DNA of 64,000 bases from an uncultured Chthonomonadaceae bacterium (GTDB lineage Bacteria > Armatimonadota > Chthonomonadetes > Chthonomonadales > Chthonomonadaceae): positions 79,062 through 143,061 of the forward strand of contig CAWIEK010000054.1 of the NCBI GenBank assembly GCA_963835065.1, written 5' to 3'. How positions within the stretch are numbered: the first letter of the stretch is position 1; each line of letters begins with the position of its first letter. The translations under genes and the position numbers were made by a program. This document shows, one piece after another, positions 1 through 64,000 of this stretch. Under the pieces are notes generated by a model, which saw only the letters and a program-made list of their open reading frames with translations, did not search any database and was not told the DNA's origin.

Positions 1-231
1 GGAATGGTTTAGAATTCGTCAAAGCAACACAGGAATCCTGCTTCATTCCACCCCGATGTAACAGTTCAGGGTTGTGAGTATCTTTTTAGCGTCTGCCTCG
101 TAATGCGCTTGGCAAGTCTGATAAAGAGAGGAAACCCCTTTCGATGAGAATGGTATTTTTATGCTGATGATTTGTAAATAGGTTTGAACATATTTTTTTC
201 AAGGTCACAGTTGCCGGTACATTGGGATATT

Positions 232-368
232 CCGCTCTGTAACGCAACACAGCCTTGCGGCATAAACGCAAGGCTGTTTTTACGTCACGCTATGGGTTTG
301 TCGGCTTACGCGGCGGGAACTTCCTGCCCGACTTGGAGAGCCAGCTGTTCGGCTAATTCCAGATTGTG
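232..368. repeat. Direct repeat copy 1 (palindrome + duplicated 3' end of TPR-glycosyltransferase gene)
   Basis: Highly similar to 1547-1625 + 1719-1780; 307-368 encodes NLELAEQLALQVGQEVPAA* on minus strand. Confidence 0.9.
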
Positions 369-462
369 CCTGCCGCTTAATCTGTTTCGTTTCGGCAGCC
401 TATGGTATAATCAAAGCAGGATTGCATGGTGATACTGCAATAATCACTGCGAAGGAAGGTGC

Positions 463-1005
463 ATGTCCGAAAACAACGCCGACAGTCTTCTCGATTATCT
501 TTTATCCGCTTCTGCGCTCCCGTTGCCACCTGCCAGAGAAGCCGAAGAAGTGGTTCAGGAAATTCTTTCCTGCCTGTACAATCCGGCGCGTAGCGGTGGC
601 GTTACCTATAACCTGTACTTTGGCGATCAGTGGGGACAGCCCTTATACGCTGTTGGCTTGAACAATGATTGGACTGAGGAGGCGGATGCAGCGCAACTGA
701 GTTATGCGCTCCGTGAGTTTTTGCATAAGCATCAGGGATGGCTCAGTAATCCGCGTTGCTGTATCGGCGTGTGGCGCGGTGGTGCAGAAGGCGATTTTGT
801 GGCTATCCTGGACGTTTCCGTACTCGTCTACAATGAAGAGGTAGCGCGTCGCTTCGGCAGAGATAGCAACCAGATTGCCATTTTCTCCCTGCAAGAAGGC
901 CGCGAAATTCCAACAGAAGGAACCGGCGAATCCACCGCAGCGCGCTTGCGCCGTTTGGAACAGGAAGACCGCATAACGCTAGATTTAGGAGCAGACAATG
1001 AGTGA
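463..1005 (+). CDS. Hypothetical protein (first gene of direct-repeat-flanked cassette)
   Basis: 180-aa ORF with GAAGGAAGG RBS-like sequence; globular-looking motifs GGVTY, IGVW, LDVS, QIAIFSL..EIPTEGTG; overlaps next start. Confidence 0.7.
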   Translation: MSENNADSLLDYLLSASALPLPPAREAEEVVQEILSCLYNPARSGGVTYNLYFGDQWGQPLYAVGLNNDWTEEADAAQLSYALREFLHKHQGWLSNPRCCIGVWRGGAEGDFVAILDVSVLVYNEEVARRFGRDSNQIAIFSLQEGREIPTEGTGESTAARLRRLEQEDRITLDLGADNE

Positions 1006-1306
1006 AACAATTCTATCGCCGGACGCTGCCACAGAGGAACCGTCGCGCCTGTATACGCGATGGCGGGGCGTGACCGTTTCGCATATAGAGTACGGCAACC
1101 CTCTCCACCTGACCTTTGTTATTGCTCTGACATTGGACAATGGCGCAATCAGGCACTTTTCCAAAGCGGTGTGGGTAACGGATGCCATTTTGCAGGAACG
1201 TTTGCGCCGCGAAGTCAGACCCGGCGACCACATCCGCGTCCATCTGGAAACCGATTGGGCGGACGCTGACATTCCAACGGTTCTCAAAGATTTCTGTCTC
1301 GCATAG
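998..1306 (+). CDS. Small hypothetical protein
   Basis: 102-aa ORF overlapping the upstream gene end, AGGAG RBS. Confidence 0.6.
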   Translation: MSETILSPDAATEEPSRLYTRWRGVTVSHIEYGNPLHLTFVIALTLDNGAIRHFSKAVWVTDAILQERLRREVRPGDHIRVHLETDWADADIPTVLKDFCLA

Positions 1307-1322
1307 GAGCATTTCGGCGAAG

Positions 1323-1546
1323 ATGCAGCATACCTGTCCTGTTTGTGGATACGATCAGCTTGCAGAACCTCCGGCAGATAACATGATTTATCCGTGTTGC
1401 GGGACGGAGTTCGGCTATCACGATTTCTCCTTCTCGTATATCGAACTGCGGCTGAAATGGCTTGACGCGGGCGCTCAGTGGCACAGCCGCCTTTTGCCGT
1501 CTGCACACTGGTCGGCAGAAACGCAACTTTCTCGTGCCGAATTGCT
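1323..1546 (+). pseudogene. Small Cys-rich (CPVCGY...PCCGTEFGY) protein, probably truncated and running into the repeat
   Basis: MQHTCPVCGY...IYPCCGTEFGYHD...LRLKWLDAGAQW; AGGAG upstream; frame stays open through repeat/MITE DNA to 1769. Confidence 0.5.
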
Positions 1547-1780
1547 GCCGCTCTGTAACGCAAGACAGCCTTGCGGCCTAAACCGCAAGGCTATTGTCAC
1601 GTCACGCTATAGTTTTGTTGGCTTAGAGCCTATACCGATAGGGCTTGTCCTTGCGTCTGAAAGACGCTTGCACTTTCCTGCCGGGTATTTTCAATACCCG
1701 GCCAATTGGGATAGGCTCTTACGCGGCGGGAACTTCCTGCCCGACTTGGAGCGCCAACTGCTCGGCTAACTCCAGATTGT
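1547..1780. repeat. Direct repeat copy 2 (interrupted by 93-bp MITE)
   Basis: CCGCTCTGTAACGCAA..CAGCCTTGCGG...CGCAAGGCT and TTACGCGGCGGGAACTTCCTGCCCGACTTGGAG shared with copy 1. Confidence 0.9.
1626..1718. mobile_element. 93-bp MITE, copy 1
   Basis: TIR GAGCCTAT..ATAGGCTC, TTA on both sides, absent from the homologous site at ~307; two internal hairpins. Confidence 0.85.
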
Positions 1781-4700
1781 TGCGGGCTTCCTGATGAGTT
1801 GGGTATTGGGCGAGCGCCTGCCGGTAGGATACGACGGCGGCGGCATAGGCTTCCGTGCGGAAGTAGCAGTTGCCCAGCACGAAGAAGCCGCCCTCCTGTT
1901 CGGGGCTGACTTCCAATCCGGCAAGATAGGTTTCCGCCGCCTTGTCGTACACGCCCAATTGGTACATCAGGTCGCCCGCGTTGAAGTAGGCGTTGCCATA
2001 CGTCGGGTCGCGCTGAATGGCCTCGGCGTAGTATTCCAGCGCTTCGCCCGGCGCGTTCAATCCTGCCAGTACGCGCCCCAAATTGACGCGCGCTTCCACC
2101 GACTCGGGACGCAGGCGCAGCAGGTTTTCGAACGCGGCGCGCGCTTCGTCCAGCAGATCGAGCTGTTCGCAGCAGGCCGCCAGTCGCGCCTGCGCCTCGT
2201 CATCGTCGGGTTTCTGCCATGCGGTGTGGCGCAGGTGCGGCAGGGCGCGTTCGTACTCCTTGCCCGCGTAATAGATCATGCCCAAATCGCGGATCGCGTC
2301 GTCGTGGGCCGGGCTTTGCGCCAGAACCATTTCCAATTCTTCACTTGCTTCCCACGTCCGATCCTGCTGCGTCAGGATGATGGCAAGCAGATACCGCGCT
2401 TCCACCATATTCGGCTGCTCTTCCAGGACTTCTTGACAGCACGGAATGGCTTCCACATGCCGATCCTGCCCGACAAGCGCCAGCGCAAGCCCGTACCGCG
2501 CCTTGTACGTGGACGCGCCCGCATCCCCGGTCTGCGTAAAGTGCGTATCGCTTGTTTCTTCGCGCCCTATGTCAATCGCCGCCCGGAACGCCATTTCCGC
2601 CGCCTCGTACTGTTCCGTGTGCAGCAGGCAGTAGCCGCGCGAAAATTCAATGCCCGCCTGCCGGAACCCTTTGGCGTCCGCCATCGCGCACACGTCCAAA
2701 CCTTCCCAGGGCTGCTGCATCCGGTGCAGGGCGGTGGACCATTCGACAAACAGGGTGACGCCGAACTCTTCCTCCTTGCCCACGCCCGGCGCGGCCAGGC
2801 TGAAATTGCGCGCGGCGTTGTCCATATCACCGAAGGTAAAGTAGGCGTTGCCAAGATTGAACAAATGGAAATCCCGGAAACCTTCGTCCGGGCACTCCTC
2901 CACTTCCCGCGTCAGCATACGGATAAACCGCTCGTGCTTGTTGCGCAGCGTCATGATCTCGCCCGCATACCCGAAGTGGTCAATCAGCAGGCCGTCGAAC
3001 CGCGCATACGTGTAGCCCAACGCCTGCAAGGAGCGCAGGTTCTGCTCGTGGATACGCCCCTCGAACTTTACGCCATCCACGCGCCGAAACAGGCGGCAGG
3101 CATGGTGAACCGCCATTTCGCCGCCCATCTCCTGCCCGGGTTTGGGCCGCGCCGCGGACGTAAGCCAGTTGTGAAACTTGACCATGTAGCCGCCCACTTC
3201 GGCAGGCGCGTTCCGCATGGCCTCGCGGAACAGAGGCCCGCTCCCCGGCGCAATCTCTTCGTCCGCATCCAGCCACAACACCCAATTGCCTGTCGCGTGT
3301 TCCAGCGACAGATTGCGCGCTTCGGCAAAATCGTCGTTCCATTCATAGGGCACGATCTTCGCGCCATATTCGCGGGCAATGTCCAGCGTCCCATCCGTCG
3401 AGCCGGTGTCCACAATCACAACCTCGTCCACAACGTCTTTCACCGATTCCAGACAGTTACGCAGGAACCGCTCCTCGTTTTTGACGATCATACACAGGGA
3501 AAGTGATGAGTGATGAGTGATGAGTGATGAATGGTCCTGTTCTTCTGTTCCCTGTTCCCTGTTCCCTGTTCCCTTTATCGCTTCTTCCGCCCGCTCATAC
3601 CGCTCCATCAGGCTGCGATAGGCGGGGGCGCGCTTGACGGCGGCGCGCTGCCTGTCGGGAACGCCGCGCAGCAGTTTGCGGGCTTTTTGCAGCACGGCGG
3701 TTTGGGCGCGCTCCACCGTGCGGCGCAGGTTGGGGTCGTCGGGCGTGGCCGCAAAGGCGAGAAGCACGTTTTCCAGCGCTTCTTCCGGCTGGCCTTCCGC
3801 CAGCAGAATAAAGCCCAGGTTGTGATGAAAGTCACGGGTATTAGGCGACGCGGCAATGCCCTGATGCAGCAGTTCCAGAGCGCGCGTTTTATCCCCGTTC
3901 GGTAACACGCGGCGGCAAGCGCGTTCACCACGTCCCAATCGTCCGCCCGCTCGATCAGGCAGGCATCCAGTTCTTCGACGGCGTTTTTCCAATCGCCGTT
4001 ACGCGCGGTTTCCAGCGCGGCCTGTTTGCGGTCCTCGTACATATCCCCGGCAGCTCGCAGTCCGGGCGTGGCAAAACTTCCCGGCAGGTTCAGCCCGCCC
4101 AACCCGGTATTTTGCCACCCCCCGCCCAGGCTCAAACCGCCCAGACCCATAGGGAGGTTGAGGGTTGAGGGTTGAGGGTTGAGAGGGGAAGACAATGCTG
4201 AATGCTGAGTGATGAGTGATGAATGGGATTCTGATTCATCATTCATCATTCCGCGTTCAGCACTGATTTTCCCTGTTCCCTGTTCCCTGTTCCCTGTTCC
4301 CTCACCCAGCGCGGACAGGCGCTCACCGGCAATCTGCGCGGCGTGATGCCAGGTATGTTTGGCCGCGATGTCGCGGGCGGCTTGCGCGCCTTTGGCCTGC
4401 GCTTCTTCCGGGTGGGCGGCGACGTGGCGGAGCAGTTCGCTCAGGGCGGCGCGGTCAGGTTCGGCCCAGAACGGATAATCTACCGTCGGCATGTTGCCGA
4501 CGTTCTTTTCCGCCATGCGCTGCGCTTCGGCGGGGATGAGATAACTATTCCCGGAGTTAGCGAAATCGAGAGCCGCGCCGAAATCAGTAACGATAGTTGG
4601 CTTGCCGCAGGCCATCGCTTCCGCAATCGGCAGGCCGTATCCCTCGCCCCGGTACGGATGTGCCAGGCAGTCACACGCGGCGTACAAACCAGCCAGTTCC

Positions 4701-5554
4701 GCTTCGCTCATGTCCTCATTGATATATACAATGTGCGCGCCATTGGGCTTGGCCTGCAATGCCCGAATCAAGGCTCCCGCGCCCTGATTGGCATAAAAGC
4801 TGTCCGCGCCGAAGTCCTTGACAATCAGTACAACCGGGTCCTGCGCCGTAAACGCCCGGTCATAAGCGTCCAGCAGTATATCAATCCCCTTTCGCGCAAT
4901 CGTGCCGCCAACGAACAGGAACTTATAAAGTTGAGGGTTGAGAGTTGAGAGTTGAGGGTGATTGTCTGTTCCCTGTTTCCTGTTCCCTATTCCCTCACTA
5001 ATGCCCGGATGAAACACACCGGTATTGACGCCATTGGGCACGACGATGACTTTTTCGCCCGGAACGCCGCTGGTGATATAGGTGTCGCGCACAAATTGGG
5101 AGGGAACCCAGATTTCGTCTACGCCGCGCTCAATCGCGCTGACCCAATGGCGCGGCAGAGAACCGAATTCCCAAGGCTGAATGAGAACCAGCTTGCCGCT
5201 TGCTGTGGGCGCAAACTCCGGGGGCCAGCGATGCCGAACCGTCACGGCGGGCGCGGACGCGGCCTCGCCCATGCGGGCCGCGAGGGACGCAAAACGCGCT
5301 TCGCCGCGCAGGGCAGGCAGGGGCGCGTCGTAGTGTTCCAGGCGCAGGTCGAAGCGTTCGGCAAAGGCCGGCGTATCGAGCAGCGCCAGCGTGAGTTCGC
5401 GATTCACAAGCGCCAGGCTATGCTGCACGAAAAACGCGCCGTTCCACGCAACGGTTTGCCGCTCCGAATAAGAATGGCTATGGGAATGGATTGCCGGAAA
5501 CAACGGTTCCGAACCAAAATGCAGGGGCATGGGAAACTCCTCACGGGAAGACAT
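1719..5554 (-). CDS. Multidomain glycosyltransferase GT4-TPR-GT2-TPR (split by 1-bp frameshift at ~3895)
   Basis: GT4 motif HPYRGEGYGLPIAEAMACG; GT2 motif SLCMIVKNEE...VDTGSTD...WLDADE; many TPRs; ORFs 3608-5554 and 1719-3992 join as ACYRTG-DKTRALELL if one G is added. Confidence 0.85.
3502..3574. repeat. In-frame heptamer cassette GGGAACA x4 / CATCACT x4
   Basis: Encodes GTGNREQGTEEQDHSSLITHHSSL between TPR and GT2 domains. Confidence 0.95.
4154..4302. repeat. In-frame four-array heptamer cassette
   Basis: GGGAACA, GAATGAT, CATCACT-like, CTCAACC arrays on the coding strand. Confidence 0.95.
4930..4995. repeat. In-frame heptamer cassette GGGAACA / CTCAACY
   Basis: GIGNRKQGTDNHPQLSTLNPQL. 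Confidence 0.9.
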
Positions 5555-5647
5555 CAGGCATTAGGCATTAGGCATTAGAGAAGAAGATAGAAGACAGAAG
5601 TGAATTCATCCTCCTCTAATGCCTAATACCTAATGCCTGATGCCTAA
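5552..5647. repeat. Inverted GGCATTA / TAATGCC arrays
   Basis: Between genes; supplies the stop of the upstream gene (LGIRH*). Confidence 0.9.
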
Positions 5648-8231
5648 CTCTTCTATCGTCAAAATCGGCACACAGCGCGCCTGCGCCAGTTCGCGCCAGA
5701 AGGGGGGCAATTGGTCGGCGATGAGCGCGTCGGCGACGTGCAGCAGTTTCCAGCAATCGGTTTGCGGAAGCGGCTGATGCAGCAGGGTGATGTTGGGCAG
5801 GCGGTCGGCTGTGATTGCCAGAGTTTGCCGCAGGAATTGCTCCATTTCCCACAGCAAGGCTTGCGCGTTCGGATGCGTGGCGGGGTCGGCCCGCAGCATC
5901 AGCAGAACCGGGTCTGTGGGCGCGTAGGCCAGTGTGAAGGCGCGTACCAGCGTCTGCCACTCCTCGGCGCGATTCCAGTCCGGCAGGGCCAGCAGACGCT
6001 TGATGGCGACGGGCGAACTTACACCGGCCTGCTGTTGCGGCGCTTCTTCCGCTTGTGGCCCTTCTTCCGCTTGCGGCATAGCCTGCCTCGGAGAAGTTAC
6101 ATCGCCTTGCTGTCGCTGCAATGCCTGCGCCTGACGCCGTAATGTCTGCGTGGCGGGAATGAGAGGCGCGTATACCGGACAGCCATTCAAAATTGCCAGC
6201 CATTCGTCCAGTCCGGTGAGGGCATCATTCGCGCGCTCCACGTCCAGGCACAGACGCGCCGATTCTTCTCGCGCCTGCACATGAAACGGCGAAGCCGTCA
6301 GGGTTGACCGGTAGGCGGCAAGCGCTTCTTCCACCCGGCCCAGGGCGCGCAAGGCGCAGGCAAGGGCGTTATGCGCTTCGCCCAATGCAGGCATTTCCGC
6401 AACAGCGATTTCGGCATGACGCGCGCTGTCCGCGAACTGCCCCCGCGCAAACGTGATTTCCGCCAGGGTCAGATGGACTCGGCACGTCAGCAACGCTTGC
6501 ATCTCAGAGCGCCAAGCCTCGCTTTCGGGCGCGTGTTCGCCATAAATGCGTTCCAACGCCACATCGAACCATTGAAAACAGCGCGGAAACACGACGCCCT
6601 GCAGCTGCCAGGTTGCTAAATAGTTGATAGTTGATAGTTGATAGTTGATAGGGAGGAGGGAACTATGAACTTTCTGCGTCCCACCGCTTTGTGATTCGGC
6701 CTGCAACTGCTCCTGAACTTCCCGCAGAGTGTTCTCGCCTTCCTCCGTTCTGCCTCCCGCAAAATACAAGTATGCCAGATTGAGCCGGGCCAGTACGTAC
6801 TCCGGCTCTTCTTGCGCCAGTTGCCGCGCCAGCCCAATCGCCGCCTGCAATTTTTGCCGCCCATACTGCGGCGATACCGCGCACCGCGCCATCTCCCCGG
6901 CAAGTACCGATTTGAAGAGGTTGAGAGTTGAGGGTTGAGGGTTGAGGGGAACAAGAGTTGATAGTTGATAGTTGATAGTTGATAGGGTATCCTCTCCTGC
7001 ATGTATCTTGTATCTTGTATCTTGTATCTCTTCCCTTTTCCCTTTTCCCTTTTCCCTTACCCCTTCTTCCGCCTTACTGTACACGGCGACGTTACAGGTC
7101 AGCAGCCAATGCGTGGCGAGCTGAAGGGATTGCTGCGCGGCGGGCAGGCGGCAGAAGGCGCGCGGAGGAAGCGAACCGGCCCGGCGAGAAGCGACGAATG
7201 GCTCCAACCGGTTGAGCAGGTCGGCAAAATGATGCGCGTAACTGTGCTGTGTGACTCGTTCGCGGCCATTGCGGGCGGTTTGTTCGCGCTCAAATCTGTT
7301 TTCGGGCGCGAGGTAATGAGCGAGCAGGTCTTCCAGATTGCTGTCGTTGTACAAAACGCAATGCTGGAGATCCGCGTACACATCGCGGATTTCGCGGTTT
7401 TCGGCTTCGTAGAACATCAATGCGCCGCAGGCCGGGGCCTCATACGCCCGCATGTTGGCTTCGCCCCGGATGCTGCGGTTGAACACGATTTTGGCGCGGT
7501 TCATCAGCCGAACGTACTCATCCCCGTAAACGCCACTGGTCAGCACAACTTTATAGCGCGTGGATAAAGCCGCCACCCGCGCCAGCCACCGCGCCCGCTC
7601 CCATTGTATGGCGTGATTGAAGTTGCCGATCATCAGAATGTCTATGTCGCGCTCGATGAAGTCGGTGTTCAGGTATTCGGGTGTTCGGTGTTCAAGGTGT
7701 TCGGTATTCGATGTTTGGTATTGGGTGTTTGGTATTGGGTATTTGGTGTTTGGTGTTTGGTGTTGGGTGTTCGGGTGCAGGAAGGCGGGACGCAGGATTG
7801 CGCAGAACGCGGTGCTTGTCTGGTTCGTGCGCCCAGAGCAGGCTGTGCAGGACGCTGGTAAATCCCATGTCGCGCAAACGCTCACAGCCCACACGATCCG
7901 CCACCAGAACGTCGAAGAGGCTGCCTACCGCCCGCATTGCCTGCCCACCCAGATTCCAATCCCCGAACACGCCCACTGTCAAACAATCGGCGTCTTCCAG
8001 TCCGGCGGGAATCGGGTTGTACTCAGGACTCCAGTGGATGTATACTTCCGGCATCCAGCCGACAGGGCATTGCGCCAGTACGTCCGTCCACTCCCTATCC
8101 GGCGTGACATTCAGATGGGCGTACCCGGCCCCAAACGCCAGAATGTCATCCCCGGCCTTTTCCCGGCCCGGCAGCGAACGCTTTTCCGCCACTTGCGGCA
8201 TCTGATTGGTATATCCGACGAGGAGGCGCAT
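5630..8231 (-). CDS. Glycosyltransferase (CgeB/GT1-like) with TPR repeats, frameshifted at ~7690-7800
   Basis: AKIVFNRSIRGEANMRAYEAPACG motif; TPRs; N-terminal ORF MRLLVG... changes frame at or beside a repeat tract. Confidence 0.75.
6918..7064. repeat. In-frame four-array heptamer cassette
   Basis: GGGAAAA, GATACAA, TCAACTA, CTCAACC arrays on the coding strand. Confidence 0.95.
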
Positions 8232-8243
8232 AGCAGTCTCCGA

Positions 8244-8366
8244 AGTAGTCAGAAGTGAGTAGTCAGTAGTCAGTAGAAATGCCTGTCTACTTAAGTTGTG
8301 CGGCATAGTCATGGCTTACAAGAAGAGGTTCCTCTACTGACTACTGACTACTCACTTCTGACTACT
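8244..8366. repeat. Inverted GTAGTCA arrays
   Basis: ~33-bp perfect inverted pair. Confidence 0.9.
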
Positions 8367-9544
8367 CTCCTTACTTCTTCTTCAATCCTTGCCGCGACAG
8401 GCGCATACGTGAAATGGGTTTCCAGATGGGCGCGGGCGGCTTCGCCTAAACTTCGGCCTTCCGCGCGGTCTTCAAAGGCGCGGCGCATCAATTGCCGCAG
8501 GTGGGCGCAGGACGGCTCCGCCCAACGGTGGCCGCGATACGTGGGGGTTTCGCGCCAGGCGGCTTCGGGCACATCCACGACTTCGTACTCCAGAACGTAG
8601 CTGTTGGCCGCGTTCATAAATTCCGTTTGGCCGCTCCAGCCGGTTGCGATCACGGGCAGTCCCATCGCCATCGCTTCCATGTACGGGCGGCCCCAACCCT
8701 CGCCCCGCGACGGCATCACGTAGCAATCGGCGGCGCGGTACAGATGGGGCATACGCGCATCCGGTACATTCGCGTCCTGCAGGACAATATCGGGAATGTG
8801 ATTCAGGTCGCCTTTCAAAACTTCGGAGATGTAGGACGCCATGCAGTCCAGCATCTGCGCCCCCGTATAGCCGAGCGAACTGTGCGTTTTGACAATCAGC
8901 GCGACCTCTTCCCCAACCTGAAACTCCTCCACAAACGCCCGCAGCAGAACGTCCCACCCCTTGCGCAATGTCCAATCGAAGACGGCCAGAAAATTGAAAC
9001 CGCGCGCGCCATTGATTTGGAGGGGAACGCAACCGGGATTGTACGGCGCTAAATCAATTGCGCCCGGAACCACGCGCAGCTTGTCCCGCTCCACGCCCGC
9101 GCCCGCAAACGTTTCCACGTTGAACGCGCTCGGAACCCACACGGCATCCATCCGGTTACACGCCTGCGCCCAGCCTTCAGGCAGGCGATCCGTTTCAAAC
9201 ATCGTGCGGCCTATGTTGGCGCGGGCGTTAGGGTCGCGCTCAAATAGGGGCGCAAGAATATGGCAGACGGAAATTCCTCCCCGAAGCGCGGGCTGCCGCA
9301 TCAACTGCTGCAAAATCCGCTCCCGTTCGGCGGGCAGGACAACGGCCTTATCGCTCCAGCGAATCGCCCGCGCCGCCACCTTCACCCCCGCCTGATGCAA
9401 GGCAAACAGAAAATGCCGCGCCTCGTCCGCATACCCGCTTGGATCGCGCAGGGGAGCGCGCCAGGTCAGGGGAAAGGATGAAGGATGAAGGATGAAGGAT
9501 GAAGAGTCTGTAGCTGATAGTTGATGGTTGATAGTTGAGCGCAT
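8348..9544 (-). CDS. GT4 glycosyltransferase
   Basis: RTMFETDRLP, RKGWDVLL, PSRGEGWGRPYMEAMAMGLP motifs; start uncertain. Confidence 0.85.
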   Translation of the reverse strand: MRSTINHQLSATDSSSFILHPSSFPLTWRAPLRDPSGYADEARHFLFALHQAGVKVAARAIRWSDKAVVLPAERERILQQLMRQPALRGGISVCHILAPLFERDPNARANIGRTMFETDRLPEGWAQACNRMDAVWVPSAFNVETFAGAGVERDKLRVVPGAIDLAPYNPGCVPLQINGARGFNFLAVFDWTLRKGWDVLLRAFVEEFQVGEEVALIVKTHSSLGYTGAQMLDCMASYISEVLKGDLNHIPDIVLQDANVPDARMPHLYRAADCYVMPSRGEGWGRPYMEAMAMGLPVIATGWSGQTEFMNAANSYVLEYEVVDVPEAAWRETPTYRGHRWAEPSCAHLRQLMRRAFEDRAEGRSLGEAARAHLETHFTYAPVAARIEEEVRRVVRSE

Positions 9545-9849
9545 TTCTTCTGTCTTCTGTCTTCTGCCCTTCTTTCCTATGTATCGGAAAGCGCGGCGTG
9601 GAAATTTAGCGGTTTGCAACGGCCTGTAAGACTTACCGGTTTGCAGGCGGTTGTCTTGTGATGTTTCCAGCCTGTCTGAAGCGCGTTTGAATTCTGCCGA
9701 CAATTCCACCGGAGTATTTATTGACTATGACAACAGCGCCACTGGGACACAACCCGCCGGATGAATCGCTTACGGATCGCGCGTCTATAAAAATGGCACT
9801 ACCGTAAAACCATAGAACCCTAAAACCCTGAAACCCTAAGAAAAGGAAA

Positions 9850-10221
9850 ATGGATATGGCAAAACGAGTTTTGATTACGGACGACGCGCTGTTTATGCGG
9901 GTCACGCTGCGCAACATTCTGACAAAAGGCGGCTATGAGGTGGTTGCCGAAGCCGCGAATGGACTGGAAGCGGTGGCGCGGTATCAGGAGTTTCGGCCCG
10001 ATCTGGTGACAATGGACATCACGATGCCGGAAATGGACGGAATCACCGCGCTGAAGGAGATTCGGGCGCGCGATCCCCACGCCAACGTTGTTATCTGTAC
10101 CGCGATGGGGCAAAAATCTATGGTGATGGAAGCGATGTCTGCCGGGGCCAGAGACTTCATTGTGAAACCGTTTCAGCCGGACAAAGTGATTGAAGCGGTG
10201 CAGAAGCTGATTGGAGCATAA
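9850..10221 (+). CDS. cheY: Chemotaxis response regulator CheY
   Basis: Single REC domain, DDALFMR, MDITMPEMDG, FIVKPF. Confidence 0.9.
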   Translation: MDMAKRVLITDDALFMRVTLRNILTKGGYEVVAEAANGLEAVARYQEFRPDLVTMDITMPEMDGITALKEIRARDPHANVVICTAMGQKSMVMEAMSAGARDFIVKPFQPDKVIEAVQKLIGA

Positions 10222-10230
10222 CGTGGCGCA

Positions 10231-10704
10231 ATGAAAATTCAGTACATCAATCCGTTTGTAACCGCCTCGTTTACGGTCATCGAGCAGGCACTGGGCATGA
10301 AGGCGCAGAAGGGGCCGCTTGCCATGCGGCCGGAACTGTTCACCACGCAGCAATGCAACATTCTCATCGGCCTGACCGGCAACGTGCATGGACAGATCAT
10401 CTATGGCATGAGCCTGACCACTGCGGACAAAATCGCTTCCCTTATGCTGGGACAGCAGGTACGCACATTTAATCAACTGGCGGCAAGCGCGATTGCCGAA
10501 TTAGGCAACATGATTACGGGCAATGCTTCCGCGCTGCTGGCCGAAGCCGGAATCGTCTGTGATATTACCCCGCCCACTGTCGTGCGCGGCGCCAACCTGA
10601 AAATGACCACGCTGGCAATTCCCGCGCTCGTCGTGCCGCTGTGCCTGGAATTAGGCGAGATCGAGCTGACGGTGTGTTTGGAGGAGGTAGACGGTAGACG
10701 GTAG
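10231..10704 (+). CDS. cheX: CheY-P phosphatase CheX
   Basis: YINPF N-terminus, SAIAELGNMITG, DITPPT motifs. Confidence 0.9.
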   Translation: MKIQYINPFVTASFTVIEQALGMKAQKGPLAMRPELFTTQQCNILIGLTGNVHGQIIYGMSLTTADKIASLMLGQQVRTFNQLAASAIAELGNMITGNASALLAEAGIVCDITPPTVVRGANLKMTTLAIPALVVPLCLELGEIELTVCLEEVDGRR

Positions 10705-10811
10705 ACGGTAGACGGTAGGAGAACTCCTTCTTGTAAGCTACTACTGAAGTTGAGAACTGTGAACGGTAGACGAGTATTTCTACCGTCTACTATCTACCGT
10801 CTACCGTCTAC
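10686..10811. repeat. Inverted GTAGACG arrays between convergent cheX and prs
   Basis: Supplies cheX stop (VDGRR*); same unit at 59893-60017. Confidence 0.9.
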
Positions 10812-10817
10812 CTCCTC

Positions 10818-11813
10818 CTAATCAAACAAACTCGTAATAGACAAATCATTGCTGGCGCGGTGGATGGCTTCGCCGAAGAGGGACGCGACGGAAAGAACCT
10901 TTATTTTGGGGTGGTACTTTTCGGGCGGCAGGGGAACGCTGTCCGTAATGACCACTTCGGCCACTTCGGGGCGGGAACAGATGCGCTCCACCGCGTTGCG
11001 GGCTAAAATGCCGTGCGTGGCGGCAATGTAGATTTCGGGGCGGCAGCCGTGCGCGAGGAGGGCGTCTACCGCCTGAATGATGCTGCCGCCCGTCGTAATC
11101 ATGTCCTCGATGATAATGGGAATTTTGCCCCGCACGTCGCCGGCCAGGTGCGTCACTTCCGAAACCATGTGGCCGGGATGGTGCTTGTAGCCGACGGCAA
11201 GCGGCGCTTTCAGCGTCTGCACCACTTTGCGCACCTTCTTCACGCGCCCCTCGTCCGGGGAAACAACCACGATGTTGTCCATGCCGGTATCCCATTTGGA
11301 GCCGAAATAATCTATAAACAGCCCGACGGCTTCCAGATGGTCTACGGGAATGTTGAAAAAGCCTTCGATGGTATCGGCGTGTAAATCCAGGCACATTACG
11401 CGGTGCGCGCCTGCGGCTTCAATCAGGTCGGCAACCAGTTTGGCGGTAATGGGTTCGCGGGGCAGTGCCTTTTTTTCCTGCCGCGCGTAGCCGTAGTAGG
11501 GGATGACCGGGGTAATGCGCCAGGTGCTGGCGCGGCGCAGGGCGTCAATGGCGGACAGCAGCACGATCAAGTTGGTGTCTACGGGCGGGCAGGTCGGCTG
11601 AATGATATAGGCGTCGGTGCCTCTCACGCTTTCATCGAAGCGCACATAGTTTTCGCCGTCGGCAAACTGGCTGTAGTGCATCTTCCCAAGCGGCAGGCCA
11701 AGCCACTCCGCTACGGACTGCGCCAGGGCGGGGTTGCCCGGCCCGGCAAAAATCTTCACTTCACTGTTTCCGCCCGGTTGGTTCTGGTTCAACGCGCGTC
11801 CCTTCTTCTCCAT
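10818..11813 (-). CDS. prs: Ribose-phosphate pyrophosphokinase
   Basis: FADGE, PYYGYARQEKK, DLHA, VVSPDEG, EDMITTGGS. Confidence 0.95.
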   Translation of the reverse strand: MEKKGRALNQNQPGGNSEVKIFAGPGNPALAQSVAEWLGLPLGKMHYSQFADGENYVRFDESVRGTDAYIIQPTCPPVDTNLIVLLSAIDALRRASTWRITPVIPYYGYARQEKKALPREPITAKLVADLIEAAGAHRVMCLDLHADTIEGFFNIPVDHLEAVGLFIDYFGSKWDTGMDNIVVVSPDEGRVKKVRKVVQTLKAPLAVGYKHHPGHMVSEVTHLAGDVRGKIPIIIEDMITTGGSIIQAVDALLAHGCRPEIYIAATHGILARNAVERICSRPEVAEVVITDSVPLPPEKYHPKIKVLSVASLFGEAIHRASNDLSITSLFD

Positions 11814-12126
11814 GCTTGCAGGAACACGCGCGTCAGCGTGGACGGCAACAGTTTGTTCCTTTGTAATTTTCTCTACACTAAAGTATAGCCTAAAAGTATA
11901 GCCTATCGGGTTTCAGCGTGTCAACGACAGCATGCTTGGTGACTGATGGCTGGTAGTTGGTGGCTGGTGATTGGAAATAATACTTACAGCCTCTTGTCAG
12001 AACCTGTGCATTATGTTAGAATACTCCTACCCTACAGCGAATTGTATTCGCTTCGGCGTAGATTTGGTTTTCGATTGATTCAGTTGTGGTCGGTGTGCTT
12101 TTGTTTTCGCGAAAGGACGTGTACCC

Positions 12127-12813
12127 ATGACGTGCCCCCATTGTGGTTTTCTGATGTCGCCGCTCGATAGTGACTGCGCCCGTTGCCGTCATCGCGGCTA
12201 TGTGCCGCCTCCTCCGCCTTCCGCCCCAATCCCCAACGCCCAACACCCAACACCCGCTTATGCCCAAACACCTAATCCCCAATACCCAACCACGCAGCCC
12301 TCCCTGCATACCCTGACGGTTGTGGCGTGTTTGATGAGCATGGTGGCGTTCGCGAGTCTGGCGATGTTCGGCCTGATGCTGCGTGAACGGCGCATGGTTC
12401 GGCAGGAAGCGCAAATCGCTGCCCGGCAGGAAGCGGAAATCGCCGCCCTGCGCCGGCAATATGTCGTAGCGCCGGAAGCGCAATTCAACGCGCCCGCTCA
12501 GGTTCTGACGCCACAGCCGCAAATCATCCATGTTGAGGTAAATTCTCCCGCCTACCCGGTTTACGTTCCAACGCCTGTGTACCCGGTGTACGATCCCTTC
12601 GCTGAACATAGACGCCTGCACAATGAATTGCTGTACCAACAGCAGCAGATGTTCCGGCAGCAAAACGAGGACATGATGCGCCTTCACGCGGCCAATGTGG
12701 AGCGCATGAACGCCGACATGCAGCGTATGCGAGACCGGATGCAGGATGCGCGCCAGCAAACGCAAAGCGTCCGCGACCTTCACGACCCCTTCAACCCCTT
12801 CGGGCGTTTCTGA
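12127..12813 (+). CDS. Hypothetical membrane-anchored protein with N-terminal Zn-ribbon
   Basis: CPHC..CARC, Pro-rich linker containing CCCAAYM-like repeats, one TM helix, Q/M-rich coiled tail. Confidence 0.6.
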   Translation: MTCPHCGFLMSPLDSDCARCRHRGYVPPPPPSAPIPNAQHPTPAYAQTPNPQYPTTQPSLHTLTVVACLMSMVAFASLAMFGLMLRERRMVRQEAQIAARQEAEIAALRRQYVVAPEAQFNAPAQVLTPQPQIIHVEVNSPAYPVYVPTPVYPVYDPFAEHRRLHNELLYQQQQMFRQQNEDMMRLHAANVERMNADMQRMRDRMQDARQQTQSVRDLHDPFNPFGRF

Positions 12814-12857
12814 ACCGCCGTCCTCCTTCTGCTTTGCAATTTATGCGACACAACAGC

Positions 12858-12902
12858 AGCCCGCGTCCTTCCCACCAGCAAGGGAACGACGCGGGCTGTT
12901 TT
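12858..12902 (+). terminator. Intrinsic terminator
   Basis: CAGCCCGCGTC...GACGCGGGCTG stem followed by TTTT, between convergent genes. Confidence 0.6.
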
Positions 12903-12984
12903 GCGGCAAGTTCCAATTGGCCCTCAACCCCTGCCCCCTTCTCTCCAAAAACATGAGCAAAGGGGAGCGTGCCGGGGCAGGCTC

Positions 12985-13749
12985 TTAGAACAACTCATGG
13001 CTGCCGGTAAAGGTCCCGGAGAACTTCACGGAGTACAGGATCGTGGCCTTGTTGGACAGCCAATCCAGGTCGGTGTTGGCGCCACCCTGCGCGCCGTCGC
13101 TTTTGCACCAGATAACCAGTGTCCCACTGATGCTCACGCCATTCTTGGCAAGGGTCATCGTCAGGTCGGCATTGTTGTTACCGGACAGCCCTACCATGCG
13201 GTAAAACGGATTGAAGCCGGTGATTGCCGTGGAACTGGTGATGCCGGTGAAGAAATTCGAGTTCAGCACCGCGTCAACGTTTGGATTGGCTTTCGCGTAA
13301 ATGACCGTTCCCTGCGTGGTATTCTTCGTCCAGACCGAAGCCAGATCGCTGGTGTAATAGCCATAAAAGGCTGTGTTGCTGGCAAAGGACGCGGTTCCCG
13401 AAGTCGCCTGCCCCGCCTGCGCTCCGTAATTATCCAGGCCGCCGCCAATGTTGAGCGCGAGGTCCGTAGCGTTCGTGCCCCGCGCGTTCAAGCGCGCAGC
13501 CAGATACAGTTTGCCGGTGCGAGCGGGCAGCGTTTTGGTTTCAATCAGTTTGTAGTTGCCGTCGTAGCGCTGATAATAGCCACTGGTGGTGATGTTGATG
13601 ACATAGCGCGTATGCGTCTGCTGCGCCTGTGCGCAGGCGGCGCTGCACAGGGCCAACAATGTCAGCATTGCGGCCAGCGCGCGGGTTTGCAGGGCATGGC
13701 TGCGAAGGGAAGCCATGTGGGTCAGAAGGGAAGCGAATCGGGTGTTCAT
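12985..13749 (-). CDS. Secreted hypothetical protein
   Basis: Signal-peptide-like segment ending ACA-QAQ; T/N/G-rich beta-type sequence; GAGAGG RBS. Confidence 0.65.
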   Translation of the reverse strand: MNTRFASLLTHMASLRSHALQTRALAAMLTLLALCSAACAQAQQTHTRYVINITTSGYYQRYDGNYKLIETKTLPARTGKLYLAARLNARGTNATDLALNIGGGLDNYGAQAGQATSGTASFASNTAFYGYYTSDLASVWTKNTTQGTVIYAKANPNVDAVLNSNFFTGITSSTAITGFNPFYRMVGLSGNNNADLTMTLAKNGVSISGTLVIWCKSDGAQGGANTDLDWLSNKATILYSVKFSGTFTGSHELF

Positions 13750-14131
13750 AACGTGTCCTCTCTTTTCTCTTGTCGTCGAAGCGCCGGGGCGAAGAACACA
13801 GCCGCCGCGTAAAACAACGCTGTTGGATAGAAGCGTTGCGCAGGTTTGTGTTGTGTCCAGTATAAGCGAATTCGAGCGGAGAACACGTGAGGAAACACAC
13901 GGCGCAATGTGATTTCGCGCACAATTCAAGCCTATTTTGAAAGACGCGGAAACAGCCCGCAAAGACAGAGGAAAGACAGATTCAGGTAAGCGGCAGAAGC
14001 GCGAATGTGGTACGATAAAGAGGAAATACGTGTGGATTCGTATACCTTTACAACTTGAATTTCAAGTTTATCGTCCTATAAATGTAGAAATTCAGTACAG
14101 TATTCGCGCGTACACAGGAAGTCGAAGTATT

Positions 14132-15178
14132 ATGCAGGAAGTCAGTCTTGCCGGGGTTGAAATTGCAAGGATTGAACCCCGAAACATCATGCCGAATGTT
14201 TCGGCAGGGCAGCCGCTGGAAGGGTTTTGTCAGCAGGTTGGCAGGCAGATGGAAGGGCGGGGCTGGCATATTCTGTCGCCGTCCGCAATGGCCGAGCGGA
14301 TCGCGCAGGAGTTTCGGCAGCGATTTGCCCTGCCCACTCCCCTCCATTCTTCCCTGCTCGACCTGCTGCAAATTCTGGACATTGCGCTCATCCGCCACGA
14401 GGCTGTTGTGGAACCGGTCACGCTGGACTGCGACCCGCAAACAGGGCAATGGCAGCTTCACCTGTCCGCGCAGCCCGACGCCCGCCAAAACATCCGAATT
14501 TTGCAGGGCTTGTTTACGCTCGTCTTCTGGCGGTGCGCGTACCGCGTGTCGTGGTGGAACGATTGGCGGGAACTGCATGGCGTGGAGAATCCCCGGCGCA
14601 TGGCGGATGCGTTCGCGTATGCCGTCGCCATGCCGCCCGACATTTTGCGCCAGCGCGCCCGTGAGTTCGGGTTGAACATTTGGGAAATGGCCGACGCTTT
14701 GGGCGTCACTCCCTCCGGCGCGTTTTACGGCCTGCGCCGCTATGCGCGTTTCCCGTTCCCGTACTTCCTCGCCCGCCTTGATTTCACGCCCGAACTGGAT
14801 CAGCAGCAGTTCTTTTTCGATCCCCGCGCCGTGCGCGCCAAAGTGTGGGCCAAGTTCCTCGCTCGCCCGGAAAATACGCCGGACGATCAGCCCACTACGC
14901 TTGACCCGCTGGCCCGCTTTCCGCGCCAGAACAGCATCGTGGAAGTGAAAAGCTACCCCTACCGCGCCATCAAGTTCCGGCAGCCGCTTATCTGGACCGC
15001 CGACAACCTGCTCGGCTTGCCCCTGCCGCAGCCCACCTGTTTTGTCGCCCGCCCCAATCAGCGCGGAACACAACTGCTGCTCCAGGCCGTTCCCCTCGGC
15101 GCGCACCACTTTTTAATGGATCGCGCCCTCCAACTCCAGCAGGAACAGGCGCGAACCCAACAGAAAAAAGCGGGGTAA
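14132..15178 (+). CDS. ImmA/IrrE-like protein lacking HEXXH
   Basis: ADAFAYAVAMP....LNIWEMADALGVTP resembles the IrrE/ImmA C-terminal pattern; RQNIRILQGLFT at the expected HExxH position. Confidence 0.5.
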   Translation: MQEVSLAGVEIARIEPRNIMPNVSAGQPLEGFCQQVGRQMEGRGWHILSPSAMAERIAQEFRQRFALPTPLHSSLLDLLQILDIALIRHEAVVEPVTLDCDPQTGQWQLHLSAQPDARQNIRILQGLFTLVFWRCAYRVSWWNDWRELHGVENPRRMADAFAYAVAMPPDILRQRAREFGLNIWEMADALGVTPSGAFYGLRRYARFPFPYFLARLDFTPELDQQQFFFDPRAVRAKVWAKFLARPENTPDDQPTTLDPLARFPRQNSIVEVKSYPYRAIKFRQPLIWTADNLLGLPLPQPTCFVARPNQRGTQLLLQAVPLGAHHFLMDRALQLQQEQARTQQKKAG

Positions 15179-15183
15179 ATTTT

Positions 15184-15411
15184 TCACCACAGAGGCACAG
15201 AGACACAGAGGTTTCACAGAGAAATACGAGGGAGAGAAGAAGATAGAAGATATAAGATATTAGCGGGACTGCCTGCAAGCGTGTTGTCTCCTTGAATAAT
15301 CCTGTTTAATCCTTCTAATCCCGTTAATCCTGTCTATTTCTTCTCCTTTTCTCCTTTTTTCTTTTCTTCTTCTCTCTGTGAAACCTCTGTGTCTCTGTGC
15401 CTCTGTGGTGA
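15184..15411. repeat. ACCAC-ended palindromic element copy A
   Basis: ~39-bp perfect terminal inverted repeats TCACCACAGAGGCACAGAGACACAGAGGTTTCACAGAGA; near-identical to 19412-19623. Confidence 0.9.
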
Positions 15412-15415
15412 GGTC

Positions 15416-16717
15416 TCAAATCTCCCCGACTGTGCCGAGTTCCTGCGCGACGTGTTCCAGGCGGACTTCGCGCTGCGCTTTGGTAGCCTGATTTCGGATG
15501 GATACGACGCCGCGCGGCACTTCCTGATCGCCGACCAGAACAGCGTAGCGCGCGCCTAAATCATCGGCGCGCTTGATTTGTTTTTTGAAGTTGCCGCCCT
15601 TGTAGTCCATATCGGACGCGATGCCCGCCTGCCGCAATTGTCCCAACAGTTTGACGGCTGCGGGGCGCGTGATGCTTTCATCCCCAAGCGTAATCAGGAA
15701 GGCAAGGGGCCGCTCGTCCTCAACCGGCAATTCAATGCCAAGCGCTTCCAAAGTGATTAAGCACCGCTCCATGCCAAGCCCGAAGCCGATACCGGGGGTT
15801 GGCGGGCCGCCGCACTCTTCCACCAGTCCATCGTAACGCCCGCCGCCGCCCAATGCGTCCTGCGCGCCGAGATTTTTGCCCTTGATCTCGAACGCCGTTT
15901 TGGTATAATAGTCGAAGCCGCGTACCAATGTCGGGTCAATCACGAACGGCACGTCCAGCGCGGTCAGATAGGTTTGCAGCTTGTCGAAGTGCGCCTGCGA
16001 GTCGGCGTCCAGATAATCGGTCAGTTTGGGCGCGTTTTGCAGCAGGCGCAGGTCGTTGGCGTTTTTGGTATCCAGCATCCGCAGGGGATTCACTTCAAAA
16101 CGGTGCTGGCCTTCCCCGCTCATTTCCGACAAAAACGGGCCGACGAACTCGCGAAGGGCTTGTTTGTAACCGGCGCGGGAATCGGGCGTACCCACGGAAT
16201 TGACGCGCAGTTCCATTTCCGTTATGCCCAATGCGCGATAGAAACGCATGGCAAGCGCAATTACTTCCGCGTCTATGGCCGGGTCTTCCGCCCCGAACGC
16301 TTCCACGCCTAATTGCTGGTGCTGCCGATACCGCCCTTTTTGCCCTCGCTCGTAGCGAAAATTCTGCCCGATGTAGTACATTTTGAGGACGGGGTTGTCC
16401 ACAAGCAGATTTTCCTGGATGCAGGCGCGGGCGACGGGAGCCGTGCCTTCAGGTTTCATGGTCAGGCTGCGGTCGCTGCCTTCGCGTACGAACGTAAACA
16501 TCTCCTTGCTGACAATGTCCGTCGCTTCGCCAACCGCGCGCTTGAACAGGTCGGTAAGTTCCAGAATCGGGGTGCGGATTTCGCGGTAGCCGAACTGTCG
16601 GCATGTATCGCGGAAAACGCCTTCCACATAGCGCCACTTGGCGGTTTGCAGCCACGTTTCTTTCGGTGGCGCAACGGGCAGCACGTCATACGTATCCGGC
16701 GGGCGAGAGTATTTCAT
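15416..16717 (-). CDS. hisS: Histidine--tRNA ligase
   Basis: EIRTP, KEMFTF, PEGTA, FRYERGQKGRYRQ, LVRGFDYY, GGGRYDGL. Confidence 0.97.
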   Translation of the reverse strand: MKYSRPPDTYDVLPVAPPKETWLQTAKWRYVEGVFRDTCRQFGYREIRTPILELTDLFKRAVGEATDIVSKEMFTFVREGSDRSLTMKPEGTAPVARACIQENLLVDNPVLKMYYIGQNFRYERGQKGRYRQHQQLGVEAFGAEDPAIDAEVIALAMRFYRALGITEMELRVNSVGTPDSRAGYKQALREFVGPFLSEMSGEGQHRFEVNPLRMLDTKNANDLRLLQNAPKLTDYLDADSQAHFDKLQTYLTALDVPFVIDPTLVRGFDYYTKTAFEIKGKNLGAQDALGGGGRYDGLVEECGGPPTPGIGFGLGMERCLITLEALGIELPVEDERPLAFLITLGDESITRPAAVKLLGQLRQAGIASDMDYKGGNFKKQIKRADDLGARYAVLVGDQEVPRGVVSIRNQATKAQREVRLEHVAQELGTVGEI

Positions 16718-16833
16718 AATAGAATGTCCTTTGGCAAGATGAGCATTGAACCTGTATTGTACGGCACAATGAAAAGACAAGTCAAATGCTTACGCCGTGT
16801 GCAGCGTATACAGCCATAAGGAAGGCAGGTGGC

Positions 16834-17577
16834 ATGACCACACAAACAGGAAACGAACAAATGGAACGGCCCTGGCGCACGGAATTACTGGTATGCGCGG
16901 CGACGTGGATGGAACTGCGGTCATGGTGGCCGCGTGAAGACAATCGGGCGCGGTTGGCTGAGGGTGAAATGGCGTACAGCGCCGCGCTGACCTTTGCCGT
17001 AACGGGTGTCGGCATCCCCGCGTCGCTGGCGTTTCTCATTCGCTTGCTGCAAGAAGCGCGTCCTGCGCGTATATGGAATATCGGCATCGCGGGCGCGTAC
17101 CCGAACGCCGGTATTAACATTGGCGATATTGTAGTAGGCACATCGGAAGTGTATGGCGACATCGGCTTTGAACTGCCCGCTGAACCCGGCTTTCAATCCA
17201 TCCAAACCTCACCTTTTGCCGGCAAGCTGTACGCGGAACCCCTGCTCCTGCAAGTAGAACCGGAATGGGTCGCCCCCCTAACCAACAGCAACGCGCGCTC
17301 GTATCAGGTGCACGGGGGCAGGGGATGCACAGTCAACCAATGTACAGGTACGCCCGAAACCGGCAACCTGCGCGAACAAATGTTCAATGTCGCGTTTGAA
17401 AGCATGGAAGGCGCGGCGATAGCGCAGGCCGGGCAGATGTTCCACATCCCGGTCAGCGAAATCCGCGCCATCAGCAACATCGCCTCCACCCGCGACATGC
17501 AGCCCGACAACATACGCCTTGCCATCGCCAATCTGCGCGATTATCTGGAACGAATACCCAAAATCCAACACTCATGA
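16834..17577 (+). CDS. mqnB: Futalosine hydrolase
   Basis: TGVG, NIGIAGAY, ESMEGAA, EIRAISN; coupled to mqnD. Confidence 0.85.
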   Translation: MTTQTGNEQMERPWRTELLVCAATWMELRSWWPREDNRARLAEGEMAYSAALTFAVTGVGIPASLAFLIRLLQEARPARIWNIGIAGAYPNAGINIGDIVVGTSEVYGDIGFELPAEPGFQSIQTSPFAGKLYAEPLLLQVEPEWVAPLTNSNARSYQVHGGRGCTVNQCTGTPETGNLREQMFNVAFESMEGAAIAQAGQMFHIPVSEIRAISNIASTRDMQPDNIRLAIANLRDYLERIPKIQHS

Positions 17578-18500
17578 CAACCCTTTCTTTAGGTATTTCT
17601 CCCTGCCCCAACGACGTTTTCATCTTCAGCGGCATCCTGCTGAACCAAATTCCCATGAACAACCTGCGCTTCGACGTAGATTTTCAGGACGTGGAAAACT
17701 TAAATCAGCAGGCGCAGGCGGGCCGTCTGGATGTGGTAAAAATCAGCTACGCCAACTACATTCACTGCCGCAACGAGTATGACCTGCTGCCCTGCGGCGG
17801 CGCGTTAGGCCGGGGCGTCGGGCCGCTGCTGCTCGTTAATGCAGAAGAAAAGGAGAAAAGGAGAAAAGGAGAAAAGGAAACGGAAGAGCAGGGAACAGGG
17901 AACAGGGAACAGGGAACAGAAGAGAATGCCCTATCAACTATCAACTATCAACTATCAACTCCTGCTTCATCCTTCATCCTTCATCCTTCATCCTTTCCCC
18001 TCCTCGTTCCCGGCGTAAATACTACCGCCAATTTTCTGCTGGATTTTTATGCCAATCCGAACGGAACTACGCCGCTGCAAAAGCGGTTTCTGCCGTTCGA
18101 TGCGCTCTATGACGAACTGTGCCGGACGCCGGGGGCGCGGGGCGTGGTGATTCACGAGAAGCGGTTTACGTATGAACAGGACGGCCTGACGCTCATTCAG
18201 GACTTGGGCGCGTATTGGGAACAGCAGACCGGGTATGCCATTCCGCTTGGGGCAATCTGCGTCCGCAAGTCACTCGACCTGGCTGCTCAACTTACCGATA
18301 TAATTCAGCGCAGCCTCGCCTGGGCTTACGCGCATTACGAGCAAGCCTTTGAACTTTGCAAACAATACGCGCAGGATTTAAGCGCGGGCGTGGTCGAATC
18401 CCATATCCGGCTGTACGTCAATTCGTATTCCGAAAACCTGGGCGCGGACGGAGAAGCCGCCGTCCGCTTCTTCCTCGAACAACAAGGCGTCAGGCAGTAG
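17574..18500 (+). CDS. mqnD: 1,4-dihydroxy-6-naphthoate synthase, with ~50-aa repeat-derived insertion
   Basis: SPCPND, DVENLN, GGALGRGVGPLL, VIHEKRFTY, IPLG, HIRLYVN. Confidence 0.92.
   Translation: MTTLSLGISPCPNDVFIFSGILLNQIPMNNLRFDVDFQDVENLNQQAQAGRLDVVKISYANYIHCRNEYDLLPCGGALGRGVGPLLLVNAEEKEKRRKGEKETEEQGTGNREQGTEENALSTINYQLSTPASSFILHPSSFPLLVPGVNTTANFLLDFYANPNGTTPLQKRFLPFDALYDELCRTPGARGVVIHEKRFTYEQDGLTLIQDLGAYWEQQTGYAIPLGAICVRKSLDLAAQLTDIIQRSLAWAYAHYEQAFELCKQYAQDLSAGVVESHIRLYVNSYSENLGADGEAAVRFFLEQQGVRQ
17846..17996. repeat. In-frame four-array cassette inside mqnD
   Basis: GAAAAGGA x~4, GGGAACA x4, TCAACTA x4, TCATCCT x4. Confidence 0.95.
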
Positions 18501-18581
18501 GTGTCAGGTGTCAGGTGTCAGGTGTCAGGTATTGGCTTCTGTCTTCTGCCCTAATACCTGACACCTGACACCTGACACCTA
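18499..18581. repeat. Inverted GGTGTCA arrays
   Basis: Between mqnD and larC. Confidence 0.9.
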
Positions 18582-18600
18582 AACTATGCTGGAGGCTGGT

Positions 18601-19411
18601 ATGCGTATCGCTTATTTTGATTGTTTTAGCGGCGTGAGTGGAGATATGATTTTGGGCGCGCTGCTTCATGCGGGCGTGGACGAGGAGGCTTGGCGGGGTG
18701 AACTTGCCAAGCTCAACGTGCCGGGGTATGAACTGCAAATCGGCATGGTCGTGAAAGAAGGCATTTCGGGCATGGACGTGGACGTGGTTCTGCATGAGCA
18801 GGATCAGGGACACGGGCGGCACATGGCTGACATCGAAGAAATCCTGCACAAAAGCGGCGTGTCGGAAAACATTCGCTGCCGCGCTTTGGGCGCGTTCACC
18901 CGGCTGGCCCACGCCGAAGCCAAAATCCACGCCATGACGCCCGATACCATCCACTTTCACGAAGTGGGCGCGGTGGACGCTATCGTAGACATTGTGGGCG
19001 CGTGTATCGGGCTGGAAATGCTGGGCGTGGAGAAAGTGTACGCTTCGCCCCTGCCGTTCAATCGCGGGCTGGGTGGAGTGCGCGCACGGCACAATGCCGG
19101 TTCCCGCGCCCGCCACAATGGAACTGCTGGTCGGTTTCCCCCTGCGTCCCGATGACCGCCCGAAAGAACTGATTACGCCAACCGGCGCATGTCTCTTATC
19201 GGAATGGGCCGAACGGACGCCCGACGGCGACATTGCTCCGCTTCCCGCTTTCGTGCCCCGCGTCATCGGCTACGGCGCGGGCAAGCGCGACTCGTGGATA
19301 CCCAACTTACTGCGCCTAGTCGTCGGCGACACCTATGAAGAACCGCTCAAAAAGCCCTACGGCACAAAACGCCCTACAACCGTCCGTCCATTAAAAACAA
19401 AACATAAGTAG
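18601..19411 (+). CDS. larC: LarC-family nickel insertion protein (N-terminal part; frameshift at ~19067)
   Basis: YFDCFSGVSGDM, HFHEVGAVDAIVD, CAHGTMPVPAPAT, ELITPTGA, GYGAG..PNLLR. Confidence 0.85.
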
Positions 19412-19623
19412 TTCACCACAGAGGCACAGAGACACAGAGGTTTCACAGAGAAATACGAGGGAGAGAAGAAGATAGAAGATATAAGATATTAGCGGGACGT
19501 GCTCTGTCTTAATCCTGTTTAATCCTAATCCCGTTAATCCTGTCTATTTCTTCTCCTTTTCTCCTTTTCTTCTTTTCTTCTTCTCTCTGTGAAACCTCTG
19601 TGTCTCTGTGCCTCTGTGGTGAA
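19412..19623. repeat. ACCAC-ended palindromic element copy B
   Basis: Same TIRs and internal arrays as 15184-15411; starts right after the larC stop. Confidence 0.9.
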
Positions 19624-19631
19624 TGACTCCG

Positions 19632-21623
19632 CTATTTCAGGGAGCGGCCGAAGGGAGGAACCAGGCCCTGTTCGACGGCGAGACGGGTGGCTTCCGTGCG
19701 GTTGGTGACGTCCAATTTGGTGAACAGGTTGGACAGGTGGTACTCGACGGTTTTGGGAGCGATGAACAAGGCGGTGGCGATCTCTTTATTGCGCGCCCCC
19801 TGCGCCAGAAGCTGCAAAATCTCGCGTTCGCGCTCGTTCAGGTCGAAACGCCCGTGTCCTGACGCCAGCGCCGCAAGATGATCCGTGACAACCGGAGCCA
19901 GCAGGGATTTGCCCCGGTGCGCCGCCTGTATCGCCGCCACCAATTCCGTCGCGTTGGTATCTTTCAGCAGAAACCCCCGCGCGCCCAATCCCAACGCTTC
20001 CGAAATCGCATGTTCCGTGTGCAGCGTCGTCAAAATCACGACAGGAACTTTGGGCTTGCGGATATGCAGCCGCCGCAAGCCTTCCAGTCCGTCCACATCC
20101 GGCATCTGCAAGTCCATCAGCACGACATCCGGCTCGATGAGCAGGGTTTGCTCCACCGCCTGCGCCCCATTCGCCGCTTCCCCGACCACAACGACTTCGG
20201 GGCTGGTTTGCAGCATCACCCGTATTCCCTGCCGCGCCAGCGCATGGTCATCCACAATCAACACTTTAATCGGGTTGAGGGGGGCAGGAGTTGATAGTTG
20301 ATAGTTGATAGTTGATGGCGCATCCTCTGCTTCTGTCTTCTGTCTTCTGTCTTCTGTCTTCCCTTCTGTTCCCTGTTCCCTGTTCCCTGTTCCCTGATGA
20401 ATGGGCGTGGCCGGGCGGTAGGGCAGGGACACGCGCAGTCGGGTTCCCCAGCCGGGGGTGCTGTCTATGTGCAGCATCGCGCCGACGAGTTGGGCGCGTT
20501 CGCGGATACCGAACAGGCCATAGCCGCTTTCGGGACCGGGAGTACGCTCGGCTTCAGGGTCAAATCCAACGCCGTCATCTTCAATGAGCAGGGTGACTTC
20601 CTTTGCGCCATATTGCAGACCGACGCGGATACGCTGCGGCTGCGCGTGTTTACGGGCGTTGGTCAGGGCTTCCTGCGCGATGCGGAGCAGGGACGCGCGC
20701 TGATCGGGCGTCAGCGGCTGTTCCTCACCCGAAAGGATAAACTGCGTGGCAATACCCAACTCGGTTTCCAGTTGCTCGGCTTCCTGCGCAATCGCCTGCG
20801 CGGGCGACAGCGCTTCGGCGGCGGAAGCGGCCAGGCCGCGCACCGCGCGGCGCGTATCTTCCAGCGCGGTTTTCGCCAGCCCGTGCGCCTGTGTCAGCAT
20901 CTCTTCAGCCCCGGCAATGTCGGAGCGTCGCAGCGCGATGCGCGTGGTTTCGATTTGCAGAATCACGACAACAAGAGCCTGCGCAACGGTATCGTGGATT
21001 TCGCGCGCCAAGCGGTTGCGCTCTTCCAGCATGGCGATTTCGCGCTGCTGTTCAATGCGCTGCGACAGGGCGATTGCCAGCGTTCCCATATCCGCCAGGC
21101 TTTGAAAACCTTCCATTTCCTCCGGCGCGAACTCTCGACCGGCCTCCGGGTAGACTACAAGCGCGCCGGCAAAGCGCTGCTCATATTGCAGCGTAATCAT
21201 CAGCAGGCTGGAAATATTTTCGTCCCGGTACAGTTGGCGCAGTTCGGGGCTGAGTTCGTTATCTTCCTGCACGTTAGGTGCGAAGATGGGCTGCCCGGAT
21301 GCCTGCGCGCGGCGGAGAATGGGAGACATGGGCACGACCTGCGTGACCGCGTTGGCGTATTCCAGCGACACATTGCGCAGAGCAATCGGCGCGATACGGC
21401 CCTGCTCGTCCCGCAAAAACAGGCCGATGCGCTCCACATGCAAATGTCGGGCGATCACCTCGCTGATCAAACGCGCCACTTCCGCCAGGGGCTTGCCTTC
21501 CAGAATGGCGGCGGCTACTTCCCGTCCATAAAATTGTGTCGGCGCATTGGCGTCACATTCCGCAGTTGTCGCTATTCGTGGCTGCATCTTTCTCACCACT
21601 CCCCTTCCGGCATACTCGCGCAT
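19632..21623 (-). CDS. Fused GAF-HisKA_3-HATPase-REC-LuxR hybrid regulator
   Basis: EERNRLAREIHD, QEALTNARKHA, DDGVGF, VDDH, MDLQMP, REREIL...NKEIA...KTVEYH. Confidence 0.9.
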   Translation of the reverse strand: MREYAGRGVVRKMQPRIATTAECDANAPTQFYGREVAAAILEGKPLAEVARLISEVIARHLHVERIGLFLRDEQGRIAPIALRNVSLEYANAVTQVVPMSPILRRAQASGQPIFAPNVQEDNELSPELRQLYRDENISSLLMITLQYEQRFAGALVVYPEAGREFAPEEMEGFQSLADMGTLAIALSQRIEQQREIAMLEERNRLAREIHDTVAQALVVVILQIETTRIALRRSDIAGAEEMLTQAHGLAKTALEDTRRAVRGLAASAAEALSPAQAIAQEAEQLETELGIATQFILSGEEQPLTPDQRASLLRIAQEALTNARKHAQPQRIRVGLQYGAKEVTLLIEDDGVGFDPEAERTPGPESGYGLFGIRERAQLVGAMLHIDSTPGWGTRLRVSLPYRPATPIHQGTGNREQGTEGKTEDRRQKTEAEDAPSTINYQLSTPAPLNPIKVLIVDDHALARQGIRVMLQTSPEVVVVGEAANGAQAVEQTLLIEPDVVLMDLQMPDVDGLEGLRRLHIRKPKVPVVILTTLHTEHAISEALGLGARGFLLKDTNATELVAAIQAAHRGKSLLAPVVTDHLAALASGHGRFDLNEREREILQLLAQGARNKEIATALFIAPKTVEYHLSNLFTKLDVTNRTEATRLAVEQGLVPPFGRSLK
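20272..20396. repeat. In-frame heptamer cassette forming kinase-REC linker
   Basis: GGGAACA, GAAGACA, TCAACTA arrays. Confidence 0.95.
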
Positions 21624-22729
21624 CCCGCTTCGCGCAGTTCGGCGTTGCCGTCACGCCCGCCTGCCGCTACCCAAACCATGCGCCCCTGTTGATGCGCCCG
21701 CAGACATTCCGCCGCCATGCCGCCCCCCGCGCGCACATCGAGGGCAATAATCAGATCGGCCAGCGCGTACAGCATCCGGTCCCGGCGGCGCAGGTTCGCG
21801 CCCAATGCGTGATCGTCCAGCCGAAACGGGGAAAGCGCCAGATCGCGGGTCGTGTCGAAGACGGTTTCGCGGATGCGGGCGGCGGCGAACGGCGGGCGAT
21901 CAAAGGCGGGGCCAAGCGCGTCGCGCAGGCCGCGATCCAGCACGTAAAGCGTCGGGCGATTCTGGCGCTGAGCCGCCAGTGCCACCCGCTTGTACGGCGT
22001 CCGGTCATGCCCTGTCACGGGAACGCACCCGCGCCCGATGAGAATCGCCGCCATCTCATCCATGCGCTTCATCGTGGCATTATCCGCGCCATTGGAAACC
22101 GCAATGCTGAACAGGAACGGCGCGCGGGCGGCTTGGCGGGGCGCGACAACCGCCGGAACTTGTTCCTGATGTTCGGCATTACCATTGGTATCTGTATTAT
22201 CGGTGTTTGTTCGGTAAAGTTGAGCCGATGTTTTTACAGGTTTGCGAGAAGCGGACGCAGACGGCTGTATTGGCTGTGAAGCAGGCTGTGCCGTTGCTTT
22301 CGGCACGGCGGGCGCAGTCACTTCGGGGCGAATAGGCGCAGGCGAAAGCAGGCCGAGATTGCCCAATGCGTACACGATGGGCGGGGGCGCGTCGTCGAAA
22401 CGCTCCAAACGGTCAGGGTACGCGGGGCTTTGAGGCGTGAGAACGTGCAGATTGTGCTGCCGGACGGTTCGCGCCAGTTCTTCGGCCTGCGCGCGCAATC
22501 GTTCCTGTTGTTCGCACAGCATAGCGGCGGCGCGGGCATCGAGTTCGCAGCGGGTTTGCCATTCGTCTGCCGACCATTGCAGGCAGGTTTCGGGGTCAAG
22601 GCGGCGCGACGTGAGGTGATGAAGCAGGCGAGTCAGCGTTTTTTCACCAACGTTCGGGATGCTGTGCAGCAGCAGGGCGAAGCGGGTAAAACCGAGGGGT
22701 TCCGTGCTTGTTTTGGGGTCACGGTTCAC
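21593..22729 (-). CDS. dprA: Divergent DprA/Smf-family DNA processing protein
   Basis: IPNVGEKT HhH, YPDRL...PPIVYALGN, RRDRMLYALAD; low-complexity insertion. Confidence 0.7.
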   Translation of the reverse strand: MNRDPKTSTEPLGFTRFALLLHSIPNVGEKTLTRLLHHLTSRRLDPETCLQWSADEWQTRCELDARAAAMLCEQQERLRAQAEELARTVRQHNLHVLTPQSPAYPDRLERFDDAPPPIVYALGNLGLLSPAPIRPEVTAPAVPKATAQPASQPIQPSASASRKPVKTSAQLYRTNTDNTDTNGNAEHQEQVPAVVAPRQAARAPFLFSIAVSNGADNATMKRMDEMAAILIGRGCVPVTGHDRTPYKRVALAAQRQNRPTLYVLDRGLRDALGPAFDRPPFAAARIRETVFDTTRDLALSPFRLDDHALGANLRRRDRMLYALADLIIALDVRAGGGMAAECLRAHQQGRMVWVAAGGRDGNAELREAGCASMPEGEW

Positions 22730-22903
22730 GGCAATCTGCTTTCTCGACAGGGCGAGGACAAAAACAAACGTCCGGCTTCTGAAATAGTTTTGTACCGAAC
22801 TATTTCAACAGTATACCCGATTTTTCTCACCCCGGACGCTTTTGTACAAAGATATATCGAACGTATGCCGCTTTTCTACATCTATATCAAGGCCGGTAGA
22901 AAT

Positions 22904-23374
22904 TTAGAATGTGGCGGCATCTTTCCTCAAGACGGCTCCATGCTTTTGCGGCTCGAAACCGACAGGCCAGAGCGTGTCTTCGTCATAGGTTGCGCCGTTC
23001 ATGCGGGTTCCTGCCAGGCTGGCATTGGTGAAGTCTGCCGCAAGAATGTAAGCCTCCCGCAAATCCGCTCTGTCAAGACAAGCGCCGACAAAAGAAGTTC
23101 CTGAAAGCGTGGCCTTGCGCAGCGAAGCCCCATGCAGCCAGGCTCCGTCAAGAAAAGCGTTCGCAAGACACGCGGAAGTAAAGTTCGCTTCCTGCAAATC
23201 AGCCTGTTCCAGTTCGGCATTGCGGACGTCGGCTGCTTTAAAAGACGCCCCGCTCATCTTTGCGCCTTGCAAGTTGACGCGATGCAAGTCCTGGCCGTCC
23301 AGATTGACATTTTCCAGCGTGTCCGCCTCTACATAAATAACCTTCCCGGTAACGCGACTTTTAATTTCAATCAT
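22904..23374 (-). CDS. Pentapeptide repeat protein
   Basis: A(D/N)LxxA repeats; C-terminal YDEDTLWPVGFEP. Confidence 0.9.
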   Translation of the reverse strand: MIEIKSRVTGKVIYVEADTLENVNLDGQDLHRVNLQGAKMSGASFKAADVRNAELEQADLQEANFTSACLANAFLDGAWLHGASLRKATLSGTSFVGACLDRADLREAYILAADFTNASLAGTRMNGATYDEDTLWPVGFEPQKHGAVLRKDAATF

Positions 23375-23676
23375 GGTTTTCCATTCAAGAAGCAGTAGCC
23401 GCCCGGCCAGCGAACCGGGTCAACAACCAATTGTCCCCACGTAAATGTCCTTGCAAACGGCTCCGAACTTAGAACCAAAACCGGTTCGATGTGCGCTAAT
23501 CGAGCGGCAATATAGCGATGATGCCCGTCAATAATGACATTGCCGTTGTATTTAATTTCCCTGCCAATCCAACTCCAGGTTCCGGCTTGCATCATCAAAA
23601 TCATGTCGTTGATTTTCGGGCCGGATACTTGTGGCTGACGCGCCAGAAACTTGTTTCTGAATGGCAGCGGTGTCAA
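23371..23676 (-). CDS. Small ParB/Srx-like domain protein or fragment
   Basis: IIDGHHRYIAA motif; overlaps dapB stop and pentapeptide gene start. Confidence 0.6.
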   Translation of the reverse strand: MTPLPFRNKFLARQPQVSGPKINDMILMMQAGTWSWIGREIKYNGNVIIDGHHRYIAARLAHIEPVLVLSSEPFARTFTWGQLVVDPVRWPGGYCFLNGKP

Positions 23677-24572
23677 AGCAAATTCTCTAAACCAACGACA
23701 AGCCCGTTCAGGCCGCGTACTTTGCGGACGGCTAACACAACACCCGGCATGAACGAGGTGCGGTTGGTGGAATCATGCCGGATGGTGAGGATTTCGCCCA
23801 CGCCGCCGAAGATCACTTCCTGATGCGCGACGAAACCGGGCAGGCGGACGCTGTGGATGGGAATATCGCCCGTGTTGACGTGCCGCGCCCCACGCGCTCC
23901 CGGCGCTTTCTCAATGGTATTTTCGGGCGTCGGCGTTGGCGTTTGTCCCGCTTCCTGCCGCGCCTGCGCGATCTTCTGCGCCGTCAGCAGCGCCGTGCCG
24001 GAAGGCGAGTCCAGTTTCTTTTCGTGGTGCAGTTCGATGATTTCCACGTCCGGCAAATAGCGCGCGGCCTGCGCCGCAAACTGCATTGCCAGTACCGCGC
24101 CAATGGCAAAGTTGGGCGCGATAAATGCCCCAACGCCCTTTTGCTGCGCCAGCGAATCCAGAAAGGCTAATTCGGTAAGCGCAAGCCCGGTTGTTCCAAT
24201 CACCGGCGAAACACGGTTATCCAGCGCTACAACCGCATTGTGTTTCACGCTGTCCGGCAGCGTAAAATCAACCATAACGCTCGGATGCGTCCGCACAATG
24301 GCCGTGTGCAGATCGCTTTCAATCCAAACACCTGCCCTGCCGATACCCGCAAGGTCGCCTGCGTCCGAACCGATTGCCGCCACATCTACGGCCGCCACCA
24401 ACTGCAAACCCGGCGCTTCTCGGACGGCCCTGACAACCTCGCGCCCCATGCGCCCTGCCGCGCCGCAGACAAGGACGCGGATCACGTTTGTATCCTCATC
24501 TACAGTTTCCTGTTGTGCCAACACCTGCATTCCCATGCCGCCCTGTGTAATTTGTGTCATTTCCTCACTCAT
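23673..24572 (-). CDS. dapB: 4-hydroxy-tetrahydrodipicolinate reductase
   Basis: GAAGRMG, DFT, GTTG, APNFAIG, ELHHEKKLDSPSGTA. Confidence 0.96.
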   Translation of the reverse strand: MSEEMTQITQGGMGMQVLAQQETVDEDTNVIRVLVCGAAGRMGREVVRAVREAPGLQLVAAVDVAAIGSDAGDLAGIGRAGVWIESDLHTAIVRTHPSVMVDFTLPDSVKHNAVVALDNRVSPVIGTTGLALTELAFLDSLAQQKGVGAFIAPNFAIGAVLAMQFAAQAARYLPDVEIIELHHEKKLDSPSGTALLTAQKIAQARQEAGQTPTPTPENTIEKAPGARGARHVNTGDIPIHSVRLPGFVAHQEVIFGGVGEILTIRHDSTNRTSFMPGVVLAVRKVRGLNGLVVGLENLL

Positions 24573-24611
24573 GCTTACATTTCCGGCGTCGCCTGCCGTT
24601 ATTCTTTGTTT

Positions 24612-25983
24612 TCATGCGGATTGATTAAAGTCCGCCAACCGGATTGTTTCAAGACGGGCGTAAACGGCTTCCAAAAACCGCCCTATCTGAACCGCGATGT
24701 CTTCGGGCGCTTCGCCATCCGTCGCAAGCCGCTACAGCAGGGCGTCCTCATCCTCCGACCAGGGGATGGGCGTACCGGCAGCGGTTTGGCGCGTTCGCGC
24801 AAACTGCTGCCGCCACAACAATTGGTCCGGCTTACTGTCCCATTTGCCGTTTGCTTTGTCGTTTACTTTATCGTTTGGATTATGGTCCGGGTTGCTGTCC
24901 TGCTTGGCGGCTTGTTTACGACGCGGCCTGCTCACCCTCGGCAGTACACTTTCCGAAGGGATTGGAGCAGCGTCCGCTTGTGGCTGCGCAGGAACAAACG
25001 AAGGCAGCATACCGGCGACAATGCCGCTTGCGGTTACAGACGTACGCCCTTCGGTGACGGCAGCCACCTGATTTTGGACGGCTGCGGCCTGCATGTTGCC
25101 GACAAAAGCCTGCATATCGCGGACAAGAGTGGGTATATCATCCGCAAACGGATCAGGGTAAGCCGTTAAGTCCGGTGAACTTGTATACGCGGGAATGGAT
25201 ACATCCGTTTTTCTCCTGCGGGACTTGCCTGTCTTGCGTTCCACTCCTCTGGCATTGCTGCCGGTGACTTTGCTTTGCTCTGCGTTGAGCGCTTCTGAGG
25301 GAACCACAACGCCGGCAACCAATTTGTAGCAGTGTTCTATGCCGCCTTCCACAGTGGCAAACGGTTCGCCCAGGCTGATGGTGAGCCACACTTCCGCATT
25401 GTCGGCAAGGCGGGCGGCCTGATAGGGATGTGTGCCGGCCTTCAAATGCAATAGGCGCTGTTCCCAAACCGGATCGGTCAGGGGCAGATTGTATTCCGCG
25501 CCGTCCAATGTGAACACAACGCGCGTTCGCCGTTCGCCTTCCTTGTTCGCTGCGATAAGCCATTGCAGGTTTTCCGGCGCTGACCAGCGCAAGCGAGTGG
25601 GCGACGGGATGCTCTTGCAGGAAAGCATACGCGATCTTGTCTTCCGTATTGCCAAGCAGCGGGCCGGGCGACAATTGCAAACGCAGCCATTCGCGCCGGT
25701 CACTTTCCGACGCGCTTGCTACCCGCTCCCAACGCAGCGCCATCACATTCCAATCTTCCGGGTGGTGCGGACGGGGATTGGGACGCGAACAGTGTACCCG
25801 CAACGTGTCCAGCAACTGCGGTTCCATATCATCGGGAAGCGTGTAATGGTGCGAAAACAGGACGCCCTCGGCATTGGAGCCGACAGGCCGCAGCCAGCCC
25901 TTGCCATCCGTCCGTAGCCCCGCCACGCACCGCCCGTGCCGTTTCCGCGAATTGGCAAGACACACAATCTCGAACGTCGGCAT
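24612..25983 (-). CDS. Dual-OB-type protein with C-terminal Myb-like HTH (frameshift ~25580, in-frame TAG 24732)
   Basis: IVCLANSRK..GRCVAG..WLRPV, EDW, YNLPLTDP, LTISLGEPF...CYKLVAGV. Confidence 0.7.
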
Positions 25984-26115
25984 TGCCTCACTCCCTGCAC
26001 TGCCATTGTCTTGAACCATGATTTTCCATGCTTCGGATGATACCCGTGAGGAACGCGCCTCCTCAATCATGGTAATCACATAAATCATGGAAGATCATGG
26101 TTCAGACAAAATAAA

Positions 26116-26553
26116 TCACAAATCCACAATCTGCAAATCGCCCCACTTTTCCTGCAAATACTCAACGACAAGACGCCGGTGGCAATGCTCGGACGTGGCT
26201 TCGCTGCACAACAGCGCGGTGGGAACCATGAAAAGGGTACGGTCCAGCGTGGTTTCAATCTGCCGTTCGCGCATCAGGGCCAGAAAGCGCGTCTCGTATT
26301 CCGCCCAATCCCCTTTGTGTTTCTTGTAAGCGTCCAGCATTTCCTGCGTGGGAGCCAGCCGCGTGTCGTGTTCATACATGATGCCGCCGATCTCGCGCAA
26401 AAAGTACGCCAGGTCGTCGCGCTTGGCAAACCCGGCCAGTTGCGAGACATTGTTCAGGCGCACATCCAGCAGGCGCTTTACGCCCGCCTGCTTCAGCGAC
26501 TCGAAGAACTGCCGGGCCGTTTTTTGCGTGAAACCGATTGTGTAGACCTCCAC
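26116..26553 (-). CDS. DUF488 family protein
   Basis: YTIGF, LLDVRL, SQLAGFAK, LLCSE...CHRRLV. Confidence 0.9.
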   Translation of the reverse strand: MEVYTIGFTQKTARQFFESLKQAGVKRLLDVRLNNVSQLAGFAKRDDLAYFLREIGGIMYEHDTRLAPTQEMLDAYKKHKGDWAEYETRFLALMRERQIETTLDRTLFMVPTALLCSEATSEHCHRRLVVEYLQEKWGDLQIVDL

Positions 26554-27125
26554 GCCGTCAATTCCTCCTCATCCCCGAACAGCGATTGCTGCCCGCCGTC
26601 ATCTTCTTCTGCTTTCATTTCTTCCGCCGTCAGTTCCGCTTCGGTTTGCAGCCTGCCATCCCCCCGAATGTGCATAACCTGCGCCCCGCGTTCGCCCAAC
26701 ACGCGCCCGATCAGCAGCCGCCGGTGACAAATCGCCGGGTTTTCCTCGCTGCACATCAGCGCAATCCGGTGCTGACTCGCGCCCTTCTCCACCTTTGCCA
26801 CGCCGGACAGAAATTCCGGCGTTTGCGCCACCAGATCGTAGCGCACATGCCCCTGCGCGTCGTAAAACTCCCCGCCGTCCGGTCTGCCGCCCAATTCCTG
26901 CCCCAAAAACACAAAACGCGCTCCCGCCCCCTCTACAGCAGGCCGAAGCGCGTCATGGTTGAAATGCGGCACAAAGCGGGAGTGCGGGCGTGACCGCGTA
27001 TCCACCAGCACGTCAATCCCATGCTGATGCAGCAGCCCCAAAAACACATCCAGCGCATGATTGGAGTGCCCCACCGTAAACACCACGCGCCCCGCATCCG
27101 AAACCTCTGCCATGTGCCTATACAC
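26493..27125 (-). CDS. DUF488 family protein
   Basis: TVGHSN, LVDTRSRP, ELGGRP, LMCSEENPAICHR, HI. Confidence 0.9.
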   Translation of the reverse strand: MYRHMAEVSDAGRVVFTVGHSNHALDVFLGLLHQHGIDVLVDTRSRPHSRFVPHFNHDALRPAVEGAGARFVFLGQELGGRPDGGEFYDAQGHVRYDLVAQTPEFLSGVAKVEKGASQHRIALMCSEENPAICHRRLLIGRVLGERGAQVMHIRGDGRLQTEAELTAEEMKAEEDDGGQQSLFGDEEELTAWRSTQSVSRKKRPGSSSSR

Positions 27126-27134
27126 TCCAGAAAC

Positions 27135-27325
27135 AAACCACGGAGAACACGGAGGACACGGGGAGGAAAAGGGAAAAACAAAATGATATATTTACCACGA
27201 AGGACATGGATAACGCGGATCAACGCAGATTAACAGCAGAACTCAAATTATCCGTGTTCATCTGTTTCATCCGTGTCCTCCGTGGTTCACGTTTCCCCTT
27301 CTCCTCCCCGTGTTCCCCGTGGTTT
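27135..27325. repeat. Nested 9-bp-periodic ACCAC palindrome
   Basis: AAACCACGGAGAACACGG..CCGTGTTCCCCGTGGTTT outer pair, ACCACGAAGGACA..TGTCCTCCGTGGT inner pair. Confidence 0.8.
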
Positions 27326-28589
27326 ACTTCTCCTCTTTCTTGCGCGGGAAGGCTCCAATCGCCGTGAGGGTCAGGTTGTCCTCATTCAGCACGTGGTCGG
27401 CGACTTCCGCGATGCTGTCGTGGGTGACGGCTTCGTATTCGGCCAGCACTTCGCTAATGGGAATCACGCGGTCATAGGAAAGGAGCGAATCGCCGTAGCG
27501 GTTCATGCGGGCGTTCATGCTTTCCAGCCCTAAGACAACCGCGCCACGCACCTGCGTTTTGGCTTTAGTCAGTTCGTCGTCGGTCAGGCCGTTTTTGCGC
27601 ACGTTGGCGAACTCTTTGCGCGTCAGGTCCAAAACCTGCTCGTAGGTGTCGGGGCTTGTGCCGCCGTACACGCAGAAGTAGCCGCCGTCGAGATAGGAGC
27701 GGCCATAGGAACCGATGGCATACGCCAGTCCGCGCTTTTCGCGGATTTCCTGAAACAAGCGCGAACTCATGTTGCCGCCCAAAACGTTGTTGAGAATGGA
27801 CAGCGAGTAGCGTTTCTTATCGGCCTTGCTGTAGCCGTCCGTGCCCATCACAAAATGCACCTGCTCCACGTCACGCTTTTTCACCTGCTTGCTTTTGCCG
27901 GACGCTTTCGGGCTTTTGCCGCCGCGTTCGGGAGCCAGGCCGCTCAAATCGCCAAGCGCGTCCTGCGAAATGCGAACCAGTTCCTCGTGTTCCAGATTGC
28001 CCGCGCCGGAAACCACGATGCGGTCAGGGCGATACTGCGTGGCGATATAGTTGGTAATATCGTCACGGGACAGGCCGGACACGGTTTTGTCGCTGCCGAT
28101 GATCGGCTGTCCGAGCGGATGCTTGCCGAACAGGGTCTGCTCGAAGATGTCATGCACCATTTCTTCGGGCGTGTCCTCGTACATCTTGATTTCTTCCAGC
28201 ACGACCCGCTTTTCCCGCTCCATTTCTTCGGCATCGAACAGCGAGTTGCGGAACATATCGGTCAGAATGTCAAGCGCAAGGGCGGTGTCTTCGGCCAGAA
28301 CGCGGGTTTCGTAGCACGTCGTCTCCTTGCCCGTAAAGGCGTTGAGATGCCCGCCCCGCGATTCGATTTCATCGGCGATTTCCCGCGCCGTGCGCTTGCG
28401 GGTTCCCTTGAACAGCATGTGTTCGATGAAATGCGAGATGCCCCGGCGCGGATCGTCTTCATCCCGCGACCCGATCCCGACCCACAGCCCGACGGACGCG
28501 GACTGCACATAAGTAACGGTTTCGGAAACCACGCGAACGCCATTGGGCAGCGTGGTAATTTGTATATTTTCAGTGGTTGGCTTGGTCAT
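27324..28589 (-). CDS. M16 (pitrilysin-family) Zn peptidase
   Basis: GISHFIEHMLFKGT (HXXEH), LNAFT, SSRLFQEIREKRGLAY. Confidence 0.95.
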   Translation of the reverse strand: MTKPTTENIQITTLPNGVRVVSETVTYVQSASVGLWVGIGSRDEDDPRRGISHFIEHMLFKGTRKRTAREIADEIESRGGHLNAFTGKETTCYETRVLAEDTALALDILTDMFRNSLFDAEEMEREKRVVLEEIKMYEDTPEEMVHDIFEQTLFGKHPLGQPIIGSDKTVSGLSRDDITNYIATQYRPDRIVVSGAGNLEHEELVRISQDALGDLSGLAPERGGKSPKASGKSKQVKKRDVEQVHFVMGTDGYSKADKKRYSLSILNNVLGGNMSSRLFQEIREKRGLAYAIGSYGRSYLDGGYFCVYGGTSPDTYEQVLDLTRKEFANVRKNGLTDDELTKAKTQVRGAVVLGLESMNARMNRYGDSLLSYDRVIPISEVLAEYEAVTHDSIAEVADHVLNEDNLTLTAIGAFPRKKEEK

Positions 28590-28695
28590 AGTCAGTATAA
28601 TACCACAGGAGCAGGGTTTTAGGGTTCTATGGTTTTAGGGTTTTAGGGAAGCAGAGTGTTGAGCATCGGTGTTCGAGGAAGGCAGGTACTCGGCT

Positions 28696-29757
28696 CTAAG
28701 TTGCTGGCAATGTAAAATTCGGTTTGCGCTTGTAGCGGTCAGTGAGTGGCAGTCCAATTACAGCAAGCAGGGTAAGCGCGCCGTACAGTCCCAACATTGC
28801 GCGTCCGTAGAACGCTGCATTGGAAAGGGTTGTTCGCGCCGTGTGGGGATAATCCGGCAGATACAGCAAACGGATGCGGCTTCCTGTTGGCGTTTGCTCG
28901 TAAACAACATCCGTCACTTTGTCTTTGATTTGATACGTTTTGCCGTTGACCTGATATTCGACTTTAAGGTAGTTCTGCTTGCCGCGTCGCCTGTCAATTA
29001 CCGTTCCCGTTGCAGGCAGACCCTGCGCTTGCAGCATCTGCCCAATAATCGCGTCCGGGGCCGTCAGCAACAGCAGCATGAGCATCATTCCGCCTAATGC
29101 CAGCCGACGCAGAACGTGCTGTTGCCGACGCGGATAGCGGCTGTTGCGCTCCCGGTTTTCCGGCAGTGTGCCGTCTTCGGAGGGTATGTTTAAGGCGGAA
29201 GCAAGGGGCGCAATTTGCTGCATAGCGGCTTCCGGGGTTTTGGCAAGGCCGAGCAGAACATCATTGCGCCTGCGAACATCGCCGTTGCCAACTAGAAATA
29301 CGCTGCGGCTGTCATCCGATTTCCAGGCAAGCAGCGCATGGTACGACGGACGGTTGTTTTGCCGCTTGTACGCTTGTGTATACAGGCAGCGAATATCATC
29401 CCTCGGCCCGGTTTGCCACTTCGCCAGCAGGGGGAAGCCGCGCCGGAAACGATACGCGCCTGTCAGCAAATCAACAATCAGTTCTTCAGGCCCGGCTGTG
29501 TACCAAAGCAACAGCGGAACAAACAGCGTCAGCAACAGGTACAACATCAACGCCCCACGCCCAACGATTTCGACGGGAGCCATGTCCTGCCATGCTTGTC
29601 TGGTAAGCACATTCGACAACGACGCCATCACTAATGCAAGCGCGCCCACGAAAAGCAACGCCGTTACGCCGCTGCACACGCGGAAGGTCAGGGGCTTGCA
29701 GTACACAATTTCGCGCTCGTTACTGACAACAACTTTCATGTCGCGCCTCATCAGCAC
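28696..29757 (-). CDS. Membrane protein with C-terminal DUF3592-like domain
   Basis: Four TM segments; ATGTV...VEYQVNG..Y...IRLLYLPDYP pattern. Confidence 0.6.
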   Translation of the reverse strand: MLMRRDMKVVVSNEREIVYCKPLTFRVCSGVTALLFVGALALVMASLSNVLTRQAWQDMAPVEIVGRGALMLYLLLTLFVPLLLWYTAGPEELIVDLLTGAYRFRRGFPLLAKWQTGPRDDIRCLYTQAYKRQNNRPSYHALLAWKSDDSRSVFLVGNGDVRRRNDVLLGLAKTPEAAMQQIAPLASALNIPSEDGTLPENRERNSRYPRRQQHVLRRLALGGMMLMLLLLTAPDAIIGQMLQAQGLPATGTVIDRRRGKQNYLKVEYQVNGKTYQIKDKVTDVVYEQTPTGSRIRLLYLPDYPHTARTTLSNAAFYGRAMLGLYGALTLLAVIGLPLTDRYKRKPNFTLPAT

Positions 29758-29818
29758 CTACACCGTTTGAGTTTTGGCGGTGCGTGGCTTAAACCTAATA
29801 TTATGGTCGCCGGAATAA

Positions 29819-29911
29819 GAATCTATCCCATTAGGCGTGGTATCCGCGTCCGCAGGACGCTTGTACTTTCCTGCCGGGTACTTTCAGTACCCGGCCAATT
29901 AGGACAGGTTC
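29819..29911. mobile_element. 93-bp MITE, copy 2
   Basis: Same length and internal GACGCTTG.ACTTTCCTGCCGGGTA..TACCCGGCCAATT as 1626-1718; TAA on both sides. Confidence 0.85.
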
Positions 29912-30140
29912 TAAGCAAGCGCCCTGCCCCGTGTCCCGCGCAGTGCCAACAGCAACCCTCCCGCAAAAACAATCTCTAAAAAAGACAGAAAAAAAGCCAA
30001 ACAACGCGAAAAGAATGAACTCTTTGCCCTACACAGCCGTCTAATAAATAGAATAAAGTCTACTATACAGACAAAAAGGTTGAACGTTGGCAGTTTTTAT
30101 CAACTCTCAACCTAAAACCAATACCGTTCAAATAAGCGGT

Positions 30141-30249
30141 GGTAGGGACACAACTTGTTGTGTCCTCTTGCGGTCGTTGTGTCCTCTTGCGGTCGTTGTG
30201 TCCTCTTGCGGTAGATGAGAGCGCGGACACAACTTGTTGTGTCCCTACC
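30141..30249. repeat. GTAG-type REP-like palindrome with internal 19-bp x3 repeat
   Basis: GGTAGGGACACAAC...GTTGTGTCCCTACC; GTTGTGTCCTCTTGCGGT three times. Confidence 0.75.
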
Positions 30250-30275
30250 ATGTTCTTTTTGAGGGGAAAAGTGCC

Positions 30276-30861
30276 TTATTTGAACGGTATTGGGTCTAGC
30301 TCCTGATGCCGCGCCGCCACGTCGGGCAAGTACCACCCCGGCGGAGGACGCGCACGGCGGACGCGCTTGCCAACGTCAAAGACGCCATGCCGCGCCAGGA
30401 GGCGGTTGATGGTCGGCACCGAGGGCACCGAACTCACCCCGGCGGGGTCGGTGGGAGCCACACCCAAGAGCCGTTCGCGGCGAATGGCTTGCGCGCCGTA
30501 CTCGCCCAGGTCGCTGCTTTGCGCCAACGCGGTGCGCAGCATCAGCACTTGCTCTTCGACCGACAGAGCCGTTTTGTTGGCAATCGTGTGCGGGCTGTGC
30601 GAAGTATCGCGCCAATCTACTTGTTCTAAGGGCAAGTCGCCCGCCCGTGCCAGCCAACGCGGCACCGGCAGCAGGCTCACGCCGAAGGTACGCGCCACCC
30701 CGCGTTGAGACTGGGCGGCGCGTACGGCAGCCACCCTATCTTGGCGGCGGTTGCGGGAGGTGCGTTTTTGTTCAGGGCACAACCTTTCTGGGTTTCCCTA
30801 CTATTGTGCCTGACTTGCATCCGCTGAGACACGACTGACTTGTATCTGATGATACTTGTCT
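30276..30861 (-). mobile_element. IS remnant (IS481-like): left end + truncated transposase N-terminus
   Basis: HTH VARTFGVS..RWL, GAQAI, VPSVPTINRLL; end repeats CTGACTTGYAT matching 63263-63333. Confidence 0.75.
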
Positions 30862-30957
30862 GATAAGAGATAAGAGAGTGGTTTATGTAACTTGTATGTA
30901 GAGTCTGAGTAAGCTTTTTCCTCTTATCTCTTATCTCTTATTTCTTATCTCCCGCCT

Positions 30958-33240
30958 TCAAATCAAATGCCGCTCCAAGTACGTGGCATATAGGCGGCAG
31001 CGCAGGTGCGCGTCCTGCGGGGTTGTGCCACCCAATAAACCGGCGGCGCGCAAGCGGTAAAAACTGATGTGGCTGGTGCAGGGATTGCCGCGCAGCAGGT
31101 TGCGCACCACGTCCATGAGCATGTCGTCCTGCGACAGCGACACGAGCAGGCGGCGCAGGTGGTCGCCGAACGGCCCGTCGTCCTGCGCCGATTGCGTTCG
31201 CAGGGTCTCTATATCCAGTTCCTTGCTCACCAACTGATCCAGGGCGCAGCGCAGCAGGTAGGGCTGGCCGCCCACCAGATCGTATAAGGCTTGGACTTCC
31301 TGCGCGTTGCGCAGGGGCTGGCCGTAGCGCCGGTTGAGTTCCTCGGCCTGTTCCAGCGTGAAATCCTGAAGTGTCAGGCGCGTGCCCACGTTGAACGGCG
31401 ATTGGTTGAGGTCGGTAATGAACAAGTGCGCTTCCGTCGCATACGCGATTGCCAATGTCAGCTTGCCCCAGGGACCGGTCGGGTCCAGCGAACGCTCGTT
31501 GTGCCACGAGCGAAACAGGCCGAATACTTCGCTGCCGAAGTCGCACGTAAACAATCGGTCTACCTCGTCCATCGCCCACACGACGGGCTTGTCGCTTTTT
31601 GCCAGCACTTCCCGCCGCAGATAGCGCTCGAAATTGACGTTGGGGCCGCGCTTGGCGTTCCACACGTCTTCGGGCAGGGTGTCCAAATCCAGTTGGTCGG
31701 CGATCATTTCGGCCAGCGTCAGGAACAGGGTATCGGCGGAAACCAGATGCGCGGTATTGAGTTTTTGAAAGTCGGTGCGGATGCACAGCGCGCCCATTTC
31801 GCGCGCCTGCTGCAAGCCGCGCGCCAGCAGGCTGGTCTTGCCCATCTGCCGCGCGCCCTTGACCAGCACAATGCTGTCGTGGCGACGCACGGCGGTGGTA
31901 AATTCCTCGTCCGTGCGGCGCACCAGGTAAAAGGCCGAGTCGAGAGGAACCGCGCCGCCAACGGCTTCCAGTTGGCTGACGGGCGCGGGCGGCGCGGGCG
32001 GTTCGGGAGCGCGCAGGGCATTCCGCATGGCGTCGGTAAGCGCGGCATCGTCTGCCGGGCTTTTCCACGAGGCATGGTGCAGGGATTCCACAAACGACGC
32101 AATCGCGTCAGGCAGGGGCGTGGAAATTTTGATATACACGGGCAGCAGGCGCGGACGCGCGGGCAGGCCGTTGACAGCCTGTTTTTGCGCCTCGTTTTGC
32201 GCGGTTTGCAGTTCGAACTCGACCATTTCGCTTTGCGCCGAGGCTTCGGAAATCAGCGCGATCACCACGTCCGACGAGCGGATGCGCTGTTCGATTTCTT
32301 CGGCCCACTGAACGCCGATTTTCAATTGCCGATCTATGAACAGGTCATGCTCCGGCTTCAGGGCCGTTTCCAGCAGCGCGCGGACGTACTCGTCATCAGG
32401 CGCGTTGCGCTTGTAAATCAGCGTTATCTTCAGCGCTTGCGCCGCCACATTTCCGGGCGCGGGCGTTGCGGCAGGAGGCGTTGCTGACGCCGCAGAATGG
32501 GCTGCGGATGTGAGTGTGGACGCGGTAGGAATTGTGGGAACGGCAGGAACAACCGGCGCGGGCGTTTCGGTTTTGGAAGTCGGCACGAGCGCGGGGGATG
32601 TGTTGGCCGGGGCGGTACTAGCGGCGGGAACGTTGGCTTGCGGTTTCGCAGGTTGGGCGCTGACGCGGGCAACGCGGGGCGGCGCGGGGTTGCCGACCTG
32701 TTCCATGCACAGATTGAACAGGCGCATCGTCCGGTCATGCTTGATTTCATACTCGCCCAGGTCGTACAGCGACCCCGCCCAACTGCTGAACTGCCGCATC
32801 ACGTCGGCGCAGGTTTGCGACAGCAGGATATGCCCGGCTTCCCCGCAATTCATCACGCGCTGCGCCATGTTGATGCCGTCGCCGTACACGTTTTCGTTGC
32901 CGTTGATGTCTTTGGTGCGCGACACCAACCCGCTGTTGATGCCCATGCGCAGCCGCACTTCCGGGTGGTCATTGAGCGCGCGGGCCAGTTCCGCCGCGCA
33001 TTGCACCGGGGCAGTCGGGTCACGGAAAAACACCAGCGCCAGGCCATCTCCCGTGTCGAGGGAAATCAGGTTGCCCCGCGCCTGCGCCCGCTGAAACTCC
33101 ATCGTATTGCGCACCACGTTTTGCAGCGTGGCGACCGCCTGCGTTTGATCGTCAATGGTAGGCAGCAGGGAATAGCCCACAATATCCATAAACAGGATGT
33201 GAGCATACTCCGTTGTCAGCCGGTCAAGTTCGTGATTCAT
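30958..33240 (-). CDS. Class III nucleotide cyclase - TIR - AAA_35 NTPase fusion
   Basis: [33 protein letters not shown]-like [49 protein letters not shown]. Confidence 0.85.
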
Positions 33241-33277
33241 AAAACATAACCTTTTTTACAGGAGGTCTGCTGTAGCG

Positions 33278-34606
33278 TTAATGTTCCCGATAAATGTTGA
33301 GATGATGCTCTTTGAGAAATGGCGCGCGCTCCTGCACCCGGTTGGGAACGAGGGATAAACCCGACCCCGCCCCGTAGTTCAGCAGCAGCATCTGCGCTTC
33401 TACAGGTTTGATAGCATGGTACTGCTGGCTGAAAACGCCGATGCCTTTCAGGGAATTTATCGCCAGTACCAAACCGGCGGCGACAAGAACCTGCTTGCTC
33501 CCTTTACCCCATTGCGCCGTTTTCAGCGTCGCTTCCCCCTGCCGTATCGCCAGATACCCTAATGTCAGCGTGGCGATCCAGAACAATTCGGAAATCGTCA
33601 GGTAGCGCGACGACATCGCCTGTTTGGCCCCAAATCCCGCGCGGCCAACCGTGCTGACAAGCGCGCTGAGAAGCGCATACAGCGCATACGCCAGATAAGG
33701 AGCCACCACAGCAAGCGGAATCTGCCCCGACGCGCGCAGCCGACGTAACGCGAGGCTGAAAAGCGCCAGTCCGATTATGCCCATCGGAACGCCGATAAGC
33801 GGTGTGTCCTTGAGGCTGATAAACGCGCCGATGTAGCTCAGGAAGTACGCGACGGCAGCGCCCGGATGCTGAAGCACGGCCAGCAGTGGCGGACTGTCGG
33901 ACGGCTTGGCATAGTGGTAAAAGTAGGAAGCCATCGTCAGGACGGCGCAAACGCTCCAGGCGGCGAAACGGAGTTGAAACGCTTTATCGCGGGGGGAAAT
34001 CAGAAGTAAAAAACCGCCGACAAGCCAGAACAGCAGGCCGTTGGCAAACGAATAGGTGGCGACAATGGCGCAAAGAATCGCGGCCATCAGGCGCGGCCAG
34101 GTTCGCGTGGGATGCGTCAGCAGGGCAATACCGGCCACAACCGCCAGAATATTCAAAAAGATTTGAAGCTGCCAGCCCCACATCCAGTTCTGACTCTGGC
34201 GCAGGGAAAACACGATAATGCCGATGACAGGGAACAGCCAGATAAGCGTATTGTCTTGAAGGGCTTGCCTTGTCTGTCGAATCTGATAGCCGATCACGCC
34301 CAAAATGGCAACAGCAAACAGCAGGCTCGTGGTCAGTTCCCAGCGCAAATCCCAATCGCTCATGTGGGCTAAGGCCAGCATAATCAGGCGCGGAAACACA
34401 AGGCGATGCTCGTTATGCTGCGCCCACAGGTCGCCGAATGTCAGTTGCCCTTGATACGACTTTAGCAGCGCGGGCACGAAGTCCCATTGGTCTATCATCG
34501 GGACGGCAATCACATAATGCAGCGTCAGAAACGCCAGCAGCGCGAAGCAGGCGCAGGGGATGCCGAAAATCAGAACCCGGTCACGAAGTGAGATACGCCG
34601 CTCCAT
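33278..34606 (-). CDS. Polytopic membrane protein (putative GT-C fold)
   Basis: ~11 TM; DQWD...QHNEHRLVFPRL loop; GRAGFG..SSRY. Confidence 0.7.
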   Translation of the reverse strand: MERRISLRDRVLIFGIPCACFALLAFLTLHYVIAVPMIDQWDFVPALLKSYQGQLTFGDLWAQHNEHRLVFPRLIMLALAHMSDWDLRWELTTSLLFAVAILGVIGYQIRQTRQALQDNTLIWLFPVIGIIVFSLRQSQNWMWGWQLQIFLNILAVVAGIALLTHPTRTWPRLMAAILCAIVATYSFANGLLFWLVGGFLLLISPRDKAFQLRFAAWSVCAVLTMASYFYHYAKPSDSPPLLAVLQHPGAAVAYFLSYIGAFISLKDTPLIGVPMGIIGLALFSLALRRLRASGQIPLAVVAPYLAYALYALLSALVSTVGRAGFGAKQAMSSRYLTISELFWIATLTLGYLAIRQGEATLKTAQWGKGSKQVLVAAGLVLAINSLKGIGVFSQQYHAIKPVEAQMLLLNYGAGSGLSLVPNRVQERAPFLKEHHLNIYREH

Positions 34607-34653
34607 TTATTATGATAATCCTTGCTGATTGCCGGGTGTGTTTTACTAGATTG

Positions 34654-35439
34654 TTATTTTTGTCCGCAGGTAATCACGAACGTGCCGAACCAGCGTCCCA
34701 AGCCGATACGCTCCCAAATCCAATCTCCCACATTATAGGCTGTCAGGAACGTGTTGATTAGTTTGGGCGCGACGGCGCGGTAGGGAAGATCGGATTGGCC
34801 GCGCTGCCGAATATGCTGCAAGCCGGCGGATTCAAAGGCGCGATGGAGGCTGCGCGGCAGGAGGGGCCGCTCGTTGGGGCTGACGCCCTGCGGCAGATAC
34901 AGCGGGCTTTTGGGGTGCCGGAACAGCGCCATTGCGGGATGCAGCACATTGGGATCGAAGGCGAACGCGAAGCCACCGGGTTTCAGAACGCGCTGCGCTT
35001 CCCGCACGGCCAGCCCGTAATCAGGAATATGGTGCAGGACGCTGCTGAAAGCCACCACATCGAAACGGTTGTCTTCAAACGGCAGTTCACAGGCGTTGGC
35101 GCGCAGCCACGTATTGTCCGGGTACTTGCGGCGCGCGACCACAAGGGCTTCTTCGGAAAGGTCAATGCCCGTATAGGCACGAGCATGAGCGATATAAAGC
35201 TGGCGCGACTGCCCAGTTCCGCAGCCCACGTCCAGAATGTCAAGAGGCGTTTGCGTGGGAACCCAGGCAGCGAAGCGATTGGCAAGCGTCTGCCAGCCGC
35301 GCTCCTGAAAGGGATTGAATTCCCCTTCGCCGCTTACCAGGCTGTCAAAATACGCGCTTTCCGAATCGGCGATTGCAACAACCGCCTTCGTATCCATCGG
35401 AGTGGAAGGGGGTGACTTGTAGGAAGCTTGTTTTGTCAT
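34654..35439 (-). CDS. Class I SAM-dependent methyltransferase
   Basis: LDVGCGTG, LPFEDNRFD, RVLKPGG. Confidence 0.9.
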   Translation of the reverse strand: MTKQASYKSPPSTPMDTKAVVAIADSESAYFDSLVSGEGEFNPFQERGWQTLANRFAAWVPTQTPLDILDVGCGTGQSRQLYIAHARAYTGIDLSEEALVVARRKYPDNTWLRANACELPFEDNRFDVVAFSSVLHHIPDYGLAVREAQRVLKPGGFAFAFDPNVLHPAMALFRHPKSPLYLPQGVSPNERPLLPRSLHRAFESAGLQHIRQRGQSDLPYRAVAPKLINTFLTAYNVGDWIWERIGLGRWFGTFVITCGQK

Positions 35440-35491
35440 ATCCGTATAAATAATCCTCAACACTATGTTTCTGACCGGGCCATTGCGCGAC

Positions 35492-37618
35492 TCACTTGTC
35501 GGAGGGGCTGCCTGGTGACTGCCACTGCTCCGGCAACAACAACTCTCTCATCTCAGCAGACGACAACGGCTGCCCAATCTGTGAAGGGCCGGAAAGAATG
35601 TTGATTTCTACCCGATTCTCCGCCCATAAACCGTTTCTCGAGTATTGCAGCACAAGGAAGCTGTGGACGCGCCTTTTTGCCGCTCCGCCATAAAGGGTAA
35701 GCGCATCGTGGGTATCTTTAAGGACAGGGTCTATCAGGAAGAAGCATTTCGCCATCTCCGTCGGCAGTAAGAAGCGATCTGTAGTCCCATCCGTCATTTC
35801 CGTTATCAGGTAAGTGGGATTGGGACGCAGAACCGCGCTGCGTATCTTGCCTGCAAGGGTCGGTTTTATTTGCAGCGAGACCAGATGCCATTGCGCGCCG
35901 TCGTCCAAAGGAATGTGTTCCCAAAACTGTGCCACGCGCTGCGTCTGTGTTAATGCTTTTGCCGGGAGAGACGGAGCGATAGCCCGGCGCGTGGGCTGCT
36001 GCGTATTTCGGGTGAGCAGCAGGAATCCTTTTTCCACCGCGACAGGATGGTACTGCTGCCAGAGTACGGAAAGCGCATCCGAATCATCCAGCATGGGTGG
36101 GCGTCCGTCAATGGTTTCAAGCCGCAACAGGACATAGCGCGGCGCGTTCGCGCCCCGATAGAAATCGCCGTTCAATTTTAGCAGATAGGGAGAGAAAGCG
36201 CAGTAGCTCTGGTAAACGGGACGAGAAGCAAAGTTCCAGCCGTTCAGGAAGGCAATAAATTGGCTATATCCGGGCACGTCAATTGTGGAATTGCCGACGA
36301 TGGCGTTGATGCGAGGCAGGTTCCATATCCGCGCTTCCTCAGCATAGCGCGCTTCCATATCCTGTTTATACGCATTAGGCATAAACACAAACTTCGCGCT
36401 CTCGATAGTGTGCCGCCAAAAGTAGAGGTTGATGTCAGTGGGCCACTTCAGGGTGATGTTCACGCCAAACCAGCAGGCAATCAGGCTGGCCGCCACAAGC
36501 GTCCGGCATTTGCGGGAAAGCGGACGGTAGGCGCCAAACGCGACCGGGGCAAGGAAGAAGGCGGCTATGATGCTGCCGAAAAAAGCCGCCGGATGGGTGT
36601 CGTTGCGCACAAAGCCATGCTTGTATATCTGCAAAAAAAAGAGGGCAAACAACGCTGCCAGGGGAACGTTGCGCCGGGCGCTGTCTTTGTTTATCTGCCA
36701 CACAAGATAGGCCAGGGCCGCCAGAACCAGCACGCCCAGGAAAGTCATGGACTCGCCGAACGAGACGCCCATCGCCTGCATGTAGGCGGCGCTCATCAAA
36801 GTCGTATTCTTGAAGTAGGCAGGCAGGTCGGAAAGGCGCTGGCCCAGCAGAAGCCAGAGGGATAAACAGCCGAGGAGATAGGCCGCTAACAGCGCCAGCG
36901 AGGAGCGGCTGCGCCTGGCGCCACCCGCTATAACCGCAAAAGCGATGATCTGCCCCGACATGATTAAAAACGAAAACTTCAGAAACGACAGCGCGACCAG
37001 CAGAGCAACATCAATACCCACAGCAAGCGGCTTACGCGGCTTGGTGTCCAGCAAAAATGTGGCAATAATCAATAACAGCAGATAATAGACTGCATCATCG
37101 AGAAACGACAGAAACATTGCGGAAGCCACAACGATGCCAATGCGCGTTGTAATAGCGGGATAGCGCAGGCAAATCTGGACTATTTTAGCCGTTATAAAGC
37201 CACTGAGGATAATCTCCCATGCCCACTGGAACCGGAACAGAGAGCCGTCATAAACATTTCTGTAGAAAAAGGCGAGCAAGCCGGTGGGGAATATATAATC
37301 AACGCCCGCGCGCCAGGAATGTTTGAGAAAATAGCCGTTGCTGTAGTGCCAGGAAACGTCCAGATAGCGTTTCGCAAATACGGGCACAAACGGGGACTGG
37401 ATCAGTTGAAGCCACAAAAACACAATCATCGCTACAAACAATAACTGCATCGGCTCACTGGCAAGATGTTTCCAGCCGAGAGCGTGAGCCGAGCCGGATT
37501 GATTTTCGCCGGCTCCTGCCTGTTCGCCAGTCCGCAGCGCGTTTGGCGCTTCCGCTTCCGCTTCCACTTTCGGCATTACCTTATGGTGAGGAACCAACTC
37601 GCTCATGACGTCTTCCAA
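35492..37618 (-). CDS. Polytopic membrane protein with large extracytoplasmic domain (putative GT-C)
   Basis: LDVSW, GVDYIFPTGLL, KHGFVRND.H, RPVYQSY, IDGR; paralog of 42741-44772. Confidence 0.75.
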   Translation of the reverse strand: MEDVMSELVPHHKVMPKVEAEAEAPNALRTGEQAGAGENQSGSAHALGWKHLASEPMQLLFVAMIVFLWLQLIQSPFVPVFAKRYLDVSWHYSNGYFLKHSWRAGVDYIFPTGLLAFFYRNVYDGSLFRFQWAWEIILSGFITAKIVQICLRYPAITTRIGIVVASAMFLSFLDDAVYYLLLLIIATFLLDTKPRKPLAVGIDVALLVALSFLKFSFLIMSGQIIAFAVIAGGARRSRSSLALLAAYLLGCLSLWLLLGQRLSDLPAYFKNTTLMSAAYMQAMGVSFGESMTFLGVLVLAALAYLVWQINKDSARRNVPLAALFALFFLQIYKHGFVRNDTHPAAFFGSIIAAFFLAPVAFGAYRPLSRKCRTLVAASLIACWFGVNITLKWPTDINLYFWRHTIESAKFVFMPNAYKQDMEARYAEEARIWNLPRINAIVGNSTIDVPGYSQFIAFLNGWNFASRPVYQSYCAFSPYLLKLNGDFYRGANAPRYVLLRLETIDGRPPMLDDSDALSVLWQQYHPVAVEKGFLLLTRNTQQPTRRAIAPSLPAKALTQTQRVAQFWEHIPLDDGAQWHLVSLQIKPTLAGKIRSAVLRPNPTYLITEMTDGTTDRFLLPTEMAKCFFLIDPVLKDTHDALTLYGGAAKRRVHSFLVLQYSRNGLWAENRVEINILSGPSQIGQPLSSAEMRELLLPEQWQSPGSPSDK

Positions 37619-37636
37619 TACCCCGCGCGTTACGAA

Positions 37637-38476
37637 TTACGACTGTGACGGGGAGGCGACTTCCGCCTCCGCGCTCCGCGCCGTCTGATTGGTCTGCAGC
37701 GATTTATGTTTGGCCTGCGTGTCTCGATGATAATCGCGCTTTGACAGCAGTTTCTCCAGATACACGTACAAAACGATGAACAGGTAGCGGCTCCCCATCT
37801 CCTTGATCTTCAGTTTGGACACGCCCACGTCGCGGTTTGTCCAGGAAATCGGCACGATGGTATAATTGTACCCGCGCACAATGGCTTTCAGGGGCAATTC
37901 TACCGTTAAGTTGAAGTGGTAGGAGATGAGGGGCTGCAAGCCGTCCATTACGTCGCGCCGGTAGCACTTGAAAGCGTTGGTAATGTCGTTGTAGGGCAGG
38001 CGGAAAAGGCGCTTGATGAACCAGTTGGCAAGCCGGTTGACGATCAGCTTGAACTGCGGATAGTCATTGATTTTGCTGCCCTTGATGAAGCGCGAGCCGA
38101 ACACGCACTCGTACCCCTCGCGCATTTTCGCGTAGTACGTGGCGATGTCCTGCGGGCTGTCGGAAAGATCGGCCATAACCACGCACACGCACTCGCCCCG
38201 GTAATTTTCCAGCCCCCTGCGCACGGCAAAGCCGAAACCATGCGGGGGCGTGTTGTTGATGTAGCGCAGAATCCCCGGATAGCGGCGCGACAAATCCTGT
38301 AAGATCGCCTCCGTGCCGTCGGAACTGTTGTCATTGATAACCAGAACTTCGATGTCGGACACGCCCCGACGCTCGAATTCCTCAATGATGCTGACGCAGG
38401 TGCGCTCGATGCACCCCTCTTCGTTGTGCGCCGGCATGACAATAGAAAAGTAGGGAAGACCATTTGTGGTTGACAT
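37637..38476 (-). CDS. GT2 polyprenol-phosphate glycosyltransferase (DPM1-like)
   Basis: PAHNEE, NDNSSDGT, MADLSD, FGSRF. Confidence 0.9.
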   Translation of the reverse strand: MSTTNGLPYFSIVMPAHNEEGCIERTCVSIIEEFERRGVSDIEVLVINDNSSDGTEAILQDLSRRYPGILRYINNTPPHGFGFAVRRGLENYRGECVCVVMADLSDSPQDIATYYAKMREGYECVFGSRFIKGSKINDYPQFKLIVNRLANWFIKRLFRLPYNDITNAFKCYRRDVMDGLQPLISYHFNLTVELPLKAIVRGYNYTIVPISWTNRDVGVSKLKIKEMGSRYLFIVLYVYLEKLLSKRDYHRDTQAKHKSLQTNQTARSAEAEVASPSQS

Positions 38477-38597
38477 GAAGCGACTCCTGTGGCAATCAAA
38501 TCCTGCATTTTATGCGGCGAGAAATACGTCTGTCCTGATACGGCGCAGGGCGCTTTACACAGGCGCGAAGCCTCGGCGCGTTCCAAAACGGCGACGG

Positions 38598-40010
38598 TTA
38601 GCGGTAATAGTTGTGGAGGGTCAGCAGCGCGCAGACATCCACGCCGACGAGAACCAGAACGGCTGCCACTCCAAGCCCTGCCTGAACCGACCGGGACGCG
38701 CGCCCTTGCGCCAGTACATTATAAACGGTTTTCGCGCCCACCGCTACCAAAACTCCGATACAGGCAAGGACGCAGAACCAGTAACGCCCCTGCGCCTGCG
38801 TATAGGTAAGGTTAAAAACAACAATGCCGGTGAAACAGCAGGCCACATAGCCGAGCGCGGCGCAAACCAGGGTAGCCTGATAACGTTCAGGCAGGCTTTC
38901 CCCGTTTTCAGCACTACTGCCCGCCTGCTTGTTTTGCTGCATAAGCCGGATTTGCTGCACAAGATAGAGAAAAACGCCTGCCCCGGTGATGCGCAGCAGC
39001 AGCGTATAAAAGGTGTAAATGCGCTCCGGCAGCGGCACAATCATCCAGCCGAACCTTCCAATGAACGATGTATACAACTGGAAGGGAAATTCCTCGCGGA
39101 AATAGTGTGACCGGAGGGTTTTACGCGCAATCAGATGCTCCAGCGAGCGCTGTTCCATTTGCGTCGCCAGCCAATCCCCGTACAGGAGGCGGTTGCGAAT
39201 CAACATCAGACTGCTCACCAGCAGAACCGCGCCGAACGTATAGGCCAGCCGTGTGGCAAAACCCCGCAGTCCCCACCGATCCCGAACGCCCGCCCAGCAC
39301 AGACACGCGAAAATACAGGGAAACAGAAACAGCCCTGTCTTTTTGGTGCAAAGCGAAAGCCCGGTGCAAACGCCCATCAGCACAAAGTCGGCGCGACGCG
39401 GCGATCCCGCCAGTATCTTGAAACTGTAAAATATCGCCGCTGTCGTCAGCAGGTTGCTGAGAACATCGTTGTTGATGTAAGCGCAATTGAACAGGAATTG
39501 CGGCAGCGTGACCGCGAACAAAGCCGGAACCGCCTGCCAGAGCGAATCGGGAAACAACAATTCCGAAATCTTAAAAATCAGAACCACCATGCCCGCGCCG
39601 GAAAGCAGCGAAAAGCAGCGTAACAGCATAAACGCCAGTTTCGCCTTGCCATCGGCGAACGTGCCGAATAGAAGGGGAGCCGGGCCGGGCGTTTCCACGT
39701 AAGTCACGTTCACCGCATAGGCATGCCCGCCATTGCTCACGCGAACCAGCAGCGCTCCCAGAATATAGTAGAGGGGCGGCTGATGCCCTTCATCGCGGAC
39801 GAACTCCGAGGGCATGTACTGGTTGGGCAAGTGCCCATGCGTGGCGACAAAGTTGATAAACGCGAGATGCGAAGGCTCGTCGGGGGCTTGTCCGACAGGA
39901 ATCAGGAACACGAACAAAGCGCCGACAGCCAGAAAGTAAAGCAAAATCCCCACGCGCAGATAATGCAGCAGGGTAGGCTTGCCGCCCCTCGTCTTGTTTG
40001 TGAATTTCAC
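38598..40010 (-). CDS. GT-C glycosyltransferase (DUF2142/PMT-like)
   Basis: APDEPSH, HQPPLYY, NND, TKK, QGRY; many TM. Confidence 0.8.
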   Translation of the reverse strand: MKFTNKTRGGKPTLLHYLRVGILLYFLAVGALFVFLIPVGQAPDEPSHLAFINFVATHGHLPNQYMPSEFVRDEGHQPPLYYILGALLVRVSNGGHAYAVNVTYVETPGPAPLLFGTFADGKAKLAFMLLRCFSLLSGAGMVVLIFKISELLFPDSLWQAVPALFAVTLPQFLFNCAYINNDVLSNLLTTAAIFYSFKILAGSPRRADFVLMGVCTGLSLCTKKTGLFLFPCIFACLCWAGVRDRWGLRGFATRLAYTFGAVLLVSSLMLIRNRLLYGDWLATQMEQRSLEHLIARKTLRSHYFREEFPFQLYTSFIGRFGWMIVPLPERIYTFYTLLLRITGAGVFLYLVQQIRLMQQNKQAGSSAENGESLPERYQATLVCAALGYVACCFTGIVVFNLTYTQAQGRYWFCVLACIGVLVAVGAKTVYNVLAQGRASRSVQAGLGVAAVLVLVGVDVCALLTLHNYYR

Positions 40011-40026
40011 GGCGTATCCTGAAATA

Positions 40027-40170
40027 CCTCACCCCAACCCCTCTCCTGGACGCTCGTTCCTCGCTAGGAGAGGGGCTAATCTGTTGCAATCCTCTCCTGA
40101 ACGCTCGTTCCTCGCTAGGAAGGGGCTATTGTTGCAACCTCTCCCATTCGCTCGTTCCTCGCCGGGAGAG
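40027..40170. repeat. Three tandem CCTCTCC..CGCTCGTTCCTCGC..GGAGAGG hairpins (REP-like)
   Basis: Three ~47-52 bp units visible directly. Confidence 0.75.
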
Positions 40171-40206
40171 ACTCTTTCCTAATGCCTAATGCCTAATGTC
40201 TAATGC

Positions 40207-41274
40207 CTACTCTGCCCATCGCTCCCGATTGTACGTATAAATCTCGTTGAGAATGTCGGACACGTTTTTGGTGTGCGTCCAGGCGGGATAGTGCGTCTTG
40301 AACTTGGTCATGTCGCTGATGTACCAGATGTGGTCTCCGATGCGGTTGTCTTCCACATACTGCGTTTTCATCTTGTTGCCTGTGATCTCTTCGCACATCT
40401 GAATGGCTTCCAGCATGGAGCAATTGCTGTAACGCGCCCCGCCCACGTTGTAGGCTTCGCCCTGACGCGGGTTCTCATAAAAATGGTAGAACAGGCTGAC
40501 AAGATCGTGGCTGTGGATGTTGTCGCGCACCTGCTTGCCCTTGTAGCCGAAGATGCGGTACTCCTTGCCCGTCGCGGCGCACTTCATCAGGTAGGCGAGA
40601 AAGCCGTGCAGTTCCGCGCCCGAATGTCCCGGCCCGGTCAGGCAGCCGCCCCGAAACACGCCCGTGTTCATGCCGAAATATTTGCCGTACTCCTGTACCA
40701 TCACGTCGGCAGCCACTTTGGACGCCCCGAACAGCGAGTGCTTGCTGGCGTCAATGGACATGTGTTCGTCAATGCCCTCTTTATAATAGGGGTGCGATTC
40801 GTCTATCTCCCAGCGCGTTTCGAGTTCCAAAAGCGGCAGGCGGTTGGGCGTGTCGCCGTACACTTTGTTGGTGGAAGTGAAGATAAACACGGCTTCGGGG
40901 CAGAATTGGCGCGTGGCTTCCAGCATGTTGAGCGTGCCGTTGGCGTTCACGGTGAAATCGGTAAACGGCTCGCGGGCGGCCCAGTCGTGGGACGGCTGCG
41001 CGGCGGTATGCACCACGAGTTTCACGTCGCTGCCGTACTTCTCAAAAATGCGCGACAGCCCGCCGAAATCCCGAATATCGGCGGCCTCGTTGGTGAAGTT
41101 GGGCAGGGACGAGGTAAGTTGGTTCAACTGCCACTGCGTCGAGGCTTCCTCGCCGAAAAAGTATTTGCGCATGTCGTTGTCAATGCCGACGATGGCAAAG
41201 CCCTTGCCGCTCAGATACCGCACGGCTTCGCTGCCGATCAATCCGGCGGAGCCGGTCACAATCGCTACGGACAC
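40207..41274 (-). CDS. NAD-dependent epimerase (CDP-paratose 2-epimerase-like)
   Basis: [31 protein letters not shown]. Confidence 0.88.
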
Positions 41275-42338
41275 TACTTTCCTCCCATGAACTTCTGGAA
41301 CTGCGCCTGATGCGCGTCCAGCCAGTGAAAAATGTCGGTTAAAATGGTTTCGGGGCTGCGCGTCGGCTTCCAGTCGAACGTGCCTTCTGTCGCGCCGTTG
41401 TCCGTCACGTACCAGATCACATCCGCGGGACGGTCTACGGCGTCGGGCGTCACGTCTACCATTTTACCCGTAATCGCCTGACATAAGCGCGTGGTTTCCA
41501 GCAGCGACAGGCTGCCGTTCGCCCCACCCCCCGCATGAAATACCTGCCCCCGGTAATCCTTAATGGCGGCAATCTGCTTTGTAATCAATTCCGTCAGGTC
41601 GGCGATGTGCAATAGATCGCGCACCTGCTTGCCCTTGCCGCCGAAGCCGATGTACTTGAGGTTTTTGCCAAAGATGTGCTGCGCCAGCCAGTAAGTGAAC
41701 ACGCCCTGATCCACTTTGCCCAACTGCCACGGCCCGGCAACCACGCCGCACCGGTTGATGATACACGGCAGGTCGTACTGGCGGCTGTATTCCTGCAAAA
41801 TGATTTCGGACGCCAGTTTGGTCGCGCCATACAGCGAACGCGCCCCGTCAAGCGGAAAATCCAGAGCAACGCCGCGTTCGCTGACGCCGGGTTTGTTGTC
41901 GGCGTACTGGAAGCGGGTTTCGCCCTCGGTAAAATTCAGTTCGTTCAGCGGCGTATACGGATACACGCGGGACGTGGACAAGAACAACACGCCCATGTTG
42001 CGCTGCCGGGCAAACTCGAAGCAGTGCAGTGAGCCGACGAGATTGTTGTTGAGCATGTACGTGGCGTCCGCGCCCTGCGTCCCGACAAGCACGGAGGGTT
42101 CCGCGCTGCACTCGATCATCACATCGAAGTCGCCCTTGAGCCGCTGCAAGTCTTCCGGGCTGCGAATATCGCCGTGCGCGAACGCGCCGCCATGCTCCAG
42201 AACCCGCGCCAGCAGCACTTCCGAACCGCGCCGCGATAAATTGTCCAGACAGGTGACGGAATGGCCCTGCCCCGCCAGCGCAACCGCCAGATTGGAGCCG
42301 ATAAAGCCGCACCCGCCCGTAATCAATAAGTTAGCCAT
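41274..42338 (-). CDS. NAD-dependent epimerase/dehydratase (RfbE-like paralog)
   Basis: [31 protein letters not shown]. Confidence 0.88.
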
Positions 42339-42521
42339 AAGAATTTACAAAGAATCTACAATGGGAAAATCAGTGTGACACATTCGTATATTGCAAGTTT
42401 CGTGCCAACCAACGCGGAATCAGGCAAATGTCTGAATTAAACGTGAATTTTGCGCGTATACCGGGGAAGCCGCCGAAACAAACCGGATTGGGAGAAGAAC
42501 AACCACTTGCTTATAGTATAG

Positions 42522-42676
42522 GTAACTATTCACCACCAAGTCTCCAAGAACACCAAGAAGAACGAAAAGAAGGACATTGTAAAATTGCAGAAGATATGGA
42601 AAGCTTAACACGTTCTGCTCTGGTGGTATTACCTGCATTACTTGGTGTTCTTGGCGTCTTGGTGGTGAATAGTTAC
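42522..42676. repeat. ACCAC-type palindromic element
   Basis: GTAACTATTCACCACCAAG...CTTGGTGGTGAATAGTTAC. Confidence 0.8.
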
Positions 42677-42740
42677 TATTATAGCAGACTTGCCGCGGAA
42701 AGCCGACAGCCGCGCCGGAGAAATTGTTCAATCACTCAGA

Positions 42741-44772
42741 TTACTCCGGTGGTTCCTGCATAAGACGTGGATCAAGCAACGACTGGAGTTCCGATTCTGT
42801 CACGGGATGCGCAATCATCGGGGGGCAGGAGGTGAGGTCAACTTCGATTTGCGGCTGCATCCAGAGGTTCGGTTTCCAGGAGTCTACCTCAAGTTTGAAA
42901 CTGCGCACCCTTTTTCGGGCCGCGCCGTGATATAAATGAACAAAATCACTCGTATTGTCCACGTAAGGGTCGAGCAGGAAATTCGTTTCCGCCATCGCGG
43001 GAATCAAGCGGCGGCGTACCTGCGTTCCATCTTCAAGACGAGCGATGATATAAATGGGAACCTGACGAACCGCGATGTCGCGCAGTTTGCCTGCCAGTGT
43101 GGGCCGCGTATGAACCGACAGCAGATGCCATGCCGTCGGGTCTGTTACGGGTATCTCCGTGCCGAAATCAACGCGGGAACGCGCAGAGCCGGTTTGCAGT
43201 CCTGCCGGTTGACGCGGCTGAGACGGGACGGCGGAAGTCCCGGCCTGGCGTTCAAACAGCACGAATCCCTTTTCGGACAAAACGGGGCGGTACTGCTTTG
43301 CCAATTCCTGCATCGCTTCGCTGTCTTCCAGCATCGGCCAGTGCTGATCAATGGGATATAAATTGAGCAGAATAAAGGCGGGCGCCTGGGAACCGCGATA
43401 AAAGTCACCGTTCATCTTGAGCAGGCCGGGCGTAAAGGCGGAGTAACTCAGATAAACGGGGCGCGGGCGATAGTTCAAGTTGTTGAGGAACGCCACGAAC
43501 TGGCTGGTCGAAATCACATCAATGGACGCAGCGCCAACATAAGCGTCAACGGCGGGAAGATGCCACCGCTGCGCCTCCTGCGTATACTGCGCATCCAGAT
43601 TATGCTTTACCCTGCAATGGCGCGAACACCATTTTTGCGATTGGCAGGGGATCATGCAGCATCCAGAGAATCTTCTCGCGGCTGCCTTCCCTGCCGCTCG
43701 CTTTGAAATAACTGAACAGGCTTAACAGTGCGCAGGCAATCAGCGCGGCTGCCTGCCACTTTGGCACTGCGCGGCAGGCTCCGAAATAGATGGGAAGCAG
43801 GAGGGGAACAAGGGTCATGCACCCGAAGAATATCAGTACATGCCCGTCTGCGCGAACAAAGCTATGCTTCCACACTTCCACAAGTATCAGGGCAAGGATG
43901 GCCCAGGAAAGCGCGTTTTGTTCGGGGTAGCCGCGTTGAATTTTCCAGGCCATGAAGATCACGGCAAACAGGATGAGAACGCTTAAAACCATGAAATCCG
44001 CGCTGATAGGCAGTCCCATCGCGCTGCTGTAGCCCGCGCTTACCGCCGTCATGTTTTTGAAGTACATCGGCAGCGTACTGATCGGCTGTTTCAGCAGGAG
44101 CCAGAGCGCAAAAAACAGGAGCGTGAAAATGCCGGCAGGATTGGCGTACCAGGGCCGCTGCAGCCGCTTATTGGCAAGCGAAGCGCAAATCACGACGCAG
44201 GCTCCGGCGATGAAAAACGTAAACTTCATAAAGCCGAGGATGTTGAGCGCGAATAGATTGACAAACAGATACCCCGGCTTGCAGTCTTTGGAGCCAAGCA
44301 ACAGCTGCGTGATGGTGATCAGCAGCATGTAGCAGGCAATATCCGGGTTGTGTTCAAACGGAATGAACACGCCGCAGGCCAGCAGAAAACCGGCCTGCAG
44401 ACGCCAATTTCCGTAGCCTTTCGCCAGACGAAACAGATTGTAAGCGAGCAGGCCGTACAGCGCGCATCGGAAGGCGAGGTACCACCAGAAAAGTTCCGGG
44501 TCATACACGCTGGTAAAAAAATAGCCCAGCAGGGTTGTAGGGAAAACGTAATCCACGCCCGCGTGAAAGCCATGTTTCAAAAAGTAGGCGTTGCAATACA
44601 TCCACGAACTGTCCAGCATCGCCGCCGTTGTGCCGTGTGGGACAACAGGAACCATCAACAAGCGCAGCCACAGCAGCGCGCCGAGGCCGCCGAGCAATAT
44701 ATCTGCCGAATGGCGCGTAAGCCAGTCTTTCAGGGAAGCATATAGTGGTATCGTGGAGTGTTTTGGAACCAT
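42741..44772 (-). CDS. Polytopic membrane protein, paralog of 35492-37618 (frameshift ~43611)
   Basis: LDSSW, GVDYVFPT, KHSFVRADGH, RPVYLSYSAF, NGDFYRG. Confidence 0.75.
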
Positions 44773-44825
44773 AACCGGAGAAAAGAAGGTTCTGTCTTGT
44801 TTTGACAGAACCTTCCTGCCTGTTT

Positions 44826-46643
44826 CTACTCGCTCTTTTTATGTGGTATGGGACGCAATCCGAGTTCCTTCAATTGCGATTCATCCACGTCGGAAGGCGA
44901 GTCCATGAGCGGGTCGTAGCCCAAGCCCATTTTGGGGAACGCCATCACTTCGCGGATGTTCGGCTCGTCCAGCAGGTTCATAATCAGGCGGTCTATGCCG
45001 GACGCGAACCCGCCGTGCGGCGGCGCTCCATAGGAAAACGCTTCCAGAATGTGCCCGAACCGCTCCTGCTGCTTTTCCTTGCTGATGCCCAACAGGTCGA
45101 AGACGCGCGCCTGTATGTCGGAGCGGTGGATACGGATGCTGCCCGACGCCGACTCCTGCCCGTTGCATACGAGGTCGTAGCACTGCGCCCGGATTTTGCC
45201 CGGATCGGTGTCGAAGTAGGCCAGATGCTCCTCATACGGCATGGTAAACGGATGGTGTTCCGCGTCCCAACGGTTCTCGTCCTCGTTCCACTGCACGAGC
45301 GGAAAGTCCGTGACAAGGCAGAACGTCAGCTTGTCGGGGTCGCGCAGGTTCAAGCGCCGCCCGATTTCCAGCCGCAGCCGCGAAAGGACATTGGCGACAA
45401 CCGCTTTTTTCGGGTCGGCAATGATGCCGATCAAGTCACCGGTTTCAGCTTCACACGCGCTCAGTACCTGTTCCAACTGCTCTTCGCTCAGGAACTTGGC
45501 AATCGCGGACTTTACGCCGGAGGAGAGCGGCTGCGCGGTTCTGTCCGTGACCGCAATCGTCGCCAGTCCCTTCGCGCCGAACTCCTTGCAGAACTCGCCC
45601 AAGGTGTCCACGTCCTTGCGCGACAGGCTTGCTCCGCCCGGATAGCGAACGGCCTTCACCTGCCCGCCCGCTTCCAACGCGGTTTGAAACACGCTGAAAC
45701 TCGATTCGCGGACGAGTTCGCCCAAATCCACAAGGGTCAGGCCAAAGCGCAGGTCGGGCTTGTCGTTGCCGTACAGGCGCATGGACTCGTCATACGTCAG
45801 GCGCGGAAACGGCGTGACCATTGTTTTCGCGCTGACCCGGCTGACCACTTCCGTCGTCACGCGCTCGATGACCTGCAAGACATCTTCCTGCGTGACAAAC
45901 GACATTTCCACGTCCAGTTGCGTAAACTCCGGCTGCCTGTCCGCCCGCTGCGCTTCGTCCCGGAAACAGCGCGCGATCTGGAAATACCGCTCGCACCCGC
46001 CCACCATCAGCAATTGCTTGTACTGCTGCGGCGATTGGGGCAGGGCGTAAAACTGTCCCGGCTGGATGCGGTAGGGAACCAGGTAGTCCCGCGCGCCTTC
46101 GGGCGTGCTTTTGGTGAAAATCGGCGTTTCGATTTCCAGAAAGCCCTGCTCGTCCATCACGTCCCGGATGATTTTAACCGCCCGATGCCGCAGTTCCAGC
46201 ATCTGGTACATCTTGGGACGGCGCAGGTCAATGTAGCGATGCTTCAAGCGCAGGGTCTCGTCCACATTGACCATCTGCTCCTCGTCGCTGACCGGGAACG
46301 GCAGCGTTTTGGAAGCGTTCAGCACGTCTATGGACTTCGCCGCCACTTCGATCTCGCCCGTTGCCAGTTTGGGGTTTTCGCGCCCCGCCGCCCGCCTGCG
46401 CACGGTTCCGCGAACGCTGAGAACGTACTCGCTGCGGACGCTGTTGGCAAGCGCCACCAGTTCCGGCACATCGTTTTTATCTATCACGACCTGCACCAGA
46501 CCCGTGCGGTCCCGCAGGTCAATAAAGACCAGATCGCCAAAATCGCGCTGCCGGTGAACCCAGCCGTTGAGCGTCACCTCCGTGTCAACCTGTGCCGCCG
46601 TAAGCGCGCCGCAATGCACGGTACGCTGCCAGTTGCCTGCCAT
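44826..46643 (-). CDS. aspS: Aspartate--tRNA ligase
   Basis: FIDLRD, PEGARDYLVP, LPQSPQ, RCFRDE, HHPFT, APPHGG. Confidence 0.97.
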   Translation of the reverse strand: MAGNWQRTVHCGALTAAQVDTEVTLNGWVHRQRDFGDLVFIDLRDRTGLVQVVIDKNDVPELVALANSVRSEYVLSVRGTVRRRAAGRENPKLATGEIEVAAKSIDVLNASKTLPFPVSDEEQMVNVDETLRLKHRYIDLRRPKMYQMLELRHRAVKIIRDVMDEQGFLEIETPIFTKSTPEGARDYLVPYRIQPGQFYALPQSPQQYKQLLMVGGCERYFQIARCFRDEAQRADRQPEFTQLDVEMSFVTQEDVLQVIERVTTEVVSRVSAKTMVTPFPRLTYDESMRLYGNDKPDLRFGLTLVDLGELVRESSFSVFQTALEAGGQVKAVRYPGGASLSRKDVDTLGEFCKEFGAKGLATIAVTDRTAQPLSSGVKSAIAKFLSEEQLEQVLSACEAETGDLIGIIADPKKAVVANVLSRLRLEIGRRLNLRDPDKLTFCLVTDFPLVQWNEDENRWDAEHHPFTMPYEEHLAYFDTDPGKIRAQCYDLVCNGQESASGSIRIHRSDIQARVFDLLGISKEKQQERFGHILEAFSYGAPPHGGFASGIDRLIMNLLDEPNIREVMAFPKMGLGYDPLMDSPSDVDESQLKELGLRPIPHKKSE

Positions 46644-47513
46644 AGAGCAACCTCCTGCCTGAAAAATCAATGCGGAAAAAGTGGGTATCATTAAGACAGC
46701 GCAGACGCGCTGCAGGTTGCGCTCCGTAACCACAAAACGTGAAAATAGCCGCGAATGAACGCGAATGAACGCAAATAAACTGTCAATACCCCTTCATTCT
46801 ATCTCATTTTGCCTCGTTCTGTCCACAGCCGGAACTTCTTACGCAGGGTCGGCGCCTCTAAACGGAAAAAGAAAAAGAGTATGTAGAGACAGCGTCGAAA
46901 TCTTGGCAATGCAGCGCTTCCAGCCCGATGTCTCGTTGTGTCAGATTGTAAGAAGAGAGGCGTCGTGACCTCGTAAGCGTCAGGGCGAACGGGGAGAGTG
47001 TACAGGCATCTTCTTGCACCTCCCTTCCGGGTTAGTTGATAGTTGAGAGTTGATAGTTGATAGGCACTATGAACTTTCAACGTCCCGCCACCTGGCTCGT
47101 TAGCAGTCTCTACTATGTAGACGTGCATTTACATTTAGACGAGGTGAAGACAGAGAAGGTTCATTTGATTCTGCTGTTTATGTAGATATTTTTCTACTTT
47201 TTGCGCGTTCCTTTTGGATTGGGCAACCAGGAGGAGGGACGCAGGCGCAGCACAGGGGCGAATGTATCCCGACGGGAGGGTGTTGAGCATTTTAGATGCG
47301 CCGGCCCTGACTTATTACGCGAGGCAGGGATTACCGTTTTGCGCGGCGAATAGAGTGGCAGCATCCCAAATTTCCGAATACCCGGCTGTACGGCCTCCGT
47401 ATTATTGTTCAGGCGACAGGTGAATTTGTCAGGATACCGCCTTTTATTCTATAATATTTATGTTGCTATATCAATGTTCTTGCCTGCCGCCATCTGCGGA
47501 GGAGAAGTAAATT

Positions 47514-48517
47514 ATGAGTGCGCCGAATAAAGACCAGAACCCCGTATTGATTGCTGCAATGATTACCGCGATTGCCGCGATAATCGCCGCCCTGATCTCA
47601 GGCACAATGGGAATTTATGCTGCCGGCAGATCCAATGGGTCGTCAGCAAACATCGTTACCAACAAGCCGCCTGCGCCTACGCCGGGAACATCCCCTGGAC
47701 AGTCCTCCGGCCCGTCTCCGATAGAGTCGCGCAATCCATCCACGCCGATTTCATCAGGCCCGCTTCCCTTTGAGCCGCCGCGCAGGGATCCCCCGGCGAC
47801 AAAAATCAACCCCAAAGATGGGGCGGAAATGATCTTGATACCCGCCGGCGCGTTCCTCATGGGCAGCAAGGCTGGGAATTATGAGGACGAAAAGCCGCAG
47901 CGCAGCGTGGATATGGATGGCTATTACATCTACAAATATCCGGTGACGGTGACGCAGTACCGCAAGTTCTGCGAGGACACAGGAAGAACAATGCCTGCTG
48001 CGCCCTCGTGGGGCTGGAATGCGAATCATCCGATGGTGAATGTGAGTTGGGAAGACGCGGACGCTTATTGCAAGTGGACAAGTGGAAACAATCCGGGCAG
48101 TGTGCGACTGCCGACGGAAGCGCAGTGGGAAAAAGCGGCGCGCGGTACAAACGGGCTGATATACCCCTGGGGTAACAATTGGGACGCCAGCCGTTTGCAG
48201 TGTTCAAAGAAGACCTTTACGACGCGGGCGGCACGGCTCCCATAGATAGTTTTGAGGCGGGGCAAAGCCCCTATCGCGTCATGCACATGGCGGGGAACGT
48301 CTGGCAGTGGTGCGCGGACTGGTATGACAAAGACTACCTACAAAACCGCGCCGGAGCAGAACCCAACGGGGCCGAGTTCCGGCTCGGATCGCCGCGTCCT
48401 GCGCGGCGGTTCGTGGGTCGACGACGATCCCGACAACTTCCGCGCCGCCAACCGCCTCGGGTACAGCCCTACTACAGGGACAACTTCGTGGGTTTCCGCT
48501 GCGCCTCAGGACTTTGA
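47514..48517 (+). CDS. Membrane-anchored FGE-sulfatase (SUMF1) domain protein (three 1-bp frameshifts)
   Basis: F.MGS, VTVTQY, PMVNVSW, RLPTEAQWEKAARG, YPWG, MAGNVWQW, RVLRGGSW, GFRC. Confidence 0.85.
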
Positions 48518-48519
48518 GT

Positions 48520-49027
48520 ACCCGGCCATGAATGGCACGGGCTGCGAACGGTAAGCCGGATAAATCCGGCTGTAGAAGTGGTTTTGTTTCGGTAATGCAG
48601 GCGGTTTTATGCAGGGGTACTGGTACACCATCAAGGTAGAAGAGTTAGGTAGGGGCGCTGCTTGCCGCGCCATCGTTTGAGGATTTGCACCCTCATTTGC
48701 GGAGGGTTCCGCATGTTTGCGGAGGGTTCCGCAAGCAGAACCCCTACAGTGTATTCTTACGTTCACCCTTGACGGAGTACGTAGGTGTACAGCCCCGTTT
48801 ACGGGGCTTACCTTGCGCAGCCCGATGAATTCCTGCGCTATAAAAAACGATTGTCCTGCGGACAAATTTACCATGAAGATTGTGCCTGCGCAGCAGCCAC
48901 TCGCTTTTTCCAGCGCAGGCAAAGAATTTAATTGGTTTTTCGGCGCATTTTTGCGGGCACAAACCTGTAATAAGGAACCTTGTCCGCAGGACAATCGTTT
49001 TTACAGCGCAGGAATTAATTCCGGCGC
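48520..49027. repeat. Cluster of nested REP-like palindromes
   Basis: GGGCTGCG..GGTAAGCC / GGCTTACC..CGCAGCCC pair; GTAGGGG..CCCCTAC; CCTGCGCT..AAAAACGATTGTCCTGCGGACAA / TTGTCCGCAGGACAATCGTTTTT..AGCGCAGG. Confidence 0.7.
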
Positions 49028-49130
49028 ATTTTACATATCAGATCAAAAATTCAATATATAAAAGCGATGCGCGGCGGCTGGTAGCCTCTGGTGACGGTCG
49101 CCGCCATCCCCTGAAATGGGAGTGAACGGC

Positions 49131-49715
49131 ATGGTAATCGCACAACCAACCCCTGCGTTAAAGCGGCTGACCTACGAGCAGTACATGGCGGAGGGTGAAA
49201 TCAACCAGAGGTACGATATCCTGGATGGAGTACGTTTCGTGACCAATCCGACGCGGCGGCATCAACGTATCCTGCAAAATTTACTACGGTCATTTGAGGA
49301 CTATCAGAGGGCGAGCGCCACAGGGCAGGCCATCATTGCGCCGTGTGATGTGCTTATCTCGCGGTATCCCTTGCGAACACGCCAGCCGGACATATTGTTC
49401 ATCAGTAATGAGCGCCTGGCGCAAAATCCGCCTCCAGAGGATCCTGCGCCTCTCAGCCCCGCGCCGGAACTCGTGATCGAGATTATTTCACCAGCCGATA
49501 CGCCCGCTGTCCTTGCAGACAAAATCGCCGACTACCAATCGGTACATGTGCGCGAGATATGGGTTGCGCGGGCTGTCCTGCAAACCGTTGAGGCGCTGCT
49601 GTTGACGCCAACCTCCGTACAAGTGACGGCAACGTATGGTGTTGGAGACACAGTGCAATCCACAGTGTTCCCCGGCCTTTCCTGCGCGGTCTCGGACATT
49701 TTTGCGGAACCATGA
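49131..49715 (+). CDS. Uma2-family endonuclease-like protein
   Basis: YDILDG, P..RHQ, RQPDI, PELVIEIISP, K..DY...VREIW. Confidence 0.9.
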   Translation: MVIAQPTPALKRLTYEQYMAEGEINQRYDILDGVRFVTNPTRRHQRILQNLLRSFEDYQRASATGQAIIAPCDVLISRYPLRTRQPDILFISNERLAQNPPPEDPAPLSPAPELVIEIISPADTPAVLADKIADYQSVHVREIWVARAVLQTVEALLLTPTSVQVTATYGVGDTVQSTVFPGLSCAVSDIFAEP

Positions 49716-50140
49716 CAACCCTGATGAGAGACCGAAGAAGACTACTACATTGCGGCGTAAATACGCGCAGGGTTTTCGTCCGCAGGACGATTGGCCGCAG
49801 GCCTTTCCAGCCGGTATTTTACATACCGGCTGGCGCAGCGTACTTTGCTTTAGTCATGGCTGCAGGCTGCGCAACGAAGCAACCGTCTGACCGACAGCCG
49901 GACGGCAAGGCGCTGTATACAACCTACTGCGTCAGTTGTCACGGCGCGGATGGGCGCAATGACCGCAGCGGCGCGACCCCGGCCATGCGCCTTTCAGTGG
50001 CGAACTCCCTTTCCGAAGCGGACTGGAACGCGCTTGTTCTGACCGGGCGGAAACAAATGCCTGCCTTTCAGAACCGCCTTGCCCCTGCCGAACTCCGTGC
50101 TTTACGCGCTTACGTTCGGCAGCTAACGGCGCGTCCGTAA
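49712..50140 (+). CDS. Cytochrome c (start uncertain)
   Basis: CVSCHG heme motif; GRKQMPAF. Confidence 0.8.
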   Translation: MTTLMRDRRRLLHCGVNTRRVFVRRTIGRRPFQPVFYIPAGAAYFALVMAAGCATKQPSDRQPDGKALYTTYCVSCHGADGRNDRSGATPAMRLSVANSLSEADWNALVLTGRKQMPAFQNRLAPAELRALRAYVRQLTARP

Positions 50141-50353
50141 CGTCTGTATCTGCCTACGCTGTTTGCCCGCCTGCTGAATACATATTTGTTTCATTTTTCG
50201 TAACTCCATTGCCGCCACGCAGGAATTTACATTCTTAATGTGTAATAGGCCGGTGAACCGCGCGGCAGCCTCTTTTCAATGCTCTTCGCGCCTGCTCAAA
50301 TGCTCTTTGCGCCATACTTTGCGCTACTTGTTTGTTCCACTCCGAGGGTAGTT

Positions 50354-53261
50354 ATGAACCATGATTCCATGCCATTGCCGTCCAGCGCGGGCGGATTCTG
50401 GCTGCAATTTGTCCAATGGTTGGCCGGCAACGGCTACGCGCCCCATAGCGGCTGCTTTCTGGGCGACCATGTTTGGGTAGCGGCATACGTCGGGGCCAAC
50501 TGGGTCATTGCCCTGGCCTATGCGCTGGTTTCCCTGCTGATCTGGCAGCGCATGAAACGCGCCTCCCACATTCCCCGCACCCTCATGGGCAACGCGCTCC
50601 TGGGAATTTTCGTCACCTGCGCGGGCGGGCACTTTCTGGCGGGCATTACCACTGTTTTGTGGCCCGGCTACCGCTTTGAAACCATGTGGCACTGGCTGAC
50701 CACGATTCCGGCCTGGATTTTTCTGGCGCACCACAACAAGTTTTCCCTGATTGTGGAAGGCCCGCACATGATCGCCGAGTCCCGCGAGGAGTTGTCACAG
50801 AAAAACGGCGAATTGAACACGCTGTACGAGCAGGTCAAGGAAGTGGATCGGCTCAAATCGGAATTTTTCGCCAACGTCAGCCACGAACTGCGCACCCCGC
50901 TTGCCCTGATTTTGGGTCCCGTCAGCAACGTCCTTGCGGGCGACAATCTGACGGACGCGCAACGGCGCGACCTGGAAGTGGTGGCGCGTAATGCCCGCAC
51001 GGTTCTCAAGCACGTCAACGATCTGCTCGACATCGCCCGCATGGAAGCCGGCAAGATGCAGATGCATTATGCGGACGTGGATCTTGGCGCAGACCGCCCG
51101 CGTCCTGGCTTCGCATTTCGAGGCGGTTGTCGCCGAGCGCGGCCTGGCATTTACGCTGGATGCGCCCGAAACGCTGGTGGCGCAGGTGGACGGCGACAAG
51201 ATACAGCGCGTGTTGCTGAACCTGTTTTCCAATGCCGTTAAATTCGTGCCTGTGGGCGGGCAAATCTCCTGCCGCCTGGCCTACGAAGAGCGCGATGTAA
51301 TCATTGACGTGCAGGACAATGGGCCGGGCGTTCCTGAAGAACTGCACAAAGCCATTTTCGAGCGGTTCCGGCAGGTGGACGCTTCCGCCACCCGCCAACA
51401 TGAGGGAACCGGATTAGGGCTTGCCATCGTCAAAGATTTTGTTGAGTTGCATGACGGCAGCGTGACGCTGCGCGAGGCTCCCGGCGGCGGCGCGTTGTTC
51501 CATCTGCGGCTTCCCATTTTCGCGCCGGAGGGCGTAACCGTAATGCCGCCCGTCAATAACGTTGGGGGAGCGTCTGCCGATACTGCCGGGAAACCGGCTG
51601 CTGCTGGCAAATCCGGGGAAGCGGCTTCCGCCACCGGAGCGGGCGCGGCGAACCTGGATGGCCTTGACCCGGAAACAGCGCGCGCTACGGAGGAAGTTGC
51701 GGAAGGCGTACCGGCGGATGTTCCCGGCGGCAAATCGGCGTGGAATGGCGTGGCTTCTGCTCCCACCCCGGCGATGCCTGACACTTCGCCCCTGACTTCG
51801 GCGCTCGACAATGTGATGATACAAACGCTCGAAGAGCTGCGGGCGCGCGAAGAGGCGGAAGTTATCGCGCAGGATACGGGGCAACCCCTGGTGCTGATCG
51901 TGGAAGACAACCGCGAAATGAGCCGTTTTATCGCGCAAACTCTGTCCTCCTCGTATCGCGCGGTTGCCGCGTATAACGGCAATGAGGGGCTGGAGCGCGC
52001 GCTGGAACTTCGCCCCGACCTGATTTTGAGCGACATTATGATGCCGGGCAAGAGCGGCGATCAGATGGTAGCGGAACTGCGGACGCACCCGCAATTGGAC
52101 GATACGCCTGTTCTGCTCCTGACCGCTAAAGCCGACGATGAACTGCGCATCCGGCTGCTGCACAACGGCGCGCAGGACTATCTGATGAAGCCGTTCGCGC
52201 CGGAAGAACTGCGCGCCCGCGTCGGCAATCTGGTGATGATGAAGCGCGCCCGGCAAATGCTGCAATCCGAAGTCGCCACGCAGCAGCAGAACCTGGAAAT
52301 GCTGGCGGTGGAAGTGGTAGACCGCAAGCGCGCGCTGCAAACCGCGCTGCAGGAAGCGCAATTCGCGCGCCGCTCGGCGGAAAACGCGCGCGAGGAAGCG
52401 CAGCGTCACGAGCGCCTTGTGGAACAGCGCAACCGGCAATTGCTGATCGCCATTCAGGAAGCGCACCATCGCATTAAAAACAATCTGCAAAAGGTGTCGG
52501 CGCTCATCGAAATGGAACTCGATGATTGCGGCGTGGCCCTCCCTGCCGAAGCCGTGCGCGCCCGCCTGTACCAGATCAAAGCCATCGCCATCGTGCATGA
52601 CCTGCTCACGCAGGATACCGACTTCAACGAGGTGGATGTCGCGGAATCGCTGCGGCGGCTCGTAGACCTGCTGCAAGCCAATTACCAGAGCGTAAGGGGC
52701 GCGCTGCCTTTGGAACTGGAAACAGATTCGCTGATTGTGCCGGCCAAAGTGGCGATCTCGCTTGGCTTGATTGTCACGGAACTGGTCAGCAACGCGCAGC
52801 AGTACGGACAGCCGGCTGCAAGTTCCCTGTCCGGCAACGCCTTGCCGTTCCCTGTATCACCCAAACCCGCCGTTACGGAACGATCTCAGGAGCCAAAGCC
52901 ACAACATGCCATCGTCATCCAATTGCGCCACCATGCCGGAAAAGCCGTCCTCGACGTCACCGATCCCGGACCCGGCTTTGCGCCCGGATTCAACTTCCTG
53001 CGCGACGCCCATCTCGGCCTTGAACTCGTCCGCACCCTTACGGAAAGCGACCTGCAGGGACAAATCGAGTTCGGCGCGGGAAACGGAACTTCGCCAGCCG
53101 ACAGCGCCGCATCACGCGATGGGGAGCGAATTGTCTCGTCCGCTGCCAACGGTTCCGGCCCGTCAGGAGAGCCGGCGCCATCCCTTGAATCAAGCCGACC
53201 TACCCCCGTCGGGGGAGGACGAGTCACCATCACCTTCCCTGAGTATCCTGACGCCGCTTGA
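50354..53261 (+). CDS. Hybrid sensor kinase: ethylene-receptor-like TM - HisKA - HATPase - REC - HisKA_2 - HATPase (frameshift ~51085)
   Basis: SHELRTPL, NLFSNAVKF, GTGLGL, SDIMMP, EAHHRIKNNLQ, ELVSNA, LGLEL. Confidence 0.85.
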
Positions 53262-53277
53262 GGACACGTTTACGCTG

Positions 53278-53706
53278 ATGACCGGCCCACAGATAACCGT
53301 CGAAGAGGCACGCCGTTTGCTCAACGGGCGGCGCGTGATTATCGTGGAAGACGAAGGCGTTACGCAGATGCAATTGCGCCGCACCCTTTCCCACGCCGGT
53401 TTGGTCATTGTGGGAACCGCCATTAACGGACGCGATGGCGTGGAGTTGGCGCTGCGCGAACACCCCGACATCATTCTCATGGACGTGCGTATGCCCATCA
53501 TGGACGGCATGGAAGCGACCCGACGTATTTTAGCCGAAGTTCCGATGTGCGTGGTAATGCTCACGGCCTTCAGCGACGAGGAGTACCGAACGCAGGCGCA
53601 GGAATTGGGCGTCAGCGGCTACGTCATCAAGCCCGTCACCAGCGATATGCTGCTGCCCCTGATGTACCAGGCGCTGCGCGGGTTTGAAGAGAAAAGTGGC
53701 GAATAA
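53278..53706 (+). CDS. Single-domain response regulator
   Basis: VEDE, MDVRMP.MDG, LTAF, YVIKP. Confidence 0.88.
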   Translation: MTGPQITVEEARRLLNGRRVIIVEDEGVTQMQLRRTLSHAGLVIVGTAINGRDGVELALREHPDIILMDVRMPIMDGMEATRRILAEVPMCVVMLTAFSDEEYRTQAQELGVSGYVIKPVTSDMLLPLMYQALRGFEEKSGE

Positions 53707-53721
53707 CTCTCAGGAAACAGT

Positions 53722-54771
53722 TTGAACAACATCGAAGAGATTACAGACGTTCTCATTATCGGGGCGGGGCCTGCCGGATTGCAGGCGGCTTGCAGCGCGC
53801 AGGAGCATGGGCTGACGCACCGGATTGTGGATCGGCGCGGATTGGCGCACTCGTTTGTGGAGTACCCGCAAAACCTGCGCTTTTTTTCGCCGCCGGATGA
53901 AATGACGGTTGGCAATGTGCCTTTGCCGATGCGCGGCGGCGACAAGCCGACCCGCGAAGACATTCTGCCCTATTTCCGCGCCGTCGCCGCCTATAAGCAG
54001 CTGAACTTGTCACTGTGGGAAACCATTACGCAGGTCGGGCGCGAGGGGCAGGGGTTTGTCCTGCATACCACGCGGGAACCTAACCACGACGAGACGCGCG
54101 TTTACCATGCGCGAACCCTTCTGCTCACATCGGGCGTATGGGACATACCCAACCGCCTGACTTGCCCCGGCGCGGATTTGCCGCACGTTTATTCCCGCTT
54201 CCATGAGCCGACGGAGTATTTCGGCACGGATGTTCTTGTCGTGGGCGGGGGCAATTCCGCTGTTCACGCCGCGCTTGCCCTGTCGGAAGCCGGGGCGCGC
54301 GTCACGTATGCCATGCGTCGCCCACCGGTCGAATACCAGAGCCATCTACGCCCGTTCGTGGTTCGGGATTTGCAGTTCGCCGTAGACGATAAGAAGATTG
54401 CGCTGCATACGGGTGTCAGCATAGAGCGGATCGAACCGCAGCAGGCATGGCTCCAGCCGTTCACTTACGACGCCGAACACCCGGAACGAGGAAAGGCCGA
54501 CGGCCAGCCGTACCCCGTTCCCGCGCAGTTCGTGTTTGCGGTCATCGGGCAGCGCGCCGACACCCGGTTATTCGACCAACTCGGCCTGTGCGTGGAACCG
54601 GACGGACGCCCGACTCGCAACCCCGACACCTTTGAAACCACCGTGCCGAATATTTACGTAGCCGGTTCCTTAGCAGGCGAAAAAATAGACATCATCATCC
54701 GGGCGCGCGAACAAACCGCCGCTGTGGTACGCCGCATTGCCGAACGCCTTCAAACAAATCGAAATGAATAA
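53722..54771 (+). CDS. YpdA-like FAD-dependent oxidoreductase (thioredoxin reductase family)
   Basis: IIGAGPAG, YP....FFS, KPTRE..L.YF, VVGGGNSA, ETTVPNIYVAGS. Confidence 0.8.
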   Translation: MNNIEEITDVLIIGAGPAGLQAACSAQEHGLTHRIVDRRGLAHSFVEYPQNLRFFSPPDEMTVGNVPLPMRGGDKPTREDILPYFRAVAAYKQLNLSLWETITQVGREGQGFVLHTTREPNHDETRVYHARTLLLTSGVWDIPNRLTCPGADLPHVYSRFHEPTEYFGTDVLVVGGGNSAVHAALALSEAGARVTYAMRRPPVEYQSHLRPFVVRDLQFAVDDKKIALHTGVSIERIEPQQAWLQPFTYDAEHPERGKADGQPYPVPAQFVFAVIGQRADTRLFDQLGLCVEPDGRPTRNPDTFETTVPNIYVAGSLAGEKIDIIIRAREQTAAVVRRIAERLQTNRNE

Positions 54772-55618
54772 CAAGCAAATGCTCATTTGTGCGCTGATAG
54801 CGGTACTGCCGGGCGTTGTGTCCGTTGCGGAAGCGCAGCAAACCCCTGCTCCTGCCGCCAAAGCCACTGCCAAACCTGCGCCGCCCACCAAAGCCGAACT
54901 GAGCGCAATTACGGCGCGAGGCCGGCTGCTTGCCGAGTATGATTATGCCGCATGGCACGGCTCCGATGCGCTTGCGGAAACTAAACCGGACACGCAAATG
55001 ATTGGGCGCTATATCGCCCGCAAAACGCCGGAGGGTTGGGTAGTCGCGTTCGGCAAACTCAACGCCGAACGTGACAAGTTTTTGCTGGCCTATGAAGCCG
55101 TGCAGGGCGCAGCCAAAGACACGTTTACCCTGACCAAACGCGACCCGGTTTTAGAAAATACGGATTTTTATCTCAACGCCGCCCGCGCGCAGGAAACCGC
55201 ATTAGCCGCGTTCGGCAAAACCAATCGCCCCTACAACATCGCGGTTCTGCCCGCACCCAATGAGCAATGGTACGTTTATCTGATGCCCGCGCAGACCAAA
55301 GCCGATGTTTATCCGCTCGGCGCGGACGCGCGTTTTCTGGTCAGCAAGGACGGAACCAAAATCATTACGAAGCGCCAGATGCACGTTTCCGTGATCGAAA
55401 CGCCCGCCCCGAAAGCGGAAGACAAAGCCGCTGCCGGGTTCCATACGGCGATTGTAGACAACCGCCCGGAAGACAGCGACGTGTTTTTCGTGCTGTCGCG
55501 TAAGCCCGCCGTGCCGGAATACATAGCCACCAAGCAGTTCGTATACCGCGTGGAAACCGACGGCGCAATCACGTTTCTCGGCACGGCTGAGGAATTTCAG
55601 CGCAAAATGAAGAAGTAA
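54764..55618 (+). CDS. Secreted hypothetical protein
   Basis: Signal peptide ending AEA-QQ; overlaps upstream stop. Confidence 0.7.
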   Translation: MNNKQMLICALIAVLPGVVSVAEAQQTPAPAAKATAKPAPPTKAELSAITARGRLLAEYDYAAWHGSDALAETKPDTQMIGRYIARKTPEGWVVAFGKLNAERDKFLLAYEAVQGAAKDTFTLTKRDPVLENTDFYLNAARAQETALAAFGKTNRPYNIAVLPAPNEQWYVYLMPAQTKADVYPLGADARFLVSKDGTKIITKRQMHVSVIETPAPKAEDKAAAGFHTAIVDNRPEDSDVFFVLSRKPAVPEYIATKQFVYRVETDGAITFLGTAEEFQRKMKK

Positions 55619-55703
55619 CAGCGGTGTTCGGGTGTTCAGGTTTTGGATATATTGGGGTGTTGTGGTGACATTGGGGTGATATTGGAGGAGTGCGGAAGAC
55701 ATT

Positions 55704-56862
55704 ATGGCGAATGTGAATTTGAATGAATTGGTCAAGCCGCCGAAAGCGCTTGGGTTCCGCGAAGATCACCTGCAGCTTGCCGATGCAATGCTGCAAAAGG
55801 GCGTTGCGGATCATTTGTACTCTGCCGTGTCCTACCTCGTTGTGCGGCATGGGATGATTGCGGCGCATGGGGCGTATGGGATCGCGCAGCCGGACGCCCT
55901 GCCGCCCATTCCCGCCACTCTGGATACGATCTTCGACATGGCCTCCATTACCAAAACCTTCACGGCGACCCTGCTGCTGCAATGCGTGGAAGAGGGGCGC
56001 TTGCATCTCAATCAGGAAGTGCGGCAGGTTCTGCCCGAAGCCGACAAAGCGCCCATCGGCCCGGTTGCCCTCCATTATCTTGCCACGCATACCAGTGGCC
56101 TGCCCGCGTGGAAAGCCGTGTACAAAACCGAAAACGGCGAACCGCTGGCGCAAATCCTTGCCACGCCCCTCGCGCACCCGACCGGCACAAATTACACCTA
56201 CAGCGATTTAGGGTATATCACTATTGGGCTACATTGTGGAGCGCGTGTTGGGCAAGCCGCTCGACGTTCTGGTACAGGAGCGCATTTTCAAGCCACTTGG
56301 CATGACTTCGAGCGGCTATAATCCCGCGCCGTCCTTCCATTCGCGCATTGCCGCAACGGGCCGAAGCGACCTTAAAGACGGCAGGCGCGAACCTTCGCCT
56401 CGCTTTGTGGGCGACGTGCATGACCCGAACGCGCACGGCATGAAGGGCGTAGCGGGACACGCGGGCATTTTTTCCAGCGCGCCCGACATGCTGCGCTTCA
56501 TCCTGTCCTTTCGGCACGAAACCAACGCCGACCACTTAGGACTGCCACCCGTGCTTGGTCCACTTGCCCGCCGACTCGCCGCCACCTGCCAAACCGACCC
56601 CACCAAGCCCGACATCAACGCCCATACCATCGGCTGGTTCGCGTACCCTAACGGCTATCTGCCGAAGGGCGACCTGTTTTCAGCCCAAACCTTCGGGCAC
56701 ACAGGCTTTACGGGAACCCTCTTAATGTTCGACCCCGATGTAGACGTGACGCTTCTGATGCTGACCAACCGCGTCGTTTATGAAAACGAAAACGACGGCA
56801 CGGCCCTGCTGCGAATGCGCCGCCTGTTCGCCAACGCCGTCGCCGGGGCCATCAGCAGTTAA
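55704..56862 (+). CDS. Serine hydrolase (class C beta-lactamase-like; frameshift ~56224)
   Basis: FDMASITK (SxxK), THTSGL, YSD, VHDPNA, GHAG, GHTGFTG. Confidence 0.88.
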
Positions 56863-57245
56863 TGAACCACCCGCTGCGCTAGAGACACAGAGACACAGAG
56901 GGAAATACAGAGGAAGAAAAGAAGAAAAGGAGAAGAGAAGAAAAAGAGAGGGAACCGCGAAATACACGAACCAAGACGAAAAGAGGAGAAAAAGAAATAG
57001 ACAGGATTAAGGGGATTAGAAGGATTAAACAAGATTACGAACTGGGAAGAGAAGCCTGCTTGTTCTGAACACAGGGCGGCATCTGCGCATTTGCTCGTGT
57101 TCTTTTTGTTTTTCTTTTGGTCTTTTTTCGTTTGTTTCGTGTGTTTCGCGGTTTCTATCTCTCCTCTTCTCCTTTTCTTCTTTTCTTCTTTTCTCTGTGT
57201 TCCCTTTCTGTGTCTCTGTGCCTCTAGCGTAGCGGGTGGTTCATT
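56861..57245. repeat. Large nested ACCAC palindromic element
   Basis: AATGAACCACCCGCT..AGCGGGTGGTTCATT outer TIR; inner AACCGCGAAA..TTTCGCGGTT; includes AAATAGACAGGATTAA segment shared (inverted) with 15184 element. Confidence 0.85.
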
Positions 57246-58509
57246 CTGTCTTTGGCCTGTCCGCGCGGCTCCATACGAAGAGCGCGGCGGTGATGGCAAG
57301 CGCGAGGAAAGCGTTCAGGCGCACGGCGTTGAAGGCATTGAGATGTTCCGCCAGATACCCGATTTCCAGCCCGCCAACCGAAAACAGGCCGTTAAAGACA
57401 AGGGAGTAGACCGCCATCACGCGTCCGCGCAGGTCGTCGGGCACTTCCTCTTGCACCTTAATTTGAGAACTGATTCCGAACACGATCATGGCAAACCCGC
57501 TCAGGACGAGACACGTGAGCGCGAACCAGTACAATCCCGCCCACGACAGCAGCAGCAGCGACAGACAGAACAACACCGCCCCGCCATACACTTTCACCTT
57601 CCCCGACACCCGCGTTCCCACCCAAGCCAATGCCAATCCCGCAAATGCTGCGCCCAAGCCATTTGCCGCCATCATCGCGCTGTAGCCGCGCGAACCCACT
57701 TTGTACGCATCCGCAAACACGGGAAACAGGGTGGAAAGCGGCCAGGTGAAGATACTGGCCGCGCCGATCAGCAGCATCACGCGCAAAATGCTGTGGTTAT
57801 CTCGAATGTAGCGAAAGCCATCCAAAACGGAGCCGGTTGCTTTTGCCACCGTAAACGGCGGCAGGCGCATCATCAGCAGGGAAATGATAACGGCAATAAA
57901 ACTGAGGCCGTTGAGGAGGAAGCAAGCGGACGTGCCGATCTTGACCAGCACAATTCCGGCCAGAATCGGGCCGAGGATACGCGCCAGATTGAAGCGGAGG
58001 GAGTTGAGCGCTATGGCGTTGCCCAGTACCTTGCGGTCTTCCACCATGTCGGTAACGAACGCCTGCTGCGCGGGCATATTGAACGAGTTGACGACGCCGG
58101 ACAAACCCGAAATCGCGGCGATATGCCACGCTTGAAGCGGAACCGGGGAAAAGCGCGAAGCCAGCAGAGCAAGGACAAACGCCAGCAGCATGGCAATGGC
58201 TTGTGTCCACACCAAAATAGTCCGGCGCGAATAGCGATCCGCAAGCTGCCCGCCCCACACGGCGAAAACAACAAACGGGATCGCATTCGCGCCCGACACG
58301 ATGCCCAGCCATTTGGGAGAGTGCGTCACCTCCCAAACCAGCCACTTTTGCGCTACGTCCTGCATCCAGGTTCCCGCCACGGAAATCAGTTGCCCGTAGA
58401 AAAACAGCCGAAAATTGCGGTACGTCAGCGCGTGAAACATTCCCGGCTTCACGTTGGTGATTGGTGGTTGGTGGTCAGTGGCTGGTGACTGGTAATCGGA
58501 TACTTTCAC
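57241..58509 (-). CDS. MFS transporter
   Basis: RNFRLF..GQ.IS..GTWMQ, GGQLADR, ALNS..FNLAR.LGP, RGRVMA. Confidence 0.92.
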   Translation of the reverse strand: MKVSDYQSPATDHQPPITNVKPGMFHALTYRNFRLFFYGQLISVAGTWMQDVAQKWLVWEVTHSPKWLGIVSGANAIPFVVFAVWGGQLADRYSRRTILVWTQAIAMLLAFVLALLASRFSPVPLQAWHIAAISGLSGVVNSFNMPAQQAFVTDMVEDRKVLGNAIALNSLRFNLARILGPILAGIVLVKIGTSACFLLNGLSFIAVIISLLMMRLPPFTVAKATGSVLDGFRYIRDNHSILRVMLLIGAASIFTWPLSTLFPVFADAYKVGSRGYSAMMAANGLGAAFAGLALAWVGTRVSGKVKVYGGAVLFCLSLLLLSWAGLYWFALTCLVLSGFAMIVFGISSQIKVQEEVPDDLRGRVMAVYSLVFNGLFSVGGLEIGYLAEHLNAFNAVRLNAFLALAITAALFVWSRADRPKTE

Positions 58510-58591
58510 ATGAATTCCTGTTGCGTACAGACGTTAGGTGACAGAATGATTGTCGTCAGCCAATCACCAATCACCAACCACCAGTCACCAA

Positions 58592-59875
58592 CTACTCATA
58601 GCGCAAGGCTTCAATCGGGTGCAGAGCGGCGGCTTTACTGGCCGGATAAATGCCGAAGAAGATGCCGATACCGCCCGATACCACGAGAGCGGCGACAACA
58701 GCGGTTGAATTGACGACCGTGTTCCAGCCCGCGATTTGCGACAGAATAGCTGCACCGCCCACGCCCAGGCAGATACCGAGCAGCCCGCCAAGCAGCGAAA
58801 TAATCGTGGCTTCAATGATAAACTGCATGGAAATGTCGCGGGGCGTGGCTCCGATGGCTTTGCGGATACCGATTTCCCGCGTCCGCTCCGTAACCGATAC
58901 GAGCATGATGTTCATAATGCCGATGCCGCCCACGACGAGCGAGATAACGGCAACCGCCGACAGCAGCGTGGTCATGGTTCCCGTGACGCTTTGCTGCGAT
59001 TCGAGCAGTTCCGTCTGGCTGCGAATGTTGAAGTCGTCGTTGTCGGGAAACGGCGGCTGCAAATGGTGGCGGTTGCGCAAAAACGCGGCAATCTGCTCCT
59101 GCGCGAGGGGCATCATCTGCTGGCTTGTCGCGCTGATAGACACAAAGTTAAGGAAGCGGCGGTTCAAAACGCGGTTCATAGCCGTCGTGATCGGGATGAT
59201 AATCACGTCATCCTGATCCTGCCCCCACGCGCCCGACCCTTTTGGTTTCAACATGCCGATAACGTGAAAACCGATACGGTTGATGAGAAGGTCTTTGCCG
59301 GTCAGGTCAATGCTGGCATCGCCAAGCAGTTTTTCCGAAACGCTGTGGCCCACCACGCAGACTTTCTGGCTGCCTTCCTGCTCGTTTTCCGTAAAAAAAC
59401 GCCCGCTGTCCACGTCCGCATTGCTGACTTGCAGGTATTCGACAGTAGAGCCGGTCAGGTTGGAATTGGCGTCCTTATTTTCCAGGCGTACCTGTATGTT
59501 GCCGCGCACCTGCGGAGCCACAGCCGCCACCGCCTGCGGAAAGTTCTTTGCGATCAATTTGGCGTCGTCAAGCGTCAGCGTCGAACTGCCGCCGCCCATG
59601 CCGCCACCGCTCGACGTACTCGACGCGCTGGTGCTGGAACCGTTTTTCGTGACCGCCGTGATACGGATATGCGACTGCCCCGGCCAGATGGAAAGCTGAT
59701 TGGTTCCCAGTTGGTTGATGGTTTCCGTAACGCGCTGTGTTGCGCCCTGTCCAATCGCCACCACCAAAATGACGACAGCGACGCCGATGATGATACCCAG
59801 CATCGTCAAAGCCGTCCGCATTTTGTTACTGGCAAGCCCGCGCATGGCAACTCGCAAACTTTCAAGCAGGTTCAT
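58592..59875 (-). CDS. MacB/FtsX-type ABC permease
   Basis: RTALTMLGIIIGV, GGIGIMNIMLVSVTERTREIGIRKAIGA, PIEALRYE. Confidence 0.95.
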   Translation of the reverse strand: MNLLESLRVAMRGLASNKMRTALTMLGIIIGVAVVILVVAIGQGATQRVTETINQLGTNQLSIWPGQSHIRITAVTKNGSSTSASSTSSGGGMGGGSSTLTLDDAKLIAKNFPQAVAAVAPQVRGNIQVRLENKDANSNLTGSTVEYLQVSNADVDSGRFFTENEQEGSQKVCVVGHSVSEKLLGDASIDLTGKDLLINRIGFHVIGMLKPKGSGAWGQDQDDVIIIPITTAMNRVLNRRFLNFVSISATSQQMMPLAQEQIAAFLRNRHHLQPPFPDNDDFNIRSQTELLESQQSVTGTMTTLLSAVAVISLVVGGIGIMNIMLVSVTERTREIGIRKAIGATPRDISMQFIIEATIISLLGGLLGICLGVGGAAILSQIAGWNTVVNSTAVVAALVVSGGIGIFFGIYPASKAAALHPIEALRYE

Positions 59876-60020
59876 TTAGGCACTCCGGGGAAGACGGTAG
59901 ACGGTAGACGGTAGACGGTAGCCACACAATCGGACGCTTGGTTAAAAAAACTATGTTTCTCATGCTCAATTGTCGTTTTTGGTCTACCGTCTACCGTCTA
60001 CTGTCTTCCGTCTTCCCTCC

Positions 60021-60845
60021 TTACGTCATCGTCGAAGCCAGGCGCTCGCGCTCCGCGGCCATTTCGGCCAGCACATCTTTTGCCATCAGGCGATCCTGAA
60101 CGGGTTCATCGGCCACGACGCGCCCGTCTTTGATGTAAACGGTGCGACGGCAGTGGCGTCCGATTTCGGGTTCGTGCGTGACCATGACCAGGGTGATACC
60201 CTCGTCATTTAGTTCCTGAAAAACCTGCATGATCTCTTCGGACTGAACGCTGGCAAGGTTTCCGGTCGGTTCGTCCGCTAAAATCAGCAGGGGGTCGCTG
60301 GCAAGGGCGCGGGCAATAGCGACGCGCTGCTGCTGTCCGCCCGAAAGTTCGTTGGGCTTGTGATCCATGCGGTTGCCCAATCCAACGCGCTCCAGAGCGG
60401 CAATGGCGCGTTCGGTTCGGTCCTTGCGCTTGGCGTACAGCATGGGCAATTCGACGTTTTCCAGCGCGGTTGTGCGCGCCAGCAAGTTGAAGCCCTGAAA
60501 CACGAACCCGATTTTGCGGTTGCGGATATGGGCGAGTTCGTAATCGTCCATGTCCGCAACCTCAATGCCATCCAGTTGGTAGGAGCCGGACGTGGGCGCG
60601 TCCAGGCAGCCGATAATGTGCATCAGCGTGGACTTGCCCGACCCCGATGGCCCCATAATCGCCACAAACTCGCCGGGATAAATGTCCAGGTTCAGGCCGG
60701 CAAGCGCCGGCACGACCTGATCGCCCATCACGTAAGTTTTGCGAACGTCGCGCAGGCACAGCATGGGCTGCTGCGCGTCGGTTGGCTGTGTGCCGCTTGC
60801 TGTCAGCACAGCGCCACTGCCCGAACTCTGCCTTGTACCGATCAT
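60021..60845 (-). CDS. ABC ATP-binding protein (MacB/LolD type)
   Basis: [25 protein letters not shown]. Confidence 0.95.
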
Positions 60846-60910
60846 GCGATTATACTCGCCCTTTCCACTTTATGCTCAACGCTCCTGAAGCCTTTGTGCC
60901 GATCAAGCGA

Positions 60911-62983
60911 CTACCCACCCTTTCCGCCGCCTTTGCCGCCACCGCCGCCTTTGCTTGGGCCGAAGGGCGAGCCGGGGCCGAATTGTCGGCGGTTCGGGTC
61001 CTGCATCCCGGCGCGAACGATAATTTCGCCTTCCTTCACGCCGTCGCGGATTTCCGTATTCACGCCGTCGGTGCTGCCGGTTTTCACGGGGCGTACGGCA
61101 ATATCGTTTTTGCCGTCTTTTTTGGTCAGGACGTTGACGGTTGCGCCGCGCGATCCCTGTTTCACGGCTTCCGCAGGCACGAGCAGCACGTTTTCATGCT
61201 TGCCGACCTGGATGGAAACGCTGGCCGTCATGTCGGGCTTGAGCAATTTGGTCACATCCAGCCGTCGTCCGCCACTGCCGGGCGCAGCGCCCCCATCGTC
61301 GGCTCCGCCAGGCGTTTGTCCGCCTGGACCGCCTGCCTGCCCGTCAGCCCCGCCCTGCGGACTCCCGCCGGGAGCGCCGGAACCATGCGGAGTTCCAGGA
61401 GCGCCCGCAGGCGGCGTACCCATGCCATCCCCCGGCATTGCGCCCATTCCCGTTTTCTCCGGGCGTCCCGCGCCCATACCACCCCTGCCGCCTTTGCCCA
61501 TACCTTCGCGCTCGATAGACAGCGTGACATCATACGTGATAACGCCGTTTTGTATCGTGGAGCCGGACGCGATTTTGGTCACTTTGCCCTTGAACGGACG
61601 CTTGGCAAACGCATCAACCGTAATATCCGCTTCCTGCCCCAGATGGACTTTGGCAATGTCGGTTTCGTCCACGTAGGCGTCCACCTGCAAGCGGTTCAGG
61701 TCCGCCACGACAATCAGCGTTGGCGCGCTCAATCCCGCCGCCAGGGTTTCGCCCTGCTGCGACGCGAGCTGCAAAACCGTGCCGGAAATTGGGGAGCGAA
61801 TAATCGTTTTGGCAAACTGCGCGTTCTGGTAGTCCACTTGCGCCTTTGCCACCCGCACGGCGTCCTGCGCCACCTGCACGGCCTGCTCCGCCTGCTGAAT
61901 GTCCTGCTGCTTGATGGCAATCTGAGTCAGATTGGCGCGGGCGGTGACGAGGGTCGCGCTCGCCTGATTCACCTGCGCAATCGCGTTTTGCAAATCGGCT
62001 TGACGCGCATTGACCGTATATTTGCCGGTTTGCGCCAGCGTCAGCGACGATTGCGCCGATTCGACGTTTTGCAGTTCCTGCGCCACCTGGTTCTGCGCGG
62101 TTTGCAGGTCAGCGGCCACTTTCGCCTTGACCAGATCTATGTTCTGCTGCGCCGCGTCAATTTTGGATTGATCCACGCTGGCCTGCGCCTGCGCCTGATC
62201 CACAACGGATTGCGCCACAAACCCTTTGCCCATCAGCTGCTGCTGTCGCGTCAGGTTGGCGGCGGAGTTTTTGTAGGTGGCGACAGCCTGCGTCAGCCCC
62301 TCCTGCGCGGTTGCAATCTGCAAGTTTATACTGGCCTGCACCTGTTTCAAATTGGACTGCGCGGTGGAAAGCGCGGCACGGGAAACACTGAGCGCGTTTT
62401 GCGCCCGCTTCACATCCTGCGGCGTCTGTTCGCCCTGTTGCGTGGCGGCGGCGGACGCCGCGTTTTGCCGCGCCTGCGCCGCGCGCAAAGCCGCCTGCGC
62501 TTCCGCAACCGCACTGTTGTTTTGCGCCGATGTCATGCCCAATGTGGTTTTTTGCTGCGCCAATCGAGTCTGCGCCTGCTGCAAGTTGACAATGGCCTGC
62601 GCGTAGCTGGCTTTTGCCTGATTTACCTGCGCTTCCAGATCGGGCAGGTTCAGCACGGCGATAGGCTGATTAGCTTTGACATAGCTGCCTACGTCCGCAT
62701 ACAGGCGCTGAATCGTTCCGGTAATCTGCGAACCGATTTTGACCTGTGCGCCGGTCTGCGCCGTAATGCTGCCGGTTGCGGAAATCGCTTCCACAATGTC
62801 GCCCCGCGTGACCGGAGCCGTCAGCAGTTTGCTGTTCGGGTCTTCGGCGGGATGCGTTTTCGTCCAACCGAACCAGCCCAGGCCGCCGACAAGGGCAGCC
62901 GTGATTACCATAGGCAAGGCGCGGGATTTGCGCCGCGTTTTGCGTTTAAGAGCGGCGGGAGGAGCCGCTGATGCAGTGGTCAT
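60911..62983 (-). CDS. MacA/HlyD-type periplasmic adaptor with long coiled coil
   Basis: ISATG, GSQITG, IRSPISG, VDETDI, KPDMTA; Gly-rich insertion. Confidence 0.9.
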   Translation of the reverse strand: MTTASAAPPAALKRKTRRKSRALPMVITAALVGGLGWFGWTKTHPAEDPNSKLLTAPVTRGDIVEAISATGSITAQTGAQVKIGSQITGTIQRLYADVGSYVKANQPIAVLNLPDLEAQVNQAKASYAQAIVNLQQAQTRLAQQKTTLGMTSAQNNSAVAEAQAALRAAQARQNAASAAATQQGEQTPQDVKRAQNALSVSRAALSTAQSNLKQVQASINLQIATAQEGLTQAVATYKNSAANLTRQQQLMGKGFVAQSVVDQAQAQASVDQSKIDAAQQNIDLVKAKVAADLQTAQNQVAQELQNVESAQSSLTLAQTGKYTVNARQADLQNAIAQVNQASATLVTARANLTQIAIKQQDIQQAEQAVQVAQDAVRVAKAQVDYQNAQFAKTIIRSPISGTVLQLASQQGETLAAGLSAPTLIVVADLNRLQVDAYVDETDIAKVHLGQEADITVDAFAKRPFKGKVTKIASGSTIQNGVITYDVTLSIEREGMGKGGRGGMGAGRPEKTGMGAMPGDGMGTPPAGAPGTPHGSGAPGGSPQGGADGQAGGPGGQTPGGADDGGAAPGSGGRRLDVTKLLKPDMTASVSIQVGKHENVLLVPAEAVKQGSRGATVNVLTKKDGKNDIAVRPVKTGSTDGVNTEIRDGVKEGEIIVRAGMQDPNRRQFGPGSPFGPSKGGGGGKGGGKGG

Positions 62984-63262
62984 TCTATCTCCTGAACATC
63001 AAAAAGGTTTAGGTGTATAAACTATTATACTCTGTCTGCGGCGGGATTGTTGCCTAAATATGACGCGCAAAAGGGGCACAAGTTATAGAAGATGTTGCGA
63101 AGGAGACAGAATTGCAGCTTGCGCGGCGCTTTGCAGGTGGCATTTGCCACATTTAGCGATGATTAGCGCAAAGATTGGGATTGTAATAGGAGGCCCGCAA
63201 GCCGCCACGCAAGAAAACAGGCCATTCTTGTTGGTACAAGAATGGCCTGTTTAGGCATTAGG

Positions 63263-64000
63263 AGACAGGTATCACCTGATGCAAGTCAGTTTTCCTTTGA
63301 TTTAGCCGTGTCTCAGGTAATACAAGTCAGTCGTTTACGTCAGTCCGCTTGGTGTTTGCTCGGCAAGCGGTACACCGCTTCTTGCAAGAGCGGTTGTTGG
63401 TCGGGCGTACTGCGCCGCAGGGCATGAAAGCGGATCACGTCTTGATCCAAGTCTACATCACAGCGCACCAAGCGTTGGAGCCACGGCGGCGAGACCAGGA
63501 AGGTATGGCCGAACACGCTGGCTTGTCCCTGCGCATCCGTGCGCCGCACATAGATAATCTTGCCCTGCGGACGTTGCTGGCGCAACTGCTTGAGGTCCAG
63601 CAGCGCGGCTTCGGGAAAGGCGCGGCGCGACGGGGCACTTTCTTGGCGCAGCACCCTGCGTTGGCGGGCCGCGCGCAGCACCCTGCGTTGGCGGGCCGCG
63701 CGCAGCACCCTGCGTTGGCGGGCCGCGCGCAGCACCTTGTCGGACTGCGCTTGCAGCGCGAGCAGGCTTTCATGGTGGAAACGCGGCCACACCTTTTGCT
63801 GCCAACGATTGTTGTAACTTTCAAGAGCAGCCTGAAAGCCGGTTTCGCGTTGTGGAGCAAACACGGGCGTGACACGCAGGCTCAGGCACAGACGCATCAC
63901 CGTGCCAATCACTCAGGCACAGACGCATCACCGTGCCAATCACTCAGGCAAACTGATGTGGCCCTTGAAAGCGGGGGGCGTTGTCGAACTGCACGTCCTG
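63263..64000 (-). mobile_element. IS remnant (IS481-like): transposase C-terminus + right end, disrupted by tandem duplications
   Basis: QFDN, PVFAP.RETGFQAA.ESYN..WQ integrase-like core; end repeats TRCAAGTCAG. Confidence 0.75.

Follow-up and report, generated by a model that had tools for sequence, protein, structure and literature searches.

The 64-kb stretch of DNA analysed here (the window) carries arrays of short tandem repeats, arranged as paired cassettes or single arms in and between its genes (Table 1). At a strict threshold, 29 period-7 and 3 period-8 arrays were detected and none at periods 4-6 or 9-12, and 60 Markov-3 simulations of 64 kb produced no period-7 array. The array positions given in the initial annotation were recovered, with two starts shifted by a few bases (12232 instead of 12225, and 20289 instead of 20272). 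A comparison of the window with known RNA families gave no matches.

Table 1 Repeat cassettes and single arms in the 64-kb window
Position	Strand	Feature	Context
3502..3574		Hybrid cassette: GTGATGA arm, then C-strand GGGAACA	Within glycosyltransferase/TPR ORF 1719-3908 (minus), which stays open
4156..4302		2+2 cassette: GTTGAGG, GTGATGA / C-strand GAATGAT, GGGAACA	Within ORF 3608-5554 (minus)
4929..4995		Hybrid cassette: GTTGAGA / C-strand GGGAACA	Within ORF 3608-5554; contig of a relative carries 84 other letters
5552..5647		Complementary GGCATTA cassette, inner GAAGACA arm	Co-oriented genes either side
6620..6651	+	Single GTTGATA arm	Within remnant of a separate dispersed repeat family
6919..7070		2+2 hybrid: GTTGAGG, GTTGATA / C-strand GATACAA, GGGAAAA	Within ORF 5630-7894 (minus); units partly different in congener
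7662..7774	+	Long mosaic G-strand arm: GGTGTTC, GGTATTG, GGGTGTT	Other sequence at this site in relatives
8244..8366		Complementary GTAGTCA cassette, family-type palindromic spacer	Intergenic
9474..9566		GGATGAA and GTTGATA arms, then C-strand GAAGACA arm	
9801..9839	-	Single 8-mer arm, G strand GGGTTTTA	Ends right before ribosome-binding site
10686..10812		Complementary GGTAGAC cassette	Convergent genes either side; absent at G001 orthologous site
11937..12295		Two degenerate arms	G-strand 11937-11974; C-strand from 12232
15188..15407		Nested composite: outer arms CACAGAGA around heptamer and octamer arms	Near copy at 19417-19618; outer arms resemble GxxExxY-type 8/9-mers
17846..17995		2+2 hybrid cassette, in frame	Within ORF 17574-18500; congener keeps both outer arms, inner arm different
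18499..18580		Complementary GGTGTCA cassette	Begins at stop codon; orthologous site empty in G002
19417..19618		Second nested composite cassette	
20289..20396		1+2 hybrid: GTTGATA / C-strand GAAGACA, GGGAACA	Within sensor/response-regulator ORF; other units in G002
28613..28648	+	Single 8-mer GGGTTTTA arm	
30862..30951		GATAAGA cassette, decayed left arm	
40178..40209	-	Single GGCATTA arm (C strand on plus)	Adjoins unrelated palindromic repeat
47033..47063	+	Single GTTGATA arm	Variable internal site of 135-copy repeat family
55623..55685	+	Degenerate G-strand arm	Follows stop codon
56881..57225		Large nested composite of 8/9-mer arms, G-strand arms leading	
58453..58591		Complementary GGTGATT/GGTGGTT cassette	
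59892..60016		Complementary GGTAGAC cassette	Co-oriented genes either side

The 8 Mb genome to which the window belongs (G000) contains 1,772 period-7 arrays against 9 at period 6, and more than 1,000 small clusters of inward-facing 7-base repeats. As had been claimed, G-strand arms precede C-strand arms: transitions from G to C outnumbered the reverse 14 to 0 in the window and 531 to 6 in the genome, and 1,161 of 1,206 outer arms pointed in the majority direction of their own family, a count that makes no use of G/C content. The arrays are no assembly artefact, being found in the contigs of four independent public runs (X1-X4), compared over window positions 3000-17800, and numbering 136 in 1.08 Mb of congener G002. 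These runs gave no clean alleles because their short contigs break at arrays. Arms that look mixed where contigs overlap could be artefacts of building a consensus from several strains. The array system is confirmed as real and genome-wide, and the interpretation originally attached to it, taken as a whole, is partly supported.

An arm consists of four units plus a fifth RG core, with the purine-rich strand reading inward. Across 13 units, arms with two to eight cores numbered 66, 294, 404, 858, 40, 5 and 2, and five cores were present in 217 of 253 GGGAACA arms. The reported copy number of about four stands as the mode of full units, to which the arms add a partial fifth. At least 44 different units occur four or more times, most of them without G runs; the core G is almost invariant and the remaining unit positions vary. 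The GNNRNNN grammar suggested earlier did not hold, fitting 41 of 44 common units against 38.7 after letter shuffling (p = 0.16), and the tighter pattern RGNNRW(N/Y), chosen post hoc, fitted 31 of 44 against 22.7 in shuffles (p = 0.002). The conserved feature is the RG core repeated five times, rather than GNNRNNN.

Among 559 cassettes scored, 267 are complementary and 292 are hybrids of two families. Complementary cassettes have a median spacer of 57 bases, nearly all spacers being unique, and only 7 of the 267 lie inside genes, compared with 136 of the 292 hybrids. Variants are mirrored on both arms in 54 of 59 cassettes (28.6 by permutation) and are position-specific; in 11 unit families they are mostly transitions at fixed positions, with no adenine bias.

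Comparison with G002 demonstrated that sites persist and their content changes: 43 of 72 orthologous sites hold a different unit and only 8 are empty. Where both spacers reach at least 30 bases (21 of the 43 different-unit sites), they stay slightly alike (p = 0.001). In one allele pair, a gene cassette and a gene-less cassette occupy the same site between flanks that are 99% and 96% identical, and members of the 135-copy repeat family differ in the single arm at one internal site, where the units vary and are in some cases chimeric. Such chimeras keep the register, sometimes changing unit by unit at the shared core, and one-unit gains and losses occur between alleles. No target-site duplication, as expected of a MITE or IS-derived element, was seen at the clearest empty site (rRNA, 98% identical), and the 8 empty G002 sites are too diverged for such a call. 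The earlier view that an element is actively generated and that slippage is unlikely was supported in both respects. Its notion of insertion scars fits less well than one of persistent sites with arms rewritten or exchanged. Cassettes are occasionally copied to new sites.

All three TIGR02436/S23p genes of the genome, encoding four-helix-bundle proteins, lie between such arms (106-130 bits against the TIGR02436/PF05635 models, curated cut-off 24), and they sit in operons, not rRNA. This family had been named beforehand as a candidate, and the linkage held here and for most homologs across phyla, although no enzyme emerged, the fold being non-enzymatic and Avd-like. The predicted model (four helices, pLDDT 95) superimposes on Xcc0516 (2GSC) with TM 0.89 and rmsd 0.9, and on Avd with TM 0.75. 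The closest solved relatives are the five-chain entries 2GSC and 2RLD which, together with a description in PMC4990558, suggest a homopentamer. Seven longer homologs among 486 candidates showed no recurring fused domain, which is weak evidence regarding a catalytic partner. Of 77 homologs scored in many phyla, 64 had an array within 170 bases, as did only 2 of 147 control windows, and a larger set had an array nearby in 135 of 150 cases. Upstream period-7 arms were G-type (38 versus 3) and downstream arms C-type (47 versus 3); arms adjoining the genes are often degenerate or exceed five cores.

We extended the analysis to 221 genomes of the phylum, using a pattern that catches only about 62% of arrays even in this genome. 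At least 10 hits were present in 44 of 99 gene-positive and 4 of 122 gene-negative genomes, which leaves 44 of the 48 array-rich genomes with the gene and 4 showing none; 55 of the 99 gene-positive genomes fall below 10 hits. Within-family permutation gave a mean of 31.5 and a maximum of 40 in 20,000 (observed 44). G001, which lacks the gene, has 25 arrays/Mb, 23% of them perfect (one genome, 520-kb sample), compared with 126/Mb in G002 and 221/Mb, 60% perfect, in G000. By pairwise protein identity across phyla, units agreed to within one mismatch in 28% of homolog pairs at 55-65% identity and in 2-3% below 45%, a similarity that could be hitchhiking; moreover, kin are not independent. The units GTTGATA, GGCATTA and GGATGAA are abundant, yet no gene with matching arms is present in this 92% complete assembly. 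A literature search, with most subscription papers outside its reach, found nothing linking the TIGR02436/S23p family to heptamer arrays.

Three gene-less cassettes with heptamer arms are inserted in the 23S gene of this genome, one of them replacing a GTAA loop present in G002. These copies are stem-loops at a variable helix, as for rRNA intervening sequences. At the RNA level, complementary cassettes would fold into long stems for RNase III, whose gene is present, to cut, as in rRNA intervening sequences; such cutting would be why they persist at the tips of rRNA helices and in the gap from a stop codon to the following ribosome-binding site, while the survivors within genes would mostly be hybrids whose arms are not complementary.

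The explanation that we favour, at slightly better than even probability, is that the cassettes are REPIN-like gene-less hairpins whose inward-facing arms, built of 7- or 8-base units, are exchanged in place for other repeats, likely dependent on the predicted pentameric S23p/TIGR02436 ring and recopied by host enzymes. With its five subunits, the ring would take hold of the five RG cores in a single arm, in single-stranded form, and may hold the arms of two cassettes, or both arms of one fold-back. Host replication or repair enzymes could then copy one arm onto the other by template switching. In this way arms would be restored to five cores and new units would spread, and a whole cassette or the gene would occasionally be moved. 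A broader version is offered more tentatively, as somewhat less probable than its opposite: a transposase-free selfish repeat system in which a pentameric Avd-like ring counts five cores of a single-stranded arm and directs host enzymes in recopying arms among hundreds of hairpin sites, different protein clades favouring different units. The heptamer excess of bacteria, the STRR-type repeats of cyanobacteria and the S23p-type intervening sequences of rRNA would then share one origin, and the same activity may have been what Avd did ancestrally.

The arms begin no more than about 5 bases from the stop codon upstream of them and finish 10-20 bases short of the following start, and their positions are kept between species. 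Such placement, along with the translational role proposed for TAACTGA repeats (PMC4679880), would suit domesticated regulatory sites, where the ring would bind mRNA arrays and tune operon translation or processing, selection would keep five cores and the sites, and ordinary recombination, unaided by the protein, would swap units. We consider this unlikely, given that the cassettes are palindromic with no fixed spacer direction relative to transcription (same/flipped, 17/20 and 19/23), occur also inside ORFs, rRNA and another repeat family, do not conserve their units at a given site, and are only decayed in the congener without the gene. It is distinctly improbable that another enzyme, such as a GxxExxY PD-(D/E)XK nuclease, a RAYT or some unknown nuclease, cuts or moves the hairpins, with the four-helix-bundle gene a passenger spreading between arms. 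Three GxxExxY genes do form a parallel set flanked by their own inverted 8/9-mer arms, which some 8/9-mer arms of the window resemble; nested composites contain both arm types, and array richness is most frequent in genomes with both genes (35 of 55), against only 9 of 44 with the four-helix gene alone, a difference that also tells against the explanation that we favour. However, GxxExxY alone accompanies array richness in only 3 of 23 genomes, 9 array-rich genomes have the four-helix gene alone, and the five-core count stays unexplained. A RAYT partner was rejected, since none of the 4 Y1 transposase matches lies within 500 bases of a period-7/8 array.

Synthesis by a reverse transcriptase (RT), or in a telomerase-like manner, would have an RT with an Avd-like ring extend both 3' ends of a break with repeats, or write cDNA onto the arms as in diversity-generating retroelements. 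By sequence logic, extension on both sides would leave the G-strand-inward polarity, and the Avd fold and weak DivGenRetAVD scores (28-33 bits, cut-off 80) are in keeping with it. We nevertheless regard it as very improbable: RT dependence was rejected, 23 of 48 array-rich genomes, near-complete ones included, showing no RT; true Avd was not found in this genome, no RT lies beside its TIGR02436 genes, and the variants look block-copied. Polymerase slippage at 7 bases, with four copies retained for G-quadruplex formation, is likewise hardly credible. It draws on the four-unit preference and quadruplex folding reported for GGGAATC (PMC4692102) and on the one-unit gains and losses, but a GGG run, of which a quadruplex takes four, is present in only 433 of 1,772 arrays, lengths peak at five cores with no decay, and the polarity, the wholesale change of units at fixed sites and the link to one gene family speak against it. 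As a general cause, the G-quadruplex was rejected, being contradicted by the G-run-free families.

If true, the recopying of arms through a pentameric ring would join three puzzles: the excess of 7-base repeats in bacteria, the role of the S23p family and the origin of rRNA intervening sequences. A ring that likely binds and helps renew the arrays would account for the long-noted heptamer excess, and the five-core count makes a sharp biochemical prediction. Rewriting at more than 1,000 sites, in-frame protein inserts included, would be a source of genome variation, and translated arrays yield spurious low-complexity peptides. There would be technical interest, too, in a ring that counts repeats and can be programmed.

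REPINs, as described in PMC3337134, are gene-less hairpins present in hundreds, with two inverted conserved arms and a variable spacer. Our cassettes resemble the REPIN-RAYT system in their many inverted-arm hairpins, near absence of identical spacers and few partner genes with the same arms. They differ in that the arms are tandem 7/8-mer arrays rather than palindromic REPs, the partner is a TIGR02436 four-helix bundle rather than a Y1 tyrosine transposase, and hybrids, of which that paper found none, make up about half of those scored; unlike extragenic REPINs, arms are rewritten in place, many inside ORFs. The S23p-bearing 23S intervening sequence described in PMC4990558 has tandem GACAGAT heptamers ahead of its ORF and an RNase III site at the first repeat. 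It shares with our system the protein family, terminal inverted repeats and heptamer arms in the 23S gene, whereas here almost every copy lacks a gene and is located within protein genes or between them, the TIGR02436 genes are in operons, and RNase III cleavage is only predicted. In Avd (10.1101/2023.10.23.563531), the crevices where its five protomers meet bind RNA bases that are flipped out; the pentameric barrel with five equivalent crevices is paralleled here by a predicted fold. Unlike a diversity-generating retroelement, the system has no RT, template repeat or adenine-specific change, and unlike a slippage microsatellite, its copy number does not decay with length and neither its phase nor its polarity is random.

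Four-unit convergent heptamers, and heptamers in one intervening sequence, are already known in print; the five-core count, in-place rewriting and genome-level association are results of this analysis. The GGGAATC and GGGGA(C/T)T repeats of Xanthomonas and Nostoc (PMC4692102) and the TAACTGA repeats of Beggiatoaceae (PMC4679880) share period 7, a four-unit preference, convergent pairs and a position near stop and start codons; apart from the GGGGACT variant, each of their units conforms to RGNNRWY when read on one of its strands. The two papers treat one unit per genome, as opposed to our 44 or more, propose G-quadruplex formation, slippage or translational control, and in the passages concerned do not link arrays to a four-helix-bundle gene. 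In the supplement of the Xanthomonas paper (PMC4692102), a four-unit array overlaps the start of xcc0516, the gene of the crystallised pentamer.

The arrays are real, non-random and tied to one specific gene family. The heptamer clusters described in the initial annotation were present in the window, where a strict threshold returned 29 arrays of period 7, three of period 8 and none of any other period from 4 to 12, and 60 simulated 64-kb sequences yielded no period-7 array. The source genome assembly (8.0 Mb, 71 contigs, 92% complete) contained 1,354 clusters, with 1,772 arrays of period 7, 312 of period 8, 56 of period 9 and 9 of period 6. Heptamer repeats known from cyanobacteria carry the label STRR. 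The polarity that had been reported, with G-strand arms preceding C-strand arms, held within clusters genome-wide (531 versus 6 reversed). The GNNRNNN grammar proposed for the units was uninformative, fitting 41 of 44 units versus 38.7 for shuffled ones (p 0.16); an RGNNRW rule, chosen post hoc, showed modest enrichment.

Each arm, a tandem array of 7-base (or 8/9-base) units, starts with the RG dinucleotide that forms the core of the unit and ends at RG or just past it, with a modal length of 30-33 bases. Arms with 2, 3, 4, 5, 6, 7 and 8 cores numbered 66, 294, 404, 858, 40, 5 and 2, respectively, across 13 units, and in most of 11 families examined the core G was nearly invariant while other positions varied. 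Adjacent pairs of G and C arms (n = 559), which together with their spacer constitute a cassette, comprised 267 complementary pairs with a median spacer of 57 bases and 292 hybrids of different units with a median spacer of 20 bases. Spacers form families linked to the unit, yet almost every spacer is unique; a few near-identical spacer pairs were found at unrelated sites, indicating that cassettes are occasionally copied. Variants occupied fixed unit positions and were mirrored in both arms in 54 of 59 cases versus 28.6 expected, and arms are therefore copied as blocks. According to our own approximate gene calls (6,468 genes), the G arm begins about 5 bases or less from the stop of the upstream gene and the far arm stops 10-20 bases ahead of the next start. 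Complementary cassettes were intragenic in 7 of 267 cases versus 136 of 292 for hybrids. Spacer orientation did not depend on transcription direction.

The suggested link with TIGR02436 genes was borne out: all three PF05635/TIGR02436 (S23p) four-helix-bundle genes of the genome (on contigs C25, C8 and C33) have a G arm on one side and a C arm on the other, the arms of the C25 gene being mosaic and under the strict threshold. Both flanks were available for 77 of 80 homologs of one of these genes, which came from many phyla, and an array lay within 170 bases of the gene in 64 of the 77 versus 2 of 147 control windows; upstream arms were G-type in 38 versus 3 cases and downstream arms C-type in 47 versus 3. 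A larger homolog set had arrays in 135 of 150, with a G-rich inward unit in 119. Unit similarity grew with protein identity, between phyla too, which fits specificity and also hitchhiking.

In a phylum survey of 221 genomes with a degenerate four-unit pattern, at least 10 matches defining an array-rich genome, 44 of 99 gene-positive genomes were array-rich versus 4 of 122 gene-negative ones; within-family permutation gave a mean of 31.5 and a maximum of 40 versus the observed 44. The 55 gene-positive but array-poor genomes count against a simple story, and a profile search still did not find the gene in the four array-rich exceptions. Co-presence of a separate gene family, GxxExxY, matters for array richness: 35 of 55 genomes with both genes were array-rich, compared with 9 of 44 that carried the linked gene alone, 3 of 23 that carried GxxExxY alone and 1 of 99 that lacked both. 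In the congener G001, the linked gene is absent, and arrays in a 520-kb sample are few and decayed. In one divergent clade of the four-helix protein, each of the four members (L003, L046, L055, L217) goes with 8-base units, and the clade is possibly a period-determining subfamily.

The linked protein is predicted to fold into four helices (pLDDT 95), and its structural matches are Xcc0516, BT_0352 and Avd, the accessory protein of diversity-generating retroelements; the two PDB relatives at sequence level have five chains each. In passages of 10.1101/2023.10.23.563531, Avd is a pentameric barrel that binds flipped-out bases between protomers and takes no part in chemistry. A five-core arm may be fitted by the predicted five-subunit ring.

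Arms turn over at fixed sites. In a comparison with congener G002 over 1.08 Mb (flanks 83% identical, G002 arrays scored at a lower threshold), 72 orthologous multi-arm sites had different units in 43 cases, one shared unit in 12 and the same units in 2, while 7 lacked arrays and 8 were empty. At the different-unit sites the spacers have kept a slight resemblance (p 0.001, with 21 of the 43 sites testable), so some arms at least have been rewritten around a kept centre. Most cassettes were identical between overlapping contig ends of the source genome, which are probably strain haplotypes; the unit changed at 5 of about 42 sites, counted by hand, and any mixed arms in these overlaps may be artefacts of the consensus. 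At one overlap site the two copies differ in kind: one has the cassette with the gene, the other a GGCATTA cassette without it, and the flanks are 99% and 96% identical. Allele pairs include C25/C37 and C36/C61. Independent evidence comes from a dispersed repeat family of 135 copies with one internal site, at which 74 copies lack an arm and single arms comprise 41 GTTGATA, 6 GTTGAGA, 6 of an 8-mer and 8 others; chimeric arms there are joined at a shared core and total about 5 units. This family had no Rfam match.

Heptamer arms also occur in three insertions of the 23S rRNA gene, of which two have paired arms and the third a single arm. One of these sites is occupied in G002 by a plain GTAA loop, target duplication being absent, and in G001 by an equal-length hairpin without arrays. 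Passages of PMC4990558 describe an S23p-bearing intervening sequence (IVS) with GACAGAT heptamers in tandem and an RNase III site.

For the observed architecture, five-core count, gene linkage, in-place replacement and block copying, we lean slightly towards a mechanism in which ring-bound arms are recopied in register with RNase III as a filter. The protein ring would bind single-stranded arms, host enzymes would perform in-register template switching, and RNase III cutting would be the filter against complementary cassettes inside genes. Domesticated regulation is an unlikely explanation, and the action of another nuclease is somewhat less likely still. Synthesis of arms by a reverse transcriptase (RT) seems very improbable, given that 23 of 48 array-rich genomes have no RT, and we give equally little credence to slippage or G-quadruplex formation, since GGG occurs in just 433 of 1,772 arrays.

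A four-unit preference and convergent pairs are known for one unit from passages of PMC4692102, whose supplement places such an array over the start of xcc0516; those passages do not discuss the gene, and those from the main text of PMC4679880 mention no four-helix or Avd proteins. A search that left bioRxiv supplements and most subscription journals outside found no publication linking the four-helix family to arrays. REPINs, as defined in passages of PMC3337134, are the closest working analogy, but the cassettes fall outside them in arm type, partner enzyme and hybrids. On the evidence shown, the cassettes are a variant of IVS/REPIN-like elements; should repeat counting and conversion by the ring be demonstrated, the system would be categorically new.

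Locations of cassettes, genes and other repeats in the window and on contigs (C) of the source genome
Feature	Location	Remarks
In-frame hybrid cassettes	window 1719-9385	several, in glycosyltransferase/TPR genes; encode low-complexity peptide inserts, different between relatives
Ribosomal protein operon (apparent)	C49:676400-678600	cassettes at four consecutive junctions
RT gene and two neighbours (L154)	C50:52481-56503	separated by GTAGTCA cassettes; one neighbour presumably Cas1-like
GxxExxY (PF13366) genes (L155-L157)	C19:8329-8673; C39:76631-76981; C3:174084-174431	each framed by inverted 8/9-mer arrays
135-copy repeat family	window 46870-47320; remnant near 6620-6700	250-450 bases; strong ribosome-binding motif
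Palindromic repeat CCTCTCC...GGAGAGG	window 40040-40170; 12917-12975	tandem at 40040; one element in a congener where the window has an arm at 7662
Y1 transposase genes	C42:76532-76870; C51:103107-103445	flanked by own inverted palindromic repeats, RAYT-like
Perfect tandem repeat, 27 bases	window 63646-63736	close to contig end
Perfect tandem repeat, 31 bases	window 63881-63950	close to contig end
Two hairpin repeat families	C8:207-383; C20:16212-16369	interchanged at one site; flanks 96-99%

The GxxExxY genes and their arms form a parallel gene-plus-arms system, gene-less copies of which nest with heptamer cassettes. The interchange of hairpin families between C8 and C20 indicates that exchange at sites extends beyond heptamer cassettes.

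Follow-up and report, generated by a model that had tools for sequence, protein, structure and literature searches.

A repeat-derived, probably translated loop in the menaquinone enzyme MqnD of an uncultured Chthonomonadaceae bacterium

How can a conserved metabolic enzyme carry a run of tandem-repeat DNA in the middle of its reading frame, and what becomes of that DNA when the gene is expressed? The question is raised by mqnD, the gene of the menaquinone enzyme 1,4-dihydroxy-6-naphthoate synthase, in a 64,000-nucleotide stretch of DNA (the window) from an uncultured Chthonomonadaceae bacterium, whose assembly we call the window genome. A preliminary description had reported an in-frame insert of about 50 residues built of four different arrays, at a place where MqnD orthologs were held to have a short loop, and had likened it to Rickettsia palindromic elements. 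The cassette consists of four arrays of a genome-wide repeat family that lie in frame, and in our judgement it is probably translated as a tolerated, predicted-disordered and fast-turnover loop of a likely working enzyme. The preliminary description overlooked a clade-wide hotspot with module turnover, the replacement of native residues, and a coding family of about 250 members.

The cassette and the enzyme around it

The gene, its upstream neighbour and the parts of the cassette, with arrays delimited by Tandem Repeats Finder, are listed below; G002 is a genome of the same genus.

16786..17577, + strand: mqnB, futalosine hydrolase, whose open reading frame overlaps the start of the mqnD frame (TIGR03664, 132 bits, cut-off 124.7)
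17574..18500, + strand: mqnD, 1,4-dihydroxy-6-naphthoate synthase, 308 residues (PF02621; 2CZL; model match to 2CZL and 1ZBM)
17841..17999, + strand: non-homologous loop, residues 90-142, cassette plus linkers, replacing the native loop of about 11 residues (alignments; pLDDT)
17846..17878, + strand: outer left-class array, 8-mer AGAAAAGG, 4.1 copies, E/K/R-rich peptide; common to G002
17889..17919, + strand: inner left-class array, 7-mer CAGGGAA, 4.4 copies; missing at the G002 site
17931..17960, + strand: inner right-class array, 7-mer CTATCAA, 4.3 copies; G002 has a CAATCGG array there; the peptide word also occurs in homologue P0002
17965..17995, + strand: outer right-class array, 7-mer CTTCATC, 4.4 copies; common to G002; sits where the native W/F-D-x-x-x-E was

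In the list of open reading frames, the mqnD frame (17574-18500, + strand) runs uninterrupted through the cassette. All four arrays are 100% matches; together they occupy 17846-17995 and code for residues 91-141. Chance origin is excluded: the window holds 25 exact period-7 arrays of at least three copies, against none in 30 third-order Markov simulations. The alignment to the solved Thermus thermophilus MqnD (2CZL) falls into two blocks, query 2-88 on chain 2-87 and query 143-303 on chain 99-257, leaving 54 query residues against 11 in the chain; with the arrays and the open frame, this bears out the four-array insert of the preliminary description. The ortholog alignment that the description had proposed was run on the best 120 of 2,288 homologues, 115 of which could be parsed by the loop pattern: the loop has 11 residues in 85 of the 115 and 10-12 in 96, and 55 in the window protein. 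The alignments show no native W/F-D-x-x-x-E segment ahead of the next strand, its place being taken by repeat-derived residues. Judged by these alignments, the cassette is not a pure insertion, and native loop residues were replaced.

That the gene is MqnD, as the preliminary description had it, agrees with the comparisons of sequence and fold. The product matches PF02621 (E 9.5e-55, 186 bits), and its best solved sequence match is 2CZL (E 5.9e-53); NCBIfam assigned no family to it. It contains the SPCPND, KxS, PGxxTTA and HE motifs, invariant or nearly so across the 120 homologues, which we take to be the active-site motifs of MqnD. S58, T151, H194 and E195 are intact and align with S57, T107, H145 and E146 of 2CZL, presumably the catalytic or active-site residues; a literature search found no text on MqnD active-site residues. 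An AlphaFold model built from the 120-row alignment has a mean pLDDT of 89, with blocks of 85-98 outside the loop. Within the loop (residues 91-140), which sits between strands 85-88 and 143-145, the pLDDT is 51-64, and a short helix is modelled at 131-136. The two entries that Foldseek places at the top are 2CZL and 1ZBM (target TM 0.88-0.89; best match 2CZL, E 9e-27), with MqnA-type entries at 1e-10 or weaker. The product is thus predicted to fold as MqnD around a low-confidence loop. The enzyme core is under purifying selection: across 240 codons, comparison with G002 gives a dN/dS of 0.115, and comparison with a second same-genus genome, G001, gives 0.164. Selection and model together suggest that the enzyme is likely still working, and support the earlier suggestion that it tolerates a repeat-derived peptide. 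The protein resembles T. thermophilus MqnD (TTHA1568, PDB 2CZL/3A3U; PF02621) in sequence, fold, conserved motifs and linkage to mqnB, and differs from it by a net 43-44 extra residues after the strand ending at 88 and by the replaced native segment.

The window genome (8.0 Mb, 71 contigs, 91.9% complete) also holds mqnC above its cut-off, an mqnE-like gene just below its own (429 bits, cut-off 434.55) and an MqnA-type PF02621 gene, which we assign to the mqnA type by motif. In this assembly menD had no match and menB none above the cut-off; pathway context for the futalosine route is given in the accessible part of PMC4763440. Two further PF02621 paralogues, which share 99.7% identity, have neither the SPCPND nor the HE motif, and the window gene is the sole intact mqnD found in the genome. 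We rejected redundancy as a cause of tolerance, since both other MqnD-like copies are without the conserved motifs. As a separate observation, these degenerate copies belong to two 99.7% identical 3.7-kb stretches (L032 and L033; G000:C36 and C57, G000 being the window genome), beside a gene with TPR plus AAA ATPase domains; the stretches reflect either a recent duplication or strain redundancy of the assembly, and the degenerate protein is possibly a non-catalytic binding protein.

A genome-wide cassette family

Two further cassettes lie close to mqnD.

18499..18580, + strand: intergenic cassette at the mqnD stop, inverted 7-mer arrays, strong hairpin (z = -10.4 for 18485-18590); missing in G002
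20289..20396, - strand: second in-frame cassette, three arrays, in the kinase/receiver linker of the neighbour gene, no hairpin (z = +0.87); the G002 copy has different modules and is 6 nt shorter

The neighbour gene (19632-21623, - strand) encodes a GAF-histidine kinase-receiver-LuxR fusion. Elsewhere in the window, two nested hairpin cassettes at convergent gene ends, 15188-15407 and 19417-19618, are composed of 8-, 7- and 9-mer arrays and are nearly identical, which suggests that one whole cassette was copied. Genome-wide, many intergenic cassettes start precisely with the stop codon of the preceding gene, and this codon belongs to the first unit (for example 18498-18530). Perfect tandem repeats at 63646-63736 (27-mer, 3.4 copies) and 63881-63950 (31-mer, 2.3 copies) are unrelated to the heptamer family.

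Across the window genome, 2,935 period-7/8 arrays form 1,860 cassettes and make up 1.6% of the DNA. Under one filter, 2,349 arrays have period 7 and 586 period 8, against 17, 31, 146, 30 and 18 for periods 5, 6, 9, 10 and 11, and array spans peak tightly at 30-33 nt. Cassettes are built of left-class arrays followed by right-class arrays, about 30 nt each, and units show strong polarity, one orientation standing first and its reverse complement last (201:1, 164:9 and 144:0, for example). A home-made Markov model of coding potential, in which a frameshifted gene and two adjacent genes are not separable, classed 257 cassettes as in-frame coding, 470 as lying, with a stop, between coding flanks of the same direction and 818 as having coding on one side only, the rest falling otherwise.

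The in-frame coding cassettes fall, in 251 of 257 cases, in 220 open reading frames. We drew 60 frames at random from the 168 of these 220 with up to 900 residues; 51 had a Pfam match, and in at least 20 of the 60 the cassette lies inside or splits a domain (coordinates read by eye), many others lying in linkers. Among the sampled products are NAD-dependent DNA ligase (ligA), topoisomerase I (topA), CarB, GlmS and two GidA-family proteins. Because many frames hold in-frame cassettes, also within domains, the mqnD cassette is typical of its genome. For one exact 24-mer taken from the inner array, the window genome gives 256 matches (overlaps counted), and only 5 of 60 relatives have any, with 5-21 each; unit usage is therefore lineage-specific.

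Module turnover at the same site in relatives

We built a tree from 36 core sequences with the loop removed, comprising homologues P0001-P0030 and six chosen rows, several of them chosen for long loops, with 84 homologues left out. It contains a clade of 14 rows (support 95/91) in which every loop exceeds 12 residues (range 14-55); outside the clade, 19 of 22 rows have 11-12 residues, and the other three (15, 16 and 43) are all among the rows chosen for length. The earlier statement that orthologs have only a short loop therefore holds outside this clade and fails inside it, where all 14 loops are longer. P0008-P0012 and P0082 retain a native F-D-x-x-R-E-like segment, mostly behind a charged extension, whereas in P0001-P0005 (support 100/99), P0006 and P0007 it is gone and other words stand instead. 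Because P0007 groups (100/95) with P0010 and P0011, both of which retain the segment, it appears to have been overwritten at least twice. At the protein level, the loops of P0002, P0003, P0004, P0006, P0007 and P0082 carry peptide words of differing array families of the window genome. At the DNA level, the G002 site has the outer 8-mer and CTTCATC-type arrays as in the window with a CAATCGG array inside, and at the G001 site a short purine-rich extension accompanies an intact native segment. Inserts at orthologous sites vary in length and sequence, and no insert residue is conserved. From these comparisons the MqnD loop site is an old, clade-wide hotspot and not a one-off. A long loop also occupies this site in the more distant MqnD P0104; it has 43 residues, is independent and shows no evident repeat words.

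As assembled, G002 mqnD lacks a single base in an A-run within the outer array and is thereby out of frame. Frame switches occur in 47 of the 208 genes compared (400 kb of the ~7.5-Mb G002), and for this reason we read the gap as a probable assembly error, though it could be real. A real frameshift would suit a phase-variation switch, in which slippage by one 7- or 8-nt unit throws mqnD out of frame, so that some cells of the population stop making menaquinone; in other bacteria, in-gene tandem arrays give rise to phase variation (PMC4692102, in its accessible part). We regard such a switch as unlikely: the G002 change is one homopolymer base and not a repeat unit, relatives differ in whole modules and not in unit number, and array spans are tight at 30-33 nt genome-wide. 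Moreover, the same cassettes sit in ligA, topA, carB and glmS, and mqnD is the sole intact copy, with no alternative men pathway found.

The persistence of a longer loop in all 14 clade members could instead mean that it was recruited for a function, as a binding surface, a solubility tag or a degradation signal, or as a structural substitute for the native segment that was lost. The modelled short helix at 131-136 fits this idea, as does the clade of P0001-P0005, where repeat-derived residues must bridge the two strands because the native segment is gone. Recruitment nonetheless receives little credence from us, as length (14-55 residues) and sequence differ in each relative with no insert residue conserved, the same peptide words are found in unrelated proteins, and model confidence in the loop is low. 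On the preferred reading of a tolerated loop, its peptide sequence is probably not needed and the site merely accommodates it.

Could the cassette be an assembly artefact, or mqnD a decaying gene under relaxed selection? No reads of the strain were found: no RNA run was listed with the sequence, the best DNA run had 0.24 of the words, and none of the contigs bridged the cassette. From a related strain, with 25 differences in 544 nt, one contig starts within the last array and covers the remainder of mqnD, with too few letters on the repeat side for bridging. The next gene downstream in the window, a larC-like nickel insertion gene (PF01969, 18586-19411), is broken across two frames near 19070, which is likely an assembly error because G002 breaks frame elsewhere within the same gene. 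Artefact or decay is nevertheless very improbable, given that the independently assembled G002 shares the outer arrays at this position, that related inserts occur there in proteins of other public assemblies, that dN/dS is low (0.115 against G002) and that the conserved columns are intact.

Translation, spread and meaning of the cassettes

Cassettes in genes and between genes differ in ways that bear on translation. The hydrophilic orientation outnumbers the other by 340:23 in coding and 139:59 in co-directional intergenic cassettes (families stop-free both ways; arrays not independent), and complementary arms occur in 22 of 181 coding against 249 of 387 co-directional intergenic multi-array cassettes. 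Within the window, three intergenic copies fold with z of -9.4 to -13.0 and two coding copies with -0.1 and +0.9. Compared with G002, length differs by a multiple of 3 at 11 of 16 coding sites against 9 of 41 unique sites of other kinds (Fisher p 0.0016), leaving 5 of the 16 coding sites where it does not; most coding sites are filled in both genomes, with differing modules. Stop-bearing units take the form of substituted, stop-avoiding variants in the coding sense, one variant occurring in 10 coding and 0 intergenic cassettes and another in 25 against 6; the lack of stops itself is not counted as evidence, the coding class being defined as open and the argument circular. Hairpins are typical of intergenic and 23S rRNA copies, while coding copies are mostly unpaired, in frame and hydrophilic-facing. 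Lost pairing, frame keeping and hydrophilic orientation together point to translation of the coding cassettes rather than their removal from RNA.

A hairpin role for the mqnD cassette was rejected, as it folds like its shuffles (z = -0.10 against 200 shuffles). Intron- or IVS-like removal of the cassette from RNA, giving a protein without the insert, is favoured by family copies that form long IVS-like hairpins in the 23S rRNA gene and by RNase III excision of the heptamer-bearing IVS of Coxiella 23S rRNA (PMC4990558, as excerpted), and yet merits hardly any belief here. In that accessible text, excision in Coxiella leaves the RNA in fragments, which an mRNA would not survive, and the mqnD cassette forms no hairpin. 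A cassette removed from RNA would not need to keep frame, take the hydrophilic orientation or use variants that avoid stops, and, the native segment being gone, full removal would yield a loop shorter than in any of the 115 parsed homologues.

How the modules travel can be partly read from their junctions. Cassette junctions and non-repeat linkers of the mqnD cassette recur elsewhere in the genome (2, 7 and 5 further matches with up to 4 mismatches), one other locus is 90% identical over 135 nt spanning three of its arrays, and both boundaries of the cassette are unique. De novo slippage was rejected as sufficient on its own, since distant cassettes share non-repeat linkers. In-gene modules show strong phase preference (1/29/7 and 0/25/0, for example), and in 232 intergenic hairpins 111 of 250 unit-deviating positions deviate identically in both arms (a raw count with no null). 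These patterns suggest in-register copying between cassettes and between arms. At filled and empty sites compared with G002 by eye, a clear target-site duplication, as expected of a MITE, was not seen.

For the mqnD site, then, the clade ancestor would have gained a purine-rich arm ahead of the native loop. Copying from other cassettes, by ectopic gene conversion or repeated nested insertion, may have added and swapped modules of about 30 nt with their linkers, overwriting the native segment at least twice. Selection at the protein level would have retained only in-frame, stop-free, hydrophilic versions, with mismatched left and right arms and an abolished hairpin as the consequence.

The same array families lie beside two kinds of small gene and in the 23S rRNA gene.

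G000:C25:14102-14416, C8:32017-32325, C33:57207-57524, C19:8329-8673, C39:76631-76981 and C3:174084-174431: PF05635 and PF13366 genes, between inverted arrays
L276:1082-4304 (G000:C49), - strand: 23S rRNA gene, 3,223 nt long where the model has 2,925 positions, with three heptamer cassettes
L276:2091-2200, 2816-2937 and 3958-3990: the 23S rRNA cassettes, at least two as long hairpins

Inverted arrays of 7-, 8- or 9-mers enclose each of the three PF05635 (four-helix-bundle) and three PF13366 (GxxExxY) genes found (flanks partly read by eye). One 23S cassette replaces a short loop of G002 and is 121 nt longer, at what we take to be helix 68, not a usual IVS site; at another site the hairpin in G002 is built from another heptamer family. 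The cassette family is probably related to the heptamer-armed cassettes bracketing the four-helix-bundle and GxxExxY genes, and a link to IVS-type cassettes is plausible. A bolder extension, which we hold to be conceivable but rather doubtful, invokes a putative dedicated machinery, tied to the four-helix-bundle (Avd-like) and GxxExxY genes within the same inverted arrays, that would both create and revise the cassettes by exchanging modules of ~30 nt in register from locus to locus. Hundreds of protein loops, some of them in essential enzymes, would then be continually diversified from a shared, translation-adapted peptide vocabulary, even overwriting native residues.

Heptanucleotide long simple-sequence repeats of bacteria include the cyanobacterial STRR. 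The window genome shares with them a genome-wide excess of dispersed period-7 arrays. In the accessible texts, Geobacter metallireducens has four-copy 7/8-mer elements within and between genes, with paired 8-mer sites (PMC2700814); stop codons limit the in-gene orientation of the TAACTGA repeats of Beggiatoaceae, whose in-gene copies are mostly peripheral (PMC4679880); and GGGAATC and GGGGA(C/T)T heptamers are intragenic in Xanthomonas and Nostoc (PMC4692102). As far as these texts reach, the likeness lies in dispersed 7-/8-nt arrays of about four units, often paired on opposite strands, inter- and intragenic, with stop codons limiting orientation in genes. Published copies described there are mainly intergenic, the in-gene ones mostly at protein ends or in hypothetical proteins, whereas the window genome has about 250 multi-family in-frame cassettes, inside Pfam domains in at least 20 of the 60 sampled frames, with modules exchanged at fixed orthologous sites.

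The likeness to Rickettsia palindromic elements drawn earlier fits the outcome, an in-frame repeat peptide in metabolic enzymes, and not the element. In the available part of PMC10969869, those elements are about 150 bp long, lie in frame in unrelated metabolic genes and are predicted to be fold-compatible; the mqnD cassette likewise is repeat-derived, about 150 bp long and in frame in a metabolic gene. As described there, the Rickettsia elements are palindromic and encode a conserved peptide, whereas the mqnD cassette is not palindromic (z = -0.10), the inserts vary in length and sequence with no fixed peptide, and variable tandem-repeat modules of about 30 nt, free of a coding hairpin, turn over in place and replace native residues. 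The accessible account of the Coxiella 23S IVS (PMC4990558) has heptamer repeats in the stem region, replacement of a small loop and excision by RNase III. Like IVS elements with an S23p/PF05635 frame, the array families of the window genome bracket all three PF05635 genes and form hairpins in its 23S gene; long stem-loops in rRNA are found in these sister copies, while the mqnD copy lies in mRNA, has no frame of its own, has lost its pairing and is probably retained and translated.

Our literature search, which reached few subscription papers, turned up no description of modules being exchanged at fixed in-frame sites or of native residues being replaced. Heptamer arrays in genes are already in print, and the supplements of PMC2700814 and PMC4679880, as cited in the accessible text, list in-gene repeats that may bear on novelty; module turnover with native-residue replacement is less familiar. 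The mqnD cassette clearly exemplifies a repeat class that is known but not explained.

It offers a traceable case of repeat DNA turning into protein sequence, in which one loop of a conserved enzyme forms a graded series within a clade, from native, through native plus one arm, to a segment overwritten by varied modules. The hairpins of intergenic and 23S copies, set against the unpaired, hydrophilic, in-frame copies in genes, show how selection filters a selfish repeat. For annotation, such inserts split domain matches and mimic low-complexity artefacts. MqnD is a practical test of whether the loop is translated and neutral because it is small, its structure is solved and its reaction is known, and the 1,860 cassettes, with filled, empty and swapped orthologous sites, are good material on the origin and spread of heptamer repeats.
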